DNA from: Paludibacter jiangxiensis | GTDB taxonomy: Bacteria; Bacteroidota; Bacteroidia; Bacteroidales; Paludibacteraceae | Direction: 5' to 3' | Assembly: GCA_945870155.1 (NCBI GenBank) | Contig: CAMBSB010000003.1 | Coordinates: 16,708-80,707, forward strand | DNA: 64,000 nt | Shown: in pieces, positions 1-64,000 of the stretch | Layout of the letters: every line of letters begins with the position of its first letter | How positions within the stretch are numbered: the first letter of the stretch is position 1 | Position numbers and translations under genes: made by a program | Notes under the pieces: generated by a model | What the model saw: only the letters and a program-made list of their open reading frames with translations | The model's database searches: none | Told to the model about the DNA's origin: nothing

Positions 1-1
1 C

Positions 2-1870
2 GGTGCTAAACGTTTAACTGTAAAACATTCGCAATTGGGTATTTTGCGCGATTATATGTATACTTTACCTATTGAGAAGGCTTGTGTGTACGAGATGCAA
101 CTCACTACAGGTAAAGTGACGGTAATTATTGAAGAAACAATTGAAAGTCAATGGTTAATTGTAAGCCCCACACCCGAAGACGCCGCAGTTTATATAAACG
201 ATGAGTATAAGGAAAACGGCGCTTATTCTGCCAAAATAAAGCCTGGCAAATACTCATATCGTGTAGAAGCACCTTTGTATCATACCGATGCAGGTGTTGT
301 AGAAGTTGTTGATGCAAAAAAAACAGTTGAAGTAACTCTAAAACCGGCATTTGGTTACTTAAATATCAGTACATCTCCAGAGCAGGGTGCAAAAATAGTT
401 ATGGATGGCAAACCACTGACCCAAACTACTCCTGCAAAAACTGAAGCATTATCAAGCGGAGAACATACAATACAGGTTCTTAAAGACATGTACAAGCCAA
501 CTATACAAAAGGTGATAGTAAACGATGGACAAACTACGTCTGTAAACCTCACGATGCAAGCTAACTTTGCAGAATTAAGTGTAACAGTTCCTGCCAATGC
601 CACTGTGTTTTTAAACAACTCTACAAAAGGGAAAGGTAACTGGCAAGGACGTTTAGGTGCGGGTATTTATACCGTAGAAGCACGAATGGAGAAACACACT
701 ACTGCAAAGCAAGATATTGAATTGACAGCAGGTGATAATAAAACTATCATTCTAAGTCCTTTGCCTATTTATGGTTCGTTGGATTTAATAAGTAAACCTT
801 TGGACGCGAAAATTACTATTGATGGAAAAGAATATGGTAGTACACCGAATACCATAAACAAACTATTGATAGGCGACTATACAGTAAGTCTAAGTAAAAC
901 AGGATATGCTACTGTGAACCGAACTGTAACCATAGCTGAAGGTAAAAATACTGAACTAAATGAAATCCTTAGCAACGGTCGCCCTATAAGTATAAACTCA
1001 ACACCCTCAGGTACAGACTTGTATATTGATAATCAACATGTAGGATTGACACCTTACAGTGGTAGCCTTAGTTTTGGTAGCCATACGATACGCATAGAAC
1101 AAGGCAATAAAAAAGCAGAAAAAATAGTGGAGATAATACAATCTGGCGGAGAAACAAACTTTAATATGAGCTTCGGTTTAATTAGTTTTACTGAAACAGT
1201 AAAAAGTGTAAGTTTTGAAATGGTGGCAGTGAAAGGCGGTACATTCCTGATGGGTAGCAATGAGGGTGAAGATGATGAAAAACCAGTACATTCAGTTACA
1301 GTTAGTGATTTCTACATAGGAAAAACCGAAGTAACTCAGGCCCTATGGGTAGCTGTAATGGGTAACAACCCCAGTAATAAAAAAGGAGATAAATTCCCTG
1401 TTGAAAATGTTAGTTGGAATGATTGTCAGCAGTTTATAACAAGATTAAACCAACTTAATTCTAAAAAATACAGACTGCCTACTGAAGCCGAATGGGAGTA
1501 CGCAGCCGGCGGTGGTGCATCAAACCGTACAAAATGGGCAGGTACAAATGATGAAAATAGTTTAAGAAATTTTGCATTGTTTAGTTCTAATAGTGGTCGT
1601 GAAACACAACAAGTAACAAATAAACAACCAAATGCTTTGGGAATATATGATATGAGTGGCAATGTTTGGGAATGGTGTCTTGACCTCCATGGCAGTTATC
1701 CAATAACAACTTTGAACAATCCAACAGGATCAAGTACTGGTTCTTACCGGGTTATACGTGGTGGAAGTTGGGACAGCTACTCACAGCGTTGTCGATCTAC
1801 ATTTCGAAATCCATCCAGCCCAAGCAATTTCAGCAATAGTATAGGTTTTCGATTAGTACTTGTACCGTAA
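2..1870 (+). CDS. PEGA-repeat protein with C-terminal FGE-sulfatase (SUMF1/EgtB/PvdO, C-type lectin fold) domain; 5' end lies upstream of the window
   Basis: Frame is open from base 2. Several PEGA-like units (e.g. ISTSPEQGAKIVMDGK, SKPLDAKITIDGKEYGSTP). FGE motifs FLMGS..E.PVHSV, RLPTEAEWEYAA, YDMSGNVWEWC, RGGSW, GFRLV. Confidence 0.85.
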   Translation, partial: GAKRLTVKHSQLGILRDYMYTLPIEKACVYEMQLTTGKVTVIIEETIESQWLIVSPTPEDAAVYINDEYKENGAYSAKIKPGKYSYRVEAPLYHTDAGVVEVVDAKKTVEVTLKPAFGYLNISTSPEQGAKIVMDGKPLTQTTPAKTEALSSGEHTIQVLKDMYKPTIQKVIVNDGQTTSVNLTMQANFAELSVTVPANATVFLNNSTKGKGNWQGRLGAGIYTVEARMEKHTTAKQDIELTAGDNKTIILSPLPIYGSLDLISKPLDAKITIDGKEYGSTPNTINKLLIGDYTVSLSKTGYATVNRTVTIAEGKNTELNEILSNGRPISINSTPSGTDLYIDNQHVGLTPYSGSLSFGSHTIRIEQGNKKAEKIVEIIQSGGETNFNMSFGLISFTETVKSVSFEMVAVKGGTFLMGSNEGEDDEKPVHSVTVSDFYIGKTEVTQALWVAVMGNNPSNKKGDKFPVENVSWNDCQQFITRLNQLNSKKYRLPTEAEWEYAAGGGASNRTKWAGTNDENSLRNFALFSSNSGRETQQVTNKQPNALGIYDMSGNVWEWCLDLHGSYPITTLNNPTGSSTGSYRVIRGGSWDSYSQRCRSTFRNPSSPSNFSNSIGFRLVLVP

Positions 1871-2019
1871 TTCAAATCTAGTGGCTTTGAATAAAAAACA
1901 AAATCAAATAATTTAGCAAAGTGAAGCAATGAAGAGTAGCTGAGCGAAACTAAACGAAAAAGCGAACGAAGTTAAAATATTTGTAAGAAATTAAACAGTC
2001 TTTAGCTGTCGATTGAATT

Positions 2020-2161
2020 ATGAAGTGCCGGTTTGGCTTAGAGTATTCAGGGCTACATTTGGAGTGAATCCCTCAATTAGGACAAATGTACTTCTACCGG
2101 TTCGAATAATTGTACCTATAAGAGTTATAGCAATAGGGTTCGTGCTGTAAGAGCTTTCTAA
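2020..2161 (+). pseudogene. Degraded DUF1566/Lcl (C-type lectin fold) C-terminal remnant
   Basis: Translates as YIWS..., then ...GSNNCTYKSYSNRVRAVRAF-stop, the typical DUF1566 ending. Has an internal stop/frameshift and no start codon; the left boundary is approximate. Confidence 0.6.
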
Positions 2162-2203
2162 TAATCTATAGAACAGGGATTCCTATAAAAGGTAATTATA
2201 TTT

Positions 2204-3328
2204 ATGGAAAATCAATTGAAAAATAAAATTTTGGTTCTACCAAAGCAAAGACCTAAGAATGTTAGTATTCTGGATTTTGTATTAGATACGTTATCGGAAT
2301 ATAAAATTTATTTAAGTGAATTAGAGTCAAATAGCAATATTTTCGATAAAAATGCTACACACGAAGAACTAATGAGGATAGTAAGAATTTTGAGCGATGG
2401 TTTATATGAATCAATACGGCTATATCTTCTTGGGCTTCCACATAAGGCATATTGCAAACTTAAAAAATGTCTCGAAAATGCAGAAATTATGGGGAAAGTT
2501 GATTTAACTGTAGATTGTTCTGATAAAGATTTTTACAGAGCCAGAAAGAAAGGAAAAAAAGATAAAATTGAAAGTAAAAATGATATGTTTCATATTCCTT
2601 ACAACTTAATCGAGCAAGTTGGAAATGAACGGTTTAGTATATCGGGCAGTCCTGCTCTTTATTTAGGGAGTAATGTTTTTACGTGTTTTAAAGAGATGAA
2701 TGTTAAATCAAATCAAAAAAACGACTTGTATATTTCAAGAGTCAAAATCCCAGATATGACTATTCGTTTCTTTGATTTAAGAATACATTTAGATCAAACT
2801 TTAAAAAAATATGAAGAACGTCATAAGGACTTGTTTAGACCAGATATCTATTTGTACTTAATGACGTTTCCTTTAATCTTTGCGAGCTCATTAAAAACTG
2901 CATACCCAAAAGAAAAGTTTAAACCAGAATATATTATACCTAACCTTTTAATGCAGTATGTCAGAGGTTTAAATGAAAATGGACGTTATTTTGGTATTTT
3001 ATATTCATCAACAAAGATTAATAAGAATGACACTGATATGCCGCAGTTATTCTATAACGCTGTAATTCCAAGTCGATTAAATGATAAAGCCAATCAATTT
3101 TGCCAGTACATGGTTAGTCAAGTTCAAATATCAAATCCGATTAACTGTGGTGATAATTTTGAAAAAGTGAAGCCCGATTTTGGAGGATACTATTTAATTG
3201 GAAATGAAAACAATGTAAACGAACACTTAAAATCATATATTTATTCATTATCAGAAAATTATAGGTCTTCTCCATATGCAAATATTGAAAACATACTGGA
3301 TAAAGAGAAAGTACAATGGTTGATTTAA
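2204..3328 (+). CDS. RES-domain protein (putative NAD+-consuming toxin/defence protein)
   Basis: FYRARK...MFHIP...RFSISGSPALYLG...TCFKEM...GILYSSTK supplies the R, E and S positions of the RES family. Confidence 0.65.
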   Translation: MENQLKNKILVLPKQRPKNVSILDFVLDTLSEYKIYLSELESNSNIFDKNATHEELMRIVRILSDGLYESIRLYLLGLPHKAYCKLKKCLENAEIMGKVDLTVDCSDKDFYRARKKGKKDKIESKNDMFHIPYNLIEQVGNERFSISGSPALYLGSNVFTCFKEMNVKSNQKNDLYISRVKIPDMTIRFFDLRIHLDQTLKKYEERHKDLFRPDIYLYLMTFPLIFASSLKTAYPKEKFKPEYIIPNLLMQYVRGLNENGRYFGILYSSTKINKNDTDMPQLFYNAVIPSRLNDKANQFCQYMVSQVQISNPINCGDNFEKVKPDFGGYYLIGNENNVNEHLKSYIYSLSENYRSSPYANIENILDKEKVQWLI

Positions 3329-3362
3329 AGAATTAATTATATTTCAATAAAACAATGTTAGT

Positions 3363-4160
3363 ATGACAAGCGAAGAAAAGATATTCATCAAAAAATTCTT
3401 GACTTTGGATTCCGAAGTTCACAGTTGTTTGTGCATGGCTCTTAAAAGTGGCAGAAAGCATACTGGTAGAGACATAAAAACTGGTAAAGATATACGAGGA
3501 CTTATTAATGATGAGGTTTGGGATAACAACCTTTTCCACTCTGAATACTTTACTGGTTTGACAACTTATCTGATTTTATTAGAGCAAATTGGGAGTGTAT
3601 TTATGAAAGTTGGATATGATGTTAAGGATAAAAAGAATGGAATTCTAATTGCCTTAGATAACTTTTGTAATCAAAAACTAACTGAAGATCAAATTTATGC
3701 GATTAGTGCTCTAAGGAACTCATTAGTACATAACTTTGGTCTTGCATCACAAAATTATAGCACTAAATATGATAGCTATAAGTTTTGTTTATATTTCTCA
3801 AATAAGAGCATGAATGCAATAACTCCATACAAATGGGATGGTAAGTACACTGGTAAAGATGATAAAACAAATACAGAAGTAAGTGTATCAAAAATGTGTG
3901 AGTTCATTGAAAGTGTTTATTCAAACCTACTTGTTGAATTTGAAAATGATACTTTGTTCGGCATAGCGACTCGCAATGTCGCAGCTAAAAGCAAGGCTTC
4001 GCCTTGCAAACTCAGTAGTAGAATAGAATTATATTTGCTTTTAATATGGAAAGCTGGTTCCGATAGCTATCGGAATCCCTTTAACTTCGACATAGGCTGG
4101 AGCCTATGCCGAACAACAAGTAGCAAGATTTTTATACGATACAAAGAACAGGGGGTTTAA
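3363..4160 (+). CDS. HEPN-like protein; last ~68 codons are read through a repeated element
   Basis: Helical protein with an R-x4-H motif (LRNSLVH) and an upstream YLILLEQIG helix. Sequence from 3953 onward matches the repeat at 6812-7000. Confidence 0.5.
   Translation: MTSEEKIFIKKFLTLDSEVHSCLCMALKSGRKHTGRDIKTGKDIRGLINDEVWDNNLFHSEYFTGLTTYLILLEQIGSVFMKVGYDVKDKKNGILIALDNFCNQKLTEDQIYAISALRNSLVHNFGLASQNYSTKYDSYKFCLYFSNKSMNAITPYKWDGKYTGKDDKTNTEVSVSKMCEFIESVYSNLLVEFENDTLFGIATRNVAAKSKASPCKLSSRIELYLLLIWKAGSDSYRNPFNFDIGWSLCRTTSSKIFIRYKEQGV
3953..4154 (+). repeat. Repeat family A, copy 1 (other copies 6812-7000 and a diverged one at ~24911-25155)
   Basis: Shares GGCATAGCG...GCAAGGCTTCGCCTTGCAAA.TCAGTAGTAGAATAG.ATTATATTTGCT.TTAATATGGAAA...TACAAAGAACAGGG with 6812-7000. 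Confidence 0.9.
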
Positions 4161-4271
4161 AAAATTAGTTTACAAAGAATATAAGTGTTTTATTTACAAA
4201 AATGCTATATTTGAGTACGGAAATTAAACGTTTGCGGTAATTCTATCAGATCATTTCAAAAATAAAACTAT

Positions 4272-5117
4272 ATGGCAAAAACAACTCTTACTATTTCGAC
4301 AAAAAATAAAACCTGTTTTATTATATCACCCCTTGGCCCTGATGATTCAGAGACAAGAAGAAAAGCTGACGGATTAATTAATGCGGTAATTAAACCTATT
4401 CTAATTTCAGAGGGTTACACAGTAATTGCACCACAAGAAATTGATACACCAGGCTCAATAACGAGACAAGTTATTCAACACTTATTAGAAGATGAATTAG
4501 TAATTGCGAATTTGACCGAGCTGAACCCTAACGTTATGTATGAATTAGCCGTTCGACATTCAAAGAGGTTACCAGTAGTGTGTTTGGTTGAGAGAGGTAC
4601 TAAATTGCCTTTTGATATTGCAACCGAACGAACCATATTTTATGACAATGATATGGCTGGAGTCGAAGCGTTAAAACCAAGATTAAGTAAATCTATTAAG
4701 GAAGCAGTAGCAGAAGTTGAGCCAGACAATCCAATTTATAGGGTTGTTAGTGATAGTATTATGAGAGAAGTGGCTGCAAAAGATGATGCACAGTCTTACG
4801 TTCTTAAACGGCTTGATGATATTTCATTTCAATTAAATAAGTTAAGACATTTAAATGATGATACTGATATACAAAGGAGGCAGAGGAGTGTCAGGCTTAC
4901 AGTATCAAGAAAAAATGAAGTACTTGACAAAGATGAAGTGGCAAAGGAGATACTCTCAAAAGCAAGAAGCGAAATAATGAAATTAATTTTTACTGATAAG
5001 GGCGATAATACGAAAGTTGGACTTGAATTAGATGTTTTAGGTGGAACTAAAGACGCAGAGTCTATTATTTATACGTTTTTAGAACAAGGTTACCAAGTCG
5101 AAAATGTATATTTTTAA
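4272..5117 (+). CDS. Nucleoside 2-deoxyribosyltransferase-like (TIR-like Rossmannoid) domain protein with C-terminal extension
   Basis: TCFIISP...GSITRQVIQHLLEDELVIANLTELNPNVMYELAVRH...LPFDIATERTIFY is the signature of this family. Confidence 0.7.
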   Translation: MAKTTLTISTKNKTCFIISPLGPDDSETRRKADGLINAVIKPILISEGYTVIAPQEIDTPGSITRQVIQHLLEDELVIANLTELNPNVMYELAVRHSKRLPVVCLVERGTKLPFDIATERTIFYDNDMAGVEALKPRLSKSIKEAVAEVEPDNPIYRVVSDSIMREVAAKDDAQSYVLKRLDDISFQLNKLRHLNDDTDIQRRQRSVRLTVSRKNEVLDKDEVAKEILSKARSEIMKLIFTDKGDNTKVGLELDVLGGTKDAESIIYTFLEQGYQVENVYF

Positions 5118-5125
5118 TTACCCCT

Positions 5126-5318
5126 GTCAAATCGGATATGTAATTGATTATATGTACAAATGGTGGATATTGCATGTGGGTGGGATTTTCTTTTTTAATC
5201 CCACCCGTTGTACTATAAGGATTTTTAATCCGATAAACAAATTTGTTATAAGAACGCATTACAAATGCTAAGAATATAAGAGTTGGGATTGGAAATAAAT
5301 CCCAACAACGCAGCGTTC
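5126..5318 (+). repeat. REP-like composite element (GGATT/AATCC hairpins), degenerate copy
   Basis: Four hairpins (GTGGGATT..AATCCCAC, GGATTTTTAATCC, GCATTACAAATGC, TTGGGATT..AATCCCAA) are collinear with 7864-8060. Confidence 0.75.
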
Positions 5319-5390
5319 AACTTAGTATAAGAAATGAGGGCGATATCCGGTTAGACTGGGGTTGTTTTGCTTAAACATAAAAGAAATATA

Positions 5391-5468
5391 TATACAGATA
5401 ACTGACTATATACTCAAATATAGCGGATATACTAATTAAACTAAGTATATTTATGAGTTAGCTGCCAT
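5391..5468 (+). other. attC-like recombination hairpin (AAC...GTT); near-copy at 51741-51818
   Basis: TAACT..ATATACT / AGTATAT..AGTTA inverted arms ending GTTAGCTGCCAT. Same 54-nt AAC-to-GTT spacing and sequence as 51741-51818. Confidence 0.55.
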
Positions 5469-5500
5469 AGTAAAAAAACAATTATCTTTATATAAACAAT

Positions 5501-6331
5501 ATGAAACAGCATCCATTTTCATTATACGATTTTATTGGATATTTCATTCCTGGGGCAGCATCAATTTATTTGATTCAAATAGTAAATACAATTAAGAAAA
5601 GTAATTGTATTGATTTAAATGTTATCTTAACGTCATTTCCATCTGTAAAGACTGAAGGTATTTTAATATTTCTTATTTTCTCATATGTACTAGGACATTT
5701 ATTAAGTTACATTTCTTCTATTACAATCGAAAAATATGCTGTATGGAAATATGGATATCCTTCTAAGTATTTATTGGACATTAATACAAACAAATATTGG
5801 ACTGGAGCCAAAAAATTTCACAGTATTTTTTGGCGTATTTGTCTGATTTTCCTTTTATTGCCAACCGTAATCCTTGATTTTATTCTTGGACATTATTTTG
5901 GATTTAAAATTTTTTATTCAAGCAAACTTGACCCAATGTTAATTAAGCTCATTAAGTTTAAAATTAATTGTTTAGCTATTAAAATTGGTATAAACCCTAA
6001 AAATGGATTTGAAAATGGTGAAGCCAATAAAAGTGATTTTAATAGAATAATTCTTCATTATACTTATGAGAATTCAAAGAACCATCAAAGTAAACTATCT
6101 AATTATGTTTCTATTTATGGTTTTTTGAGAACTTTCACACTAATCACTAATGTCTTATTTTGGTATTTCATTTTTCATACTTTGTTCTATGGTACATTTG
6201 ATTTAAGTTCTAATTTGACAATTATAGGAATCTCAATTGTATCTTATCTTTTCTTTATGTCGTTTATGAAGTTTTATCGGCGATATACATTAGAAGGATT
6301 AATGATTCTATCAATTGATAAAGAAATATAG
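5501..6331 (+). CDS. Hypothetical multi-pass membrane protein
   Basis: 276-aa ORF with about 4-5 hydrophobic segments and an N-terminal SLYDFIGYFIPG motif. Confidence 0.75.
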   Translation: MKQHPFSLYDFIGYFIPGAASIYLIQIVNTIKKSNCIDLNVILTSFPSVKTEGILIFLIFSYVLGHLLSYISSITIEKYAVWKYGYPSKYLLDINTNKYWTGAKKFHSIFWRICLIFLLLPTVILDFILGHYFGFKIFYSSKLDPMLIKLIKFKINCLAIKIGINPKNGFENGEANKSDFNRIILHYTYENSKNHQSKLSNYVSIYGFLRTFTLITNVLFWYFIFHTLFYGTFDLSSNLTIIGISIVSYLFFMSFMKFYRRYTLEGLMILSIDKEI

Positions 6332-6508
6332 TCATTTGCTATAATTTCTCTGACTAATTATTGACGAACTATTTTTCAAAATATATACAATATAAACTAT
6401 AGAAATTGATTTTGACCCCTACATTGGGGGTGTGAAATACAAGATAATATATATTTTGGCTTTACAATAGAAAAGTACGGGAAAGGTGGAATTTCAAACA
6501 ACGAAGAG

Positions 6509-6742
6509 GTGAAACCATACAGACAAATCATTAAAAATTGTGATGATCTTTATAATGAAGATTCTCCAAACTGGTTAGGGTGGTTGTATCCAACACCAAT
6601 GTTGAATTTTAGAGATTTTAGTTCACAAGAGATATTTGCTCTTGTCGATAGGGCAACTCTTGAAAAAACAACAAATCAAATTGCAGAGAAAGCACTTTGT
6701 GACATTACATTTGTTCTAGAGAGAATAAAAAATACAAATTGA
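6509..6742 (+). pseudogene. Probable gene fragment
   Basis: 77-aa GTG-start ORF whose stop is followed by an attC-like left end; no recognisable domain. Confidence 0.3.
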
Positions 6743-6754
6743 ATAAGAACGAGT

Positions 6755-6810
6755 GCTTAACATCATAGGAATTAAACGCATCACCCTGTTTGACTTAGCG
6801 TAGTTAGCGT
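6755..6810 (+). other. Degenerate attC-like site
   Basis: GCTTAAC (RYYYAAC) just after a stop codon, and GTTAGCG at 6803. Arms are weak. Confidence 0.35.
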
Positions 6811-6811
6811 G

Positions 6812-7000
6812 TTTGTACGGCATAGCGTCACACTATGTCGCCAGCTAATAGCAAGGCTTCGCCTTGCAAAATCAGTAGTAGAATAGTATTATATTTGCTA
6901 TTAATATGGAAAACTGGAGTTTTCCTTTTAGCTTCGACATAAGCTGGAGCCTATGCCAAACAACGAGTAGCAAGATTTTTATACGCTACAAAGAACAGGG
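6812..7000 (+). repeat. Repeat family A, copy 2 (lacks the CCGATAGCTATCGG insert)
   Basis: Direct alignment with 3953-4154. Confidence 0.9.
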
Positions 7001-7072
7001 TCCAACGCAAAAAAATAACGAACTAAAGCCGATAGCCGTTTTATCACTAAGGTATTATATAAAAATATCGAC

Positions 7073-7828
7073 ATGAACAATAGTAAATTAATAGAATTAA
7101 ATTTTAAAACCTTGATTAATTATCCAGAAATCAATGGATATAGTAAACAAAAACCGTACAGATGTGATGGATTTTGTTGCGATTGCGAACAAAAAGGTTT
7201 GTTGACAACAGGTGAAAAGTTGGAACGAATGTCACACGGTGCAGACAGTAGCGATTTCAAAACCATTGTTGCCGAAAATTATGAAAACGACACGCCAATT
7301 ATGTTTATAATGCGTGATCCACCGCCTTCTACTCAACCTTTTTTTACTTCAATAGAACACAATGGAATAACAAAAGAAATTCCAACAAAGCATTATTATT
7401 GGATACAAGATTACATTAGTGAACCTGTAACACGTGAAAAAATAATGGATGGCAGCGTTTATGATTTATATTTCTGGTATCTACAAGAGCAGTTTTCGTT
7501 GAATAATATTTATATAACAAATTTAATCAAGTGTTATTCTAATTTATATCGTTCAAAAACACCAAATTACAAAATTCAAAGTAACTGTATTGAAATGTAT
7601 TTATTGAAAGAGATTGAATTATTTAAACCACTTATTATTTTTTGTTTGGATAGCAAAGTACATTATGTAATGAAACACAACCCAATAATGCAAACAAAAT
7701 TAAGAGAGTTTGGTATTTTAGTAGAAAAATTAAACCATCCTTCGCTTGTAGAATCATATCATAAAAATAAAGAAAACTACCTTAACAATAATAATGAAAT
7801 TATAGAAAAAACTTTGGCGAAAATTTAA
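7073..7828 (+). CDS. Uracil-DNA glycosylase superfamily protein with N-terminal Cys cluster
   Basis: PIMFIMRDP (motif A-like), IYITNLIKC, LLKEIELFKPLIIFCL and a C-terminal LNHPS motif; N-terminal CDGFCCDC. Confidence 0.6.
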   Translation: MNNSKLIELNFKTLINYPEINGYSKQKPYRCDGFCCDCEQKGLLTTGEKLERMSHGADSSDFKTIVAENYENDTPIMFIMRDPPPSTQPFFTSIEHNGITKEIPTKHYYWIQDYISEPVTREKIMDGSVYDLYFWYLQEQFSLNNIYITNLIKCYSNLYRSKTPNYKIQSNCIEMYLLKEIELFKPLIIFCLDSKVHYVMKHNPIMQTKLREFGILVEKLNHPSLVESYHKNKENYLNNNNEIIEKTLAKI

Positions 7829-7863
7829 TGTAAAATAAGACATAAAAATACATACCCTTCATA

Positions 7864-8060
7864 GTGGATATATCTAATTTATATTTATGCACAAAATGTG
7901 AGTTGCGCGCTAGGTGGGATTTGCAATCCCACCTATTGAATTAAACGGATTTACAATCCGTTATAATAATTAATTTATATTAAGGATTAAAAATCCTCAA
8001 TTAAAAAAGTTGGGATTGCAATTTTTCGCAAGCTCAATACCGCTGGTTCCCAACTACAGC
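7864..8060 (+). repeat. REP-like composite element, best-preserved copy (5' parts also at 13206-13264 and 56425-56486)
   Basis: GGATATATCTAATTTATATTTATGCACAAAATGTGAGTTGCGCGCTAGGTG followed by GTGGGATTTGCAATCCCAC, CGGATTTACAATCCG, GGATTAAAAATCC and TTGGGATTGCAA..TCCCAA hairpins. Confidence 0.85.
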
Positions 8061-8143
8061 GTTCCGAACCTTTCTACAAATAAATAGAAGTATATCCAGT
8101 AGGACAAGGACCAAGTCGTAAACGAATAAATTATAAAAAACAT

Positions 8144-8434
8144 ATGGAAAAAGTTATTAAAAGCATTATATCATTTTTGATTGCAATAGCTGGTTTAATT
8201 GGTGGGGGAATTTGGGCTTACCAAACTAATTTTAATATTGAGCCAGTGATTCTTTTCATTGTTTCATTGTTAGAAATAATTGGATTTCTATTTCTGAAAA
8301 AAACAGATGAAAGTAATCCACCACAAAACAAAACTTCACAACAGAACAACAGAAACATTCAGAATATTAACAATAAAGGTACTGTCAAGAAACAGATAAA
8401 CATTCAAGACAACACAGGAAAAATTGAAATGTAA
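8144..8434 (+). CDS. Small 2-TM protein with N/Q-rich C-terminal pseudo-repeat; putative Lamassu-coupled membrane effector
   Basis: Two hydrophobic helices, a polar linker, then NIQNINNKGTVKKQINIQDNTGKIEM. Its stop overlaps the next start (TAATG at 8432-8436). Confidence 0.8.
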   Translation: MEKVIKSIISFLIAIAGLIGGGIWAYQTNFNIEPVILFIVSLLEIIGFLFLKKTDESNPPQNKTSQQNNRNIQNINNKGTVKKQINIQDNTGKIEM

Positions 8435-9021
8435 TGACTCAAGAAATCATAAACACTGTTCCCGTTGACACTCAATTTAACATAGGTGAAAATCATGGGA
8501 CTATTAATGCTATAAAAAAAACTAGGTTTTCAAAAAGATTTGAAAAGCTCAATACTGAAGTTGCAAGTGATGACAGGTATGAAGGCACGATGGAATCTCT
8601 AAAATACTATTTAACGAAACGAGATGGTATAGACATGCCAACGAAGTTAGAAGATGGAGGTTTTAAAGTGAGTGAGATAATTGAAGCTGCGAGAAGAAAA
8701 GAGAAGTTTGCAAAAAGACTTGAAATAAATCGATTTTTCGAATCGGCACAATGGATAGACAGTCAGTTGTTTGCAATAATCAAAATGAAATTCGAAGCTC
8801 ATGTAGATCCATTAATATGTAATGGCTCAACCAAAGAAGAAATTCTAAAGGTGGTAGTTCAGAATGTAATAGAACCGGTACTTGAAGTAATAAACATTGA
8901 AGGAGAAAATGATGAAGTACTGAATTATAACGCTGAAGATATTTTTGGAATGATTTATTACTTAACAGGACAATGTCACTTAAATTGGAAAGATTATGAT
9001 AGTATACAACCAAGCTTTTGA
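8434..9021 (+). CDS. lmuA: Lamassu LmuA-like / ABC-three-component C-terminal domain protein with no enzymatic effector domain
   Basis: Ends IFGMIYYLTGQCHLNW, typical of the ABC-3C CTD. Only ~25 aa precede the CTD. Lies directly upstream of the middle component and ABC ATPase. Confidence 0.7.
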   Translation: MTQEIINTVPVDTQFNIGENHGTINAIKKTRFSKRFEKLNTEVASDDRYEGTMESLKYYLTKRDGIDMPTKLEDGGFKVSEIIEAARRKEKFAKRLEINRFFESAQWIDSQLFAIIKMKFEAHVDPLICNGSTKEEILKVVVQNVIEPVLEVINIEGENDEVLNYNAEDIFGMIYYLTGQCHLNWKDYDSIQPSF

Positions 9022-9514
9022 TTTATATCATACAATATTTAGATTCCTTCAATTTTTAAATAGGTTCGAAAACGGTACTGAAATCGAAATTGAGAGACTC
9101 AGAATTTGGGATTTTTATTTATTATTTCCAAATAGAATCCATGAGATTAGATTAAAACAAAATGAATCAGATGTCAGAAAAATTAGAAATTCGTTTGTCA
9201 AAGACTCGAATAATCCATACGAGAAAATCACTGAAGATAGAAAAATATTTGAAAAAATTAAGCCCTATCAACTTGCTGCTTTAAATTGTATTGCCTCATA
9301 TGACATAATTAACAAAGAATATCTTAGTCATAATATTATATCTATATCTAACAAAGCAGTGCTAGAAGATTTTGTAGCGAAATTTGAAAAGCTATCAGCT
9401 AAAGAATTTAATGTAATATCACTTATGACAGGTCATTTTAAATTAATGTCATTATTTGGGGCAGATGGTTTAAAAAATAGAACTAACTTAATAGAAAGCA
9501 AATACGATGCATAA
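8996..9514 (+). CDS. lmuC: Lamassu LmuC-like / ABC-three-component middle component
   Basis: MIVYNQAFDLYHTIFRFL...LRIWDFYLLFP pattern; overlaps both neighbours. Confidence 0.7.
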   Translation: MIVYNQAFDLYHTIFRFLQFLNRFENGTEIEIERLRIWDFYLLFPNRIHEIRLKQNESDVRKIRNSFVKDSNNPYEKITEDRKIFEKIKPYQLAALNCIASYDIINKEYLSHNIISISNKAVLEDFVAKFEKLSAKEFNVISLMTGHFKLMSLFGADGLKNRTNLIESKYDA

Positions 9515-11432
9515 TAATTTATTTTTACATAGGTTGTTTATATTGACAGAACAAGGTAAAATCGCTTACGATGAAACATTTCATAAAGGAGTAAATATCA
9601 TTAGAGGTGATAATAGTAGTGGAAAGTCAACAATTACACACTTTATATTTTTTGTTCTTGGTGGATCATTCAATGACTTTGTACCTGAAGGTCGAAGATG
9701 TTCTGTTGTTTACGCTGAAGTTGAAATGAATAATGCAATTTTTACGATTAAACGTGAAATTGAAAAAGATGAAAAAGAAAATATTAGTACACAGTCGCCA
9801 ATATATTTTTTTTGGGGAAAATTAAATGAAAGTTTAAACCCTCCTGTTGATAAAGTTTGGCAGAAGTTTGGTTATAATACAACCAATAATATAAAAAGTT
9901 TCTCTAATGTAATATTTGATAATTTAGAGCTACCAATTGTGAAAGGTGATAGTAATATTACAATTCACCAAATACTACGACTACTTTATGTTGACCAAGA
10001 TTCGCCAACCAGTTCTTTATTTTATTATGAGCATTTTGACAGCCAATTAACCAGAGAAACTGTATCCGATTTATTACTCGGAGTTTATAACGAAGAACTT
10101 TATGAAAACAAAAAACGTCTAATTACTGCTGAAAAAGAATTAGAGAATATTAAAAGTGAAATTAAGACTACAAGTCAATTCTTTACTGACCCTTTATCAC
10201 TTAGTCCGAGACATTTAAAAGTTAGCATAGAAAACAAAGAATTTCAGATTTTAGAGATTCAAAATGAAATTGCTGCAATTAGAACTAAAGAAAAAGAAGT
10301 AAATTATGGTACGAATTCAAAACTAAGTTTTCAAGCATTAAATGAACAAGCAATTACCCAACGTTATATTGTTGTGGAACTTGAAAATCAAAAGTCTTAT
10401 TTGAACAATGAAATTGAAGATTCAATATTTTTTATTGATACTTTGAATAAGAAAATTAAAGCCTTAAAAAATTCTATTCAAACAAGAGAATTTTTAGGCA
10501 ATTTGCCATTAGAATATTGCCCTGAATGTTTGACTAAAATTAAATCAAATGATTATGACTCAAAATGCAAACTTTGTAAAGAGCCTATAGATGAGTCTTT
10601 TGGTGTTATTCAGGCTCGACGAATGGAATTAGAAATTGGATTTCAAATAAATGAATCTCAAAAACTACTTGAAATCAACAAAAGATCTTTACTTGAAATG
10701 GAAGCAAAATATAGTGCTGAATTAGCGAAATTGCACGATTTTCAAAACCAAGTCAACTCTGCATTACAAGATGTAAAATCTTTTAGTGAGGAAAGCATAG
10801 ACAGCCTAAATAACTCGTTAGGTTTTATTAAAGGTGAGATTCTTCAATATAGAACTATGCTTGAAAATGCCGAACTTTATGAAAGATTGCAAAATAAGAA
10901 AAATGAATTAGATAAAGAAGTGAATTATCTTAAAGGTTATAAATTTAATGCAGAGAAAAAACAAGCTAATCTTAAAGAGCAAATAAACAAAAGAGTTAGA
11001 GAAGAAGGTGTATATCTTCTAAATAACGATTTAGACAGACAAGATGAATTTAAAAATGCTAGTGATTTCTATATAGACTATTCAAACAATATTGCATTTT
11101 TGTCAAATAAATATTCAAAATATTCAGCAAGTTCAAATTTCTATTTGAAAGTTTCAGCTAGATTCGCAATTTTCCTTGCATCTCTTTCAATTGAAGGTAT
11201 GAGATACCCGAGATTTATATTTGCTGACAATATGGAAGATAAAGGTATTGAACAAAAAAGAGCTCAGAATCTTCAGAAGTTACTAATTGACAGAGTTAGC
11301 CAGTTTGATTCAAGGCAATATCAAATGATATATACTACCTCATATATAACAGAAGAACTCAATGAGAGTGAATATGTAGTTGGTGAATACTACACAAAGG
11401 AAAATCCAAGTTTGAAGAATATAGTTAAATGA
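9507..11432 (+). CDS. lmuB: Lamassu LmuB-like SMC/Rad50-type ABC ATPase
   Basis: Walker A GDNSSGKST, long coiled coils around a CPEC...CKLC zinc-hook-like centre, signature-like YSASS, Walker B-like IFADNMED. Confidence 0.8.
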   Translation: MHNNLFLHRLFILTEQGKIAYDETFHKGVNIIRGDNSSGKSTITHFIFFVLGGSFNDFVPEGRRCSVVYAEVEMNNAIFTIKREIEKDEKENISTQSPIYFFWGKLNESLNPPVDKVWQKFGYNTTNNIKSFSNVIFDNLELPIVKGDSNITIHQILRLLYVDQDSPTSSLFYYEHFDSQLTRETVSDLLLGVYNEELYENKKRLITAEKELENIKSEIKTTSQFFTDPLSLSPRHLKVSIENKEFQILEIQNEIAAIRTKEKEVNYGTNSKLSFQALNEQAITQRYIVVELENQKSYLNNEIEDSIFFIDTLNKKIKALKNSIQTREFLGNLPLEYCPECLTKIKSNDYDSKCKLCKEPIDESFGVIQARRMELEIGFQINESQKLLEINKRSLLEMEAKYSAELAKLHDFQNQVNSALQDVKSFSEESIDSLNNSLGFIKGEILQYRTMLENAELYERLQNKKNELDKEVNYLKGYKFNAEKKQANLKEQINKRVREEGVYLLNNDLDRQDEFKNASDFYIDYSNNIAFLSNKYSKYSASSNFYLKVSARFAIFLASLSIEGMRYPRFIFADNMEDKGIEQKRAQNLQKLLIDRVSQFDSRQYQMIYTTSYITEELNESEYVVGEYYTKENPSLKNIVK

Positions 11433-11470
11433 CATGAAAGAAACGCTTTCTATTTGAAACAAACACTTAG

Positions 11471-11615
11471 GCGGTAACTCACGCCTCGGTCGTCAGTCTG
11501 CTCAAAAACTAAAATGAATTGATGTGAATCTCGTATTTGAAATTTTTTACGGTCAGGGGGGCGAATAAATAAAGGAGCAGTTGAGGTTTTTGCGCAGACT
11601 CTCGTTGGCAGCAAG
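11471..11615 (+). other. attC-like site between Lamassu and the OLD-type nuclease
   Basis: GCGGTAAC at 11471; inverted arms GTCTGCTCAAAAACT (11496-11510) / AGGTTTTTGCGCAGAC (11584-11599); right end GTTGGCAGCAAG. Confidence 0.55.
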
Positions 11616-11681
11616 TGTAAAAAAAAACAACAGATTGGCATCTCAAAAATAAAAAATATAAATAACACTTAAATATATAAA

Positions 11682-13184
11682 ATGGCTAAATCAGGACAAG
11701 TTCTTAAAGAAATTAAAATTCACCTGCTAAAAAATTTGAAAGACGTTGAAATTGATTTGAGTGAGAAAGCTTTAATTGCCATATTAGGACCAAATGGTAC
11801 AGGTAAATCAACTATTTTACATGCTCTATCATGTGTAAACAATCCAGTTTCATTACCTTATCAGACTGTTAATCACAAATTAAGCGAATTCTTTACTCCT
11901 ACAACACATTCTTTGTGGACAGGTAGTAGTTATGATATTTATCAATCGTATCATGAAGGTCAAATTGAGAATAATAATCATTTAAGTCGATTCAGAAAAC
12001 AAAAAGAAAGGTGGTCTCCTAGATATAATACAAGAATAGAAAGATATGTTTCGTTTGTAGGTATCAGAACTTGTGTACCAAAAATTGAATTAGAAACTCA
12101 ACAAGGACGTATTCAATACAACACGACTATGCTGAACGACCGTGTTTCAAACAAAGTAAAAGAAATTGCGGGCATTGTTATGAACAGAAATTATTCTGAA
12201 TACAATGATCATAAAACAGGAGGTAATAAACATTATATTGGCGTTTTAAGTAATGGCATTAACTATTCTTCATTAAGCATAGGCGCAGGAGAACAGCGAA
12301 TATTTTATATACTAACCGAAGTTATTAAAGCACCTAATCATGGGCTAATTCTTATTGATGAAATTGACTTGCTACTACACCAAGAAGCTTTGTTTAGATT
12401 AATGGAGCAAATTAATATAATAGCATTAGAAAGAAAACTACAAATAATTTTCACAACACATGCTCAATCATTAATCACTTTAAACTTTATTGCATTCAGA
12501 CATTTATTTCAAACTCCAAATAAAACATTATGCTTCAATCAAACTAAACCAGATGCCTTGCAAAGATTAACAGGAATACAATTAAGACCTTTAGAGGTTT
12601 TTGTGGAAGATGACCTTGCTCGAGTTTTAGTAAAAAAAATATGTTCTGAAGAACGAATGTCAAAATATATTTCAATTAAAGAATTTGGTGCTGCAATAAA
12701 TTGTTTTACTTCTGTTTGTGGTTCTATACTAAACAATATAAGTAATTTGGAGAATATGATTTTCATAATAGATGGAGATTTGTATAGAAGTATAGAAGAA
12801 AAGAAAGACAGAATCAAAAAGATATTAACAGGAAACACTGTAGAACATGAAAATTTGAGAGAATTGGCTTTTGAAAAGATTACCCAGTTCATAATTCCAA
12901 ATAATGTAAAACCAGAACATTATTATCATGGTCTTATTTGCGCACTTCCATACGAAAATCTCCAACCAGAACAAATTGAGATTATTGAGGTGGCTAAACA
13001 AATTGGAAACCCGGGAGACTCACATAAATATTTTGATGATATAATTGTAAGAATGGACTATGAAAGAGAAGTGGGTCTTAACAAACTAGTTGATTTATTA
13101 TCATTGACAGACAATTGGGTTAACATTAAGGGTAATATTAAAGTTTGGTTAGAAACTAAAAAAGACGAAATATTAGAAGAATAA
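11682..13184 (+). CDS. OLD-type ABC ATPase-TOPRIM nuclease (AAA_21-like plus TOPRIM)
   Basis: GPNGTGKST, SIGAGEQR signature, LILIDEID, FTTH; TOPRIM VFVED and IIDGD. Confidence 0.75.
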   Translation: MAKSGQVLKEIKIHLLKNLKDVEIDLSEKALIAILGPNGTGKSTILHALSCVNNPVSLPYQTVNHKLSEFFTPTTHSLWTGSSYDIYQSYHEGQIENNNHLSRFRKQKERWSPRYNTRIERYVSFVGIRTCVPKIELETQQGRIQYNTTMLNDRVSNKVKEIAGIVMNRNYSEYNDHKTGGNKHYIGVLSNGINYSSLSIGAGEQRIFYILTEVIKAPNHGLILIDEIDLLLHQEALFRLMEQINIIALERKLQIIFTTHAQSLITLNFIAFRHLFQTPNKTLCFNQTKPDALQRLTGIQLRPLEVFVEDDLARVLVKKICSEERMSKYISIKEFGAAINCFTSVCGSILNNISNLENMIFIIDGDLYRSIEEKKDRIKKILTGNTVEHENLRELAFEKITQFIIPNNVKPEHYYHGLICALPYENLQPEQIEIIEVAKQIGNPGDSHKYFDDIIVRMDYEREVGLNKLVDLLSLTDNWVNIKGNIKVWLETKKDEILEE

Positions 13185-13275
13185 AAATAACTATCTCCAA
13201 TATCCGTCCTAGCGGATATATCTAATTTATATTTATGCACAAAATGTGAGTTGCGCGCTAGGTGTTCAAAAAAAA

Positions 13276-14249
13276 ATGAATTAATGACCACCCCTAACCC
13301 CTCCAAGGAGGGGAATAGCTTAGTGAAATGAAAAGGCTTGTAAATAAAATAGGAGATGAAGAATATAAAATTACCAAGTAACAATCCAAAAACAGACGAA
13401 CTGCACCCCTCCTTGGAGGGGCTGGGGGAGGTCGATACTCCCAAACGAGCTGAATACAACACTGCTGATTCGGATGTATATGGTTTTATAAAGGATGCCA
13501 GAAGAGATCTTTTGGAACATCCAACACATGCAGAGATAATGCTTTGGAAGTATTTGAAAAGTAATCAAACTGGGTATAAATTCAGGCGACAACATGTGAT
13601 AGGTAAATATATTGTAGACTTTGTGTGTTTACCCAAAAAGCTAGTTGTAGAGATTGATGGAAAGATACATTTAAAACAGCAGGTAGACGATGCTATAAGA
13701 ACAGCAGACTTGAATACCTTAGGTTTTCGTGTTATTAGATTTAAAAATGAAGATGTTTTTCTTAATGTTTCAAATGTAGTGGCAGATATAAAAAAGGAAT
13801 TGGAACTGTAAATAAATATCAGACCACCCCTGACCCCTCCAAGGAGGGGAATAGTTTAGTGAAATGAAAAGGCTTGTAAATAAAATAGGAGATGAAGACT
13901 ATAAAATTACCAAACAACAATCCAAAAACAGACGTACTGTACCCTCCCGATAGCTATCGGGGTGGAGGGGCTGGGGGAGGTCGGCACATCAAAATATACT
14001 GAATAACTCATTTATATAAGCAGATAAATTCAACTTAATATTTTGCGCAAAATTCCACGTCATGTTATCTAGAAATTTGAATTAATGACCACCCCTAACC
14101 CCTCCAAGGAGGGGAATAGCTTAGTGAAATGAAAAGGCTTGTAAATAAAATAGGAGATGAAGACTATAAAATTACCAAGCAACAATCCAAAAACAGACGA
14201 ACTGCACCCTCCCGATAGCTATCGGGGTGGAGGGGCTGGGGGAGGTCGG
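13276..14249 (+). repeat. Three ~160-175 bp direct repeats (13276-13434, 13822-13984, 14078-14249) with GC-rich hairpin ends
   Basis: GACCACCCCT(A/G)ACCCCTCCAAGGAGGGGAATAG...GGAGGGGCTGGGGGAGGTCG is repeated nearly identically. Confidence 0.95.
13356..13811 (+). CDS. DUF559 / very-short-patch-repair-like endonuclease
   Basis: PTHAEIMLWKYLK, YKFRRQHVIGKYIVDFVC, LVVEIDGKIH, D..RT..L..LGFRVIRF.N. Confidence 0.9.
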   Translation: MKNIKLPSNNPKTDELHPSLEGLGEVDTPKRAEYNTADSDVYGFIKDARRDLLEHPTHAEIMLWKYLKSNQTGYKFRRQHVIGKYIVDFVCLPKKLVVEIDGKIHLKQQVDDAIRTADLNTLGFRVIRFKNEDVFLNVSNVVADIKKELEL

Positions 14250-14486
14250 TAATTTAGAACATGCTGAAAATAAACTTTTTTACCAACGAATTTATTCAAC
14301 TTTATCATTACATCCAAAAGCTAAGAGATGCGCTAGTTAGGAATCATATGTAATTGCAAGCTTATGACCGCTGGTACCAAACAATAAGGTTCCGAATCAT
14401 ACCACAAATAAATCAGATAAATACCTTGTAAGACTAATCTACTTACAACAGAAATAAACTTTCCTGAATTAAATTATAATGCTGAT

Positions 14487-14687
14487 TTGAATTATTTTAC
14501 AATTAAATCTTCGTTGGATGCAGATATCGACTATTGTATCAATAATATTGCTGGTCAAAAAATAACACAACACTCTACAAAAACCACTATAAAAACAACT
14601 ATGGAATTAAGTAAAGGTATTTATATTCTTGTCATTAAATCAAAAGAAAATCAAAATAAAATAAAATACAAAATAATTATCAATTAA
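14487..14687 (+). pseudogene. Orphan T9SS type A C-terminal sorting domain remnant
   Basis: INNIAGQKI...LSKGIYILVIK...KIIIN ending, with no cargo domain or signal peptide upstream. Confidence 0.5.
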
Positions 14688-14913
14688 ATTGCTGTTTAAA
14701 ACTTATTTACTACATTTGCAACAGATTATGTTGCATTCATAATAATTTTAAAGTTTATACAAACAATTCAAAAAGACTATTTCGTGAGAAATGGTCTTTT
14801 TTTTATGCAAATAGTTTGATAATTAAAAATTATAATTAACTTTGTTGCATTCTTTGAAATAGCTGATAAAAATGGTGTTAATTAACAATAATCTTATTTT
14901 AAACTTAGTTTTT

Positions 14914-15264
14914 ATGGAAGCAAAAAAAATCTTATTGTATATTGTTTTAGCTGCGGTTGGGTTTTTGGGAATTGTTGGTATAATACAACTCACCAAAGTA
15001 TCAACCGAAATAAAAGCATCCCGCCGCAATATCGACAGTGTTATGCAAGTAGTGAAGGAATCGAAAATGATCATTCAAAAACAAGCCGGCACCATTGACA
15101 AAATGCAAGAACTCAATTTGGATTTATACCGCAAGGTAAACGAATCGGATTCAATCAATAAATTGATAAAACAGAGCATTGACATTAAGCTCAACAATGC
15201 TAACAAAACCCTGAAAGATATTAAAAAAGAAATTGAAGAAATTGAAATCCCAATAATCAATTAA
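14914..15264 (+). CDS. N-terminally anchored coiled-coil membrane protein (i-spanin-like architecture, tentative)
   Basis: One N-terminal TM helix followed by heptad-rich helix. Start placed at ATG 14914 rather than 14872. Confidence 0.6.
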   Translation: MEAKKILLYIVLAAVGFLGIVGIIQLTKVSTEIKASRRNIDSVMQVVKESKMIIQKQAGTIDKMQELNLDLYRKVNESDSINKLIKQSIDIKLNNANKTLKDIKKEIEEIEIPIIN

Positions 15265-15268
15265 GCCA

Positions 15269-15817
15269 ATGAGAACACTTATCACCATCAGTATTTTCCT
15301 GTTACTGTTTACGGGAATACAAGCTCAAACCGATATTTTAATCAAAACAAAAAACAACAGTAAAGTAGTTGATATTGACACCCTGACAGGTATAAAAAAC
15401 AAAACTTTACGTTGCGAGTCCGATACTATATATATTATCAATCCCTATGGCATAAAAGCCTTTTATAAATGTGTCGACGATTTAAGCAAAGTAAAGAACC
15501 TATCATCCTCACTCAACGATCTTTCGTTTAACCTCAACAGTATTAATAGCAATGTTAACACCATGTTTAACAATATGGGTGAAGTAAACAGCTTTATTAA
15601 AAAATACAGCACTGAAACAGAAAAAAACCTGATAACATTGGAAACAAATAATTCAGTATTAAACAAAAACCTCACTGATGTAAATCAAAAACTGGCTGAA
15701 GTACAAGCCAGCTTAAAAGCGCAACAGATGAAAAACATCGGTACTAATTTAATGTGGGGTGCTGGTGGTATTACTGTAGGAGGTTTGCTGGTGGCTGTAT
15801 TAATGTTGATAAAATAA
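15269..15817 (+). CDS. Signal-peptide coiled-coil protein with C-terminal Gly-rich hydrophobic helix
   Basis: SPI-type signal (IQA/Q), N/L-rich coiled coil, terminal WGAGGITVGGLLVAVLML. Confidence 0.65.
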   Translation: MRTLITISIFLLLFTGIQAQTDILIKTKNNSKVVDIDTLTGIKNKTLRCESDTIYIINPYGIKAFYKCVDDLSKVKNLSSSLNDLSFNLNSINSNVNTMFNNMGEVNSFIKKYSTETEKNLITLETNNSVLNKNLTDVNQKLAEVQASLKAQQMKNIGTNLMWGAGGITVGGLLVAVLMLIK

Positions 15818-15837
15818 ATGAGCGGCCCCACGGTCCG

Positions 15838-16114
15838 GCCCCCTAACCCCTGCCTACCGCAGACAAGCCCTAAAGGGGGAATAGAGAGGGGAAAAATGAA
15901 TTGTTTTATAAATATAATTCCTTTATACAATAGTAATATTCTTGTTTAAATTAAAATAAATTATTCATCTATTAAAGTAATTACTCACCACAAATCAAAT
16001 AGTGTAGTTCATTAATTTTGAAGTGAACTACTAATCAAAATAAAACTTAATATGTCAAGAATAGAGATTTAATTATTTATTGAATAATATTCCCCCTTTA
16101 GGGGGTTAGGGGGC
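15838..16114. mobile_element. MITE/REPIN-like element with 27-bp terminal inverted repeats
   Basis: Right end TATTCCCCCTTTAGGGGGTTAGGGGGC is the reverse complement of the left end once a 19-nt insert is removed. An identical 27-mer occurs at 40323-40349 and variants at 33361-33397 and 59021-59043. Confidence 0.6.
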
Positions 16115-16166
16115 AGATTAGGGGCAGATTAGGGGCAGAGTTTTACTTTTTAAAATTTAATGCAAT

Positions 16167-16658
16167 ATGGAAAATCTGATTATTTCAGTATCATTGACAT
16201 TGTTTATGTTGAGTTTAATAACCGAGAAGATCTCAAACTTTATTAAACTAAATATCCCTTCGCTAGCCAATAAAGCCAATAGCGAAAAAGGCGAAAAGAA
16301 CCGGGAACGCAAGATGCAAATAATTACCGGTATAATAGGAATTGCAGTGGCTATGGCTTGTAATGCCGACTTCTTTGTGCTTATTGCCGAAGATAGCAAA
16401 ATAGAACCTTTGACCTTGCTCACTTTTAAAGGTGCGGTAGGTTGTGTTATCACGGGTTTGTTTTTAAGTCAGGGTTCTAAGTTTTTCCACGACTTATTGA
16501 ATACAGTTTTGTATTATAAAAATATGCGTAAAGCAATTTATAATAAACAAGAAATACAAAATGAATTATTGCAATCAGAAAAAAACCTTACTGCCGATGA
16601 TTTAATAGCAGCCGTAACAGCTAACCAAAGACAGGACGATGAAGATGTTAACAGTTAA
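16167..16658 (+). CDS. Putative holin-like membrane protein
   Basis: Three hydrophobic segments with an ITGLFLSQGSKFFHDLL motif; directly upstream of an amidase. Confidence 0.55.
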   Translation: MENLIISVSLTLFMLSLITEKISNFIKLNIPSLANKANSEKGEKNRERKMQIITGIIGIAVAMACNADFFVLIAEDSKIEPLTLLTFKGAVGCVITGLFLSQGSKFFHDLLNTVLYYKNMRKAIYNKQEIQNELLQSEKNLTADDLIAAVTANQRQDDEDVNS

Positions 16659-16670
16659 AACGACACTACT

Positions 16671-17405
16671 ATGTTAAACATAACAGAAAAGCTAATCAGC
16701 AAAAACCGCCCTTTCAGAAAACTAGTTTCTTTAAAGGCAATTATCATTCACTGGACTGCCAACACCAACAAGGGAGCAAATGCACTTGCCAATGCTAAGT
16801 ATTTTAATTCGGATCAATATCTGATTAAAAAGGATAAAACAAAAGTAAAAATATCAGCTTCGGCTCATTATGTAGTGGACGATAAAAACATTATCCAATG
16901 TATCCCCGACAATGAAGTTGGATATCATGTAGGTTCAAAATCGGGCTACAAAGAATTGGTATATACTAAAATAGGCATTCCACGCTCCGACAGTCCGAAT
17001 AACTATACCATAGGCATAGAAATGTGTGTAAACTCCGATTCGGACTTTGTAAAAACAAGACAAAACACTATAGAACTGACAATAGACTTACTGAAAAAAC
17101 ACAATTTGACAGCATCTAATGTTTTCCGTCATTATGATATTACAGGCAAAGACTGTCCTAAAATGATGATAGACGGTAATGCTTGGTATGAGTTTTTGTT
17201 AGAAATAGAAAATTATAATGTAAACGCTATCAAACTACGCGTAAACACCAATGAATTGAATGTAAGAGCCGGTAGCGGCACAAACTACCCCATAAAGCGC
17301 AAACTAAAACAAGACGATATTGTAACAAAACTAGAACAATCCGGTCAATGGTACAGAATCGGAGATGATGAATGGATACATGCTAGTTATGTGATAATGG
17401 GGTGA
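16671..17405 (+). CDS. N-acetylmuramoyl-L-alanine amidase (Amidase_2) with C-terminal SH3b; endolysin-like
   Basis: IIIHWTAN, SAHYVVD, TIGIEMC, RHYDITGKDCP zinc-amidase motifs; LNVRAGSGTNY...WYRI...WIHASYV SH3b; no signal peptide. Confidence 0.9.
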   Translation: MLNITEKLISKNRPFRKLVSLKAIIIHWTANTNKGANALANAKYFNSDQYLIKKDKTKVKISASAHYVVDDKNIIQCIPDNEVGYHVGSKSGYKELVYTKIGIPRSDSPNNYTIGIEMCVNSDSDFVKTRQNTIELTIDLLKKHNLTASNVFRHYDITGKDCPKMMIDGNAWYEFLLEIENYNVNAIKLRVNTNELNVRAGSGTNYPIKRKLKQDDIVTKLEQSGQWYRIGDDEWIHASYVIMG

Positions 17406-17751
17406 GAAGAAAGGATTTATATTATTATTTATTGTGTATTATCGCATCATAGTAATAGAAGTGTTTTGATATTTTTATTTTATATATTTATTTTACTTTA
17501 TTTATATAATAATCGAAAATATATATTATATTTGCAAGGTATTTAAGTAAAAATGTAGCAGCTTTACTTAAACATTATTAAGATATACAAACTGATTACT
17601 AAGCTGATTATAGGTAATAGTGGACATTAGTTGTTAGCTAAGTATATATTTAGAGGGTTTAGGTAAGTGTAAAAAAGAAATCTATATAATAGTAGTTTAA
17701 TTATTAATTAATGAATTCTTCATAATACATAACAATATAAATTCAATAAAT

Positions 17752-20700
17752 ATGAAAAAGATTTTTTTTATTATTGCTTTACTTACTATCTTTATTGTTA
17801 ATATACATGCACAAAGTTGCACGCCACCATCAAAGCCAACCGGTTTAACTGCAACTGCCGTTTCTTCTTCACAAATTAACCTTAAATGGAATGCTGTTAC
17901 TGGTGCAATAGGGTATGATTTATCTTATTGTGATGGCACCTATATTGGTTTTGTTTCTGGTACAACTTATAGTCATACAGGTAGAGTTGCTAGTACTACA
18001 TATTCCTATAAAGTTCAAGCTCAAAAGAGTGCAACCTGTGTATCCGGGTTTACGACTTGTGTTAGTGCTACAACACAGAGTAGTTGCACGCCACCATCAA
18101 AACCAACAGGATTAAGTGCAACTGCCGTATCTTCGTCTCAAATTAATCTAAGCTGGAGTGCTGTTTCTGGTGCAATTGGTTATGATGTTTATTATTGCGA
18201 TGGTACATATATTGGTTTTGTTTCTTCTACATCTTATAGTCATACGGGTAGAGCTGCTAGCACAAACTATTCATATAAAATACAAGCGCAAAAAAGTGCA
18301 ACCTGTCTATCTGGATTTACTACTTGTGTGAGTGCTACAACTCAAAGTAGTTGTACTCCACCATCAAAACCATCAGGATTAAGTGCAACTGCTGTTTCTT
18401 CTTCACAAATTAATTTAAGCTGGAGTTCTGTATCTGGCGCAATTGGGTATGATGTTTATTATTGCGATGGGACATATATTGGTTATGTTACTGGTACTTC
18501 TTATAACCATACGGGTAGAGCAGAAAACACCAACTATTCATATAAAATACAAGCACAAAAAAGTGCAACATGTGTATCTGGATTTACAACTTGTTTTAGT
18601 GCTACAACTCCAAGTAGTTGTACACCACCTTCTAAACCCACGGGGTTAACAGCAACTGCTGTTTCTTCTTCACAGATTAACCTTAGTTGGAATGCTGTAT
18701 CTGGAGCAATCGGATATGATGTTTCTTATTGCGATGGAACATATATTGGATATGTTACTGGAACTTCTTATAGCCACACAGGTAGAGCAGAAAACACAAA
18801 CTACTCCTATAGAGTTCAAGCACAAAAGAGTGAATCGTGTGTTTCAGGTTTTACTTCTTGTGTGAGTGCTACAACTCCAAGTAGTTGTACACCACCTTCA
18901 AAACCTACAGGATTAACAGCAACTGCTGTTTCTTCTTCACAGATTAACCTTAGTTGGAATGCTGTATCTGGAGCAATCGGATATGATGTTTCATATTGTG
19001 ATGGAACATATATTGGATATGTGACTGGAACTTCTTACAATCACACAGGTAGAGTAGAAAACACGAACTATTCCTATAAAATTCAAGCACAAAAGAGTGC
19101 AACTTGTGTTTCCGGTTTTACAACTTGTTTTAGTGCTACAACTCCAAGTAGTTGTACACCACCTTCAAAACCCACGGGATTAACAGCAAATGCTGTTTCT
19201 TCTTCACAGATTAACCTTAGTTGGAATGCTGTTTCTGGAGCAATCGGATATGATGTGTCATATTGCGATGGAACATATATTGGATATGTGACTGGTACTT
19301 CTTACAGTCATACAGGAAGAGTAGAAAACACGAACTATTCCTATAAAATACAAGCACAAAAGAGTGAATCGTGTGTTTCCGGATATACGTCTTGTTTTAG
19401 TGCTACAACTCCAAGTAGTTGTACACCACCTTCAATACCCACGGGTTTAACAGCAACTGCAGTTTCTACTTCACAGATTAACCTTAGTTGGAATGCTGTT
19501 TCTGGAGCAATCGGATATGATGTGTCTTATTGTGATGGAACATATATTGAATATGTGACTGGAACTTCTTACAATCACACAGGTAGAGTAGAAAACACGA
19601 ACTATTCCTATAAAATACAAGCACAAAAGAGTGCAACTTGTGTTTCCGGTTTTACAACTTGTTTTAGTGCTACTACTCCAAGTAGTTGTACACCACCAAC
19701 AATACCCGCGGGTTTAACAGCAACTGCTGTTTCTTCATCACAGATTGACCTTAGTTGGAATGCTGTTTCTGGCGCAATAGGATATGATGTGTCATATTGT
19801 GATGGTACATATATTGGATATGTTACTGGCACTTCATATAGTCATACAGGAAGAGTCGAAAACACGAACTATTCTTATAAAATACAAGCACAAAAGAGCG
19901 CAACTTGTATTTCGGGATTTACAACATGTGTGAGTGCTACAACTCAAATTGGACTTGGAACACCAACATTATTATCACCTGCAAATGGAACTTCTTTTAA
20001 TGTTGGTTCAACATTGAGCTTGTCATGGAGTACAGTTGCTAATGCTACCTCTTACGATGTTGAGTTTGATAATGGTACAACTTTTTCATACACATATAAT
20101 TCTCCGACTAATAGTTATAGTGCTATAGTTGAGGCATCCAGCGTTGGCTCTCACACATGGCGTGTTCGGGCAAAAAACCCTACAGGTTCGGGTACTTGGA
20201 CAACAACACCAAGGTCGTTCACTGTGGTTTCCGGCATCCCAACTGTTGCCCCCACGCTGATAGCTCCCGCTGATGATGCGACAGTGATTGCAAATGTATC
20301 AACCAGGTTTAGTTGGAACACTGTAACAGGTGCAATGGGCTATGACCTTCAGTTTAATAACGAATCAATTATTGACAGAGGTAGTTCTACCAGTTTTGAT
20401 CTGTTAACCAGTAGCCTTGGATCTGGCACATGGAAAGTACGGGCAAAGAACACTGCTGGTGCAGGTCCTTGGTCATCACCCAGATCGTTCACTACCGTGT
20501 CCGGGAATATTGTCAATTTACAGATACAGACCTTGAATATTGATAATACCTTCATTCCTTTTCCCGGAGTAAACGGAAAAGTATTATTGTATGATTTAAA
20601 CAAAAAATATTTAAACAAATTTGAAAAAACAAGCACATCAGGAGTTTCAACCTTTTCAAATCTTGCATATGGAAATTATTTCATTGAAGCTTACCACCTT

Positions 20701-23700
20701 CCCATTGCAACACAATCAATATTTGGAGAAGAGTTTTGGGGAGGGATTAATATTTCTTACTCTAGCACTAATACCAAAGGAACGATTATCCGTGATATGC
20801 CATATTCCGAAAATATTAGGATTATTAATGTGGCAACCGGGCAGGATGTAACTGGTGGAAGTGTTTCGGCAGGTACACAGTTACGTTTTGATGTTAAAGT
20901 TAAAAATCCCGGTAATTCACCAAAGCAAGTAAAAGTCAGATTAGTATTTGATCGTGACCAGATTTCAGGATTTGATTGGGATAAACTATCAATAGAAAGT
21001 ATAGTCCCTGCCAAAAGTGGACAAACGGCAGGTGAAGTTACGATAAGCTTTCCTTTCGATATGCCATCTTTAGTTGGAGACTTTTTTGGAGCAATAGGGA
21101 CAATGACAAATACCAATGGATCTGATTATGCATATACTGATGGAACTTCCTGGAGTAAAACAAAATGGCTGACAGTTACCAATCTTGCTCCAACCGGGAA
21201 ATTAAATATTGTTGTGAAAAATGTGCCATCGGGCAAATCAACTTTACCAGGCGCAAATGGAACTGTCGAGTTATTTAACAAAGCAAATTCAAGTGTGGGA
21301 TCAAAAAAAACCGATGTCAACGGAGCTGTTAGTTTTACCGGATTGCCTGCTGAAAGTGGATATTATTATAAGGTCAAACATAATGCAATAACTAATTTTA
21401 CTGATTTCAAGGAAGAGTATTGGGGTACTCAAAGAGATATTACAATAATTTCAAATCAAACAATATCCAGTAATTTTGTAAGAAATCAACCCTTTGGTGA
21501 TGGAATCAGGATATTTAACGGCACAACTGATGTTACAGGACAAACTGTTGAACCCAACAGCAATTTAACTATTAAATACACTATTATTAATCCGGGATCT
21601 TCTCCAATTAATGCAAGAGGGATAGTTGTTATAGATGAATCGAAAACATATTCATGGGATTATGAACCTTTTAAAGCAAATCTTGAATTGATACCAGCAA
21701 ATGGAAAAATCACTCAGTCAATTCCATTTACTCCTAAAAGAGGGGGTAATTTCTTTGCATCTGGTATGGTAAACATTGAATCACTTACAACAAATGGTGG
21801 CACTATTTATACGGATAATACTGTATGGGGAGATAATCCAATAATAAGAATAGCAATTCCAAAAAATAGCGTTAATCTTTTAGATGCTTTCGTAAATATG
21901 GCAAATAATAGAAAAGATGAAAATGGCAATTTTATTAAGCAAATTGATGAACTTTATAAAGAGAATAAAAAAGTATTTTATTTTTCCGAGGGAGAATTTA
22001 CCTTTCCTACTTTGCCCCCTATTACCTTAGGCGTTAACGTTTTTATTGATTTAGTTGATATATATTCATATACTATGTTTAAAAATGGCATATTAGACAA
22101 AGCAGTTTCAGCTGAAGGGAACGATGGTTGGATTACTGTATGGATAAATGGAAAGGTAGGTTCAGCAATAGGTTATGGTGCAAATACTGGAATTACCGCA
22201 CCGGTTACAATTACAAATAATGAATGGGACCCAACAATGAAATTAGAATTTAAAGGATTAGAATTAAAAGCTCCTTTTTACAACATTTCTGCGGTTGAAA
22301 GTGATGGGGTAAATTGGGGAGAAATAAAAAAGATAAATACTGTTGATTCAAAAGTATCAGCTTTTGAACTAGGTTTTAATATTTCTAGATTTGAAATAAA
22401 TATAGATAGAATCAATGAAATATTTAATAGTTCATATAAATCATCTCTATCTGATGGAATATTGACGTCAAATTCAACTAATTCATTCTTTTCAAGAATT
22501 ATAGACTTGGATAATTTAAAAATAGTGCCAAATAAAACTTTAAAGGAATATGATGAATCCAAAAAAAGAGTATTTCGGCCATTTTCAAGTAATGATAATA
22601 ATAAAGTTGGAGTAAACGGAGTAATCAATTTCTTAATTGGTGGTGTAGATAAAAATAACGACAGAATAAAAGATAATGTTTATCCTGTTATACCTAATGT
22701 TTATGGTTTAACCCATTTTGAAAATCAAGCAGAATTGACTTTTCAAAACACTAGTGAAGATGAAACTGCAGATTTTTATATCAAAGTTGTTAATGTACCC
22801 TATGGATGGATTATTGATTCACAGGATAAAAAAGAATATACGTTATTTCCTGAAAAGCAAGATTACACATTTGATTCTTTTGGTGCGCTAAAATCTCTAT
22901 GGAATACTTTTCATTCAACTAAATGGACAATAGGATGTATTGATGCAAATAATGCGCCCGATGATGCAGAATTGACATTTGAATTGTGGCATAATAAGAA
23001 TGGATTTGATAAATTACTTCAAACAAAAAAACTAACTGTGCATAAACAAAAGGCTGATGGGAATATTTCTCCAACAATCTCTGGATTAAAGGCTATAGTT
23101 AAAAGTGAAAATCCTACTAAGAATATTGAAATTTCATGGATTGATTCAGACCCTGATGATGATGCAACCATTGCGATTGCGATTGATTTTGATAAACTTA
23201 GTGATAAGCCTTGGGTATCTTCTGGTATTCATAGATGGATTTCAACAGGTATAAACGAATCCTCAAACATTAATACATTCAACTGGGATATTACAGGAAT
23301 ACCGACTGGAACATATAGTATGTGGGCTGTAATCTATGATGGGAAAAATGAACCGAAATATGTTAAATCAGATAGCGAAATTTCAATATCAACTTTATTT
23401 GATTCAGAAAAACCATACGTTAAGATTACGAATAACAAATTATGGATTAATGAAAATGTATTTCAAAAAATTAATTTTTATGACAATATCGGTCTGGATA
23501 ATATATTTTATCAGGTTATTCCAAAAAGAACAATAAAAAGTGCGGAAATAAATGGATATTCTGGCTCAACTGCCTTGACTACTGTACTAGCAAATGATTT
23601 AAATTGGGAATACCTGACAAGTAACGGGGTGTCTATTTTGCCCGGCTCACAGTTTAACTTAATCGATAGTCTTACTTCCGAGTGGAAGATAAATAATTCC

Positions 23701-24720
23701 GATTGGGAAAAGATGGTTTCGAATTCTCAAAAAGGTCAAAGTTACTATATCTATCTTAAAGCTACAGACGATGCAGGTAATACTTTCTTAACTCTAAACG
23801 AAACAGAGGCTTTGGAAATCAAAATTGATGTCGATAAACCAAATTTGATAATCAATTATCCTGCAGATGGTCAGCGAATTAATTCAAATAATGTAAATAT
23901 TATATGGTCTGCTGATGATATTGTTGATGGAGTAGAGCTAAGTGGACTTGATAGCTTTTATGTTGCAATTGATCAAACAGAAGAATTCACGAAATTAGAA
24001 GGTAATTTAACAAGCTATATTTTAACGAATCTAAGTGACGGTTTGCATAAAGTTTATCTAAAAGCAAAAGACAATGCTGGAAATTATTCCGATTTACAAC
24101 AAGCTAATTTCTCTGTAAATTCGGATATTCAAATTGCTTCAGTTGAATTAACTGAATTTTCAGGTTTAACAATGACTGAATTGTTGGTAAAGGGAGTTAT
24201 TACTGACGATAAGGGTGTCGCAGTATTATCAAAAGGTGTATGCTGGAGTACTGAACCAAATCCAACAATTGTACTAAGTACTAAGACAAATGAAGGATCA
24301 GGAAATAGAATATTTTCATCTTTTATTAAAGATTTAGCACCTGGTATTACTTATTTCATCAGACCTTATGCAACAAATTGTGCAGGGACGGCTTATGGTC
24401 AAGAGATTGTGTTTACTACCCCCAATGAAATATTTTCAAACATAGATATTTCAAAGAGCTCAATTAAGGATTTTTTAATAGTATTTCCAAATCCGAACAA
24501 GGGCGAATTTACAATACAACTCGATACAAAAGCAGGCGAATCAATTGTCATTGAAGTTTACAATCAATTTGGACAGAGAATTTTCTGGCGACAGGATATG
24601 TCATATGCAAACACATTTTCAAGGACAATTAGCTTAAAAGAAATTGTTTCTGGCATTTACTTTATACGAGCAAAAACTAAATCAAATATTTGTAGTGAAA
24701 AGATTATAATAATGGAATAG
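17752..24720 (+). CDS. Giant secreted FN3-repeat protein with T9SS type A sorting domain
   Basis: Signal peptide, 8 Cys-containing FN3 repeats, further Ig-like modules, and a C-terminal VFPNPNKGEF...SGIYFIR...KIIIME. Confidence 0.9.
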   Translation: MKKIFFIIALLTIFIVNIHAQSCTPPSKPTGLTATAVSSSQINLKWNAVTGAIGYDLSYCDGTYIGFVSGTTYSHTGRVASTTYSYKVQAQKSATCVSGFTTCVSATTQSSCTPPSKPTGLSATAVSSSQINLSWSAVSGAIGYDVYYCDGTYIGFVSSTSYSHTGRAASTNYSYKIQAQKSATCLSGFTTCVSATTQSSCTPPSKPSGLSATAVSSSQINLSWSSVSGAIGYDVYYCDGTYIGYVTGTSYNHTGRAENTNYSYKIQAQKSATCVSGFTTCFSATTPSSCTPPSKPTGLTATAVSSSQINLSWNAVSGAIGYDVSYCDGTYIGYVTGTSYSHTGRAENTNYSYRVQAQKSESCVSGFTSCVSATTPSSCTPPSKPTGLTATAVSSSQINLSWNAVSGAIGYDVSYCDGTYIGYVTGTSYNHTGRVENTNYSYKIQAQKSATCVSGFTTCFSATTPSSCTPPSKPTGLTANAVSSSQINLSWNAVSGAIGYDVSYCDGTYIGYVTGTSYSHTGRVENTNYSYKIQAQKSESCVSGYTSCFSATTPSSCTPPSIPTGLTATAVSTSQINLSWNAVSGAIGYDVSYCDGTYIEYVTGTSYNHTGRVENTNYSYKIQAQKSATCVSGFTTCFSATTPSSCTPPTIPAGLTATAVSSSQIDLSWNAVSGAIGYDVSYCDGTYIGYVTGTSYSHTGRVENTNYSYKIQAQKSATCISGFTTCVSATTQIGLGTPTLLSPANGTSFNVGSTLSLSWSTVANATSYDVEFDNGTTFSYTYNSPTNSYSAIVEASSVGSHTWRVRAKNPTGSGTWTTTPRSFTVVSGIPTVAPTLIAPADDATVIANVSTRFSWNTVTGAMGYDLQFNNESIIDRGSSTSFDLLTSSLGSGTWKVRAKNTAGAGPWSSPRSFTTVSGNIVNLQIQTLNIDNTFIPFPGVNGKVLLYDLNKKYLNKFEKTSTSGVSTFSNLAYGNYFIEAYHLPIATQSIFGEEFWGGINISYSSTNTKGTIIRDMPYSENIRIINVATGQDVTGGSVSAGTQLRFDVKVKNPGNSPKQVKVRLVFDRDQISGFDWDKLSIESIVPAKSGQTAGEVTISFPFDMPSLVGDFFGAIGTMTNTNGSDYAYTDGTSWSKTKWLTVTNLAPTGKLNIVVKNVPSGKSTLPGANGTVELFNKANSSVGSKKTDVNGAVSFTGLPAESGYYYKVKHNAITNFTDFKEEYWGTQRDITIISNQTISSNFVRNQPFGDGIRIFNGTTDVTGQTVEPNSNLTIKYTIINPGSSPINARGIVVIDESKTYSWDYEPFKANLELIPANGKITQSIPFTPKRGGNFFASGMVNIESLTTNGGTIYTDNTVWGDNPIIRIAIPKNSVNLLDAFVNMANNRKDENGNFIKQIDELYKENKKVFYFSEGEFTFPTLPPITLGVNVFIDLVDIYSYTMFKNGILDKAVSAEGNDGWITVWINGKVGSAIGYGANTGITAPVTITNNEWDPTMKLEFKGLELKAPFYNISAVESDGVNWGEIKKINTVDSKVSAFELGFNISRFEINIDRINEIFNSSYKSSLSDGILTSNSTNSFFSRIIDLDNLKIVPNKTLKEYDESKKRVFRPFSSNDNNKVGVNGVINFLIGGVDKNNDRIKDNVYPVIPNVYGLTHFENQAELTFQNTSEDETADFYIKVVNVPYGWIIDSQDKKEYTLFPEKQDYTFDSFGALKSLWNTFHSTKWTIGCIDANNAPDDAELTFELWHNKNGFDKLLQTKKLTVHKQKADGNISPTISGLKAIVKSENPTKNIEISWIDSDPDDDATIAIAIDFDKLSDKPWVSSGIHRWISTGINESSNINTFNWDITGIPTGTYSMWAVIYDGKNEPKYVKSDSEISISTLFDSEKPYVKITNNKLWINENVFQKINFYDNIGLDNIFYQVIPKRTIKSAEINGYSGSTALTTVLANDLNWEYLTSNGVSILPGSQFNLIDSLTSEWKINNSDWEKMVSNSQKGQSYYIYLKATDDAGNTFLTLNETEALEIKIDVDKPNLIINYPADGQRINSNNVNIIWSADDIVDGVELSGLDSFYVAIDQTEEFTKLEGNLTSYILTNLSDGLHKVYLKAKDNAGNYSDLQQANFSVNSDIQIASVELTEFSGLTMTELLVKGVITDDKGVAVLSKGVCWSTEPNPTIVLSTKTNEGSGNRIFSSFIKDLAPGITYFIRPYATNCAGTAYGQEIVFTTPNEIFSNIDISKSSIKDFLIVFPNPNKGEFTIQLDTKAGESIVIEVYNQFGQRIFWRQDMSYANTFSRTISLKEIVSGIYFIRAKTKSNICSEKIIIME
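17815..19950 (+). repeat. Eight tandem 267-bp (89-aa) intragenic FN3 repeats
   Basis: SCTPP..P.GL.A.AVS.SQI.L.W unit recurs every 267 bp (17815, 18082, ...). Confidence 0.95.
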
Positions 24721-24784
24721 GACGTTCTTTCTTTAAAATGTTGATAAATTATCAGACAGGCACATGAATCGCCAATGCATAATA

Positions 24785-24907
24785 GGCGGTATATTTTATT
24801 GTCGAGACATTGCGGGTTTCAGCGTTTCTGATTCTAAAAACTTTCGTGTGCCTTGACAGTGATGTGCTCCGAAATCGGCAACAAAAATATACCGCCAGTA
24901 GTTATCC
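24785..24907 (+). other. attC-like site with long inverted arms
   Basis: GGCGGTATATTTTATTGTCG (24785-24804) pairs with CGGCAACAAAAATATACCGCC (24876-24896), followed by GTT at 24901. Confidence 0.55.
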
Positions 24908-25315
24908 CCCTGTTCGGCGTAGGTTGGCACTTATTATTTTTTGCATAGCTTCCCTTGTTCCGCATTGTTTAATTCGCGCTGCATGTTCGGTGTAGTTTCC
25001 AAACTAAATCAGGTTAAAATGAAAGCTACAGCTTTACATATTCAAATAATGTGTAAAGCTGGTTCCGATAGCTATCGGAATCCTTTTAGCTTTGACTTGA
25101 CGAGACGCTATGCCAAGCATCTCGTAATGAGTTTTATACAATACAAAGAACAGGGAAGTTTGAGTTTTGACATGTAAATAAAAAAGTAAAATTAAAAATA
25201 TGAAGATTAATAATTTGCACAAGATCAAATCAAAACAGATGAACAGCACCCTCCCGATAGCTATCGGGAGGTGAATAGCTTAGTGAAATGAAGGAGACAT
25301 GTAAATAAAGGCCTT

Positions 25316-25489
25316 GGCTACCAAAACCGAGACAATGCTCTCTCCAACAAACAACAACAAACAGCAACAATCAAGGGGTTGCAACCCCTTGTTGAGGGAA
25401 AATCCAGTGCAGACTTTAGCGGTACAAGGGCTTACATTTGGTTGGCTGCCAAAACCGACGCAATGCTCTCTCCAACACACAACAACAAA
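25316..25489 (+). repeat. Two ~46-bp direct repeats flanking a perfect 20-bp palindrome
   Basis: GGCT(A/G)CCAAAACCGA..CAATGCTCTCTCCAACA.ACAACAACAAA at 25316 and 25444; CAAGGGGTTGCAACCCCTTG at 25372-25391. Confidence 0.85.
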
Positions 25490-25541
25490 GTTATATGTAT
25501 CTGACAAATTGTATTTTAAATATAAGAAAAAGTATAGGAAT

Positions 25542-25734
25542 GCGAATTTACGCTGATTTAGCGGATATTCGCTGATCGAAGATGCCGACTTGAAGGTGTT
25601 AAATGTAGATAACGGATTAAAAACGGATTTTATCCACTTTAAATCGGGGAAGGTTTAAAGACCCGCGTATTAATCAGCTCGCCAAAGGCGAGATCTAATC
25701 CGTTTTAAAATCCGCTAATTCCGCATAAATCCGC
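25542..25734. mobile_element. Small non-coding element with 25-bp imperfect terminal inverted repeats
   Basis: GCGAATTTACGCTGATTTAGCGGAT vs ATCCGCTAATTCCGCATAAATCCGC (21/25 complementary); inner CGGATT.AAAACGGATT / AATCCGTTTTAAAATCCG arms. Confidence 0.55.
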
Positions 25735-26121
25735 GTATTATTATCTTGAGTATCGAACTTATATAAACTCTAATAGAAATAAACAAAATTAATACCCCTT
25801 AGTGTATGCAGAGATAAACAATGATAAAACATTAATGTCATACGGACAATAAAACATTTATACCTATTTATTCTATTAATATTGAAGACCTATGGTCTAT
25901 TTTTCAACTCCCGATTCACGTAAAAATGAAATAGATATATTGTTTTTGATACAATTTATAATAAATCTTCATATTTGTTTTTTATATAAATTAATTAGTA
26001 TATTTGCAAACAAATCTGAAACATAATTGCAAGTTTTTATTTACATATTTAATTGTGATTCAAACAATAAACTCTATACATTTTACAATAACTATATTCA
26101 CTTTTTAAATTCTATTTCAAT

Positions 26122-26754
26122 ATGAAAACACATTATTTATTTATCGGACTAGTAGTTTTTTTCAGCTCTTGTGATTTTGGTGATTCAGAAAAAGGCAAAT
26201 TAACAGGCACACAATCTGAAATTGGAGCTACTGGGGCTACTTTTGCGCTTTCAGCAACAGGGGTTTCAGGTGTTTCAAATATGCAGGCTTCAGTTACAAA
26301 AAATACCGATGGGATTTCATCAATTAATGGTACTGCCACATTAACAAACAGTATGTTGACACAAGTAATTAAAGCAATACCCGGAACTTTATCACAAAGT
26401 GGAAATGTAGTTACTTTAAATGATTTAAAAGTTAAATTTAAAAGCGATGGTGTAGAAAAAGTTAATGGGATAAATCCGGGGGTTCTTGTAAATTACAACT
26501 CTTCGGTTGGCGATGTATATGCTGCGGAGTCTTCAAAGACCAAAAGAGAAGTGACAGCAAAAACTACCACCGATAGTTATGACTGGGGAGGTATGAAAAT
26601 AAAAACAATGGAAGTTACTGAAAGCATTAATGCGTATGGTATAAAAAGTATGCAATATATAGCAAACCACAAATGGGGAATTGTAGGGATACTTATCACT
26701 TTCGATGACAATTCAACAATTAAAATACCTGTTACTTCAAGTAAAAGCAATTAA
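26122..26754 (+). CDS. Hypothetical lipoprotein
   Basis: Lipobox FFSSC; beta-rich 210-aa ORF; TATATTTG promoter motif at 25999. Confidence 0.75.
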   Translation: MKTHYLFIGLVVFFSSCDFGDSEKGKLTGTQSEIGATGATFALSATGVSGVSNMQASVTKNTDGISSINGTATLTNSMLTQVIKAIPGTLSQSGNVVTLNDLKVKFKSDGVEKVNGINPGVLVNYNSSVGDVYAAESSKTKREVTAKTTTDSYDWGGMKIKTMEVTESINAYGIKSMQYIANHKWGIVGILITFDDNSTIKIPVTSSKSN

Positions 26755-26757
26755 CAA

Positions 26758-27210
26758 ATGAGCAAAGATAAATCTTGGTTAATAAATTACAGATGGCGAA
26801 AATGGGGATTTTTTTCGTTTTTGATAGGTCTGGTATGCAGTTATATTAACTCGTTTACTCAAATCAGAATTGAATCGCCGGTACTTGCAATTTATTCCGG
26901 TTTTATGGAGCAAAGTTTTTTTGCGGTAACGCAAACTAATCTTACTGATGAACTTGCCATGATTTTTTTAATATTGGGCTTGTTGATTTTGATTATTACT
27001 AAAGAAAAAAATGAAACAGAACATATAATATCATTAAGATACAAGGCTTTGATAATAAGCTTTGTAATCAATAATATATTGTTAGTATTAAGCGTGTTAT
27101 TGGTTTATGGAACCGGTTTTATAGGAGTGTTAATTGCCGGATTATTTAGTCAGGCAATCATTTACATCATTAGTTTTACCATTTTAAAAATAAGAAACAG
27201 AGAAAAGTAA
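26758..27210 (+). CDS. Hypothetical membrane protein (about 4 TM)
   Basis: Hydrophobic segments; 3 bp after the previous gene. Confidence 0.7.
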   Translation: MSKDKSWLINYRWRKWGFFSFLIGLVCSYINSFTQIRIESPVLAIYSGFMEQSFFAVTQTNLTDELAMIFLILGLLILIITKEKNETEHIISLRYKALIISFVINNILLVLSVLLVYGTGFIGVLIAGLFSQAIIYIISFTILKIRNREK

Positions 27211-27233
27211 ATTTAAACGTAATGTGATTCTCC

Positions 27234-27270
27234 AATGGCTGTCAAAATATAAAAATTGGCAGCCATTTTT
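27234..27270 (+). terminator. Intrinsic terminator
   Basis: AATGGCTGTCA / TGGCAGCCATT stem followed by a T-tract. Confidence 0.6.
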
Positions 27271-27345
27271 ATTTTATATCAAACTATTGTAAGTAATAGT
27301 AATTCAAATATATTTTCTATTTTTACATTGAATATTTTCACCCCA

Positions 27346-27373
27346 TGCAACAAAAATACAGTATTTTTCATCT
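27346..27373 (+). promoter_or_regulatory. Candidate ECF sigma promoter TGCAAC-N17-CATCT (autoregulatory)
   Basis: The same boxes and spacing recur at 30133-30160, upstream of the serpins. Confidence 0.55.
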
Positions 27374-27382
27374 TGACATAAA

Positions 27383-27958
27383 ATGAGGGAAAAAAGCACA
27401 ACAGACGAAGACGAAATAATTAAAGGATGTAAAGAAGGTAAATCGTGGGCTCAAAAGGCGGTTTACGATCTTTATGCATCCACAATGTTGAGCGTTTGTG
27501 TGCGATATGTGTCTGACTATGAAACTGCTCGCGATATACTTCAGGATGGATTTGTAAAGATTTTCACTAAAATTGATTCATATACGGGAGCAGGAGCTTT
27601 TGGCGGTTGGGTGCGTAGGGTGATAGTTACAACAGCGCTGGAATATTTAAGGCAAAACGATGCCCTAAAACAAAGTGCCAGTATAGATGATCATAGCAAT
27701 TACATAGAAAACAATGATGTATCGGTTTTAGATAAAATTTCAGCCGACGATTTGATGGAATTTATTTCCAAACTTCCCGATGGTTATCGAACAGTATTTA
27801 ATCTTTACGCTATAGAAGGTTATTCGCACTCCGAAATAGCAGAAATGCTCAATATAAACGATGTAACGTCCCGCTCTCAGTTTATGAGAGCAAGGAAAAT
27901 ACTTCAAAAAAACATTCAGTCACTACAAGAATACGAAAATGGACAACAATATAAATAA
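27383..27958 (+). CDS. ECF-type RNA polymerase sigma-70 factor
   Basis: ARDILQDGFVKIF region 2 and YRTVFNLYAIEGYSHSEIAEML...SRSQFMRAR region 4. Confidence 0.95.
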   Translation: MREKSTTDEDEIIKGCKEGKSWAQKAVYDLYASTMLSVCVRYVSDYETARDILQDGFVKIFTKIDSYTGAGAFGGWVRRVIVTTALEYLRQNDALKQSASIDDHSNYIENNDVSVLDKISADDLMEFISKLPDGYRTVFNLYAIEGYSHSEIAEMLNINDVTSRSQFMRARKILQKNIQSLQEYENGQQYK

Positions 27959-29201
27959 AGAATTCGAAAAAATTATTCAACAAAAGCTGGCCAATCACAG
28001 TTTGCCTGTTGATGCTGATATTTGGAAAGGAATAGAAGCAAAACTAAAACCCGCTCCCAAAAAGATACTTCCTTTTTGGTATTGGATTTCATCAGCTTCG
28101 GCCGTGGCTGTAATTTTATTGTTACTGGGCATTTTCAATTTTACTAATACAAACACTCACAAGGAATTAGCTATAAATAAAAACACAGATTCAGAAAAAA
28201 TACAAACTAAAAACACAAAAACAAATAGCATTCAAACTGAAACACTGACATTAAACTCAAACATCAAAAAACAAAATAGTGAAAAAGCTTTAGTCAAAAA
28301 ATCGAACAAATCAAAAGCTCCCGAAATTATAATTCCAAATACAGAAACTGCTCAAAAATTAACAGATAATTCATCCGAAATAAGTAAACAAAATGAATTC
28401 GGAAAAACTGAAATTATAACTGAAAATAAGCAAATTGCACAAACCAAGGAATCTGTTGAAAATGGGGATTCAAAGTTGACTGACGAAAAGAAAAAACTTA
28501 TAGCAGTTTTAGAAGAACCAACATCGGACTGGCAAGATGATTTTAAAAAAGAATCAGAAAATGAATGGGTATTAATTGCATCGCTTGGTTCAGGTGGCTC
28601 CGGTGCATCAGCAAACTCAAATGCAGAAATGGATCAACCGCTCTATAAATCGAGTATTTTGAAAGCTCCAACCATGAACACTTCAATACTTGCACCTTCC
28701 GATTTTTCGGAAAGAAGCTATAATGCTCCTATTTCATTTGGTTTTACAGCAAATAAAAAAATACTGAAAAACCTGAGCATCGAAACCGGTATAAGCTATA
28801 CCTATTTATATACAATGCTTAAAGATAGTAGAGCCACTGCCGATTTTAGTTTGCATTATGTGGGAATTCCTTTAAACTTGATGTATAAAATCTGGAATAA
28901 CAATAAATGGAGTGTTTACACTTCGGCTGGTATAATGGCCGAAAAAGGCATTTGGTCGGTGTACCGCCAAGATGAATTTGTAGGAAATCAGACTATTACC
29001 ACCAAAGTAACAAAAAAAATTCCCGGAATGCAATGGTCGGTTAATGGTGCTGTGGGGCTTACTTATGCCATTTTGGACGAGATGGATATATATTTTGAAC
29101 CTAAACTTTCAAAGTTCTTCGAAAACGATCAACCCATTAGCATACGCACCGAAAACAAATTGGTTATAGGAATATCGGGTGGATTTAGGTGGAATTTTTA
29201 A
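27939..29201 (+). CDS. Dual-membrane-spanning anti-sigma factor (N-terminal anti-sigma, TM helix, linker, C-terminal OM beta-barrel)
   Basis: Overlaps the sigma gene. KL.NHSLPVDADIWKGIE N-domain, one TM helix, disordered linker, amphipathic beta-strands ending in GFRWNF. Confidence 0.75.
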   Translation: MDNNINKEFEKIIQQKLANHSLPVDADIWKGIEAKLKPAPKKILPFWYWISSASAVAVILLLLGIFNFTNTNTHKELAINKNTDSEKIQTKNTKTNSIQTETLTLNSNIKKQNSEKALVKKSNKSKAPEIIIPNTETAQKLTDNSSEISKQNEFGKTEIITENKQIAQTKESVENGDSKLTDEKKKLIAVLEEPTSDWQDDFKKESENEWVLIASLGSGGSGASANSNAEMDQPLYKSSILKAPTMNTSILAPSDFSERSYNAPISFGFTANKKILKNLSIETGISYTYLYTMLKDSRATADFSLHYVGIPLNLMYKIWNNNKWSVYTSAGIMAEKGIWSVYRQDEFVGNQTITTKVTKKIPGMQWSVNGAVGLTYAILDEMDIYFEPKLSKFFENDQPISIRTENKLVIGISGGFRWNF

Positions 29202-29217
29202 TGTGAAAATCTATAGA

Positions 29218-29682
29218 ATGAAAAACTGTATTTATCGAACAATAATTATTTTATTTGCTTTATTTCTTACAACTTGTTCAGATGACATTAATTCTGAAAA
29301 AATTAAAACCATCAAATATGGGACTTCTTTTGGTATGTGTGTAGGCTATTGTAAACATGAAATGATAGTCGACTCAAAAAAAATTATTTATAATAGTTCG
29401 GGTTCGCGGGAGGATGTAATAGCGAAAACCAATTCAGTATCAATAAAAAATTCAACTTGGGAAACCTTAAATTCCGGAATTGAAATGAAATCGTTTTTTG
29501 AACTTCCTGAAACAATAGGATGCCCTGATTGTGCTGATGGTGGTGCTGAATGGTTAGAAATTGAACTCGAAAATGGTGATACTCACAAAGTTGTTTTTGA
29601 GTATTACAATGAACCAGAAATACTTAAGAAAGTAATCGAAGAATTTAGAGGATTAATGACAGAAAATGAAGTAGTAAAGTAA
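29218..29682 (+). CDS. Cys-containing hypothetical lipoprotein
   Basis: Lipobox FLTTC; GTSFGMCVGYC and CPDCADGG motifs. Start placed at ATG 29218. Confidence 0.75.
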   Translation: MKNCIYRTIIILFALFLTTCSDDINSEKIKTIKYGTSFGMCVGYCKHEMIVDSKKIIYNSSGSREDVIAKTNSVSIKNSTWETLNSGIEMKSFFELPETIGCPDCADGGAEWLEIELENGDTHKVVFEYYNEPEILKKVIEEFRGLMTENEVVK

Positions 29683-29701
29683 ATAAAATTTATTTCAAAA
29701 T

Positions 29702-30100
29702 ATGAAACAGGCAGTTTTCTGTGTTATAATTCTTTTGCTGTTTAACTGCACAGAGCAAAGCAATGAAAGCACAAAAGGAATTTTAAAAGGTAAAATTTCT
29801 ATCGGACCAATTTGCCCTGTTGAAACTGATCCCCCTCAGCCGGGTTGCAAAGCTACTTTGGAAACTTATAAAGCTTATCAAACAGCCGTTTGGAAATCGA
29901 ACAAAAAAAATTACCTGGTAAAAATAGACCCTGATATTGAAGGAAATTATCAGACAGAATTGCCTGAGGGTGAATATTATATTGATTTTGAGGATAAAAA
30001 AGTTGTAAGAATTGGTGGAGCTAATTTTCCACTGGTATTTAAAATCAGCAATGCACAAACAACAAATTTAGACATTTATATTGACACAGGTATAAGGTAA
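29702..30100 (+). CDS. Hypothetical lipoprotein (carboxypeptidase-regulatory-like fold, tentative)
   Basis: Lipobox LFNC; GPICPVE...C motif; D.EGNY..ELPEGEY. Confidence 0.7.
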   Translation: MKQAVFCVIILLLFNCTEQSNESTKGILKGKISIGPICPVETDPPQPGCKATLETYKAYQTAVWKSNKKNYLVKIDPDIEGNYQTELPEGEYYIDFEDKKVVRIGGANFPLVFKISNAQTTNLDIYIDTGIR

Positions 30101-30132
30101 TAGTTTCTATATCTGTTAATTAAAACATAACG

Positions 30133-30160
30133 TGCAACATTATAGTATGTATTATCATCT
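30133..30160 (+). promoter_or_regulatory. Candidate ECF sigma promoter TGCAAC-N17-CATCT
   Basis: Matches 27346-27373. Confidence 0.55.
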
Positions 30161-30220
30161 ATATTAAAGTTATCTATTTGTAATTATTATTTTTGAAGCA
30201 ATAATTTAAAATCTTTATTT

Positions 30221-31453
30221 ATGAAAACAACAAAATTGAGTTTAATACTAGCCATTGTAGCTGCCTTTTTCACCAATTGTACCATGAACGATGACACTAA
30301 AATTCAGCCTGAAAATGCTAAACCAATAGTGCTTAAAGTTGCTTTACAAAAACGAATAGTACAGGACAATGAATTTGCTTTTGATATTTTCAAAAAAACA
30401 ATTACCGAATCGACTGAACCCAATGTGCTTTTGTCACCATTGAGTATAAGCATTGCTTTGGGGATGACATTGAATGGTGCAACCGATGAAACCAAAACCG
30501 GCATCGAAAAAACATTGAAAATGAGTGGTTTGACCTTGGAAAATATCAACGATTATTATCAGGTAATGCAATCAACCCTGCCTACAATTGACCCAACTAC
30601 CACTTTAAATATCGCAAATTCAATTTGGTACAAAACGGGTTATCCCATTAAATCTGAATTTATCACTGTAAATAAAAATTATTTCAATGCCGAAGTTCGT
30701 GAAATGGATTTTTCGCAAGCTTGGGCTAAGGATACTATAAACAATTGGATAGCCCGAAAAACAAATAATCACATCAAAGATATGTTGGATCAAATTCCGG
30801 GTGATGTAGTAATGTATTTAATTAATGCAGTGTACTTTAAAGGAATATGGCAACAGCCTTTTAACACCAAAGCAACTAAAGAAGCTTTGTTTACCAATAA
30901 TTTAAAAAATCAGGTGAAGGTAAATATGATGTATCAAAAAGATACATTTAATTATTATGCCGATGAAAAAACACAGTATTTGGATTTAGCTTACGGAAAC
31001 AATGCTTTTTGCATGACGATAATTCTGCCTTCACAAATTTCCTCAATTAAAGAGGTGTTGGAAACGCTCGATGTAGACAGCTGGAATCTGAATTTAAACA
31101 AGATGGAGGAAGAAGAACTGGAAGTTTATTTGCCACGCTTTAAATCGAAAAGCAAATTTTTATTGAATAATGTGTTGAAAACCATGGGAATGGGAAGGGC
31201 TTTTGAAGATAGAGATGAATTCAGGAATATGGCTAATTCCGACTTGTACATATCAAGGGTTTTGCATGATACCGCCATAGAAGTTACCGAAGAAGGCACT
31301 GTAGCTGCCGCTGCTACCATAGTTGAAATGACTGAAAAGGCCATGTTTAACTCCATTTTCAATGCCAACAGACCATTCATATATATTATCAGAGAAAAAA
31401 GCACAGGGGTTATCCTGTTTATAGGAAAAACAGAAAATATTGACAAATTTTAA
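30221..31453 (+). CDS. Serpin family protease inhibitor, lipoprotein
   Basis: SPLSISIAL, INAVYFKGIW, hinge EEGTVAAAAT, ANRPF, LFIGK. Confidence 0.95.
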   Translation: MKTTKLSLILAIVAAFFTNCTMNDDTKIQPENAKPIVLKVALQKRIVQDNEFAFDIFKKTITESTEPNVLLSPLSISIALGMTLNGATDETKTGIEKTLKMSGLTLENINDYYQVMQSTLPTIDPTTTLNIANSIWYKTGYPIKSEFITVNKNYFNAEVREMDFSQAWAKDTINNWIARKTNNHIKDMLDQIPGDVVMYLINAVYFKGIWQQPFNTKATKEALFTNNLKNQVKVNMMYQKDTFNYYADEKTQYLDLAYGNNAFCMTIILPSQISSIKEVLETLDVDSWNLNLNKMEEEELEVYLPRFKSKSKFLLNNVLKTMGMGRAFEDRDEFRNMANSDLYISRVLHDTAIEVTEEGTVAAAATIVEMTEKAMFNSIFNANRPFIYIIREKSTGVILFIGKTENIDKF

Positions 31454-31467
31454 ACTCGAAAGAAAAA

Positions 31468-32697
31468 ATGAAAAAGCTTATAATGTTACTAATTGTTAGC
31501 ACAATGCTAATTAACTGCACCTCAAAACCAGAAGATATACTGATTAAAGAAGATGCAAAACCAATAATTTTAAAAGCGGCCATGCAAAAACGTGTTGCTC
31601 AGGATAATGAATTTGCATTTAAACTACTGAAAAATACCATTCAAAAAACCACTGAATCAAATGTGTTTGTTTCTCCTTTGAGTGTAAGTATTGCTTTGGG
31701 GATGGCTTGGAATGGTGCTGCCGGCGAAACAAAAACTCAGATTGAAACCACGCTAGAAATGTCAGGATTATCGACAGATGAAATCAACGAGTATTACAAA
31801 ATCATGCAAACTTCGCTACCAACAGTTGACCCAAACACAAAATTGAGTATTGCTAATTCCATGTGGTACAGAAAAGGTTTTGATGTGAAATCGAGCTTTT
31901 TGAAAGTTAATGCCGATAATTTTAATGCTTACGTAAAAGAACTCGATTTTTCGAAAACCTGGGCAAAAGATACCATTAATAATTGGTGTGCAAAAAACAC
32001 CAACAACCTGATAAAAACCATAATTGATGGAAATATATCGGAGGAAACCATGATGTATTTAATTAATGCAGTGTATTTTAAAGGTATATGGTGTTCTAAG
32101 TTTGAGAAAAAATCAACTTACGAAGCTGATTTTAAAACAGAAACCGGGACGACAGTAAAAGTAAATATGATGAATCAAAAAGATACTTTTGATTATGCTG
32201 CCGACGAATTGGCTCAATATGTGGATATGCCTTATGGAAACAAAGCTTTTAGCATGACGGTAATATTGCCCAATGAAAACAAAACAACAAAAGATGTGTT
32301 GAATCAACTTACTGTAAATAAATGGAATGAAACACTGGATAAGATGTCGAGTCGCGAAGTTCAATTGTATTTACCACGCTTTAAAGTGGAGAATAAATTT
32401 AAATTAAACGATGCCCTGAAAACCATGGGAATGCCAATTGCATTCAGTGATTTTGCTGATTTTACGGGTATTTCGGATGTAAGATTAATGATTTCGGAAG
32501 TTTTGCATAAAACTTACATTACAGTTGACGAAGAAGGCACTGAAGCTGCAGCCGTAACTTCAATTGGATTTACCACAACCTCTATGCCTATAATTCCGAT
32601 AATCAATATAAACAAACCCTTTGTTTTTGCCATCAGGGAAAAAAGCACAGGCGTAATTTTATTTATCGGGAAAATGGGAAGCTTAGAAAAATACTAA
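31468..32697 (+). CDS. Serpin family protease inhibitor, lipoprotein (tandem paralogue)
   Basis: SPLSVSIAL, INAVYFKGIW, hinge EEGTEAAAVT, INKPF, LFIGK. Confidence 0.95.
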   Translation: MKKLIMLLIVSTMLINCTSKPEDILIKEDAKPIILKAAMQKRVAQDNEFAFKLLKNTIQKTTESNVFVSPLSVSIALGMAWNGAAGETKTQIETTLEMSGLSTDEINEYYKIMQTSLPTVDPNTKLSIANSMWYRKGFDVKSSFLKVNADNFNAYVKELDFSKTWAKDTINNWCAKNTNNLIKTIIDGNISEETMMYLINAVYFKGIWCSKFEKKSTYEADFKTETGTTVKVNMMNQKDTFDYAADELAQYVDMPYGNKAFSMTVILPNENKTTKDVLNQLTVNKWNETLDKMSSREVQLYLPRFKVENKFKLNDALKTMGMPIAFSDFADFTGISDVRLMISEVLHKTYITVDEEGTEAAAVTSIGFTTTSMPIIPIININKPFVFAIREKSTGVILFIGKMGSLEKY

Positions 32698-32698
32698 C

Positions 32699-33184
32699 AT
32701 GATGTGGAATAAGATTATAATTTTTATTGGGATTGTCTTTATATCCTTTGCATTAAACTCTTGTAAAACAAACGATTTAGTCCTATCTGAAGGTGATTAT
32801 TTAGTTTTTGGTGAGTTTCACGGTGAATGTATGGGCGAAGCTTGTATAGAAATTTTTCGACTTGAAAACGGAAAAATATTTGAAGACACCAAAGATATTT
32901 ACCCCAATTCAAAATCGTTTTACGTGGCAAATTACGTGCAACTAAACAATGAAAAATACGAGTTGATAAAAGATTTAATCACTTACTTCCCCAGCGATTT
33001 ACTGAATGAAAAAAGCACTGTAATAGGTGAACCAGATGCCGGTGATTGGGGTGGTTTTTATATTGAATACAACTTTAATGGGGTTCACAAAATGTGGCTG
33101 TTGGACAAAATGAAAACGAATGTACCTGCTAAATATCATGAATTTATTGATCTGTTAGATGTCAAAATAAATTCTTTGCAATAA
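32699..33184 (+). CDS. Hypothetical lipoprotein, distant paralogue of 29218-29682
   Basis: Lipobox LNSC; FHGECMGEAC and GEPDAGDWGG echo FGMCVGYC and GCPDCADGG. Confidence 0.7.
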   Translation: MMWNKIIIFIGIVFISFALNSCKTNDLVLSEGDYLVFGEFHGECMGEACIEIFRLENGKIFEDTKDIYPNSKSFYVANYVQLNNEKYELIKDLITYFPSDLLNEKSTVIGEPDAGDWGGFYIEYNFNGVHKMWLLDKMKTNVPAKYHEFIDLLDVKINSLQ

Positions 33185-33428
33185 ATGTAAGGTTAGTCCT
33201 TAAGATTTTTCTCAATAATTTAATCATTTATAAAACAATGATTTATAATTTCTAAATGGGTTGAATGTAGCATAAATATTAAAAAAATAATGATTTATTA
33301 TCAATATAAAATTTCAAAAAGTGCTAAAAACTCCCCTTGTATCTCCAATTTTCCTCTCTTTTCCCCCTTTGGGGGTTAGGGGGTCGGGGTTGGGGGGCAG
33401 AACAATAAATAATTTAAATACCTAAAAA

Positions 33429-34712
33429 ATGAAAAAAACAATTTTCCTACTAAGTATAATTAGTATATTTCTAAGCTCGTGCAGCGAAGAAGTCAGTGAA
33501 TCAATCACTTATAAAATAAACGAACCGGTTTTCATGTCAACGCAGGATTTTCGTAACTCATTGAAAGTTACAAAAAACAGCGTTGAAATTACAGATTATG
33601 GTAAAATTGCATTTTACAATGGATATTTGTATATATGCGAGTCCGGAAAAGGAATACACATTATTGATAATAGAGTGCCTTCAAGCCCGGCAAATGTAGG
33701 TTTTATTGAATTGCTAGGCAATGCCGATTTAGCTATACGCAACAATTTGTTGTATGCCGACTCATATATCGATTTGGTTTGGTTTGATGTTACCAACCCG
33801 GCACAACCTACATTCAAGGGTAGATTAGAAAATATTTTCCCTAAAGCATTACCAATAATTGAAAATGAGTTTGGAATTGATTACGCTCTGTGTTATCCCG
33901 AAAATGCCAACCAAGGTGTAGTAGTAGGCTGGCAACTGAAAGAACGTACAGAACCAATAAATGAATATACTGGCGGGTGGTTTTGGCGATTTGGAGGACC
34001 AACCTTCGATGCGGTTGCAACTACAAATACAGCAGGTTCGTCTTCCAATGGGATAAACGGTTCTATGTCACGCTTTACACTGTATAACAACAACTTATAT
34101 GCAGTTACCGAAAACCAAATGACCATTTTTGACTTAACCGGCGAAATGCCCAAAAAAGCTGCAGAAAGTATTTATATAGGTTGGAATGTAGAAACTATTT
34201 TTAGTTATAAAGATAATATGTTTATGGGTACACCTACCGGAATGCTAATCTATTCGGTAACTGACCCACTTAAACCTATTTTTCAATCATCGGTTTCACA
34301 TGTTTTTGGATGCGATCCCGTGGTAGTAGATAACGATTTAGCTTATGTAACTGTACATTCGGGCAATAATTGCGGCCAAAATGCCAACGATTTATTCATA
34401 GTTGATGTGAAAGATGTCAAAAAACCCAAGCAAGTTGCTACATTTGCAATGAAGAGCCCCAAAGGTTTGGGTATTGACAATGGTAAATTGTTTTTGTGTG
34501 ATAATGGCTTGAAAATTTTCACTATTACCACGCCAGGTGAATTATATCTGAAAAGCCTGAAAAACATAGAAGGAATGTTAGGCTATGATTTGATTGCATA
34601 TAATAATACCTTGATGATGATTGCCGAAGATGGTTTGTATCAATATAACTATGCCAATATAAATGATATTAAGTTTTTAAGTAAATTGGCTTTTGCAAAG
34701 AAAGCAAATTAA
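33429..34712 (+). CDS. LVIVD-repeat beta-propeller lipoprotein
   Basis: Lipobox LSSC; repeated IHIIDNRVPSSP, MLIYSVTDPLKP and LFIVDVKDVKKP units. Confidence 0.85.
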   Translation: MKKTIFLLSIISIFLSSCSEEVSESITYKINEPVFMSTQDFRNSLKVTKNSVEITDYGKIAFYNGYLYICESGKGIHIIDNRVPSSPANVGFIELLGNADLAIRNNLLYADSYIDLVWFDVTNPAQPTFKGRLENIFPKALPIIENEFGIDYALCYPENANQGVVVGWQLKERTEPINEYTGGWFWRFGGPTFDAVATTNTAGSSSNGINGSMSRFTLYNNNLYAVTENQMTIFDLTGEMPKKAAESIYIGWNVETIFSYKDNMFMGTPTGMLIYSVTDPLKPIFQSSVSHVFGCDPVVVDNDLAYVTVHSGNNCGQNANDLFIVDVKDVKKPKQVATFAMKSPKGLGIDNGKLFLCDNGLKIFTITTPGELYLKSLKNIEGMLGYDLIAYNNTLMMIAEDGLYQYNYANINDIKFLSKLAFAKKAN

Positions 34713-34822
34713 GGATGATGAACTTATTTGCTTGAATGTTATGTGATTAAAAATATTTGTTTTATATTTGCACGTTATATACTTTGTATTTTTTCTTTTA
34801 ATTTTTTAAAAATTTAGTTATT

Positions 34823-37800
34823 ATGAGAAAGCTACTTTTAAAAGCCTTTATGGTTGTTGTTGCATGTTGTCTTTATCCAACATTTGCACTAAGTGAAACA
34901 ATTTCTCCAAATGCCGGTGAAGTTGTAGTTATGCCTACAAATCCGACATCCACTGATAGTATTCGTCTGGTTTACTATTACACTTCAACTGATGGATGCC
35001 CCGATTACAATTTGGCACTTGATTCTGTTGTAACTAATAAAGTTTATGTTAGCAGAAAGAAAATTGACAATGGTGACCGAATGTGTACAACGGTTATTAC
35101 TAAATTCAAGTCAATTATAAATTTGGGATTACTGAAAGCAAACTCTTTAATTTATTTCGATGGGAAACTAGTTAAAACTATCACACCACCTTGCGTAATG
35201 AATAAAACAGGAATTGTTGTTGCAGGTACAAATGAATGTTTAGGAAGACTGTTTATTGAAGATACTTCATCGCCGGTAATGAGTCCACTACCACAACTTT
35301 ATGCATTTGAAAACAATGTAATAGTCAATGGTACAAGCACTTCAAAACTAAAAGTTGGCGACAAAGTAAAATTTGGATCAAATTCAATTTTAAACGATAA
35401 CACATCAACATGTAAAATCGTTGGTATTGCAAATTGTTTTGAAATTATTCAGGTTACACCTCCACCACCTCCCCCATGCGTAATGGATAAAACAGGTATT
35501 GTTGTGTATGGCGATAATGAATGTGCAACAAAAATCTTTATTCAAGAATACTCTCCTATTAGTTCGGCAAAACAATTGTATTTAATCGAAAACAATGGAG
35601 TTACAAATGGAATTACAAACACAAGTTTAAAAGTTGGAAATAAAGTAAAATTTGGTGGTTATCTGATCAAAGCCGATTCTGCTAAAATATACGGATGTGG
35701 CATAGTTGGCATAGCAAAATGTTGGGCTATAACTGAAACACCTCCCCCTTGCGTAATGGATAAAACAGGACTTGTTTTTGAAATTAAAGACAACATGAGT
35801 TTAATAAAAGTAAGCAATACCAGCACTGATATATATGCAATACAGGGTGCAAAATTTGCTGTTGGCACAAAAATACAGTTCAAAGGAGTGAAGGTTGAAT
35901 GCGTTACTACACCTTGTTATAATAAAGTAGAATGCTTTAAAGTAATAGAAACTCCACCAGCGTGTGTAATGGATAAAACAGGTCTTGTTTTTGAAATTAA
36001 AGACAATATGTGCTTAATAAAAGAAAGCAATACCAGCACTGAAATTTATGCAATACCGGGTGCTAAATTTGCTATTGGCACAAAAATACAGTTCAAAGGC
36101 GTTAAAATTGAATGCATTACTACGCCTTGCTACAATAAAGTAGAATGCTTTAAAGTAATTGAAACACCACCAACTTGTATAATGGATAAAAAAGGTGTTG
36201 TTTTCGAGATTAAGGACAATATGGCTTTAATTAGAGAGAGCAATACGAGTACAGATATTTATGCAATTAAGGACGCAAGATTCCCAGTGGGCACTGTAAT
36301 TCAATTTAAAGGTCTAAAAATAAATTGCATAACTACTCCATGCTATAATACTGTAGAATGTTACAAAGTTGTAGAAACTCCTCCATGTGTAATGGATAAA
36401 AAAGGAACAGTTATAGAGATTAAAGAGAACTTGACAATAATTAAAGAAAGCACAAGTGCTGACTTATATGCCATTAAAAATGTAAAATTCGCAATTGGAA
36501 CAGTTATTCAATTCAAAGGTGTAAAAGTTGAGTGTGTTACTACTCCTTGTTATAATAATGTAGAATGCTACAAAATTGTAGATGTTGTTAGTCCATGTAA
36601 GATTGATAAATATGGTATTGTTGTAAGTGGAGAAAACGATTGTGCAGGAAAGCTTTTTATACAAGAAATATCAGCAATAAGTAGTGCTAAACAATTATAT
36701 TTGATTGAAAAGAATTTAATGCCTAATGGAATTGAAGCTGCAAACTTGAAACTTGGAACTAAAGTAAAATTTGGCGGATATCTTATTAAAGCCGACTCAA
36801 CAAAACTATATTCATGTGGCATTGTAGGTATTGCAACTTGTTATGCTGTAAGCGAAGTGCCTGTAACTTGTACAATGGATAAAAATGGAGTTGTAGTTCC
36901 TGGAATTGATGGTTGTACTGGCAGACTATTTATTTCGGAAAACACTAATGATGGCTCGATAAAATTATATTCAGTAAAAAGCAACTTTGTTAATACTGAT
37001 GGTGCCAGTACTTTAGTGCTTAAAGCCGGCGATAAAGTGAAATTTGGAGCCAATCCTAATGCTAACGAAGGAAGTTCTATACTTTGTCCAACCGCAGGAG
37101 TAGCTACTTGTTATCAAGTTTTAGCCAGTGAAAATTCGTATTCATTGTCTGGCAAAGTAATGGCAGGTGTAGACTTGCTAAAAAATGGCATCACTTATTT
37201 GTTTAAAAAAGGTGACACAAAAGCCTCAGCAACTAATAAAATATCAAATGGTTATTTCAAATTTTACAATTTACCCGCAGGAGAATATACAGTTTATGTA
37301 GTTCCAAGTTTTGATGGAAATAAATCATTTATGCCTACTTTCTATCCAAATAAATTCTCATTTGCAGAGGCTGAATATGTTAAATTATCAACCAATGTTT
37401 TGGATTTGGTTGTTACTTTAAATAAATATGATTTACCAAAAGGAGCTGGAAGGATTACCGGAAAATTACTTTATGAAAACGGCGCATTGAAAGACAGTGT
37501 CATAGCTACTAATGGTTTAGAAAGTCCTTTGAAGGAAAATTCAAGCGATTTAGCATCTTTTACACCTATCACATTGGTTAATGATTTTAATGAACCTGTA
37601 GCGTGGGCTATTTCTGATTTTGATGGAAACTTTGCTTTCGAGTCTATACCTCTCGATAGTTATTTAGTGTCATCTGAAACGGCCTCAGCCAAAGGAGCTT
37701 CACTTGCTATTTTAAATTCAAGTACAACTGAAATAAATACAAACGTTGTTTTAAGAAGTCCTGAAAACGCAACTTCCTTAAACAACAATAAAGCTTCAGT

Positions 37801-38008
37801 ACTAAGCATTTATCCAAATCCAGCTTCAAGTAAGGTAGTAATAACTCTAAAGGAAAGTGGACAGATACAAATATTTAATGCTATTGGCCAAGTAGTATTG
37901 TCTAAATCATTAAAAGAAGGTAGAAACACTTTAGATGTTAGCTCATTAGATAAAGGCGTTTGTTTCTTGAAAATTGGAAATAGCACATATAAATTATTTA
38001 AAGAATAG
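34823..38008 (+). CDS. Secreted Cys-rich repeat protein with T9SS type A sorting domain
   Basis: Signal peptide; 4 long and 4 short PC(V/I)MDK repeats; C-terminal IYPNPASS...GVCFLKI. Confidence 0.9.
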   Translation: MRKLLLKAFMVVVACCLYPTFALSETISPNAGEVVVMPTNPTSTDSIRLVYYYTSTDGCPDYNLALDSVVTNKVYVSRKKIDNGDRMCTTVITKFKSIINLGLLKANSLIYFDGKLVKTITPPCVMNKTGIVVAGTNECLGRLFIEDTSSPVMSPLPQLYAFENNVIVNGTSTSKLKVGDKVKFGSNSILNDNTSTCKIVGIANCFEIIQVTPPPPPPCVMDKTGIVVYGDNECATKIFIQEYSPISSAKQLYLIENNGVTNGITNTSLKVGNKVKFGGYLIKADSAKIYGCGIVGIAKCWAITETPPPCVMDKTGLVFEIKDNMSLIKVSNTSTDIYAIQGAKFAVGTKIQFKGVKVECVTTPCYNKVECFKVIETPPACVMDKTGLVFEIKDNMCLIKESNTSTEIYAIPGAKFAIGTKIQFKGVKIECITTPCYNKVECFKVIETPPTCIMDKKGVVFEIKDNMALIRESNTSTDIYAIKDARFPVGTVIQFKGLKINCITTPCYNTVECYKVVETPPCVMDKKGTVIEIKENLTIIKESTSADLYAIKNVKFAIGTVIQFKGVKVECVTTPCYNNVECYKIVDVVSPCKIDKYGIVVSGENDCAGKLFIQEISAISSAKQLYLIEKNLMPNGIEAANLKLGTKVKFGGYLIKADSTKLYSCGIVGIATCYAVSEVPVTCTMDKNGVVVPGIDGCTGRLFISENTNDGSIKLYSVKSNFVNTDGASTLVLKAGDKVKFGANPNANEGSSILCPTAGVATCYQVLASENSYSLSGKVMAGVDLLKNGITYLFKKGDTKASATNKISNGYFKFYNLPAGEYTVYVVPSFDGNKSFMPTFYPNKFSFAEAEYVKLSTNVLDLVVTLNKYDLPKGAGRITGKLLYENGALKDSVIATNGLESPLKENSSDLASFTPITLVNDFNEPVAWAISDFDGNFAFESIPLDSYLVSSETASAKGASLAILNSSTTEINTNVVLRSPENATSLNNNKASVLSIYPNPASSKVVITLKESGQIQIFNAIGQVVLSKSLKEGRNTLDVSSLDKGVCFLKIGNSTYKLFKE

Positions 38009-38021
38009 CATAGAAAACAAC

Positions 38022-38052
38022 TAGCGGTATTGCAAAAAAAGCAATACCGCTA
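38022..38052 (+). terminator. Hairpin/terminator
   Basis: TAGCGGTATTGC / GCAATACCGCTA perfect 12-bp stem after the stop codon. Confidence 0.6.
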
Positions 38053-38128
38053 AACAATTAAAAATTTAATTTTTGAATAATCTGAAATAAGAAAGAATCG
38101 AAAATTGAATTGAACATAAACCGCAAAC

Positions 38129-38632
38129 ATGAAAATTATTTTTAAATCATTATTAATCATTACAATATCATTTACTTTCTGGTCTTGTAAAAATTATGAT
38201 GATGAATTAGGAAATTTTAATAATTTCACCCCAAACGATTTATTTGGCGTTTGGACTGATACCTTAAAATCCGGCACTACGGGGAGAACCGTTAATGTAT
38301 TAACTTTCAATCCAAACGGCACATTTGTTTCGGGTACTAATTCCTATGGTGTGTATAGTGGACAAAAAAGCAATGATTTATCCGGCTATTTTGAATATTA
38401 CGGCAACTATGTTTTAAGTATAAAGAACATCTATTTTAAATCGCAGCAATCGATATCGTGGGATAGTTTTACAGGAGGTAACCCTATAAAAACACAAAAA
38501 GATCAAGTAATTTTTGAATCGTGTACCTATAAAATTTCAAATGATACGCTGAATATCAGTTATATAACTTATCCGGCAGATGCACCGGTTGCGACTAAAC
38601 GACAATATAAAAGAATAGAAAAATTTCAATGA
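38129..38632 (+). CDS. Hypothetical lipoprotein (lipocalin-like, tentative)
   Basis: Lipobox FWSC; LFGVW...LTFNPNGTF pattern. Confidence 0.7.
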   Translation: MKIIFKSLLIITISFTFWSCKNYDDELGNFNNFTPNDLFGVWTDTLKSGTTGRTVNVLTFNPNGTFVSGTNSYGVYSGQKSNDLSGYFEYYGNYVLSIKNIYFKSQQSISWDSFTGGNPIKTQKDQVIFESCTYKISNDTLNISYITYPADAPVATKRQYKRIEKFQ

Positions 38633-39162
38633 AAAAGTGGTTGGCTTTTGCTTTGTTGATAGGCTTGTTTTCGTGTAATAATGAAATAAACACAAACATC
38701 AAGCAACAAAAAGTTTATTTCGAAGTGCATCATGCAAATTTTGCTTGGATAGTCTACAACAATGGTATAATGATAGATTCAGCAGGGAACGTAAAATCGT
38801 TTGATCTGAAAAGTATAAACGAATGGGAATATCCTGATGATAAAGGAAAAATAAGCGCTGAAGCAATAGCTAACAATTACAAACGCTGTACTTCATTGCT
38901 TACAAAAATTGACATGGATAGTTTAAAGTATTATGTAAATAAAATTTCAAAAGCCGCAAAAGGAACTTTAAGTAAGCCAGAATCAATCATGGCTGATGCC
39001 GGCATAACTGAATATATTGCTTATATTTACGATAGTAAAACCAATTTATATCAAAAGGTATTATTATTCCAATGGGGTGATAATCAGATAACAAATAAAT
39101 CAAAAGAAGCAGATGAAATTTATAGATGGCTCTATAGAATTTCGCAAAACATAAAAAAATAA
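38629..39162 (+). CDS. Hypothetical lipoprotein
   Basis: Lipobox LFSC; ATGA overlap with the previous gene. Confidence 0.7.
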   Translation: MKKWLAFALLIGLFSCNNEINTNIKQQKVYFEVHHANFAWIVYNNGIMIDSAGNVKSFDLKSINEWEYPDDKGKISAEAIANNYKRCTSLLTKIDMDSLKYYVNKISKAAKGTLSKPESIMADAGITEYIAYIYDSKTNLYQKVLLFQWGDNQITNKSKEADEIYRWLYRISQNIKK

Positions 39163-39244
39163 TTTGAATAAATGTTTTATAATTTTGATCGTGATAGTTT
39201 TTTGAAATGAAAAATTTTTTGTTTACAAAAGGGAACTCTTCAGT

Positions 39245-39712
39245 TTAAGACTGAAGAGTTTTTTTGTTAAAGTTTACTGCATAGTACAGAAATTTCAAAG
39301 CTGAAACAAACAAAGGAATTCCCATAACAATATAAAATACAGCCAGATACTCAAAAGGGATTAGTCCTGTTTTTCTCACCATAATGCCCACACTTATCAT
39401 TAAAACCATCATAAAATAGCTTCGTAAATTAAAAAATGCATAAAAAGGAATTCGTTTTTCGGACATAGAGCTGATACGAGTTATATGTTTATCGCTTATT
39501 TCTGAGAACAAAAACAGGTAAAACAGGACTCCAAAAACAAAGGCAATAATTAATTTCAACAATAGATTAGCCGGAAATTCAACAATACCCATAATTCCCC
39601 TGGTTAATAACATACCACCTGCAAAAGTCCATAAAACAGTGGCACAAAACATCAACCCTCTATTTGAAACATGTGGAATAAGTGTTAATATGTTAATCCT
39701 TTTTATATTCAT
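39245..39712 (-). CDS. Hypothetical membrane protein
   Basis: Four hydrophobic segments. Confidence 0.7.
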   Translation of the reverse strand: MNIKRINILTLIPHVSNRGLMFCATVLWTFAGGMLLTRGIMGIVEFPANLLLKLIIAFVFGVLFYLFLFSEISDKHITRISSMSEKRIPFYAFFNLRSYFMMVLMISVGIMVRKTGLIPFEYLAVFYIVMGIPLFVSALKFLYYAVNFNKKTLQS

Positions 39713-39828
39713 AATTCTATATTTAATCTCAAAAATAATACAATATTTTCGATTAATGTAGCTATCAGCAAAAAACGATTTTTCGTAAATGGGTTTTTTT
39801 CACTACTTTTGTATCAAAATGCAAAGCA

Positions 39829-40104
39829 ATGATTTTTGACATAAATTACTTTGGATACATAGCCGGTTTCTTGTCAGCTATATCTCAATTCCCTCAAGCC
39901 TACAAAGTTATAAAAACGGGCGATACACATAGCATTTCGTTGGGGATGTATTCAATAATGACTTTGGGGATTTTATTTTGGTTTATTTACGGTGTTTTGC
40001 TTGTAAATTGGCCTATGATTTTAGCGAATGGTATTTGTATAATTCCTTCAATTTATATTCTTTTCATTACAATTCGAAATTTGTATTTAAAAAAACAAAA
40101 ATAG
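39829..40104 (+). CDS. SemiSWEET (PQ-loop/MtN3) family transporter
   Basis: FPQAYKVIKTGDTHSISLGMY...WFIYG...PMILAN; three TM helices. Confidence 0.9.
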   Translation: MIFDINYFGYIAGFLSAISQFPQAYKVIKTGDTHSISLGMYSIMTLGILFWFIYGVLLVNWPMILANGICIIPSIYILFITIRNLYLKKQK

Positions 40105-40367
40105 TTATGAAACGAGCTTAACAGATAAACTTTGATATACTTAGAAATGTTTTTATGTGCAAGCCTGTTCCGATGTTTAGGAGTTCCATATAACAAATTA
40201 AAATAAATTACAACTAGTTGAAACTCCTTGAAGAATATATACCGATAGCTAACAGGATTAGGATACTCAAGGAGCTGATTATTAATTACTAACTAAATAT
40301 CTGAGCCCTTTATTCCCTTTCTTATTCCCCCTTTAGGGGGTTAGGGGGCAGGTACAAAAAAACAATT

Positions 40368-40796
40368 ATGCCGATGAAACATATTCAAATTATTAATGGA
40401 CCAAATCTAAATCTACTAGGTAAAAGAGAACCAACGGTTTATGGAAATCAATCATTTGAAGCATATTTTGATGTTTTAAAAACAAAATTTCCGACCTGTG
40501 AAATGTTTTATTTCCAGTCGAATACCGAAGGCGCAATAATTGATAAAATTCATGAAGTAGGTTTTACTTACGATGCAATAATTATTAATGCAGGAGCTTA
40601 CACGCATACTTCTGTGGCCATAGCCGATGCAATTAGAGCAATTACAACACCAGTTATTGAAGTTCATATATCCAATGTTTTCAAACGGGAAGCATTTCGG
40701 CATCATTCCTATTTAAGCGAAGTATGCAAAGGTTGCATAGTTGGTTTTGGACTCGATTCGTACCGACTAGCAATAGACTCGGTCTTGAATGCTTAA
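40368..40796 (+). CDS. aroQ: Type II 3-dehydroquinate dehydratase
   Basis: INGPNLNLLGKREPTVYG, NAGAYTHTS, EVHISNV. Confidence 0.97.
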   Translation: MPMKHIQIINGPNLNLLGKREPTVYGNQSFEAYFDVLKTKFPTCEMFYFQSNTEGAIIDKIHEVGFTYDAIIINAGAYTHTSVAIADAIRAITTPVIEVHISNVFKREAFRHHSYLSEVCKGCIVGFGLDSYRLAIDSVLNA

Positions 40797-40856
40797 TTGT
40801 ATTTACAAAACGATATTTAAAATATTAAATTAAACTTTTTACAACATATTTATTTT

Positions 40857-42299
40857 ATGCCAAAATCAACAAAAATCGTTGCTACTATTAGCGATAAAAA
40901 TTGTGAAATAGACTTTATCAGAGAACTTTACATAGAAGGAATGAATGTTGTGCGGATGAATTCTGCACATTTACAAAGCGAAGGATTTCTGAAAATCATC
41001 AACAATGTACGAGCGGTAAGTAAACACATTGCCCTATTAATGGATACCAAAGGACCTGAAGTGAGAACAACTATTGCCGAAAATGATGCCATAGAAATAA
41101 AAACCGGCGATATGCTTAAAGTTGTAGGGAATCCTGAACTAGTTTCTACAATTCATTGCATTTCAGTAAATTATCCATTTTTTGTTCGCGATTTGCATGT
41201 AGGAGATGATATACTTTTTGATGATGGAGAAATTGACCTTAAAGTTGAATCGAAAACCGATGATTACTTGCTTTGTAAAGCATTGAATGATGGCACCTTA
41301 GGCAGTCGTAAAAGTGTAAACGTTCCGGGAGTTCGTATTAATTTACCTTCACTTACTGAGCGCGACAGACAAAATATCCTCTTTGCCATTGAAAATAATC
41401 TCGATTTTATTGCTCACTCATTTGTACGCAACAAACATGATTTGTTGGATATTCAAAAAATACTCGATGAACATAAAAGTCCAATAAAAATTATTTCTAA
41501 AATTGAAAATCAGGAAGGTGTTGATAATATTGACGAAATACTTCAATATACTTATGGAGTAATGATTGCCCGTGGTGATTTAGGAATTGAAGTTGCTCAG
41601 GAAAAAATACCGGGAATTCAACGACGACTCATACGTAAATGCGTAAAAGCCAAAAAACCTGTTATTGTGGCAACGCAAATGCTACACACCATGATAAAGA
41701 ACCCACGCCCAACGCGTGCTGAGGTTACTGATATTGCCAATGCAATTTATTACCGTACAGATGCTTTGATGCTTAGCGGCGAAACTGCTTATGGCAAATA
41801 TCCGGTGGAAGCTGTGAGAACCATGGCCAAAATAGCTAAAGAAGCTGAATTGACAAAAATGTCGGAAAATGATATTCCTATTGACATCAGCACCAACGAC
41901 TTAACGTCATTTCTTTGTAATGCAGCAGTTGATACAAACGAAAAATTAGGTACCAAAGCAATAATTACCGACACTTACAGCGGACGTACAGCGCGTTATT
42001 TAGCGGCTTACAGGGGTGTAAATCCTATATTAGCTATCTGTTATCATGAGCGATCAACGCGCGAATTAGCCCTTTCATACGGGGTATTTCCCATATATAA
42101 AGAAAGCAAAGGAAACACACAACAATATTTTATTGAAGCACTTAAAGACTTAATTAGCAATGGTTGGGTTGAGAATGAAGATTCAGTTTGTTATTTAAGC
42201 GGTAGCTTTGGCGAAGGCTTTGGAACAACTTTCTTGGAAGTAAATCAGGTCAATAAAATTTTAGAAGCACGCGGACAGTATTTGTTACCAAATTTCTGA
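40857..42299 (+). CDS. pyk: Pyruvate kinase
   Basis: TKIVATI, DTKGPEVR, KIENQEG, ARGDLGIE, ATQML, MLSGETA. Confidence 0.98.
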   Translation: MPKSTKIVATISDKNCEIDFIRELYIEGMNVVRMNSAHLQSEGFLKIINNVRAVSKHIALLMDTKGPEVRTTIAENDAIEIKTGDMLKVVGNPELVSTIHCISVNYPFFVRDLHVGDDILFDDGEIDLKVESKTDDYLLCKALNDGTLGSRKSVNVPGVRINLPSLTERDRQNILFAIENNLDFIAHSFVRNKHDLLDIQKILDEHKSPIKIISKIENQEGVDNIDEILQYTYGVMIARGDLGIEVAQEKIPGIQRRLIRKCVKAKKPVIVATQMLHTMIKNPRPTRAEVTDIANAIYYRTDALMLSGETAYGKYPVEAVRTMAKIAKEAELTKMSENDIPIDISTNDLTSFLCNAAVDTNEKLGTKAIITDTYSGRTARYLAAYRGVNPILAICYHERSTRELALSYGVFPIYKESKGNTQQYFIEALKDLISNGWVENEDSVCYLSGSFGEGFGTTFLEVNQVNKILEARGQYLLPNF

Positions 42300-42317
42300 A
42301 AAAAAGAATATTTATTC

Positions 42318-42354
42318 AGAGGTGTTTAAAATCATTAAACACCTCTTTTTTTTT
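42318..42354 (+). terminator. Intrinsic terminator after pyk
   Basis: AGAGGTGTTT / AAACACCTCT stem followed by a T-tract. Confidence 0.85.
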
Positions 42355-42455
42355 CAATATAAGACCTAATATTTAAAACTTTTTTCAAACTTCATCGTTA
42401 AACCATTCTAGTATTAATTAGTCTAAACTCAAATATAATTTAACTCACATAATTA

Positions 42456-44912
42456 ATGAAAAAGATTTCGATTTTCCTTGTTTTAATTTTCCTAGTTTCT
42501 CCAATTTTTGCTTTGTACACAATTAAAGGTAAAATAATTGACGCAGGCACTGAACAACCCCTCGACTTTGTAAATATTGCCTTATTAAAACCAAACAGTG
42601 AAATTCCAACAGTAGGTATAACTTCGGATAATAAAGGAGCTTTTGTTCTTCCTCAGGTTACCAACGGAAAATACACCTTACGTGTAAGTTTTGTTGGTTA
42701 TAATACCATTAACATACCACTAAATGTTAACTCAAATGAGCTGAATTTAGGAATAATTAAACTAATAGAAGACAGTAAAGCATTGTCAGAGATTGAAGTA
42801 TTGGGACAAGGCTCACAAATGACATTCGACATTGATAAAAAAGTATTTACTGTAGATAAAAATATTGCCGCCGCCGGAGGTTCTGCTTCGGATGTGTTGC
42901 AAAACATTCCATCGGTTGATGTTGATGGCGAGGGTAATGTTTCGTTACGCAACAGCAGCAGTGTGGAAGTTTGGATCAATGGAAAACCATCGGGACTTAC
43001 TGCCGATAATCGTGCACAGGTATTGCAACAAATGCCTGCCGAAAGTATTGATAAAGTTGAAGTTATGACTAACCCTTCGGCTAAATTTAAACCGGAAGGA
43101 ACTTCGGGGATCATTAATATTGTTTTGAAGAAAAACCGCAAAGCCGGTTATTACGGTAGTTTATCGGCCGGACTAATGTATGTGGATGGTTCAAAACCTA
43201 CCGGTACTTTAGGTGCAAATATAAATTATAGTAGCTCAAAAATTGATGCATATTTGAATATTGGTTATAGAGCTATGGATTTTACAGGTGGAGGATATAG
43301 TAATAGGTTTGGGTTGAATGGTACAGATACTATTTCAATTTTAAAACAAACGCAAACTATGAATAGGGGTTATAGTGGCCTTTTTGGACGTGGTGGCATT
43401 GATTATCATTTAAATGACAAGCATACTTTAAGTGTTTCAAGTTTCGGTATGTTGGGAAGTGGTTATTCAAGTACAAATATTGACTATAGTTTTAAAAATT
43501 TATTGCCGGTAAGCACAAGAAATTATAATCGTTTAAACACTGGTGATGGCACACGTCCCAGTTTAAGTGTAAGTTTTGATTATAAGTACGATATTGACAA
43601 ATTAGGTTCTAACCTGATGGTTGATTTAACTCTATCAAATCACAGTCGTACAAGCAATGAGCATATTATTCAAACCGAAAACCCATCTAACACAAAGAGC
43701 TCAGATTATACTCAAAGCTATGAGGGGAATAATAACGAAACAGAATTCAAACTGGATTATACTAAAAAATTCAGTGAAAAAACCAGGATGGAATTGGGTG
43801 TAAATTCAACTTTCGAAAAACGTGAAAGTCCTTCGGAAGCTTTTGATAATTTAAAAAATCAGGAAAAAAAGGAGTATTTCAATAAATTCATTCAATCGGA
43901 AAATATAAATGCAGCTTATGCAACTTTCGGCAGTCGCATTGGAAACCTGAGCTATCAGGGAGGCTTAAGAGCTGAGTATTTTCAACAAGATTGGACAAAT
44001 ACATACTATCAAAATAATTTGCCAAAAACAGATGTAGGAACTCCGGTAAATAAATTGCAACTTTTCCCAAGTGCATTTTTATCATACACTTTGCCCAAAA
44101 AAGATGAACTTCAATTAAACATTACCCGTCGTATTCGCCGACCTCATGGCAGAGATATTAATCCATTCAGAATGTATTCTGACTCAACAAATATATCATA
44201 CGGTAACCCGACTCTTCTTCCGGAAATTACAACGGCATTTGAATTTAATTATCTCAAAACCTGGGAGAATCATTCTTTATCATCCTCGGCTTACTACCGT
44301 TTTACAGACGATGTGATGCAAAACGTGCAGTACTTTAACAATAATACCATGGAAAATACCACCATGAATGTGTCAAAGTCGAGTAATATAGGATTGGAAT
44401 TGGTGGCAAAAAACAGGTTCTTTAAAATTATTAACCTTACGTCATCACTTAATCTGTATTACAACAGATTGGATTCGAGCAGTTATATCAGCATTTACAA
44501 TCCGGCTATTGTTACCGCCATACCTGAAAAAGAACTGTTTAGCTGGAACATCCGTTCTATGGCCAATATTATTTTAGGCAAAAACACTTTTCTACAGTTA
44601 AGTGGCGACTATTCGGCTCCGCGCCTAATTGCTCAAGGAAAAGAAACAGCCAGTTATGCCTTTGATTTGGGATTGCGACAAACATTAATGAATAAAAACC
44701 TGAGTTTAAATTTAATGGTGCGAGATATTTTCAATACACGCAGACGTAGCACAACAATTAATGGAGCCGGTTTTTATCAAAAATCAGAATCGTATATGAT
44801 GGGTAGAATGATAGGACTGACAGCGACTTATAATTTTGGAAATATGAAACCAAAACAAACCGAAACAAAGAAGAATTCTAGCGATATGAATATGGATGGG
44901 GGAATGGATTAA
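42456..44912 (+). CDS. TonB-dependent receptor / outer-membrane beta-barrel protein with N-terminal carboxypeptidase-regulatory-like domain
   Basis: Signal peptide, plug region (NIPSVDVD, IDKVEVMTNPSAK...GIINIVLK), beta-barrel strands. Confidence 0.85.
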   Translation: MKKISIFLVLIFLVSPIFALYTIKGKIIDAGTEQPLDFVNIALLKPNSEIPTVGITSDNKGAFVLPQVTNGKYTLRVSFVGYNTINIPLNVNSNELNLGIIKLIEDSKALSEIEVLGQGSQMTFDIDKKVFTVDKNIAAAGGSASDVLQNIPSVDVDGEGNVSLRNSSSVEVWINGKPSGLTADNRAQVLQQMPAESIDKVEVMTNPSAKFKPEGTSGIINIVLKKNRKAGYYGSLSAGLMYVDGSKPTGTLGANINYSSSKIDAYLNIGYRAMDFTGGGYSNRFGLNGTDTISILKQTQTMNRGYSGLFGRGGIDYHLNDKHTLSVSSFGMLGSGYSSTNIDYSFKNLLPVSTRNYNRLNTGDGTRPSLSVSFDYKYDIDKLGSNLMVDLTLSNHSRTSNEHIIQTENPSNTKSSDYTQSYEGNNNETEFKLDYTKKFSEKTRMELGVNSTFEKRESPSEAFDNLKNQEKKEYFNKFIQSENINAAYATFGSRIGNLSYQGGLRAEYFQQDWTNTYYQNNLPKTDVGTPVNKLQLFPSAFLSYTLPKKDELQLNITRRIRRPHGRDINPFRMYSDSTNISYGNPTLLPEITTAFEFNYLKTWENHSLSSSAYYRFTDDVMQNVQYFNNNTMENTTMNVSKSSNIGLELVAKNRFFKIINLTSSLNLYYNRLDSSSYISIYNPAIVTAIPEKELFSWNIRSMANIILGKNTFLQLSGDYSAPRLIAQGKETASYAFDLGLRQTLMNKNLSLNLMVRDIFNTRRRSTTINGAGFYQKSESYMMGRMIGLTATYNFGNMKPKQTETKKNSSDMNMDGGMD

Positions 44913-45138
44913 AGAAGATTTGAGGTTTGAAGAGTTGAGAGTTTGAGGGATGAGGGATGAGGAGTTTCGGGATGACTGAGTTCCGACTCAGTCAATTATT
45001 AGTTTGAAGTTTGTTACTTTTCATTTTCACATTCTTACATTATTCACACTTCTCATCAAGTCTATAGTCTTTGTTCTTTATTCTTTATTCTTTATTCTAT
45101 TTCGCATTTAATCAATTGTAAATCTTTCAATTGTACAT

Positions 45139-45900
45139 TTAAAATTTCAATTGTCTTCTTCTAAATTCGGCACAAACAAGTGCAGTGGCAACACCAACAT
45201 TTAATGATTCGGAGGTTGGTTCATTTATAGGAAAGTTAGGTATCAACAAGCGATTGTTAACTAACTTTTCTATGTTTTCGGATATCCCATTTCCTTCATT
45301 GCCCATTACAATTATACCAATGGGGGTTAAAGCTTGGTTGTAAATATCATTTCCATCCATAAAGGTTCCATAAACAGGGATATTTGCAGGCAGCTTAGAT
45401 AAGAATAAATTTAAATCGACATAATGTACTTTTACACGACTCAATGCGCCCATGGAAGCTTGAACGGCTTTTGGGCTGTAAGCATCCACGGTTAATAAAG
45501 AGCAATAAATATTATGAATTCCAAACCAATCAGCAATTCGAATGATTGTACCAAAATTTCCGGGATCTTGAATATTGTCAAGAGCCAAACACAATTCATT
45601 CGAAAAGTCAACACCTGATATGTCGTAGATATTCTTTTTAAAAACAGCCAAAACGCCTTGAGGTGTTTTTTGATTCGAAATTTTATTAATTTCTTCGTCC
45701 GAAACTATTTGTATGTCACACGATATAAAGGATTTATACTCAATAGCCCAATTTGATGTGGCAAAAACTTGATGAGCATTAAAACTTTTCGATAAATCCA
45801 ACACTAATTTTGTTCCTTCGGCAACAAACAAGCCTAATTCATCGCGAAATTTCTTTTGCGATAAAGAAGAAATGAGTTTAATTTGGTTTTTTGATAACAA
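45139..45900 (-). CDS. TrmH/SpoU family RNA methyltransferase
   Basis: FVAEG, LDNIQDPGNFGTIIR, GNEGNGIS, SLNVGVA. Confidence 0.95.
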   Translation of the reverse strand: MLSKNQIKLISSLSQKKFRDELGLFVAEGTKLVLDLSKSFNAHQVFATSNWAIEYKSFISCDIQIVSDEEINKISNQKTPQGVLAVFKKNIYDISGVDFSNELCLALDNIQDPGNFGTIIRIADWFGIHNIYCSLLTVDAYSPKAVQASMGALSRVKVHYVDLNLFLSKLPANIPVYGTFMDGNDIYNQALTPIGIIVMGNEGNGISENIEKLVNNRLLIPNFPINEPTSESLNVGVATALVCAEFRRRQLKF

Positions 45901-46100
45901 TTTTTTTGTGGTTAAATGTGTTGAAAAACTATTATAAATCTTGCTTTAAGCAACAAAACTAACAAAGAAAGTTGTAAACTCAAAAAAAACAGGACATTTA
46001 AAGTAGATATATTCAAAAATAAATCTAAAAAAGGATTTTCTTAATAATAATATTGTCAATTTAAAGTATATTTGCATGACTAAAAACCTATTCAATTTAA

Positions 46101-48362
46101 ATGAGTCATAAATTCAAAAATATTATATTATCACTTTCCATCTTCCTTTGGGCATGTAATACTACCAAACATGTTCCCGATGGCGAATATTTACTTGATA
46201 AATATAAAATTCATTCTGACATTCCCGGTTTAAATCAGGATATTTTGGAGGAGTATTTGCGTCAAACGCCCAATGCCACGGCACTTAAAGCATTAAAAAT
46301 TCAACTAGCCATTTATAATATTGCCGGAAAGGACACAACAAAAAAGTTGAATAAGTTTTTTATGAAAATTGGAGAAGAACCGGTTCTTTTCAGTCAGCGA
46401 CTAACGGATATCTCTACTCAACAAATCCAGAAAGTAGTTGTAAATAAGGGTTATATCGACGCAGAAGTGATTAATAAAGTACAAATTGATAACAAAAAAG
46501 TCAGGGTAGATTATTACATTAATTCTAAAAAACCTTATACAATTAACAAATATAGTGTCGACATTCAGGACTCTATTTTATTATCGGTAGCCAATGACAC
46601 TTCGAAAAGTTTAATTCAAGATGGAATGTTGTTTGATGTTGATGTTTTTGATGAGGAACGCCAACGAGTGACAACAAGTGTTAGAGAAATAGGCTTTTAC
46701 AATTTCAACAAGGAGTATTTGGTTTATACTGCCGATAGCACTTTGTCATCGCATAAAATTAATTTGAACCTCGATTTGAATACATTTTTAAAACAGAATA
46801 AAGATTCTGTAAAAAATTATGTATTTACACAATTTAAAATTGGCAAGGTAATTTTTAATACCAACCTTATTAATAACCAGAATTCAGCTAACTTTAACTC
46901 TTCAAGTCTTGACACTACACAATTCAAAGATTTTATTTTAATAAGCCCAAAGGAAAAGTTTATTGATTTTAAAACATTGATTTTCAATACTTATATAAGT
47001 CCGAACACCTATTTCAATGACAAAGATGTTGAAAAAACTTACTCGGCATTAAACTCTTTAGGCCCGGTTAAATACGTAACTATCAGCTTTGTGGAAATGC
47101 CTAACAACACCCTCGATTGCATGATCAATATTATTCCGGCTAAAACAGTTTCGTTAAGTGCCGAAATTGAAGGAACTTACACCGGAGGTTATTGGGGAGG
47201 TGCTTTTAAACTTGGTACAGTGAATAAAAACGCCTTTAATGGTGCCGAAATTCTTTCAATTCAAGGGCGTTTAGCTACCGAATGGCAATCGGGAATATGG
47301 GCACAGGAATATGGAGCTCAGGTAGGATTAAAAATACCACGTTTTCTATTTCCTATCGGTAATTTTGATTTTAAACGAAGCATACATGCCAATACCGAAT
47401 TTACTTCGGATTTAAGTTATCAATTCCGTCCTTCAGAATTTACAGCAAGTAATATTAGTGCAGGCACAAGTTATAGTTGGGACAGATCGAAATACAAACA
47501 CAATTTTGAGCTTTTCAACCTGAGTTTGATGAATTTTGATTTGGATCAACAATTTATTACAAACTATATTGACACTAAAAAGTACAATATACATAATTAC
47601 GAAAGCAGGTTTATACTAAGAATGGGTTATAAGGGTTCATTCAGTAATTTTAATCCAAACCGTCCGAGTAGAAATTATTCCACTTACAGGTATAGCTTTG
47701 AATCGGCTGGAAATTTGCTTTATGGATTAAATAAACTGTTGTACTCCAAGCCTTCCTTTGATGGAAATTATAAAATATTTAATATCGCTTATGCTCAATA
47801 TGTTAGAGGCGAGTATAATACTTCATACAATCAGATTATTGACAAAAACAATCGTTTTGTATATCATTTAGGTTTGGGTTTAGGACTACCTTATGGCAAT
47901 GCCGATGTTTTGCCCTTTGAAAGAAGATTTTACAGCGGTGGTGCAAATAGTGTTAGAGGTTGGAGCGAAACACAACTCGGACCCGGTAAATACAAAAGAA
48001 TCAGCAATGTAAAAATTCGGGATTATAATCAGGTGGGCGATATAAAGCTTGATTTAAACATGGAATACCGGGCAAAACTATTTTGGTTTTTTGAAGGAGC
48101 ATTGTTTTTAGATGCCGGCAATGTTTGGACAATGAAGCAATACGACGAACAACCGGGTGGAGAATTCCGTTTCGATTCGTTTATAAATCAAATTGCTATA
48201 GCTTATGGAGCCGGATTACGTATGGATTTTTCATTCTTTATAGTTCGTTTTGATATGGGTATCAGGCTATTCGATCCGGTTTTAATACGAACAGAACAAT
48301 GGAGAATTAAACCAGGGTCAGATGATTTTGCGTTCCATATTGGAATAGGATATCCATTTTAA
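46101..48362 (+). CDS. tamL: BamA/TamA family outer-membrane lipoprotein (TamL-like)
   Basis: Lipobox LWAC, POTRA region, YSGGANSVRGW motif, ends IGYPF. Confidence 0.8.
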   Translation: MSHKFKNIILSLSIFLWACNTTKHVPDGEYLLDKYKIHSDIPGLNQDILEEYLRQTPNATALKALKIQLAIYNIAGKDTTKKLNKFFMKIGEEPVLFSQRLTDISTQQIQKVVVNKGYIDAEVINKVQIDNKKVRVDYYINSKKPYTINKYSVDIQDSILLSVANDTSKSLIQDGMLFDVDVFDEERQRVTTSVREIGFYNFNKEYLVYTADSTLSSHKINLNLDLNTFLKQNKDSVKNYVFTQFKIGKVIFNTNLINNQNSANFNSSSLDTTQFKDFILISPKEKFIDFKTLIFNTYISPNTYFNDKDVEKTYSALNSLGPVKYVTISFVEMPNNTLDCMINIIPAKTVSLSAEIEGTYTGGYWGGAFKLGTVNKNAFNGAEILSIQGRLATEWQSGIWAQEYGAQVGLKIPRFLFPIGNFDFKRSIHANTEFTSDLSYQFRPSEFTASNISAGTSYSWDRSKYKHNFELFNLSLMNFDLDQQFITNYIDTKKYNIHNYESRFILRMGYKGSFSNFNPNRPSRNYSTYRYSFESAGNLLYGLNKLLYSKPSFDGNYKIFNIAYAQYVRGEYNTSYNQIIDKNNRFVYHLGLGLGLPYGNADVLPFERRFYSGGANSVRGWSETQLGPGKYKRISNVKIRDYNQVGDIKLDLNMEYRAKLFWFFEGALFLDAGNVWTMKQYDEQPGGEFRFDSFINQIAIAYGAGLRMDFSFFIVRFDMGIRLFDPVLIRTEQWRIKPGSDDFAFHIGIGYPF

Positions 48363-49012
48363 AATAATTCTTCACGCTGTTTAAGCTTATTGGGTAACTT
48401 GATTTTTTTTGGTTTCTTAGGTTTTTCTTCGCCAAGTAAATTAAAAGTCAGCCGGTGAAAGGTTGTAGTACCATATAATTTAATTGCCTCTCTATGCTTC
48501 ATGGTTGGATATGCTTTGTTTTTATTCCAATCGTACACCGGAAATCTTACGTGCAAAGCTTCCATTATTTCATCTCTGTGTGTTTTGGCCAATACCGAAG
48601 CCGCTGCAATAGAAAGAAATTTACTATCGCCTTTTACTAAGGTTTTATGCGGAATATCACGGTAGGGTTTAAACCTATTGCCATCCACTATAATAAATTC
48701 CGGACTTATATCTAGCTTATCCATAGCTCTTTGCATAGCTAAAATGGAAGCATTTAGAATATTGATTTTATCTATTTCGTTGTTATCAACTTCGGCTACA
48801 GCCCATACCAAAGCTTGACTTTCAATGATTGGACGTAATTTATTGCGAACTTTTTCGGTAAGAAGTTTTGAATCGTTCAGTTCAGGGCAATAAAAATCGG
48901 GCGGAAGTATAACTGCCGCAGCAACCACCGGACCGGCCAGGCAGCCTCTTCCTGCTTCATCGCATCCACATTCAAGTAAAAAAGTTGAAAACCTGCTTGA
49001 TAATACGTTCAT
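48359..49012 (-). CDS. rnhB: Ribonuclease HII
   Basis: GCDEAGRGCLAGPV, DSK, VDGN, KGD...IAAASVLAK. Confidence 0.97.
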   Translation of the reverse strand: MNVLSSRFSTFLLECGCDEAGRGCLAGPVVAAAVILPPDFYCPELNDSKLLTEKVRNKLRPIIESQALVWAVAEVDNNEIDKINILNASILAMQRAMDKLDISPEFIIVDGNRFKPYRDIPHKTLVKGDSKFLSIAAASVLAKTHRDEIMEALHVRFPVYDWNKNKAYPTMKHREAIKLYGTTTFHRLTFNLLGEEKPKKPKKIKLPNKLKQREELF

Positions 49013-49057
49013 GATTTTAATTGAAAAAAGATGGACTTCTTTTTATATTTTTTAATT

Positions 49058-49573
49058 CTATTCCTCTTTTTTGTTTTTTTGTGGCAAAATCTCCCTTGTT
49101 TTTACTTCCTCCCAAAGTTTAGGAGCTAAATTCATAATGGGTTTATGCAAAAACGAATCGGCCTTGGTTTCAGGACTTACAAAGTTAAACTTACTGTCGA
49201 TTACGTTAAACACTATCATTAATACACTCATAATCAAAGCATATTTCAAACCACCAAATAGTCCACCCAAAAATTTATTTAAGCCACCCAATGCAATTGA
49301 ATCGAAAAGCTTGTCCAACGAACTGGCAATAAATAATAAAACAATGGCAATAGCCACGAAAACAACAATATAAGCTACCGGTTGAGCAATTCTTAGTGAA
49401 AAATCAAAACTCTGTACCAATATATTCGAAACCAAGGGTGAAAATAATTTAGCGCCATAAATTCCTAAAATTATTGCCAATAAAGAAGCCAATTCTTTTA
49501 TCAATCCCTTAAACATTCCAAGTATAAAACCTATAACAATAGGTATAATAATTACCAAATCAATTGAATTCAT
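49058..49573 (-). CDS. cvpA: CvpA family (colicin V production) membrane protein
   Basis: G..KGLIKEL, LNKFLGGLFG; four TM helices. Confidence 0.9.
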   Translation of the reverse strand: MNSIDLVIIIPIVIGFILGMFKGLIKELASLLAIILGIYGAKLFSPLVSNILVQSFDFSLRIAQPVAYIVVFVAIAIVLLFIASSLDKLFDSIALGGLNKFLGGLFGGLKYALIMSVLMIVFNVIDSKFNFVSPETKADSFLHKPIMNLAPKLWEEVKTREILPQKNKKEE

Positions 49574-49893
49574 AATGCTTTAGTTTTTTGCAAAGATAAT
49601 TAAAAAACTTATTTTCAGTTATTTTCAGCATAAAATTCTATTGAACCAACTTAACATTTCATCCGTCACAAATTCAAATTGTTAAATATCAAGAAGAGCT
49701 TAATTGGTCTTGGGCAAATAACAAATGAATTATACGCCTCTTTTTCAATGATATATGAATATTAAACAAATATATTCTGTAGATTGAATCATGATTTAAA
49801 TTTCTGGCACAAGATTTGGACTACAAGAGAAAATGAAATTTATTACAAGAATATATACCAAACCAATTTTTCAACAATTAAAAATTATTTATT

Positions 49894-51216
49894 ATGAAAA
49901 CAAAAATTGCAAGCATGTTAGTGGTTTTGTTTATTACAACTTCCGCTCAACTTTGGGGACAGAGAAACATTAAAGTAGAAGCTTATAACAACGATATAAG
50001 TTATAATCTCGATTTACAAGCTGTAGCATCACTTTTTGGAGATTCAAAAGATTTGGAAGATTTCGAATATCGTTTGAATGATTACGATTCACAAATCTCA
50101 AATCTTGATTTAAACTCAGATGGACAGGTAGATTATTTAAGGGTAATTGAAACATCCGAAAACAATGTACATTTAATAGTGATACAAGCCGTACTCGACA
50201 GGGATGTTTTTCAGGATGTGGCTTCTATAGTTGTTGAACGCGACAGATACAGAAGATCATACATTCAAATTATTGGCGATCCTTATATGTATGGAACAAA
50301 CTATATAATTGAGCCTTACTATTATCGTACTCCTTTTATAGTTTCGTGGTTTTGGACTCCCAGATACAGAAGTTATTTTTCGCCTTACTATTACGGATAT
50401 TATCCCAGGTATTACAGATATCGTCACCCTTTAGAAATTAATATCTATTTAACCAAAATACATCGACACATAAACTACGATCACCAGTATCGATATACCG
50501 AAACAAGAAGAAATAATTATTCTTCACATTTACATAACTCTATCGGAAGAAATGATTATGGAACCAGATATCCTGAACGAAATTTCAGCCAACGAAACAA
50601 CAATAGCCGCAACCGCGAAGATATGGATCGCCGCTATCAATCGAATAAAGATGGTTCAAGAATTAACAAATCGGATGAAAGAGATAACCGCAGGATAAGT
50701 TCCGACAGCAAAACCGAAAGAGGTTCAAGAAGTACAAATGATGATATATACAATGGTTCAAGAAATGATAGCAGAAATACAAATAGCTCAAGAAACTCAT
50801 CGGATAATATTTATAGTAGACCAAGTAACGACAATAGAGTAAATGGCTCAAGAAACTCGAACACTGAAGGTAGAAGCAAGATTGATAATTCAACTATAAA
50901 TAAACGAGGAACTAACAACGAAGCTTCGGAAAGCAGAAACAACAGCTATAACCAACGCGAAACAGAACAAAGCAGATCGACCAGAGTTACTGCACCCGAA
51001 TCAAGAAGAAATGCTGAAACACCAACACCCAGAGTAACTAGGGAATCGAATACAAGAGTATCAGCACCAGCCAGAACCAGCGAACAAAAAGTAGAAAGAA
51101 GAAGCACTGAACGCAGTGCCCAACCAAGTAGAAGTGAATCAAAAAGCACTAATAATACTAGAAGTGATAGCAAAAATGACTCAAAAAGCGATAGCAGAAG
51201 CGATTCAAGAAGATAA
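49894..51216 (+). CDS. Secreted hypothetical protein with long R/S/N/D-rich disordered tail
   Basis: Signal peptide, globular domain with NLDLNSDGQVDY, Tyr-rich segment, ~200-aa low-complexity tail. Confidence 0.8.
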   Translation: MKTKIASMLVVLFITTSAQLWGQRNIKVEAYNNDISYNLDLQAVASLFGDSKDLEDFEYRLNDYDSQISNLDLNSDGQVDYLRVIETSENNVHLIVIQAVLDRDVFQDVASIVVERDRYRRSYIQIIGDPYMYGTNYIIEPYYYRTPFIVSWFWTPRYRSYFSPYYYGYYPRYYRYRHPLEINIYLTKIHRHINYDHQYRYTETRRNNYSSHLHNSIGRNDYGTRYPERNFSQRNNNSRNREDMDRRYQSNKDGSRINKSDERDNRRISSDSKTERGSRSTNDDIYNGSRNDSRNTNSSRNSSDNIYSRPSNDNRVNGSRNSNTEGRSKIDNSTINKRGTNNEASESRNNSYNQRETEQSRSTRVTAPESRRNAETPTPRVTRESNTRVSAPARTSEQKVERRSTERSAQPSRSESKSTNNTRSDSKNDSKSDSRSDSRR

Positions 51217-51264
51217 AAAATAATCAATTATGCAAAATCTGTTTGTTACAACATAATTGTATTT

Positions 51265-51296
51265 AAAAGCCACTAATTTTCTTTAGTGGCTTTTTT
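51265..51296 (+). terminator. Intrinsic terminator
   Basis: AAAAGCCACTA / TAGTGGCTTTT stem followed by a T-tract. Confidence 0.8.
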
Positions 51297-51740
51297 ATGT
51301 AAAACTGATTCATAGAGGAAAATACATTATTACATAATCTCAATCACTTAATATTATTGCTGTACTACTAATATTCGCCATAAATTTGATAAACTAACAA
51401 CCTAAATAGCACATAAACAAATACTCAAAAGACAAAAGAACTAAAATAAAAGTGCAGTGGCTTGATAATCAAAAAATATATGTCTCAATTTAAAACAATA
51501 GGCAATGAAAAAAAAAATCTTAATTATAAAATTCATTGGCTTAAATCATTAAATATGTACTTAAAACCACATATCCCTTTGAAGATAGATAAAACAAGGG
51601 TTTATTAAAACTTAGAGAAGGAGTAAAAAAATTTGCTCCTTTTTTTTATATTAATGTTTGATGTTTAAAAATAATTATTAACTTTGAGGGCTTAATTAAG
51701 TGAAAATATAAAACATATCACTTAAACAGAAAAGCTTCAT

Positions 51741-51818
51741 ATATACAGTTAACTAACTATATACTAAAATTTTGTGGAAATACTAAGTAAACTAAGTATA
51801 TTTATGAGTTAGCAGCAA
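51741..51818 (+). other. attC-like hairpin, near-copy of 5391-5468
   Basis: TATACAG.TAACT.ACTATATACT...TAAACTAAGTATATTTATGAGTTAGC.GC is shared. Confidence 0.55.
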
Positions 51819-51903
51819 GCCGAAAAAAAAGAAAGACAAAGAATGGAATAGCGTATAAGAAAATTATCTCTATTAAAAAAACATCGCAACCAAAAACAAT
51901 ATT

Positions 51904-52860
51904 ATGAAAAGAACAAGTTTACTTATTTTGTCAATCACCCTTTGGGCAATTACTGGAAGTCTTTTTGGACAAGCCAAAAAACCGACATTAATGATTTTAC
52001 CCAGCGACAATTGGTGCGAACAACGTTTTTTTATGACCGAATTTGACAATCAAGGAAAAAAACAAAAAGTACCTAATTACAAACAAGTTTTTCAAGAAGA
52101 TACAGAAATTAGTCAAGTAATTTCAAAAATTGGTGAATTAATGATTGAACGAGGTTTCCCGCTTAAAGATGCTGAACAGGAAATGAAAACAATAGAAATA
52201 AGAAATGAAGAAACCGCAAACACAATAAGCAAAACCAGTGGTGTGTCAATTGCAGAAAGCCCTTTGGACAAACTTCAGAACAGAACAAAAGCCGACATTC
52301 TAATTCAAATTTGGTGGAAAGTTAGTAAAACTGAGCAAGGCAAAGTGGTTTCATTTGTGCTTGAAGCATTTGATGCTTACACAAGCAAGCAAATTGCTGC
52401 TTCATCCGGAAATGGAACTCCGAACAACACAGACATTGTGCCTGTATTATTGGAGAAAGCAGTTTTAGCTAATATTGACCCATTTGCATCTCAATTACAA
52501 CTGCATTTCGATGATATGTTCAAAAATGGAAGGGAAATAATGCTGACAGTTAAGAAGTGGAATAGTTGTGACAAAAACATGGAAACTGAAATAAATGGAA
52601 AAGAAATAACCGATTACATTAATAACTGGATGAAGGATAACACCGTAAACAAAAGATTTACGATGTCAGATGCCACTGAAAATATTATTCGTTTCGACCA
52701 AGTGCGCATTCCATTATATAATGTTTATAACGATCCAATAGATGCCCGACAATTCGCCAAAGGTTTACAGCAATACCTGAAAGCTACACCATTTAATTTT
52801 GAGGTAAAACTAATGACTCGTGGACTGGGAGAAGCAATTCTGGTTTTAGGTGAAAAATAA
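51904..52860 (+). CDS. DUF6175-like secreted protein
   Basis: Signal peptide; AKKPTLMILPSDNWC...FPLKDAEQ...LEAFDAYTSKQIA...TRGLGEA pattern recalled for this Bacteroidota family. Confidence 0.65.
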   Translation: MKRTSLLILSITLWAITGSLFGQAKKPTLMILPSDNWCEQRFFMTEFDNQGKKQKVPNYKQVFQEDTEISQVISKIGELMIERGFPLKDAEQEMKTIEIRNEETANTISKTSGVSIAESPLDKLQNRTKADILIQIWWKVSKTEQGKVVSFVLEAFDAYTSKQIAASSGNGTPNNTDIVPVLLEKAVLANIDPFASQLQLHFDDMFKNGREIMLTVKKWNSCDKNMETEINGKEITDYINNWMKDNTVNKRFTMSDATENIIRFDQVRIPLYNVYNDPIDARQFAKGLQQYLKATPFNFEVKLMTRGLGEAILVLGEK

Positions 52861-52904
52861 TTCAACAGCAAACAATAGTGTATAATCATATAATTTGATA
52901 GAAT

Positions 52905-53234
52905 ATGAAAACAGTAATATTAACAATAGCTCCTACAGGAACAAATAGTGATCATTATAGACTTTATTTAGATGACAAAACAATAAATAGAGAAATAAAA
53001 ACTTTGACTATTGTTTTAGAAAATGAAGTAATTGAAATTATAGATGCACTAGCAACATATATAAATTACGGAAATCTTTCTCATCCTACTATCCATAAAT
53101 GGATTATTGATAATAATTTGACTAATACGCCACCACGTAAACCAGCCAAACTAATATTTTCTTTAACTATTGAAGGAAGTAGTCATAGATATAAGTTTTA
53201 TCCTGATCAAGCAAATCTAATGAATCTACACTAA
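52905..53234 (+). CDS. Hypothetical protein
   Basis: 109-aa ORF with no recognisable motif. Confidence 0.55.
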   Translation: MKTVILTIAPTGTNSDHYRLYLDDKTINREIKTLTIVLENEVIEIIDALATYINYGNLSHPTIHKWIIDNNLTNTPPRKPAKLIFSLTIEGSSHRYKFYPDQANLMNLH

Positions 53235-53311
53235 TCATGCTCGGGCATATGCCGTAAAATAACAATGATATAAAAATTCGTTATCAATACAATATAAATT
53301 AAGAAAACTAT

Positions 53312-54877
53312 ATGAAAAAGTTCATTTTCATGTCATTACTTTTTGCTCTTAATACTTTACAAGCTCAAAAAAAACATGACTATCACCCTGAATTTGAAGA
53401 GATAGTAAATAGAGCTGATTCTGTTAATTTTAAAATTAAAGACCATAAAACAGCGATTGAAATATATAAAAGTGTAATTAATACAAATGGCGACTTTGAA
53501 GATTTATTAAGATGTAAGTTAAGTTCTTATAAGGCTTTAAGTCGGATTTTTCAGAATACAGATTTCGATGGACATGATTTTAATTTAGCTTATATGTACT
53601 TAAAAAAAGCAGTTGAAGCACGTGATATTTATCGTATTAAAGCTGGATTTAAAACAAAAATTACTTCTGAAACTGACGATTTAGCAAGAGATATGGCCAA
53701 ATTAGTAGAAAGATACCCTGGTTGTGAAAATGGCACATATGTAAGTGCATCAGTAAAAGTTGATGAAAAAGTAAAAGTACAACCTGTTGAAAATAAAAAA
53801 AATATTGAAAATTCAATTGTAACAGAAATAGAAATTAAAAAAGATATGGCTATTACAAGTACACAAAGTTCCACTAATACAGATAAAACAGTTAGTATCA
53901 CTGTTAGTGGAAGCGGTAAAACACAAGATGAAGCTAAACAATCGGCACTTCGATCAGCAATTGAACAAGCATTTGGGGCTTTTATTTCTGCTAAAACAGA
54001 AATCCTTAACGACCAAGTTATTTCAGACCAAATTACTTCTGTGGCAAGTGGTAATATTCAGTCTTTTGATATTTTAAATGCGGCACAATTACCTGATGGT
54101 ATTTGGGGTGTAATGCTTAAAGTATTAGTGTCTATAGATAAACTTTCTAGTTTTGTTCAAGCTAAAGGAGTTACTATTGAAATAAAAGGTGGACTGTTTG
54201 CATTAAATATAAAACAACAAATTATGAATGAGAATGCAGAGTTTAGAGCAGTTTGTGATATGGTAGCTCTATTACACGAGCCAATGCAGACAGCATTTGA
54301 TTATACTATAATAAGTGGGGAGCCACAATCTAAAGATACAGAGAGTAAAAACTGGGAAATTACTTTAAAAGTTTCTGCAACTACAAATAAGAATATGGAT
54401 TTTTGTGCTGATTACTGTATTAAGACATTGTCTGCACTAAGTTTATCTACAGATGAAGCTTTAACTTATAGAGCTTTAAATAAAAATATTTTCCAAGTAG
54501 TGATAAAATATAATGGTCGTACTAATTATAATGGTCAAACTACAAACTTCATTTTAAGAAATCAAGCCAGCATTAATGTATTAAAGATGTTAGCAAATAA
54601 TTGGGATTTCTATACAAGATTATTTACAGTGCAATCAGGCATGGATGAATCAAACGGTAACGGAAATGGTGAAATCTTTAATTTTAGTAATATCTATAAT
54701 CATCCTTATTCAAACGAAGAAACATATGAAATTAACTTTTTATCTACAGGGCAACAGGCAGCGACTTTTTCATGGCAAGATAAACGAACCCTTGCCCAAA
54801 TAGAACAAATGACTGGTTATACAGTAAAACCAAGAGGCGTTGTTTCACAATTTAAACGGGGGGTTTGTCGTTTATGA
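53312..54877 (+). CDS. Secreted protein with TPR-like N-domain and LPP20-like domain; truncated by a frameshift before a C-terminal DUF1566 domain
   Basis: VSGSGKTQDEAKQSALRSAIEQAFG motif; the reading frame shifts in the G6 run near 54858-54863. Confidence 0.65.
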   Translation: MKKFIFMSLLFALNTLQAQKKHDYHPEFEEIVNRADSVNFKIKDHKTAIEIYKSVINTNGDFEDLLRCKLSSYKALSRIFQNTDFDGHDFNLAYMYLKKAVEARDIYRIKAGFKTKITSETDDLARDMAKLVERYPGCENGTYVSASVKVDEKVKVQPVENKKNIENSIVTEIEIKKDMAITSTQSSTNTDKTVSITVSGSGKTQDEAKQSALRSAIEQAFGAFISAKTEILNDQVISDQITSVASGNIQSFDILNAAQLPDGIWGVMLKVLVSIDKLSSFVQAKGVTIEIKGGLFALNIKQQIMNENAEFRAVCDMVALLHEPMQTAFDYTIISGEPQSKDTESKNWEITLKVSATTNKNMDFCADYCIKTLSALSLSTDEALTYRALNKNIFQVVIKYNGRTNYNGQTTNFILRNQASINVLKMLANNWDFYTRLFTVQSGMDESNGNGNGEIFNFSNIYNHPYSNEETYEINFLSTGQQAATFSWQDKRTLAQIEQMTGYTVKPRGVVSQFKRGVCRL

Positions 54878-55270
54878 AAAAAATGGAAATTTCTTTATTG
54901 CTTCAATAATAAATTTAGAAAAATGGAAATTTCCGGGTACAACAGCAAAAACTGCTTTTGACGAACTTGTTATAAATGTTTTAGTGATATGCTTTTGCCT
55001 ACAAAAGAAGAATCAAAAACAATTTATTTAAATTTAATAAAGTATGGAGTGGGTGGTTTTCAACCTAACTATTATTGGAGTTTCAGCGAGTACTATTACG
55101 ATAGTGCCAGAGCTTGGGAGCAGATTTCGTCTATAACCAGCGGTAGTAGATCCCCCTCTCCAAAAGTTTGAAGAGCTATGTATGAACTGTTCGAGCATTT
55201 TAACGAAAATATAAAACGTATTTTTTATGAAACTACAAGACTTTCTTTCTGTGCAGTTGGGTCTTTTAGA
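54856..55270 (+). pseudogene. Frameshifted DUF1566/Lcl C-terminal domain
   Basis: Pieces in different frames: GGFVVYEKNG, LPTKEE...GVGGFQPNYYWS.SE, and CAVGSF resembling RAVRAF. Confidence 0.65.
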
Positions 55271-55303
55271 AAAACAAAACATAATAAACTAAAACATAAA
55301 ATT

Positions 55304-55903
55304 ATGATACACTATGCAAGAACTTATGGGTCAATCCATCACCCCAATAATTTGATAGAAGCTTGGAAATATCCGACTGCCCCAGTTTTGGATTCATTTG
55401 GAGTCACTATTCCAGAGCAAAACAAAACCTTTGGATTGGAAGAATTTAATTTTAATCCTTTATATCTCAATGAAAAAATTGCTTACATACCGTGTTATGG
55501 TACTGTACGATTTTATCCTCGTCTATTTATTGAAGAGCTAAGATTGATATACAGAGTAAAAGATACATGTTATTGTCATTATGCTACTTTATTCAATATA
55601 GTATCATTTAACAATAATGAAATTGTGAATTTGAGGCAAATAATTAATCCTGAATTAAATCAAATTTATTTTAGTCAAGAATCTCAAGGATTTTTCGGTG
55701 CAGATTTTACGACATTCCAACGTAAAATTCAAGAAATGTACGATTCAAATTCTATCGCAGATAATCAAAACGATAATTCTTTTTTAGTGAATGTAAAATA
55801 TGAACGTATTGAAATATTGGATAAACCTATTTATTGTAAGTTAAATTCGCATTATGCTGCTCAATGGAAAATAAATGTTGAATATCCATGCATTTGTAAA
55901 TAA
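55304..55903 (+). CDS. Hypothetical protein
   Basis: Start placed at ATG 55304 because the upstream 42 codons overlap the DUF1566 remnant. Confidence 0.55.
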   Translation: MIHYARTYGSIHHPNNLIEAWKYPTAPVLDSFGVTIPEQNKTFGLEEFNFNPLYLNEKIAYIPCYGTVRFYPRLFIEELRLIYRVKDTCYCHYATLFNIVSFNNNEIVNLRQIINPELNQIYFSQESQGFFGADFTTFQRKIQEMYDSNSIADNQNDNSFLVNVKYERIEILDKPIYCKLNSHYAAQWKINVEYPCICK

Positions 55904-55929
55904 ATAAACGCATCAGTATAGAATTAGTT

Positions 55930-56412
55930 ATGAATAAAATCAAATTTATTTTTGTGGGGCTTACAATGTTTATTTTTGTGAATGCCCAATCATTCAATGA
56001 AGATAAAACCACATTTGCCAACTTTCTAAAACGAATGTACACAGCATCTGCATTTGAAGGCGTAAAAGTGGTAGATGATTATGACCATCAGTATTTAATA
56101 TCGGTACTTACGCTCGAAAAAGCAAAATATGCCAGTAATCCATCAGCTATGGATAGAGTGGCACAAGTAAAAGCACAGTCGCAAGCCAATACGTTTATAA
56201 ATGGTGCTACAATAAGTTCCGATTTAATAATCAAAACAACTGAGCAAAAATCCAAAGACTCTACTTCGGTTTTAGTCGAAACCATAGAATCGATAAAACA
56301 AAATGCTATGGGTTTTACTCGTGGTTTAGAATTGCTTACAAACTTTGAAAATTCCGATGGTAAACGATTGGTTTATATTTACATGAGAGAAATGAAGACA
56401 GAAAAATATTGA
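55930..56412 (+). CDS. Secreted hypothetical protein of the DUF6175-type cluster
   Basis: Signal peptide (VNA/Q); FLKRMY...FEGVKVVDDYD...RVAQVKAQSQA. Confidence 0.75.
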   Translation: MNKIKFIFVGLTMFIFVNAQSFNEDKTTFANFLKRMYTASAFEGVKVVDDYDHQYLISVLTLEKAKYASNPSAMDRVAQVKAQSQANTFINGATISSDLIIKTTEQKSKDSTSVLVETIESIKQNAMGFTRGLELLTNFENSDGKRLVYIYMREMKTEKY

Positions 56413-56542
56413 TTAATCACGCTTGTCCTTGCGGATATATCTAATTTATATTTATGCACATAATGTGAGGTGCGCGCCAGATGGGAAATAAGCAGACCTT
56501 ACCAACGAGAGTAAAAGCATTTACAGTGTACTGGTTTTCAAA

Positions 56543-58366
56543 TCAATAACTTACATTAAACCCAATATTAAAATTCGTAGGTGGCATGGGATAGCCATAG
56601 TTTATTTCGTATTTTTGATTTAGCAAATTATTCGCCATAAAAAACACATCGAGCATTTTAAGCGGTTTAGCGGATACACGTGCGTTGAGCAAGGTATAAG
56701 TTTCAGTTATGGGCGTAAGTGTATTTGTTTGTAAGCGGGTGTAAAGCTGATCTATATGTTGTGCCGAAAGATTAAAGTTCCAGATTTTAAAATGATAGTT
56801 CAGGCTTAAATTAACTTGCTGACGTGGGGCTGCCAATACTGCTTTTTCTATATCCACAAAACTATAATTACCGTGCAACATCAATCCTTTGCTAATAAAG
56901 TATTTGCCCGAAAACTCTATACCTTTGTTATTGAAACGTCCAATATTTTGTCGCTTCATGGCTGGTGGAATACCGGATACCTGTATCAAATTTTCACCAT
57001 TTACCACAAAGGCCGTTAGCTCGCATTGTAATTTGTTATCGAAAGCAGTTTGCAACCAACTCAATTCATAATTCATCATACTTTCGGGCTGTAAAAAGGC
57101 ATTGGGGGCATACAAATAAAGTTCCATAATAGTTGGGTTGCGGAAACCTTTCGAAACAGAAGCTTTGAAAGAAGTTTGACTGCTCTGAATATACGAAATT
57201 CCTGCCATGGGCACAAGTGCTTTACCATAAACCGAATTGTTTTCGAGCCGTATGCCGGCACTCAATGTGAGTTTGGTAAAAAATTGTTGTTGGGTATAAG
57301 CATATACTGCCATTTCGTTGTTGGTTTTAAGCAAGTTGGCAGCTAAGCCACGGTTGGCAGTACCGCCGTATTGTTTAAAATCTGTGCCTAAGGTAAGTGT
57401 ATTATTGTCGAAAAAATGAAAAGTTTCGAAAAGCATAATCCCACTGTTTCGGTCAGTTGATTGAAATCCATCCGAAAGGATGTGTTCCCCAAAATTATGA
57501 TAGATTTTAAGCGAACCATCGGCTTTTTCAAATTTATTGTCAAATGACAAAGCTGCTTTTCCCCTGGTAATATCAATATTGAATGGAGCTGGAGCATAAA
57601 CTGTTCCATTGTCGTTGGCATTGAATTTAGCTATACTGTAGTCGGTATTTACACTGAAGTGTTTACTGATTTCATACCCTAGTTTGGCATAAGCATTGGT
57701 GATTTTGAAATCAGTATTGGAACGTATTCCATCGGTCTGATCGTGGTTGGCTGAAACAAAAACACTTAATTTATTTTTTTTGTAACCTAATGTGCCATAA
57801 TACTTTTGCGTATTGTACGAACCATAAGATGCCCCTGCATTTAACTTTAAGCCTTCGGTATTTTGTTTTTTTGTAATCAAATTAATAACTCCCGCCATGG
57901 CATTGGAACCATAAAGCAAGGAAGCAGGACCGCGTATAATTTCAACCTTTTCAATATCCGAAGCCACATAAGCATCAGCAAGCGGATGCCCGAAGATTCC
58001 CTGATATTGGGGGTGTCCATCTATCAAAACCAGAACATTCGTATTGGGCTGACTGCTAATACCTCTGATACTGATAGACCCCGAACCGCCTGTACCAACT
58101 CCAAATCCAAGCAAACTGCGTTCGGTAACAAATATGCCCGGAGTGAAAGTATTTAATGCCGGAAGCACATTCATTTGTCCACTATTTGTAATATCTTGTT
58201 TCGAAATTTGCGAAACTGAAAGTGGAACAAACCGACGAGAAATCTCAGTTTTTGAACCTGTTACTACCAACTCGGCTAGTTTTATACTATCATTTAATTT
58301 GTTTTGAGACAATATGATATTTGATGTTAAAAATAGAAAAGTGAAAATGATCAATTGTAGTTTCAT
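56543..58366 (-). CDS. TonB-dependent receptor, probably Ni/Co-related
   Basis: VVTGSK TonB-box region, IEKVEIIRGPASLLYGSNAMAGVINLITK plug motif; downstream of nikR with a NikR-like box. Confidence 0.9.
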   Translation of the reverse strand: MKLQLIIFTFLFLTSNIILSQNKLNDSIKLAELVVTGSKTEISRRFVPLSVSQISKQDITNSGQMNVLPALNTFTPGIFVTERSLLGFGVGTGGSGSISIRGISSQPNTNVLVLIDGHPQYQGIFGHPLADAYVASDIEKVEIIRGPASLLYGSNAMAGVINLITKKQNTEGLKLNAGASYGSYNTQKYYGTLGYKKNKLSVFVSANHDQTDGIRSNTDFKITNAYAKLGYEISKHFSVNTDYSIAKFNANDNGTVYAPAPFNIDITRGKAALSFDNKFEKADGSLKIYHNFGEHILSDGFQSTDRNSGIMLFETFHFFDNNTLTLGTDFKQYGGTANRGLAANLLKTNNEMAVYAYTQQQFFTKLTLSAGIRLENNSVYGKALVPMAGISYIQSSQTSFKASVSKGFRNPTIMELYLYAPNAFLQPESMMNYELSWLQTAFDNKLQCELTAFVVNGENLIQVSGIPPAMKRQNIGRFNNKGIEFSGKYFISKGLMLHGNYSFVDIEKAVLAAPRQQVNLSLNYHFKIWNFNLSAQHIDQLYTRLQTNTLTPITETYTLLNARVSAKPLKMLDVFFMANNLLNQKYEINYGYPMPPTNFNIGFNVSY

Positions 58367-58419
58367 ATTAATAGTATGGATACTTTATTAATCCATGTAA
58401 ATGTTTTGTATAAATGATT

Positions 58420-58447
58420 GTGTTATCAAAATTGAAATTCGTGTTAC
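58420..58447. promoter_or_regulatory. Candidate NikR operator upstream of the TBDR
   Basis: GTGTTAT-N14-GTGTTAC; same half-site and spacing as 58868-58895. Confidence 0.55.
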
Positions 58448-58464
58448 TGTATTTCAAAAAAAAT

Positions 58465-58866
58465 TTAATCTATTTTACTCATAATCAGTTTGCCGTGTTC
58501 AATCCCTTTTATGGCAATAAGTTTATCGGACAGTTCAGTTAACTTATTCGATGGTCCTTTAACTGCAATAATTTCGAGTATTTTTTCATCCGAAATATAA
58601 AAATTTTGAATAGAAAGCACCTCGTTAACTGCATTTCTTTTTATCTCGGATAATTTAATTTGAATATCTGATTTATTAAAATTATATGTGAGTATTATAG
58701 CTCCGGCAACTATATTGTTGCATTTCCATTTTTTTTCAACAATATTTTTCTCAATCAAATTACGTATTGCTTGCGATCTGTTAGGGAACATATTCGATTG
58801 AACATACTCATCCAAGGCTTCTAATAAGTCATTTTCAAGCGAAACTCCAAATCGTACAACTGACAT
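58465..58866 (-). CDS. nikR: Nickel-responsive transcriptional regulator
   Basis: RFGVSLENDLLEALD..NRSQAIRNLI ribbon-helix-helix; C-terminal ACT-like domain (LEIIAVKG...GIEHGKL). Confidence 0.9.
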   Translation of the reverse strand: MSVVRFGVSLENDLLEALDEYVQSNMFPNRSQAIRNLIEKNIVEKKWKCNNIVAGAIILTYNFNKSDIQIKLSEIKRNAVNEVLSIQNFYISDEKILEIIAVKGPSNKLTELSDKLIAIKGIEHGKLIMSKID

Positions 58867-58867
58867 C

Positions 58868-58895
58868 GTGTTACTGTTTTAAATAAAAGTAGCAC
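58868..58895. promoter_or_regulatory. Candidate NikR operator (autoregulation)
   Basis: GTGTTAC-N14-GTAGCAC palindrome lies between the minus-strand TATCTTTG promoter motif (58895-58902) and the nikR ATG. Confidence 0.7.
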
Positions 58896-59197
58896 AAAGA
58901 TAATAAAATGACTGGTATAAAACAATAAACTGTGAATAGAGTAGAAAGAATTAAATAACAAAAATCCCAAATATCTATATGACAGAGTCGGAACTCTGTC
59001 ATATAGAAGACCCACAAAGACCCCCAACCCCCAAATGGGGGCTTTTAAGACTTGTTCTGTTAAAAACAAAACCAGAAAAACAAAACACGTTTTAATAATT
59101 ACACGGATTGGAAATCGTGCGACTTGTACCTGAAACTTTTGGTTATTCCGGTTCAAACTACTATCTTTGCGGTCGATTTTTGCTAACGAAAGCAAAA

Positions 59198-59228
59198 ACG
59201 TGTGCTTGAATACCACGTAAAAAACAAG
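59198..59228 (+). ncRNA. preQ1 class I riboswitch aptamer
   Basis: P1 ACGTG/CACGT, loop TGCTTGAATAC, tail AAAAAACAAG. Loop CTTG can pair with tail CAAG (pseudoknot). Upstream hairpin at 59177-59198 and TATCTTTG promoter at 59162. Precedes a queuosine precursor transporter. Confidence 0.88.
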
Positions 59229-59233
59229 AGAAA

Positions 59234-59914
59234 ATGAAAAAACAAGTGTCAGTCACCTTTATGGTGCTGGGGATGCTATTTACGGTATGCCTCATCGTTT
59301 CAAATATTGTAGAGCAAAAACTGATTCAAATCGGTCCTATTGAAGCCACTGCCGGCTTGCTCTTATTTCCTGTAACTTATATAGTAAATGATCTGATAGC
59401 CGAAGTTTGGGGCTATAGAAAAGTGCGTTTAATCATTTGGAACGGTTTCCTGATGAATTTTCTTGCAGTACTTATCTTCAGGCTTAGCATTTGGGTTCCG
59501 GGTTCCGAAAATTTCACCAATCAAGCTGCATTTGAACTGATATTGGGAAATACCCAACGAATAGTTATGGCTAGTTTTATTGCATTTTTATTCGGGGCTT
59601 TTCTGAATGCTTATGTAATGAGTAAAATGAAAATAATGCAACATGGACGTGGTTTTTCCATTCGGGCTATTGTGTCCACTTTGGTAGGCGAAGGTGCTGA
59701 TTCTATCGTGTTTTTTATAATTGCATTTAGCGGAGTAATACCTTTCAATGATCTCTGGATGTTGATATTGACACAAACAGCCATGAAAACAGGTTATGAA
59801 ATTATTGCTTTGCCCATAACCAATGTGTTAGTTAAATGGGTCAAGAAAAAAGAACAAGTAGATGTTTATGACAATGGCATTTCGTACAATCCATTGAATA
59901 TAAAAGAGATATAA
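59234..59914 (+). CDS. yhhQ: Queuosine precursor transporter (YhhQ/VUT family)
   Basis: LLFPVTYIVNDLIAEVWGY, RIVMASFIAF...LNAYVMSKMK, STLVGEGADS; preQ1 riboswitch upstream. Confidence 0.92.
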   Translation: MKKQVSVTFMVLGMLFTVCLIVSNIVEQKLIQIGPIEATAGLLLFPVTYIVNDLIAEVWGYRKVRLIIWNGFLMNFLAVLIFRLSIWVPGSENFTNQAAFELILGNTQRIVMASFIAFLFGAFLNAYVMSKMKIMQHGRGFSIRAIVSTLVGEGADSIVFFIIAFSGVIPFNDLWMLILTQTAMKTGYEIIALPITNVLVKWVKKKEQVDVYDNGISYNPLNIKEI

Positions 59915-59923
59915 TAAACCATT

Positions 59924-59956
59924 AACTTTTCCAAAGTTTAAAACTTTGGAAAAGTT
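59924..59956. terminator. Palindromic hairpin between convergent genes (likely bidirectional terminator)
   Basis: AACTTTTCCAAAGTTT / AAACTTTGGAAAAGTT arms. Confidence 0.6.
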
Positions 59957-59972
59957 AGTTGTAAATAGTTTT

Positions 59973-62072
59973 TTATTTTTTTCTCCAGTAACTTACTTCC
60001 GTCCATTTTTTCTCCAATAATCTTGTTGATTTATAAGAGAATAATGCTAAATTGTATGGCGTGTTTTCAAGTGTAAAATGATTGCCCAGCAATTCTTTTA
60101 TTCCTTCAAACGAAGTTAGCGGTTCGCCATCTTGCTTAAATCCACCCGGCCAATGTTCACGTTTTATGTTATTTAATTCCCAGTCGTAAGTGGAAGCTAA
60201 AATAAGTAAACCATTGTCATTCAGCCTTTCGTGTATGTTTTTCAGAAACAAAATGGGGCAATTAAGCTCTTCCAATAAATTTGGTGCAATAATAATATCA
60301 TAGCCTGTGTAAATACTTTTCAGGTTATTGGCATTGTCCTGCATAAATTGGATTTTTTTACTTTCTTCGCCATATCCTTTTTCAGCAAGTACCACTTCGC
60401 GATAAAATACCAAGTCACCTTCATCTTTAACAATGTAGCGCATAAAGCCCTTTTCCTGTAGTTGAATGGGCATGCGAATGTAACGGGCAGTAAAATCGAT
60501 GGCAGTGATTTTATTGAAACTTGCTGCCAATTCAAAAGCCAATCTGCCGGTATCGCAATTTAAGTCAAGTACGGTTTTATCCGCTTTATTATCAATGCTT
60601 TCAAGAATATCGCGAGCGAGCATTTTAGTGAAATTTGTTTCAGCCATTTCACTCCACATATTTTCGCAGGAGTTAGCCACTTCCATATCAGTTTCATATT
60701 CATCGGTATGGATTTGCAGTGGGTTTTCCGATTCTACAATTCTAAATCCGGCATGTTGATAAAAATGACGTCTGAAAGCATATCTGGCATCTTGTGTTGC
60801 TTCATTTCCTGTAGATATCCACGATCCGCCTTTGATTATATTGTGTTTCCCATCAAAAGTTGGAGTTGAGAAATCATCATACAAAGGATGTACTTTAAAT
60901 CCGGCATAACCTGTAATTGGTGTTTCAGTCCATTGCCACACATTGCCAATAAGATCATAGAAATCACCCATTTTAAACAAGTCAACAGGGCAAGGAGAAG
61001 CATATTTTTCAAGGTTAATATTGCCGGGAGCATTTTTCCATTCAAGTTCATCGGCTACATGACTTATTTCTACCAAATGTTTCCATTCGGCTTCGGTCAT
61101 CAGCCGATAAGTTTTGCCACTTTTTGCCGTTTTCCAATTACAATAAGCTTTTGCTTCGAGATAATTTACTTCTACAGGCCAATTCCAAGGCATAGCAACT
61201 TCTTCGGCAACCAAACGCAGGTAAAAATTATCGTCTTTTTTTCTCCAGAAGAGTGGCATTTCTGCCTTTTTGAACACACACCAATTCCAACCTTCTTCAG
61301 TCCAGTATATTTGATTTGAATATCCTTTGTCTTCAATAAATTTCAGGTATTCTCCGTTGGAAATAAGCATTTTTGATGCTCTAAAATCAGCCACAAATTC
61401 TTTGTGTGAACCATATTCATTATCCCAACCATACAAGTTGTTATCCATTGATTTTCCCATTTGCACTTCGGCACCGGTTACTTCTACCATTTCATTCAAT
61501 GGTGCAATGTCATTCAAAGTACAAATTTCACCAAAATTACCAGCTTGCACGTTTTCGAGAGCTAATTGTCGAATCAAAACCGAAGAGGTTTCAAGATGTA
61601 TTCTTTCATGCTCTATTCCCATCAAAATTATCCAAAAAGGATGATCCCAAGTAATAGGTAAAGTTAATTTTGTGTTTTTTATAACATCTATTATTAGCTC
61701 TTTAGCTGTATTGCGATATGCTCTAACTTCTTCAACTTTAGGCCAATTGTAATGTTTTTCATTTAAATCATCCCAACTCATTTCATCCACGCCAATGGCA
61801 AAAATTGATTCGAAATCGGGGTTAATTCTGGTTTCTATCACTTTTGCCAACATCAATTTATTGATAAAAAAAACAGCTGTGTGTCCAAAATAAAATAGCA
61901 GAATATGCCTCAGAGGATCGCCTCTGTGGTAAAAAATTTCATCAGATTTTAGTTGGGTGTAAAGCTTTTCGTCAACAGTCCAGGTTTTTTCGAAATAATT
62001 CAATATCTCTGCACGTTTTGATTCAATATCTCCGGATTTTAAATCAATAGTTTTGGCAACTAAATTTTGCAT
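59973..62072 (-). CDS. ovoA: 5-histidylcysteine sulfoxide synthase (ovothiol biosynthesis) with C-terminal methyltransferase domain
   Basis: RHILLFYFGHTAVFFINKL, GVDEMSWDD, HX3HXE motif EHERIHLE, FGE-sulfatase domain, YAFRRHFYQHAGFR. Confidence 0.93.
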   Translation of the reverse strand: MQNLVAKTIDLKSGDIESKRAEILNYFEKTWTVDEKLYTQLKSDEIFYHRGDPLRHILLFYFGHTAVFFINKLMLAKVIETRINPDFESIFAIGVDEMSWDDLNEKHYNWPKVEEVRAYRNTAKELIIDVIKNTKLTLPITWDHPFWIILMGIEHERIHLETSSVLIRQLALENVQAGNFGEICTLNDIAPLNEMVEVTGAEVQMGKSMDNNLYGWDNEYGSHKEFVADFRASKMLISNGEYLKFIEDKGYSNQIYWTEEGWNWCVFKKAEMPLFWRKKDDNFYLRLVAEEVAMPWNWPVEVNYLEAKAYCNWKTAKSGKTYRLMTEAEWKHLVEISHVADELEWKNAPGNINLEKYASPCPVDLFKMGDFYDLIGNVWQWTETPITGYAGFKVHPLYDDFSTPTFDGKHNIIKGGSWISTGNEATQDARYAFRRHFYQHAGFRIVESENPLQIHTDEYETDMEVANSCENMWSEMAETNFTKMLARDILESIDNKADKTVLDLNCDTGRLAFELAASFNKITAIDFTARYIRMPIQLQEKGFMRYIVKDEGDLVFYREVVLAEKGYGEESKKIQFMQDNANNLKSIYTGYDIIIAPNLLEELNCPILFLKNIHERLNDNGLLILASTYDWELNNIKREHWPGGFKQDGEPLTSFEGIKELLGNHFTLENTPYNLALFSYKSTRLLEKKWTEVSYWRKK

Positions 62073-62075
62073 AGC

Positions 62076-62597
62076 TTAATTAAGTTTCTTATGTAAATAG
62101 ATTTTTGTCATTGTAAACACTTCATTACCATTAGTTTTTTGCTGTTCAATGCTTGTAAATGGTTCAAATCCCATTTTTTTATAAAGCGTAAGCGCTTCAA
62201 TGTTTTGATCCCAAACACGAATATAAACATCATTTGTTTGAAAGGATTGCATTAATTCTAAGCAGGTTTTAATCATTTCTTTGCCTATTCCTTTTCCTCT
62301 GAAACCTTCTTTTACCATTAATTCACCAATATAATCACTATTTCCATAATCGATAGCCGGAAAAAGCTCTTTGGGAAAATGCTGATCGTAATTCAGGTTA
62401 TATGCAAGTAATACTCCAATAACCTTATTTTCTTCTAATGCAAGCAAAGTGTAACCATTGCTTATAAACAAACCAATGTGTTTTGTCAGGTGAGTTAAGT
62501 CAATGTCTTGCTGCGATATACCTTTCGAAAAAGTCTCAATATAAAGTGTAATTATATCAGAAAAATAGGTATTATCTTTGGTTTGAATAATCTTCAT
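62076..62597 (-). CDS. GNAT family N-acetyltransferase
   Basis: YIGELMVKEGFRGKGIGK acetyl-CoA motif; N..AL.LYKKMGF. Confidence 0.9.
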   Translation of the reverse strand: MKIIQTKDNTYFSDIITLYIETFSKGISQQDIDLTHLTKHIGLFISNGYTLLALEENKVIGVLLAYNLNYDQHFPKELFPAIDYGNSDYIGELMVKEGFRGKGIGKEMIKTCLELMQSFQTNDVYIRVWDQNIEALTLYKKMGFEPFTSIEQQKTNGNEVFTMTKIYLHKKLN

Positions 62598-62737
62598 GTT
62601 GATATACGTTATTAGTGGTTATATCTATGCAAGTGCAAATCTACTGATTTTTTGGTTATTTACATCTTTTTTTTAAACAAAAATCCCAAACATTTTAAAC
62701 TCAAATGTTTGGGATTAAAAATTTTATGTTGATATAT

Positions 62738-63421
62738 TTACTCGCAATTACAATTGCTTTTAAAAGTCCTGAAGTTCTTGTTAAATATCATATATTTCAT
62801 GTTAATTGAAACAGTAGAAGTCATATCATGAGGATACGAATTAGGCTTTGGATACCCATCAATTAAATCAGAAATAAAATAATGTAAATCTCCTTCAAGT
62901 CCCAAGCTTATACGGTCAGTTACTTTTACTTTATAGCCTAAACCCATGGTTACAAATGGTATAGGGCTGAATGGCTTAGTATTATTAAACGGTTCGGCAA
63001 TATTACCATTTAAATTTTCCCCCGAAATTATTGTCATGCCCACACCAGCAAACATGTAAATCGAGTTATCAATCGTTTTTCCAAAAGTAAATAAATTATA
63101 TTCACCTCTCACCGAAAAAGCAAATAAATTAGTATAAAAAAGCAAATTGTTATTTTCGAAAGCTGTATAATACCCATAATCAAAAGCAGCTTTCAGAGCC
63201 AAACTTTTTGTAAATACTTGATGAATTCCAATAGAATACATTTTGTTATTTATTTGATTAAAATTCTGATTGATAGGTATATTTATATCGCCTGCCAAAA
63301 CACTAATAGGTCCATAAGAAATATCCAAGGAAGTAGCTCCAACATTGATTCTTCTATTTTGTGCAGCTATACTCCCAGCAAAAAAAAGCAATAAAACTAT
63401 CGATAAAAATTGGTTTTTCAT
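62738..63421 (-). CDS. Outer-membrane beta-barrel (porin family) protein
   Basis: Signal peptide and eight-strand-like amphipathic pattern. Confidence 0.7.
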   Translation of the reverse strand: MKNQFLSIVLLLFFAGSIAAQNRRINVGATSLDISYGPISVLAGDINIPINQNFNQINNKMYSIGIHQVFTKSLALKAAFDYGYYTAFENNNLLFYTNLFAFSVRGEYNLFTFGKTIDNSIYMFAGVGMTIISGENLNGNIAEPFNNTKPFSPIPFVTMGLGYKVKVTDRISLGLEGDLHYFISDLIDGYPKPNSYPHDMTSTVSINMKYMIFNKNFRTFKSNCNCE

Positions 63422-63488
63422 TTTTTTATTGAGTTATGGTTGTTTAAAAGCTAAATAATTTAAACGAAATTTGAATTGAAATAGTATT

Positions 63489-64000
63489 TTAATATCTAAA
63501 ACTACTACCTCCAACAAACTCTCTTAAAAGTGAGGTTGGCGGAATTTCCCTTTCCGGTATGGAAACAAAATAATTCAAGAATTTAATCATTCTATGTGTT
63601 TCGGTATATTCATCACAGAATTTCGGAACTTCTGCTAAAATTGGCTCGGCATGTTTTTTCAATACAGCCAATTCAAACAAAAGGGCTGAGTTGAACATCA
63701 CGTCGGCATTTTCCTGATAGGGAAAAATCCATTTTTCTTCACCTCGTCTCACACTTGGCCAGCGGGCAATAGTTTCGCGGGCTGAATAGTTTCTGAATCT
63801 GTAATCCCTGATTATTCTCCTAAGCAAACGAGTGTCGGTGGTAGGTATCCAGTTATGATTATCAATAGAAATAGTTGTCAGTGCTGAAACATAAATTTTA
63901 AAAGTGAGATTTTGTGGAATATCAGAAATAAGTGCCGGGTTCAAAGCATGAATTCCCTCCATAATTAACACGCTATCATTACACAATTTTAATTTTTCAC
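63489..64000 (-). CDS. Nucleoside (uridine) kinase family protein, C-terminal part; 5' end beyond the window
   Basis: MEGIHALNP, RLLRRIIRDY.FR, RWPSVRRGEEKWIFPYQE.ADVMFNS. Confidence 0.9.
   Translation of the reverse strand, partial: EKLKLCNDSVLIMEGIHALNPALISDIPQNLTFKIYVSALTTISIDNHNWIPTTDTRLLRRIIRDYRFRNYSARETIARWPSVRRGEEKWIFPYQENADVMFNSALLFELAVLKKHAEPILAEVPKFCDEYTETHRMIKFLNYFVSIPEREIPPTSLLREFVGGSSFRY

Follow-up and report, generated by a model that had tools for sequence, protein, structure and literature searches.

It is probable that an integron-like gene-cassette system operates in relatives of the Paludibacter sp. that hosts this DNA, and that the window (the whole stretch analyzed, 64,000 nt, 33% GC) keeps one relic site of it. 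The window itself is likely an accessory region in a Paludibacter genome rich in repeats, and several unrelated dispersed repeat families occupy its intergenic spaces (Table 1). The original prediction had listed six stretches (four bounded by AAC...GTT, a long-armed one ending in GTT and a lone right end) as possible sites of an integron-like cassette system. All six are present in the window; the claimed near-identity of two of them did not hold, and the six resolve into at least five unrelated repeat families. The window does not contain a 46-kb cassette array. An integron-like cassette system appears to exist in the genus and the phylum, but in the window only one of the six sites belongs to it, the other five lying outside its site family. 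The host genome has few, scattered sites and, of the array-type recombinase, only a 53-aa remnant (contig C150); the prediction thus named the right kind of system but overstated its extent. Real and non-random are the conserved, structured site at 24785 and the separation of accessory genes by repeats: at 2.2–14.3 kb the accessory genes are set apart by dispersed repeats that are common to the genus, whereas the genes are not.

Table 1. Repeats and sites located in the window.
Position	Strand	Feature	Basis
4215–4245	+	Predicted "lone right end" near 4229	Only self-match in genome
5122–5360	+	Family 5 element with terminal inverted repeats, ends CCCTGTC..GGATAT; nested small hairpin inserts	
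5370–5478	+	Family 1, truncated copy (leader part only), with predicted hairpin 5391–5468	Identity to 51721–51829
6759–6786	+	IS91-family element right end, terminal 28 nt, reverse orientation	Eight genome copies
6784–7000	+	Family 4, small element with terminal inverted repeats, ends CCCTGTTTGACTTAGCGTA and TACGCTACAAAGAACAGGG	Terminal-repeat pair
7855–8105	+	Related inverted-repeat element, family 6 left end and family-5-like right end	
11471–11630	+	Family 3, ~125–150-nt palindromic repeat, arms CAGTCTGCTCAAAAAC and GTTTTTGCGCAGACTC; predicted site 11471–11615	
24770–24911	+	Solitary attC-like hairpin site, Bacteroidota integron-like system	Covariance model R1, fold, alignment
51612–51829	+	Family 1, dispersed promoter-plus-leader module	Five genome copies

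The hairpin site and its family

The "long-armed site" predicted at 24785–24907 belongs to a repeat family (the 24785 family) from 23 copies of which we built a covariance model, R1. It matches R1 at 122.5 bits (E 1.5e-27), is the sole significant match in the window with filters off, and aligns with 22 copies from 14 genomes. The site lies 50–65 nt past the stop of a gene for a 2322-aa repeat protein (17752–24720), and the inverted-repeat end of a CCCTGT-type repeat follows at 24906. Its stem arms lie at about 24785–24806 and 24876–24897, a TTGACAG is conserved at the center, and GTT at 24901–24903 forms the right core; the left core is degenerate, reading TAAT at 24780–24783 instead of TAAC. 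Folding as single-stranded DNA, a check suggested with the prediction, separates this site, which beats its shuffles (z −4.6 and −3.1), from 5391, 51741, 6755 and 11471, which do not (z −1.9 to +0.75). No cognate partner was found in the window, and given this, the AAT in place of AAC and the lack of a nearby recombinase, its status as part of a cassette is assigned by homology only. The site is presumably a slightly decayed, solitary recombination site, the relic of a past cassette insertion.

The stem of the family has 18 pairs, 14 of which show compensatory changes, with almost no broken pairs, and occurs in at least six arm variants. Two positions are conserved and unpaired, always an A in the left arm opposite a C in the right arm, so that the family is an imperfect hairpin with conserved structure, variable sequence and conserved unpaired bases. 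In the 23 aligned copies the distance from AAC to GTT is about 122–130 nt, within the 57–141 bp expected of attC sites; GTT is present in all 23 and AAC in 21, the window copy having AAT. Only (T/C)AAC and GTT(A/G) are conserved in the cores, and the adjoining positions vary freely. R1 finds six sites in the host genome, each on a different contig. Of the 102 Paludibacter genomes 77 have R1 sites, as do 50 of the 120 Bacteroidota genomes sampled (33 of 75 genera).

Cassette arrays in relatives

Sites of this family form arrays in related genomes: G092 (contig C10) has 14 or more co-oriented ones within 25 kb, G041 (C22) five spaced 1.2–1.4 kb apart and G033 (C7) six. All array sites in relatives are oriented as their genes. 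When the 13 nt past the GTT of one site are compared with the complement of the 13 nt before the AAC of the next, 28 pairs match at a mean of 7.57/13, against 4.06 ± 1.69 for non-cognate pairs (0.7% at 9 or more) and 4.11 for pairs taken from the same site. Twelve cognate pairs score at least 9/13, and several others are perfect for 9 nt and then shifted by 1 nt. Some consecutive pairs lack the signature (2–3/13), possibly where intermediate sites were missed. Complementarity to the flank of the next site, not of the own site, is the signature of an integron cassette.

One erm(F)-like unit occurs in two species at 99.8% identity, with CCGTTA as its right border and CGTTG as its left. No near-identical strains are on record for comparison; the prediction had named breakpoints away from GTT as the outcome that would count against it, and in relatives both this unit and the 28 cassettes with cognate ends come out in its favor. 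Cassette cargo in relatives comprises restriction-modification, TIR, reverse transcriptase, erm(F)-like, czcD and mer genes. A co-oriented array beside a recombinase is absent from the window (one site) and from the host genome (six scattered sites).

These arrays also bear on two other readings of the family. A palindromic MITE or REP-like element accumulating between accessory genes would likewise be multi-copy, dispersed and palindromic with conserved arms, and the host genome is full of such repeats and encodes RAYT-like REP-associated Y1 transposases. That the family is of this kind, and no cassette site, is nevertheless very unlikely: the ends of a transposon should match each other, whereas the flank past GTT matches the next site (7.57/13) and not its own (4.11); whole gene units bounded by sites move between species; array sites share the orientation of the genes; and IntI-like recombinases stand at array heads. 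The least probable reading makes the family a terminator or a structured non-coding RNA at the 3′ ends of genes. The strong covariation and the position after co-oriented genes would suit it, but the family has no match in Rfam and no T-run past the stem, and the cognate flank signature and GTT unit borders are properties of the DNA, for which a function as RNA gives no explanation.

The recombinases and comparison with integrons

The tyrosine recombinase adjacent to arrays has as its best PDB match IntI4 (2a3v, 144.6 bits); its closest relative of solved structure is thus the Vibrio integron integrase. TIGR02249 models the integron integrase with the IntI-specific additional domain (cut-off 265 bits), and the array-head recombinases match it below this cut-off and in two parts only, 7–179 and 236–315; they are IntI-like recombinases that lack the IntI-specific insertion. 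Some array recombinases have an N-terminal extension of ~250 aa. The long recombinase gene lies 1.4–7 kb from sites in G092, G041, G065, G095, G062, G080 and G097, and is carried by about 59% of the genomes with BLAST-detected sites versus about 42% of the others, a loose association. A canonical IntI was not found in the host genome, where the best TIGR02249 matches are split and reach 96 and 81 bits. The single match above the cut-off in the genus is on a 2.3-kb contig of 54% GC and, as the genus has 33–38% GC, is likely a contaminant. The prediction of no integrase in the window was borne out, and no recombinase was found on the window's contig either.

In relatives a cassette consists of a gene or operon and, after it, an imperfect hairpin of ~125–135 nt with AAC and GTT as its borders. 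Site-specific recombination at GTT or beside it probably exchanges the cassettes, which is why the first 9–16 nt of each are complementary to the bases that immediately precede AAC in its own site. The IntI-like tyrosine recombinase beside the arrays would catalyze the exchange, with the site probably acting as a folded single strand.

The system resembles integrons, especially sedentary chromosomal ones and CALINs (attC clusters without an integrase), in its unit of a gene and a ~125–135-nt imperfect hairpin bounded by AAC and GTT, with structure conserved over sequence and conserved unpaired stem positions. Further likenesses are co-oriented arrays, cassettes whose start complements the inner left core of their own site, cargo rich in defense and resistance genes and, beside the array in relatives, a tyrosine recombinase that falls in the IntI-like subgroup. 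It differs in its recombinase, which has no IntI-specific insertion and stays under the TIGR02249 cut-off, in a complementary end region of 9–16 nt rather than 6–7, and in the orientation of some arrays, which is that of the recombinase gene. The cores of the 24785 family are not RYYYAAC/GTTRRRY, since only AAC and GTT(A) are constant, and core and stem are separated by 1 nt on the left side and by 4–5 nt on the right.

Integrons are held to require the IntI-specific domain. Judged from sequence, a cassette system with the logic of an integron (hairpin sites, exchange at GTT, circularizable cassettes) and with recombinases lacking the IntI domain appears to exist in Bacteroidota, and the definition of the integron would widen to include it. 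Surveys have found almost no integrons in Bacteroidetes (10.1101/2022.02.28.482270; 10.1101/2024.07.02.601686), and a system without the IntI domain could explain why they miss them. In environmental and gut-related Bacteroidota it may also provide a route by which genes for defense and resistance (erm(F)-like, mer, czcD) move.

The other predicted sites

Inverted repeats bounded by AAC and GTT occur in the window at chance frequency: ungapped ones with at least 11/16 pairs number 30, against 28.8 ± 5.0 in dinucleotide shuffles, and those with at least 12/16 number 4, against 6.4, with no predicted site at threshold. Among the predicted sites RYYYAAC is found at 6755 only (GCTTAAC) and GTTRRRY at none. 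Pattern matching on AAC and GTT alone over-calls such sites in AT-rich DNA. Most sites are indeed followed by a co-oriented ORF, but this carries no information, since almost every gene between 1 and 45 kb lies on the + strand. With filters off, R1 gives no match at E≤10 at 51741, 6755 or 11471, and 9.9 bits at 5391 (E 2.2), which is noise.

The sites at 5391 and 51741, rejected as R1 sites for want of a significant match and of a fold better than shuffles, had been described as near-identical. They are homologous, but at 83% over 109 nt (5370–5478 versus 51721–51829), and are the hairpin of a species-specific promoter-plus-leader module. The complete module, upstream of a DUF6175 gene (51904–52860), consists of a terminator-like hairpin with a T-run, TTTG at −33 (51657–51660), TAACTTTG at −7 (51679–51686) and a leader of ~150 nt containing the hairpin 51741–51818. 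Four of the five genome copies have the whole module, and the copies lie ahead of unrelated genes; the module is not conserved ahead of DUF6175 orthologues in relatives. In the truncated copy homology begins at CTTAAACA, the upstream part being replaced by the element at 5122–5360.

Family 3, with the site at 11471, lies between an ABC-3C operon and an AAA_15/21 ATPase gene. The genome has one full copy (contig C98) and four 3′-part copies, and copies of 78–85% identity in another species stand ahead of an unrelated gene. This site too was rejected as a member of the R1 family, with no R1 match and a fold no better than shuffles.

The site at 6755–6810 was rejected as a cassette site: it has no R1 match and joins a 28-nt remnant of an IS91-family element end to a small inverted-repeat element. 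Its left half is the right end of the former, starting with TTAAC directly after the stop of a gene fragment; its right half is the left inverted repeat of a family 4 element inserted into the IS91 remnant. Besides a Y2 transposase, the source element encodes an IntI-like recombinase. Its copy on C150 of the host genome is assigned to the IS91 family by gene order and partial DNA similarity, and Y2_Tnp and Zn_Tnp_IS91 are found in the G097 copy. A full-length right end lies ~275 nt downstream of the C150 transposase gene, and internally deleted derivatives on contigs C125 and C131 join the right end to the element's left part and so define its ends, which bear hairpins and read TAAC...GTTA. 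In published work the recombinases of IS91 elements, which do not have the insertion, are placed nearest to IntI among its homologues (10.1101/542381). The C150 element resembles IS91/ISCR elements with an integron-like recombinase, its right-end terminus being the 6755 site; such ends are those of an insertion sequence, not cassette sites, and the 6755 copy is a 28-nt remnant.

It is unlikely that the whole span 5391–51818 is or was a cassette array, with 5391/51741, 6755 and 11471 as further, structurally different site classes. All sites share an AAC...GTT(A/G) frame, and the window has four GTTRGCWGCMA motifs where 0.16 would be expected, although this motif was defined post hoc and two of its matches are homologous copies. 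In families 1 and 3 the 3′ flank (GTTRGCAGCAAG and then an A-run) looks like the cassette 5′ ends of real arrays, and divergent site classes may therefore be under-called; the 16 nt that start with the GTT at 51808 recur unchanged as a cassette 5′ end in G095, and G092 has a short, 95-nt site class with a similar 3′ flank. The left-end block of the IS91 element scores weakly with R1 (22.9–34 bits). Against this stand the R1 and folding results for 5391, 51741, 6755 and 11471, the absence of cognate partners from the window, the promoter module, not a gene end, that precedes family 1 in four of five copies, and the uncompensated decay of its hairpin in two of five. Housekeeping genes (aroQ, pyk, rnhB and others) fill 40–49.6 kb (40368–49573), so the span is not one island. 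An equally doubtful extension would make the window's defense island a decayed array and the short AT-rich hairpin of family 1, family 3 and the hairpin blocks of the IS91 ends, as structurally different site classes, all substrates of IntI-like recombinases, IS91-borne ones included; if true, IS91-borne recombinases, the Bacteroidota system and classical integrons would form one evolutionary series.

Small inverted-repeat elements

Families 4, 5 and 6 have terminal inverted repeats of 17–20 nt, up to 65 nt in family 6, as expected of MITEs. Family 4, with copies in many genomes of the genus, has a perfect 20-bp terminal repeat in the relative L016, and a second, 5′-truncated copy lies in the window at 3954–4155. 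The family 5 element begins 4 nt past the stop of ORF 4272–5117. The element at 7855–8105 lies between a UDG-like gene and an ABC-3C/Lamassu-like operon, and isolated left halves of family 6 are found at 13200–13264 and 56419–56483. Dispersed, 190–310 nt long, with nested hairpin inserts and positions just past stop codons, the three families resemble REP/BIME, ERIC and Correia elements and MITEs. They differ from these in that the flanks of 11 intact copies contain no direct repeat as a target-site duplication, that no terminal-repeat pair encloses a transposase as an autonomous partner, and that orientation is strongly biased to the upstream gene: 15 of the 17 genome copies of family 5 follow the stop of a co-oriented ORF and 0 that of an opposite one, a pattern that recurs in other Paludibacter species.

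For the right end predicted near 4229, no repeat family, structure or partner was found. Its sequence loosely resembles AATTAAACG of the IS91-end repeat.

A conserved hairpin site family and its distribution

All six stretches that the original prediction had singled out as attC-like are present in the window, and one of them, 24785-24907, genuinely belongs to an integron-like system, as a solitary site. The feature by which they had been picked is not itself informative: in this AT-rich DNA, inverted repeats bounded by AAC...GTT are no commoner than in shuffled sequence (30 in the window, 28.8 ± 5 in shuffles). Nor do the six carry integron core motifs as a set, RYYYAAC being found at 6755 only and GTTRRRY at none. 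When folded, 24785-24907 beats its shuffles (z −4.6), whereas no other predicted site does. The covariance model of the 24785 hairpin family (R1), run with filters off, gave the same division: 24770-24911 is the sole significant match in the window, the score at 5389-5467 is 9.9 bits (E 2.2), and the remaining predicted sites have no match.

The 24785 family varies in sequence and keeps its fold. Its arms exist in at least six versions of different sequence, with complementarity kept in each, 14 of 18 stem pairs show double changes, and at two stem positions A always lies opposite C. Copies cease to be homologous just past CCGTT(A/G) at the right end; at the left end the limit is (T/C)AAC in most of them. 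Searching with the intergenic region recovered copies 82–86% identical elsewhere in the genus, and a dedicated sequence search found the element in 30 of 102 Paludibacter genomes. BLAST of the site against plasmids returned a single weak match because the site sequence varies too much, so a covariance model was needed. With R1, sites were found in 77 of the 102 genomes, in co-oriented arrays and with up to at least 31 sites per genome; across the phylum, 50 of 120 sampled Bacteroidota genomes (33 of 75 genera) contained them. Orientation was uniform inside every fetched array (43 matches). The sites lie between accessory genes and in the same orientation as those genes, which include Eco57I-type restriction-modification, reverse transcriptase, TIR, czcD, mer operon and erm(F)-like genes. 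An Rfam search at gathering and E-value thresholds gave no relevant match.

The genome under study (5.79 Mb, 339 contigs, 33% GC) has six R1 sites, each on a separate contig. The window copy reads TAAT instead of TAAC at its left core, another element's inverted repeat begins 2 nt past its GTTAT, and no cognate partner, that is, a consecutive site bounding the same cassette, was found upstream. The window is not a cassette array. Overall, the observation behind the original prediction is partly confirmed and its integron-like interpretation partly supported, in that one of the six sites is real but stands alone.

Integron surveys have recorded no more for Bacteroidetes than cassette-less integrases (In0) and a single complete integron (10.1101/2022.02.28.482270), and a preprint counts Bacteroidota among clades without integrons (10.1101/2024.07.02.601686). 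Our literature searches found no description of the system reported here.

Cassette borders and end signature

Two Paludibacter species, ~72% identical in their housekeeping genes, share at 99.8% identity a 1394-nt unit that comprises an erm(F)-like gene and its site; this indicates that the unit was transferred recently, and as a cassette. It begins with CGTTG and ends with ...CCGTTA, and its first 9 nt exactly complement the 9 nt before its own site core. The cassette is 82–87% identical to erm(F) on Bacteroides and Riemerella plasmids. The czcD gene of another genome, G068, has one site on either side, and 12 of 14 positions at the start of this cassette agree with the complement of its own site's left flank. 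No site accompanies the czcD orthologues (75% identical) of two other genomes, G037 and G041. We also observed that czcD, an AraC plus DUF6448 pair and an ArsR-MerT-MerA operon each lie between cassette sites with a cognate end signature.

This signature was scored by comparing the 13 nt after one site's GTT with the complement of the 13-nt stretch that precedes another's AAC. Cognate sites agree at a mean of 7.57 of 13 positions over 28 pairs, with 12 pairs reaching at least 9 and several more having a perfect 9-mer and then a shift of 1 nt. The mean for non-cognate pairs is 4.06 ± 1.69 positions, 0.7% of them reaching at least 9, and for same-site pairs it is 4.11. Such a pattern would be expected of circularisable cassettes put in by exchange at GTT; matching ends, as in a transposon, would produce the reverse. 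A scan of the whole window for complementary GTT.../...AAC pairs was too noisy, in DNA of 33% GC, to be informative.

Recombinases at array heads

Tyrosine recombinases of 457–524 aa, or of ~302 aa, stand at array heads and have SAM-like and Phage_integrase domains. At least seven genomes have genes of this type 1.4–7 kb away from sites. The closest counterpart of known structure is the Vibrio integron integrase 2a3v (144.6 bits); XerA (121) and XerD (87) follow. Matches to the integron integrase model TIGR02249 are confined to model positions 7–179 and 236–315, and the IntI insertion is therefore absent from these proteins.

As the original prediction had noted, there is no integrase in the window; its contig, C3, lacks any tyrosine recombinase. 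The TIGR02249 search found no integron integrase in the whole genome. All that this genome retains is IS91-linked recombinases (35% identical) and, of the array type, a C-terminal remnant of 53 aa (72% identical). The sole canonical IntI match among the 102 genomes (L062, G039:C136) was rejected as native to the genus, since it lies on a 2.3-kb contig with 54% GC, a likely binning contaminant.

Just 3' of the array-head recombinase in G092 is a simple inverted repeat ending in ...ACGAGTT, a candidate attI-like site. Next comes a ~500-nt unit that has no ORF, contains a short 95-nt site and recurs three times in the array.

Repeat families behind the other predicted sites

The 5391-5468 and 51741-51818 sites, described as near-identical, are 83% identical over 109 nt and belong to a family of five copies in this genome (family 1). 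In four copies the conserved unit reaches ~130 nt further upstream. It consists of a hairpin and T-run resembling a terminator, −33 TTTG and −7 TAACTTTG elements of the Bacteroidota promoter type, and then a ~150-nt leader holding the predicted hairpin. In two copies that hairpin has decayed with no compensating changes, and the downstream genes are unrelated to one another. A conserved DUF6175 leader was ruled out because the module is missing upstream of DUF6175 orthologues in relatives. The 11471-11615 site is a palindromic repeat (family 3) with copies upstream of unrelated genes in this genome and in another species. Since the 3' flanks of both families (GTTRGCAGCAAG, then an A-run) resemble the cassette starts of real arrays, we keep as a minority view that they could be divergent classes of cassette site, although cognate partners were looked for and none was found.

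The 6755-6810 site joins, as its first 28 nt, the terminus of an IS91-family element to the left inverted repeat of the 217-nt element at 6784-7000. The terminus, at 6759-6786, belongs to an eight-copy repeat, which forms the right end of the IS91-family element on contig C150; the hairpin end of that element reads ...GATGTTAG. The element's ends, TAAC...GTTAG, are defined by internally deleted derivatives on C125 and C131. In a published classification, IS91-element recombinases are the closest IntI homologues, without the insertion (10.1101/542381). The element's ~140-nt left-end hairpin block scores weakly against R1 (22.9–34 bits); on C117 it occurs as solo copies, with small co-oriented ORFs on either side. 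Separately, the possibility that the 24785 family is the end of an IS91-like element in G097 was ruled out, as the right end lies ~700 nt away. The supposed lone right end near 4229 found no support.

Elements with CCCTGT-type inverted repeats punctuate the island; a target duplication and an autonomous partner were looked for and not found. Of 17 family-5 inverted-repeat elements, 15 lie 3' of a co-oriented ORF, starting 1–54 nt past the stop codon, and none is opposite to the preceding ORF. The CCCTGT-type elements also alternate with small secreted-protein genes in gene-repeat-gene series. A small palindrome, CCGATAGCTATCGG, is present or absent within otherwise aligned copies of several repeat families and behaves like a micro-insertion.

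Setting of the window

The window spans positions 16708-80707 of contig C3. At the DNA level the island shares its repeat families, and not its genes, with related species. The nearest species representatives are only ~77% identical to this genome in housekeeping genes, and look-ups of two island proteins found no exact-protein match.

Coordinates of features (plain numbers, window positions; C, contig of this genome unless a genome, G, is named; L, fetched locus)
Feature	Location	Remark
Defence-like genes	2.2-13.8 kb	UDG-like gene, ABC-3C/Lamassu-like operon, AAA_15/21 ATPase, DUF559
Lysis-like cluster	14.9-17.4 kb	
2322-aa repeat protein gene	17752-24720	
ECF sigma/serpin region	27-38 kb	
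Housekeeping genes	40.4-49.6 kb	
DUF6175 operon	51904 onward	
Small inverted-repeat element	6784-7000	217 nt; left inverted repeat is the remainder of 6755-6810
CCCTGT-type elements	5122-5360, 7855-8105, 3954-4155	nested micro-hairpins
CCCTGT-type copies	5122-5360; C8:54.8-58.9 kb, C75:13.6-16.3 kb, C169, C12	
CCGATAGCTATCGG palindrome	4060-4073, 25063-25076, 13946-13961, 14211-14226	
IS91-family element	C150:7388-10071 (L001)	IntI-like 303-aa recombinase and Y2 transposase
erm(F)-like rRNA methylase cassette	L069:5365-6758 (G065) and L070 (G095)	
czcD, AraC plus DUF6448, mer cassettes	L056 (G097:C1:1598-1605 kb); L059 (G068)	
attI-like candidate region and short site	L068:6060-6112 and 6504-6598 (G092:C10)	

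At 13276-14268 and 25232-25268, a DUF559 endonuclease gene begins within a hairpin-ended repeat and two copies of this repeat without the gene follow it; a second copy of the repeat-plus-gene unit, at C59:5453-6267, is 83% identical. Two more multi-copy elements, at 25488-25775 and 25772-25924, occur genus-wide at 70–90% identity. The latter matches REP clusters on C16 that lie on both sides of the gene for a RAYT-like, REP-associated Y1 transposase. Such transposases were ruled out as the source of the GGGATT..AATCC hairpins, as different REPs flank these genes.

Follow-up and report, generated by a model that had tools for sequence, protein, structure and literature searches.

A short Lamassu operon in which LmuA shares a BASS2-like motif with a coupled membrane protein and may signal by amyloid templating

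A tight operon of four genes, encoding a two-transmembrane (2-TM) protein, LmuA, LmuC and LmuB, occupies positions 8144-11432 of the window (the whole 64-kb stretch of DNA analysed here). We favour, with fair confidence, reading it as a short (type II, ABC-3C) Lamassu system whose LmuA has a BASS2-type amyloid motif in place of the enzyme and leaves killing to the coupled 2-TM protein. All four overlapping genes proposed by an earlier sequence-only reading of this DNA were found as open reading frames (Table 1). They join in order through a TAATG (1-nt overlap of the 2-TM stop and lmuA start), a 26-nt overlap and an 8-nt overlap, with lmuC overlapping both lmuA and lmuB, and none of the open reading frames in the operon is a further effector gene. 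The neighbourhood has some flavour of a defence island, with an OLD/HEC-04-like ATPase at 11682-13184.

Table 1. Features of the four-gene operon and the evidence on which each is placed.
Feature	Position	Strand	Evidence or remark
Gene for 96-aa two-helix membrane protein	8144..8434	+	ORF list; proposed executioner
Transmembrane helix 1, aa 2-27, GxxGG-W motif	8147..8224	+	AF2 helix, pLDDT 85-93
Transmembrane helix 2, aa 32-57	8237..8314	+	AF2 helix; opens with invariant E33-P34; KK follows the helix
C-terminal BASS2-like motif, aa 71-96, NIQNINNKGTVKKQINIQDNTGKIEM	8354..8431	+	identity with BASS2 Bell-side entries
lmuA, 195 aa, adaptor/receptor-side protein	8434..9021	+	ORF list; Pfam CTD9
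LmuA N-terminal motif, aa 1-26, MTQEIINTVPVDTQFNIGENHGTINA	8434..8511	+	shared columns with 2-TM tail
LmuA conserved basic linker, aa 27-66, KKTRFSKRFEKLN.EV...	8512..8631	+	between motif and CTD9
CTD9 domain, aa 67-185	8632..8988	+	PF20285, E 8e-32
lmuC, 172 aa, middle component MC5	8996..9514	+	PF20291, E 8e-44
lmuB, 641 aa, SMC/Rad50-like ABC ATPase	9507..11432	+	PADLOC LmuB E 1.9e-37

Matches to CTD9, MC5 and LmuB bear out the proposed Lamassu family assignments, and the features of a short Lamassu module are present: an LmuB ATPase, an LmuC encoded between lmuA and lmuB, and an LmuA with a family-specific C-terminal domain (CTD). The PADLOC match of LmuB spans residues 2-585, with an SMC_N match at the N-terminus, a Walker A motif at residues 34-41 (nt 9606-9629) and a zinc-hook-like pair of CxxC motifs, CPEC at 338-341 (nt 10518-10529) and CKLC at 354-357 (nt 10566-10577). 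LmuC starts with MIVYNQAFDLYH, and this start is kept in all loci compared. The feature that differs is the N-terminal enzyme of LmuA, which is absent. CTD9 is the sole Pfam domain matched in this protein, and Pfam, PADLOC and NCBIfam searches found no enzymatic domain in the 66 residues before it, in agreement with the earlier claim of an LmuA lacking an enzymatic effector. That claim had described the protein as a CTD plus a peptide of about 25 residues; peptide and CTD are both there, and a conserved linker helix of about 40 residues, with R31, R35, L39 and E42 invariant in the LmuA family alignment, also lies between them, giving the layout motif (26 aa), linker helix, CTD9.

PADLOC LmuA models fail to detect the LmuA of the window, yet proteins of this kind are numerous. 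More than 270 LmuA homologues have 190-196 residues, and short CTD9 LmuAs fall into 366 clusters at 50% identity, with lengths of 180-210 residues in nearly all of the 150 that were listed. All-in-one CTD9 LmuAs also exist, with trypsin-like, alpha/beta-hydrolase or HNH domains placed exactly where the motif sits in the short proteins, a split that parallels all-in-one and motif-coupled NLR architectures.

The first 26 residues of LmuA and the last 26 of the 2-TM protein share 10 identities in fixed register, a score that a single one of 20,000 composition-preserving shuffles attained. In free local alignment this pair by itself is only modestly significant (score 37, shuffle p about 0.01-0.025), and profile-profile comparison with hhalign gave E = 4e-6 for LmuA 2-25 against 2-TM tail residues 72-95 and E = 1e-7 for the LmuA head against the Bell-type tails of related operons described below. 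Columns common to head and tail are Q, [IV], N, G, [IV], Q-[ILV]-N-[IVA] and N-x-G-x-[IV], and in a six-frame translation of the window the motif occurs at these two places only. The shared motif noticed from the sequence is real and, at about 25 residues in register, longer than first claimed. Its repeat structure had to be revised: what had been taken for two pseudo-repeats in the 2-TM tail, against about one in LmuA, are two strand-N-x-G half-units of a single unit, so that head and tail each carry one full unit and align 1:1 over about 25 columns, rather than in a HET-s-like 2:1 arrangement. A distant relative, L120, is the sole 2:1 case, its effector having two tandem copies against a single one in LmuA.

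The composition and putative beta-arch pattern of the motif fit those of amyloid signalling motifs. Tails contain 24% N, 16% I, 15% Q and 8% G with almost no P or L, and the motif has two N-x-G arcs, with Pro solely after the two Gly, at arc positions. Lys, however, makes up about 8% of the tails (E-K-Q, K-K-Q), which is atypical and counts against an amyloid reading, BASS motifs having been described as Lys-poor (Dyrka et al. 2020, 10.1101/2020.01.06.895854).

A hydrophobicity scan found two hydrophobic segments in the 96-aa protein, and AlphaFold2 modelled them as a helical hairpin (pLDDT >90) followed by a tail (residues 59-96) that is low-confidence in the monomer model. The KK after helix 2 suggests, by the positive-inside rule, that the tail is cytoplasmic, and the hydrophobic hairpin is probably membrane-inserted all the time; Bell and HeLo domains stay soluble up to triggering, a difference that counts against the favoured reading. 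In the alignment of the family, A4, G17, G20, G21, W24, E33, P34 and the tail columns are invariant, whereas linker residues 53-70 vary; helix 2 starts IEPVIL in the window and MEPIIL in relatives. No known family in Pfam, PADLOC or NCBIfam matched the protein.

Whether homologous operons keep the two motifs together had been named beforehand as the test of the shared-motif claim, and such co-conservation was found. Genome and metagenome scans yielded 78 non-identical pairs, to which 5 further genomic and 8 viral-contig loci were added, for about 90 in total, mostly from Bacteroidota and also from Desulfobacterota, Pseudomonadota, Bacillota and phage contigs. Nearly every related operon with a readable upstream ORF has a neighbour with a matching motif, and gene spacing in most loci is a 0-4-nt overlap or a small gap. 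At least seven distinct motif families occur, and they are concordant between partners apart from 4-5 cases among the 78 pairs, which are regex misses, a fragmentary or mis-picked upstream ORF, and a partner lying two genes upstream. Further pairs from Desulfovibrio, Phreatobacter, soil, another Bacteroidota genome and the 8 viral contigs show fine co-variation, such as NGDYTGRDK with NGDYVGRDK and AGGHIAAGN with AGGHIAGGS. A single frameshifted gene is excluded, as two ORFs with overlapping stop and start recur everywhere.

Judged from the alignments, co-variation is clear between motif classes and weak inside class 1. Among 14 non-class-1 pairs the cognate partner ranked first in 8, and their cognate sum was reached by none of 20,000 permutations. 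In the large class-1 group an LmuA head finds its best match in a tail other than its own, and the ranks of cognate tails scatter widely; tails are far more conserved than heads.

The earlier comparison with BASS motifs proved to be more than an analogy. In 46 of the 76 related operons on the LmuA tree the partner is a Bell-like protein that starts MEPIT... and has five helices and a disordered tail, and the tails of such relatives are identical to published BASS2 Bell-side entries at 27/27, 27/27 and 26/27 positions. The 2-TM tail of the window matches these entries at 15-18/27 positions, as residue identity rather than a profile score. Searches of the PDB by Foldseek and by sequence, and of PADLOC, returned no structural or profile match that would back the assignment of the relatives to Bell domains. 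By hhalign, the 2-TM and Bell-like families have only the tail in common (last 37 columns, E = 3.7e-14), which in the 2-TM protein is joined to an unrelated membrane module. Membrane domains and other small domains replace one another as partner modules: along the LmuA tree the effector type switches 14 or more times, with the 2-TM pair of the window nested among Bell-type pairs.

These features suggest a mechanism in which, at rest, an LmuA monomer would be held on LmuB and LmuC while the 2-TM protein would lie in the inner membrane as a hairpin of helices, its disordered tail exposed to the cytoplasm. Upon detection of phage or plasmid DNA by LmuB and LmuC, LmuA would be freed and would oligomerise through CTD9. 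LmuA release and CTD-driven oligomerisation are established by structures of other Lamassu systems, with which the proposed LmuA clustering step agrees by analogy; the role of CTD9 as a docking and oligomerisation module is likewise suggested by the CTD in published structures. The clustered LmuA heads would take up a cross-beta (beta-arch) fold that templates the tails of the 2-TM proteins, and the resulting stack of many hairpins would breach or depolarise the membrane, leading to abortive infection. Because oligomerisation of LmuA on activation is published, the nucleation step should be directly testable.

Pairing and co-variation would also be expected if the shared motif were a non-amyloid docking tag, as they require just a specific head-tail interaction. 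Stoichiometric pairing, for example by beta-strand addition and with no self-propagating templating, could make the 2-TM protein a permanent fourth subunit that anchors Lamassu at the membrane, or one opened by induced proximity when LmuA oligomerises. The 1:1 ratio of head to tail in the window, the probable constant presence of the hairpin in the membrane and the Lys residues of the tails all suit such a tag. We nevertheless hold it to be unlikely: the motif family is the published BASS2 type found on Bell-domain proteins, its composition and N-x-G arcs are those of amyloid signalling motifs, the HET-s-type repeat ratio does occur in L120, and the closest characterised case, Bab/Agp, acts by amyloid conversion. 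Very unlikely in our view is a regulatory role in which the 2-TM protein acts as an antitoxin-like brake, its tail occupying the LmuA head and keeping LmuA inactive or localised, with the output coming from something else, such as LmuA/CTD9 itself or a gene elsewhere. The conserved basic linker retained in LmuA could be read this way, whereas relatives have as partner a domain of the Bell type, which in Bab/Agp executes cell death, partner modules are swapped as effectors are, enzymes take the place of the motif in all-in-one CTD9 proteins, and the operon has no other effector gene.

That the resemblance is a by-product of low-complexity N/Q-rich sequence, of a recent tandem duplication across the junction or of a frameshift-split gene is barely tenable, being already largely refuted by the comparative data. 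Both segments are rich in N, Q and I, and the free local alignment of the window pair would by itself leave some room for it. Against this stand the fixed-register match seen so rarely in shuffles and the 49% DNA identity of the two motif-coding segments, which rules out recent duplication. About 90 operons repeat the two-gene arrangement, each operon with a matching motif of its own; in some of them both proteins have the motif N-terminally, at a distance of 150-200 codons, and motif columns are invariant where the linker varies.

The preferred reading, amyloid-type coupling of LmuA to the 2-TM protein, has its nearest counterpart in Bab/Agp of E. coli ECOR25 (BASS11), in which amyloid templating through a shared motif of 20-25 residues transmits an Abi signal and cells die upon phage infection (Ibarlosa et al., bioRxiv 10.1101/2024.11.07.622273). 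Both have adjacent collinear genes, a membrane-targeting executioner of about 100 residues with a motif of about 23 residues at its extreme C-terminus, and a sensor that carries the executioner's motif at residues 2-25. They differ in that the window has a three-protein Lamassu module (LmuA-CTD9, LmuC, LmuB), known from sequence alone, a 2-TM hairpin instead of a soluble helical Babybell executioner, and a BASS2-like motif instead of BASS11. Bell/NLR pairs with BASS1-10 motifs (Dyrka et al. 2020, 10.1101/2020.01.06.895854; datasets PMC8086366) likewise place motifs of about 25 residues rich in N, Q, G, V and I at the effector C-terminus and receptor N-terminus of overlapping genes, and Bell-side tails from related operons are themselves entries of the BASS2 set. 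The window has the same pairing of a motif of about 20-25 residues, in collinear overlapping genes, whereas its effector lacks a Bell domain and its receptor, the LmuA of an SMC-type system, is neither an NLR (NB-ARC/NACHT) nor a TGP; the only receptors considered for the published pairs were NB-ARC or NACHT proteins. Those pairs were tied to multicellular Actinobacteria and Cyanobacteria, whereas the hosts here are mostly Bacteroidota, with other phyla and phage contigs.

In fungal HET-S/NWD2 (HRAM) the N-terminal motif of an oligomerising receptor templates the C-terminal motif of a membrane-targeting neighbour product, as may happen in the window. HET-S has two pseudo-repeats and NWD2 one, whereas each protein here has one full unit; the effector domains are unrelated, and the genes here are bacterial. 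Canonical short Lamassu/ABC-3C systems (V. cholerae DdmABC/LmuACB with Cap4; CTD9 LmuAs with lipase or protease) share the order LmuA-LmuC-LmuB, a CTD-bearing LmuA, an MC-family LmuC, a Rad50-like LmuB with a zinc hook and, in CTD9, a family that includes enzyme-bearing members. The window differs in its LmuA without an enzymatic N-terminal domain and in a fourth gene, upstream, whose product is the presumed effector and is linked to LmuA by a common peptide tag. Current Lamassu effector lists contain no motif-tagged, effector-less LmuA, and we found no link between Lamassu/ABC-3C and amyloid signalling in the literature searched, the founding ABC-3C paper lying outside that search.

A DNA sensor thus probably triggers a membrane protein by amyloid-like templating, a signalling mode described so far just for other sensor families. 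With slightly less confidence, we think that the whole Lamassu branch of short CTD9 LmuAs, across several phyla and phage contigs, relies on prion-like amyloid templating: a DNA sensor of the SMC type would free an adaptor whose clustered N-terminal BASS motif converts separately encoded executioners (Bell domains, 1-TM and 2-TM peptides, unknown soluble domains), with seven or more interchangeable motif 'codes' in use, BASS1-like and BASS2-like ones among them. With four genes and a 96-aa effector the system is small, and its motif pairs are natural orthogonal codes useful for the study of cross-seeding specificity. If the reading is true, a large Lamassu branch without a recognisable effector would be explained, and Lamassu would gain a membrane-targeting output beside nucleases, proteases and lipases. 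The Bacteroidota Bell/BASS2 proteins, which stand in published motif sets with no described receptor, would have their true partners, and an SMC/Rad50-type DNA sensor would join the short list of known or proposed amyloid-templating receptors (fungal and bacterial NLRs, Agp). The proposed tie between bacterial amyloid signalling and multicellularity would be weakened, and amyloid signalling would be a general effector coupling of bacterial immunity in unicellular bacteria rather than a speciality of the NLRs of filamentous species.

Four ORFs in one orientation overlap across 8144-11432, bearing out the layout of a 2-TM protein, lmuA, lmuC and lmuB that the sequence-only reading had proposed. 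The 2-TM gene and lmuA meet at TAATG with one base common to both, and the later overlaps span 26 and 8 nt. No Pfam domain other than CTD9 was matched in LmuA, and LmuB carries a Walker A motif at residues 34-41 and two central CxxC motifs. The flanking UDG-superfamily and OLD/HEC-04-like genes are probably other defence genes of the same island, and the neighbourhood thus fits a defence-rich region. Ahead of the operon is a 315-nt intergenic region with three or four small palindromes at 7911-8021, which may serve as an operator or to terminate the preceding gene, or may represent REP-like elements.

Features of the Lamassu operon and its surroundings
Feature	Position	Strand	Match or remark
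UDG-superfamily protein	7073-7828		upstream of operon
Palindrome GGATT(T/A)nnAATCC	7917-7929		
Palindrome GGATT(T/A)nnAATCC	7947-7959		
Palindrome GGATT(T/A)nnAATCC	7984-7996		
Palindrome, partial	8011-8021		
96-aa membrane protein	8144-8434	+	no Pfam, PADLOC or NCBIfam family
Opening of helix 2 (IEPVIL, aa 32-37)	8237-8254	+	
lmuA, 195 aa	8434-9021	+	Pfam CTD9 (C-terminal domain 9, ABC-three-component systems), E 8e-32, residues 67-185
lmuC, 172 aa	8996-9514	+	MC5, E 8e-44
lmuB, 641 aa	9507-11432	+	PADLOC LmuB models, best E 1.9e-37
500-aa ABC/OLD-like ATPase	11682-13184		downstream of operon; PADLOC HEC-04, E 2e-39

The first 26 residues of LmuA (MTQEIINTVPVDTQFNIGENHGTINA, the head) and the last 26 residues of the 2-TM protein (NIQNINNKGTVKKQINIQDNTGKIEM, the tail) aligned end to end without gaps, with 10 identities, and when both peptides were shuffled with their composition preserved, only 1 of 20,000 trials reached this register-fixed score, in agreement with the match between the two proteins noticed earlier. 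When the local alignment was left free, 1-2.5% of shuffles reached the observed score of 37, and the window pair by itself is suggestive, not compelling. In the six-frame translation of the 64-kb window, the motif pattern occurs nowhere but in this head and this tail. A recent tandem duplication across the junction was rejected, as the DNA of the two motif-coding segments is only 49% identical, so that the likeness is not a fresh copy, and as three motif classes carry the motif at the N-terminus of both proteins. The sequence-only reading had also named a single frameshifted gene as an alternative, which fails since two ORFs with overlapping stop and start recur in all related loci.

A word-indexed search returned more than 270 short LmuA homologues of 190-196 aa with conserved N-termini. 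Exhaustive searching with the CTD9 part alone gave 366 clusters at 50% identity, and among the 150 clusters listed nearly all were 180-210 aa long with CTD9 starting at residue 60-95. Loci were retrieved from species genomes (24) and metagenomes (80), and in each we examined the ORF whose end meets the start of lmuA. Nearly every locus with a readable upstream ORF had a small gene directly adjoining lmuA and encoding a segment that matches the N-terminus of LmuA. The 78 non-identical pairs fell into seven motif classes, and partner and LmuA belonged to the same class in all but four or five; these discordant pairs come from regex misses, from a single fragmentary upstream ORF or from a partner located two genes upstream. 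The sequence-only reading had named missing co-conservation of the motif pair in homologous operons as a refuting result, and the pair proved to be co-conserved.

Motif classes of LmuA and its partner
Class	Motif	Partner or source	Pairs
C1	QNINNxGxVEKQINIQxNxGxIx[MLF]		57
C2	KQxNINAGGDVAGRDI	single-TM proteins, 51-91 aa	
C3	GNPGTGNxF...NYNPNAT	N-terminus of soluble proteins, ~172 aa	
C4	GGNNQILPNATEA	N-terminus of ~145-aa proteins	
C5	NVNPNAT	N-terminus of proteins of 180-234 aa	
C6	KQTAIG	Maridesulfovibrio	
C7	YDNxTHNGDNNF	Methyloprofundus	

The same pairing was seen in extra loci from Desulfovibrio, Phreatobacter, a soil contig, a MAG, a second Bacteroidota genome and eight viral contigs, with fine co-variation between the two members (GGDVVGRDK/GGDVVGRDK, AGGHIAAGN/AGGHIAGGS, GGDQAGGDIT/GDQAGGNIT and NGDYTGRDK/NGDYVGRDK). 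For the 14 pairs outside C1, the cognate partner ranked top in 8, and none of 20,000 permutations reached the observed cognate sum. Within C1, conservation is much higher in tails than in heads, the cognate tail often did not score best and cognate ranks were scattered, indicating that fine co-variation inside this class is weak. Related operons are non-independent observations, and the sequence evidence rests mainly on the repeated concordance between classes. Searching for CTD9 in 400 genomes around the Methyloprofundus locus and in 400 around the Holdemania locus found no further members, and a protein search of phage records gave no match. All considered, the small protein is very probably the tag-coupled partner of this Lamassu.

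Two loci have unusual arrangements. On Agrobacterium plasmid pA (L117, NZ_CP047389.1 279753-283905), the gene for a CTD9 'ABC-three component system protein' is followed directly by Tn7-like tnsB/tniB/tniQ and not by lmuC/lmuB, so this system appears to have been disrupted by a transposon; the other region examined had no annotated features. In one viral contig (L120), the partner, an upstream ORF ending near position 1011, is a single-TM protein with two tandem motif copies, LKGNISGGSIAGGSIIKN and LKNNTAAGDIAGGDIKK, and LmuA has one, a 2:1 repeat arrangement also found in HET-s.

Two kinds of partner occur in C1: a protein of ~118 aa that starts MEPITLITTAL... and was modeled by AlphaFold2 (AF2) with five helices followed by a disordered tail, and a 2-TM hairpin of ~96 aa, as in the window. 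AF2 monomer modeling of the window protein from a 14-sequence alignment gave a helical hairpin (helices 2-27 and 32-57, pLDDT >90) with low confidence from residue 59 on, where the tail lies. By the positive-inside rule, the protein is predicted to be N-in/C-in with a cytoplasmic tail, given its short polar loop and the KK that follows helix 2. Helix 2 opens with an invariant E-P (IEPVIL, or MEPIIL in relatives), recalling the way Bell/Babybell domains begin, with MEPI(S/T); this likeness is only suggestive, and may reflect either convergence or what is left of a Bell N-terminal helix.

Profile-profile comparison aligned the last 37 columns alone of the 2-TM and Bell-like families (E 3.7e-14), and no homology outside the tail was detected between them by hhalign. 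For the LmuA family, residues 2-26 aligned at E 1e-7 with the final 25 columns of the Bell-like tails, and at E 4e-6 with columns 72-95 of the 2-TM tails. On a tree of LmuA bodies the effector type changes at least 14 times, with the window and L029 grouping as a 2-TM pair nested among operons whose partner is MEPIT-type. Comparing locus L001 (2711-3588) with the window (8144-9021), LmuA is 97% identical and the 2-TM protein ~53%, with the break near the motif, a contrast suggesting that the effector gene was exchanged recently. Tail-only homology, switches on the tree and this contrast together show that the effector module has been swapped and the tail retained, as is expected of an adaptor tag. 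In several Prevotella, rumen and gut loci (L020-L022 and L094-L107; e.g. L022:2314-2826), the partner is a soluble 145-234-aa protein instead of a membrane protein. These C3-C5 partners carry the shared motif of 20-40 aa at their N-terminus and are putative effector domains without a known family, coupled head-to-head; scanned representatives matched no Pfam or NCBIfam family.

BASS motifs are ~25 residues long and rich in N/Q/G/V/I, and BASS1 and BASS3 form fibrils and prions (Dyrka et al., 10.1101/2020.01.06.895854). In E. coli, Bab and Agp protect against T5 through the amyloid conversion of BASS11, a motif common to both proteins that lies at residues 86-108 of Bab (109 aa, with a 'MEPIS'-type N-terminal helix) and 2-25 of Agp, and beta-breaker mutations abolish defence (Ibarlosa et al., 10.1101/2024.11.07.622273). 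Bell-side BASS2 sequences are available in the supplementary datasets of the PCFG paper (PMC8086366). Entry A0A180F316_9BACT (HNQQNINNNGNIEKQVNIQNVTGNITL) is identical to the L015 partner at 27 of 27 residues, HYEQHIENQEAVEKQINIQHNTGDIRM is likewise identical to L056 (27/27), and A0A2G5KJK6_9FLAO matches L009, L035 and L039 at 26 of 27; the window tail is identical to these three entries at 15-18 of 27. The published set thus already contained the MEPIT-type partners, listed as Bell-domain proteins that end in a BASS2 motif, and their Lamassu LmuA neighbour went undescribed in Dyrka et al. because only NB-ARC/NACHT neighbours were sought. We consider the relatives' partner a putative Bell domain from its MEPIT start, size, helical model and tail identity with the published set. 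For the MEPIT-type partner, the best Foldseek hit of the AF2 model to the PDB was no better than E 2.3, a PDB sequence profile search returned nothing, and PADLOC gave no consistent hit. The commonest motif of more distant short CTD9 proteins, ...GDQAGRDI..., resembles BASS1 ...YQAGRDQ..., a resemblance and not a scored match.

In recent structures, LmuB/C sequester an LmuA monomer; when DNA ends are sensed, LmuA is released and becomes active by oligomerising through its CTD. One structural preprint states that this mode may be general to all LmuA types, a second source describes the same switch, and lipase-bearing CTD9 LmuAs are predicted to assemble into higher-order rings. That amyloid nucleation is triggered when the receptor oligomerises is the accepted view for NWD2/HET-S and a proposal for Agp (Ibarlosa et al.). 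In the window system, LmuB/C would sense DNA, LmuA would be freed and oligomerise, its clustered heads would form a cross-beta nucleus that the tails of the membrane hairpins would join, and the clustered hairpins would disrupt the membrane.

We judge such amyloid-like templating leading to membrane damage somewhat probable as the mode of coupling, and the main rival, a stoichiometric, non-propagating head-tail interaction, rather unlikely. The 57 C1 heads and 57 tails both conserve Q2, [IV]4, N6, G8, [IV]10, Q13, [ILV]14, N15 and [IVA]16, and share N19, G21 and [IV]23 as well as hydrophobicity at position 25, with proline solely right after the two glycines, which suggests three short strands with two N-x-G arcs between them. 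In the window, conserved strand positions include Q84/I85/N86/I87 in the tail and Q14/F15/N16/I17 in LmuA. Against the amyloid reading stand the Lys-containing tails, the weak fine co-variation within C1, the window effector, which unlike those of Bell/BASS systems is a 2-TM hairpin lacking a Bell domain, and the probable residence of that hairpin in the membrane at all times.

Rare all-in-one CTD9 proteins in the representative set have a trypsin-like, alpha/beta-hydrolase or HNH domain where the short ones have the motif, so that CTD9 LmuAs mirror the all-in-one and motif-coupled architectures of NLRs. Lamassu reviews and the 2025 structural and evolutionary papers give LmuA effectors as enzymatic only, and in the full-text literature we found no link between ABC-3C/Lamassu and amyloid signalling, an earlier remark in Krishnan et al. 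(2020, NAR) being possible. Known Lamassu and known BASS-type signalling are here joined in a manner undescribed within the literature searched, and to this combination the window adds a putative non-Bell 2-TM executioner.
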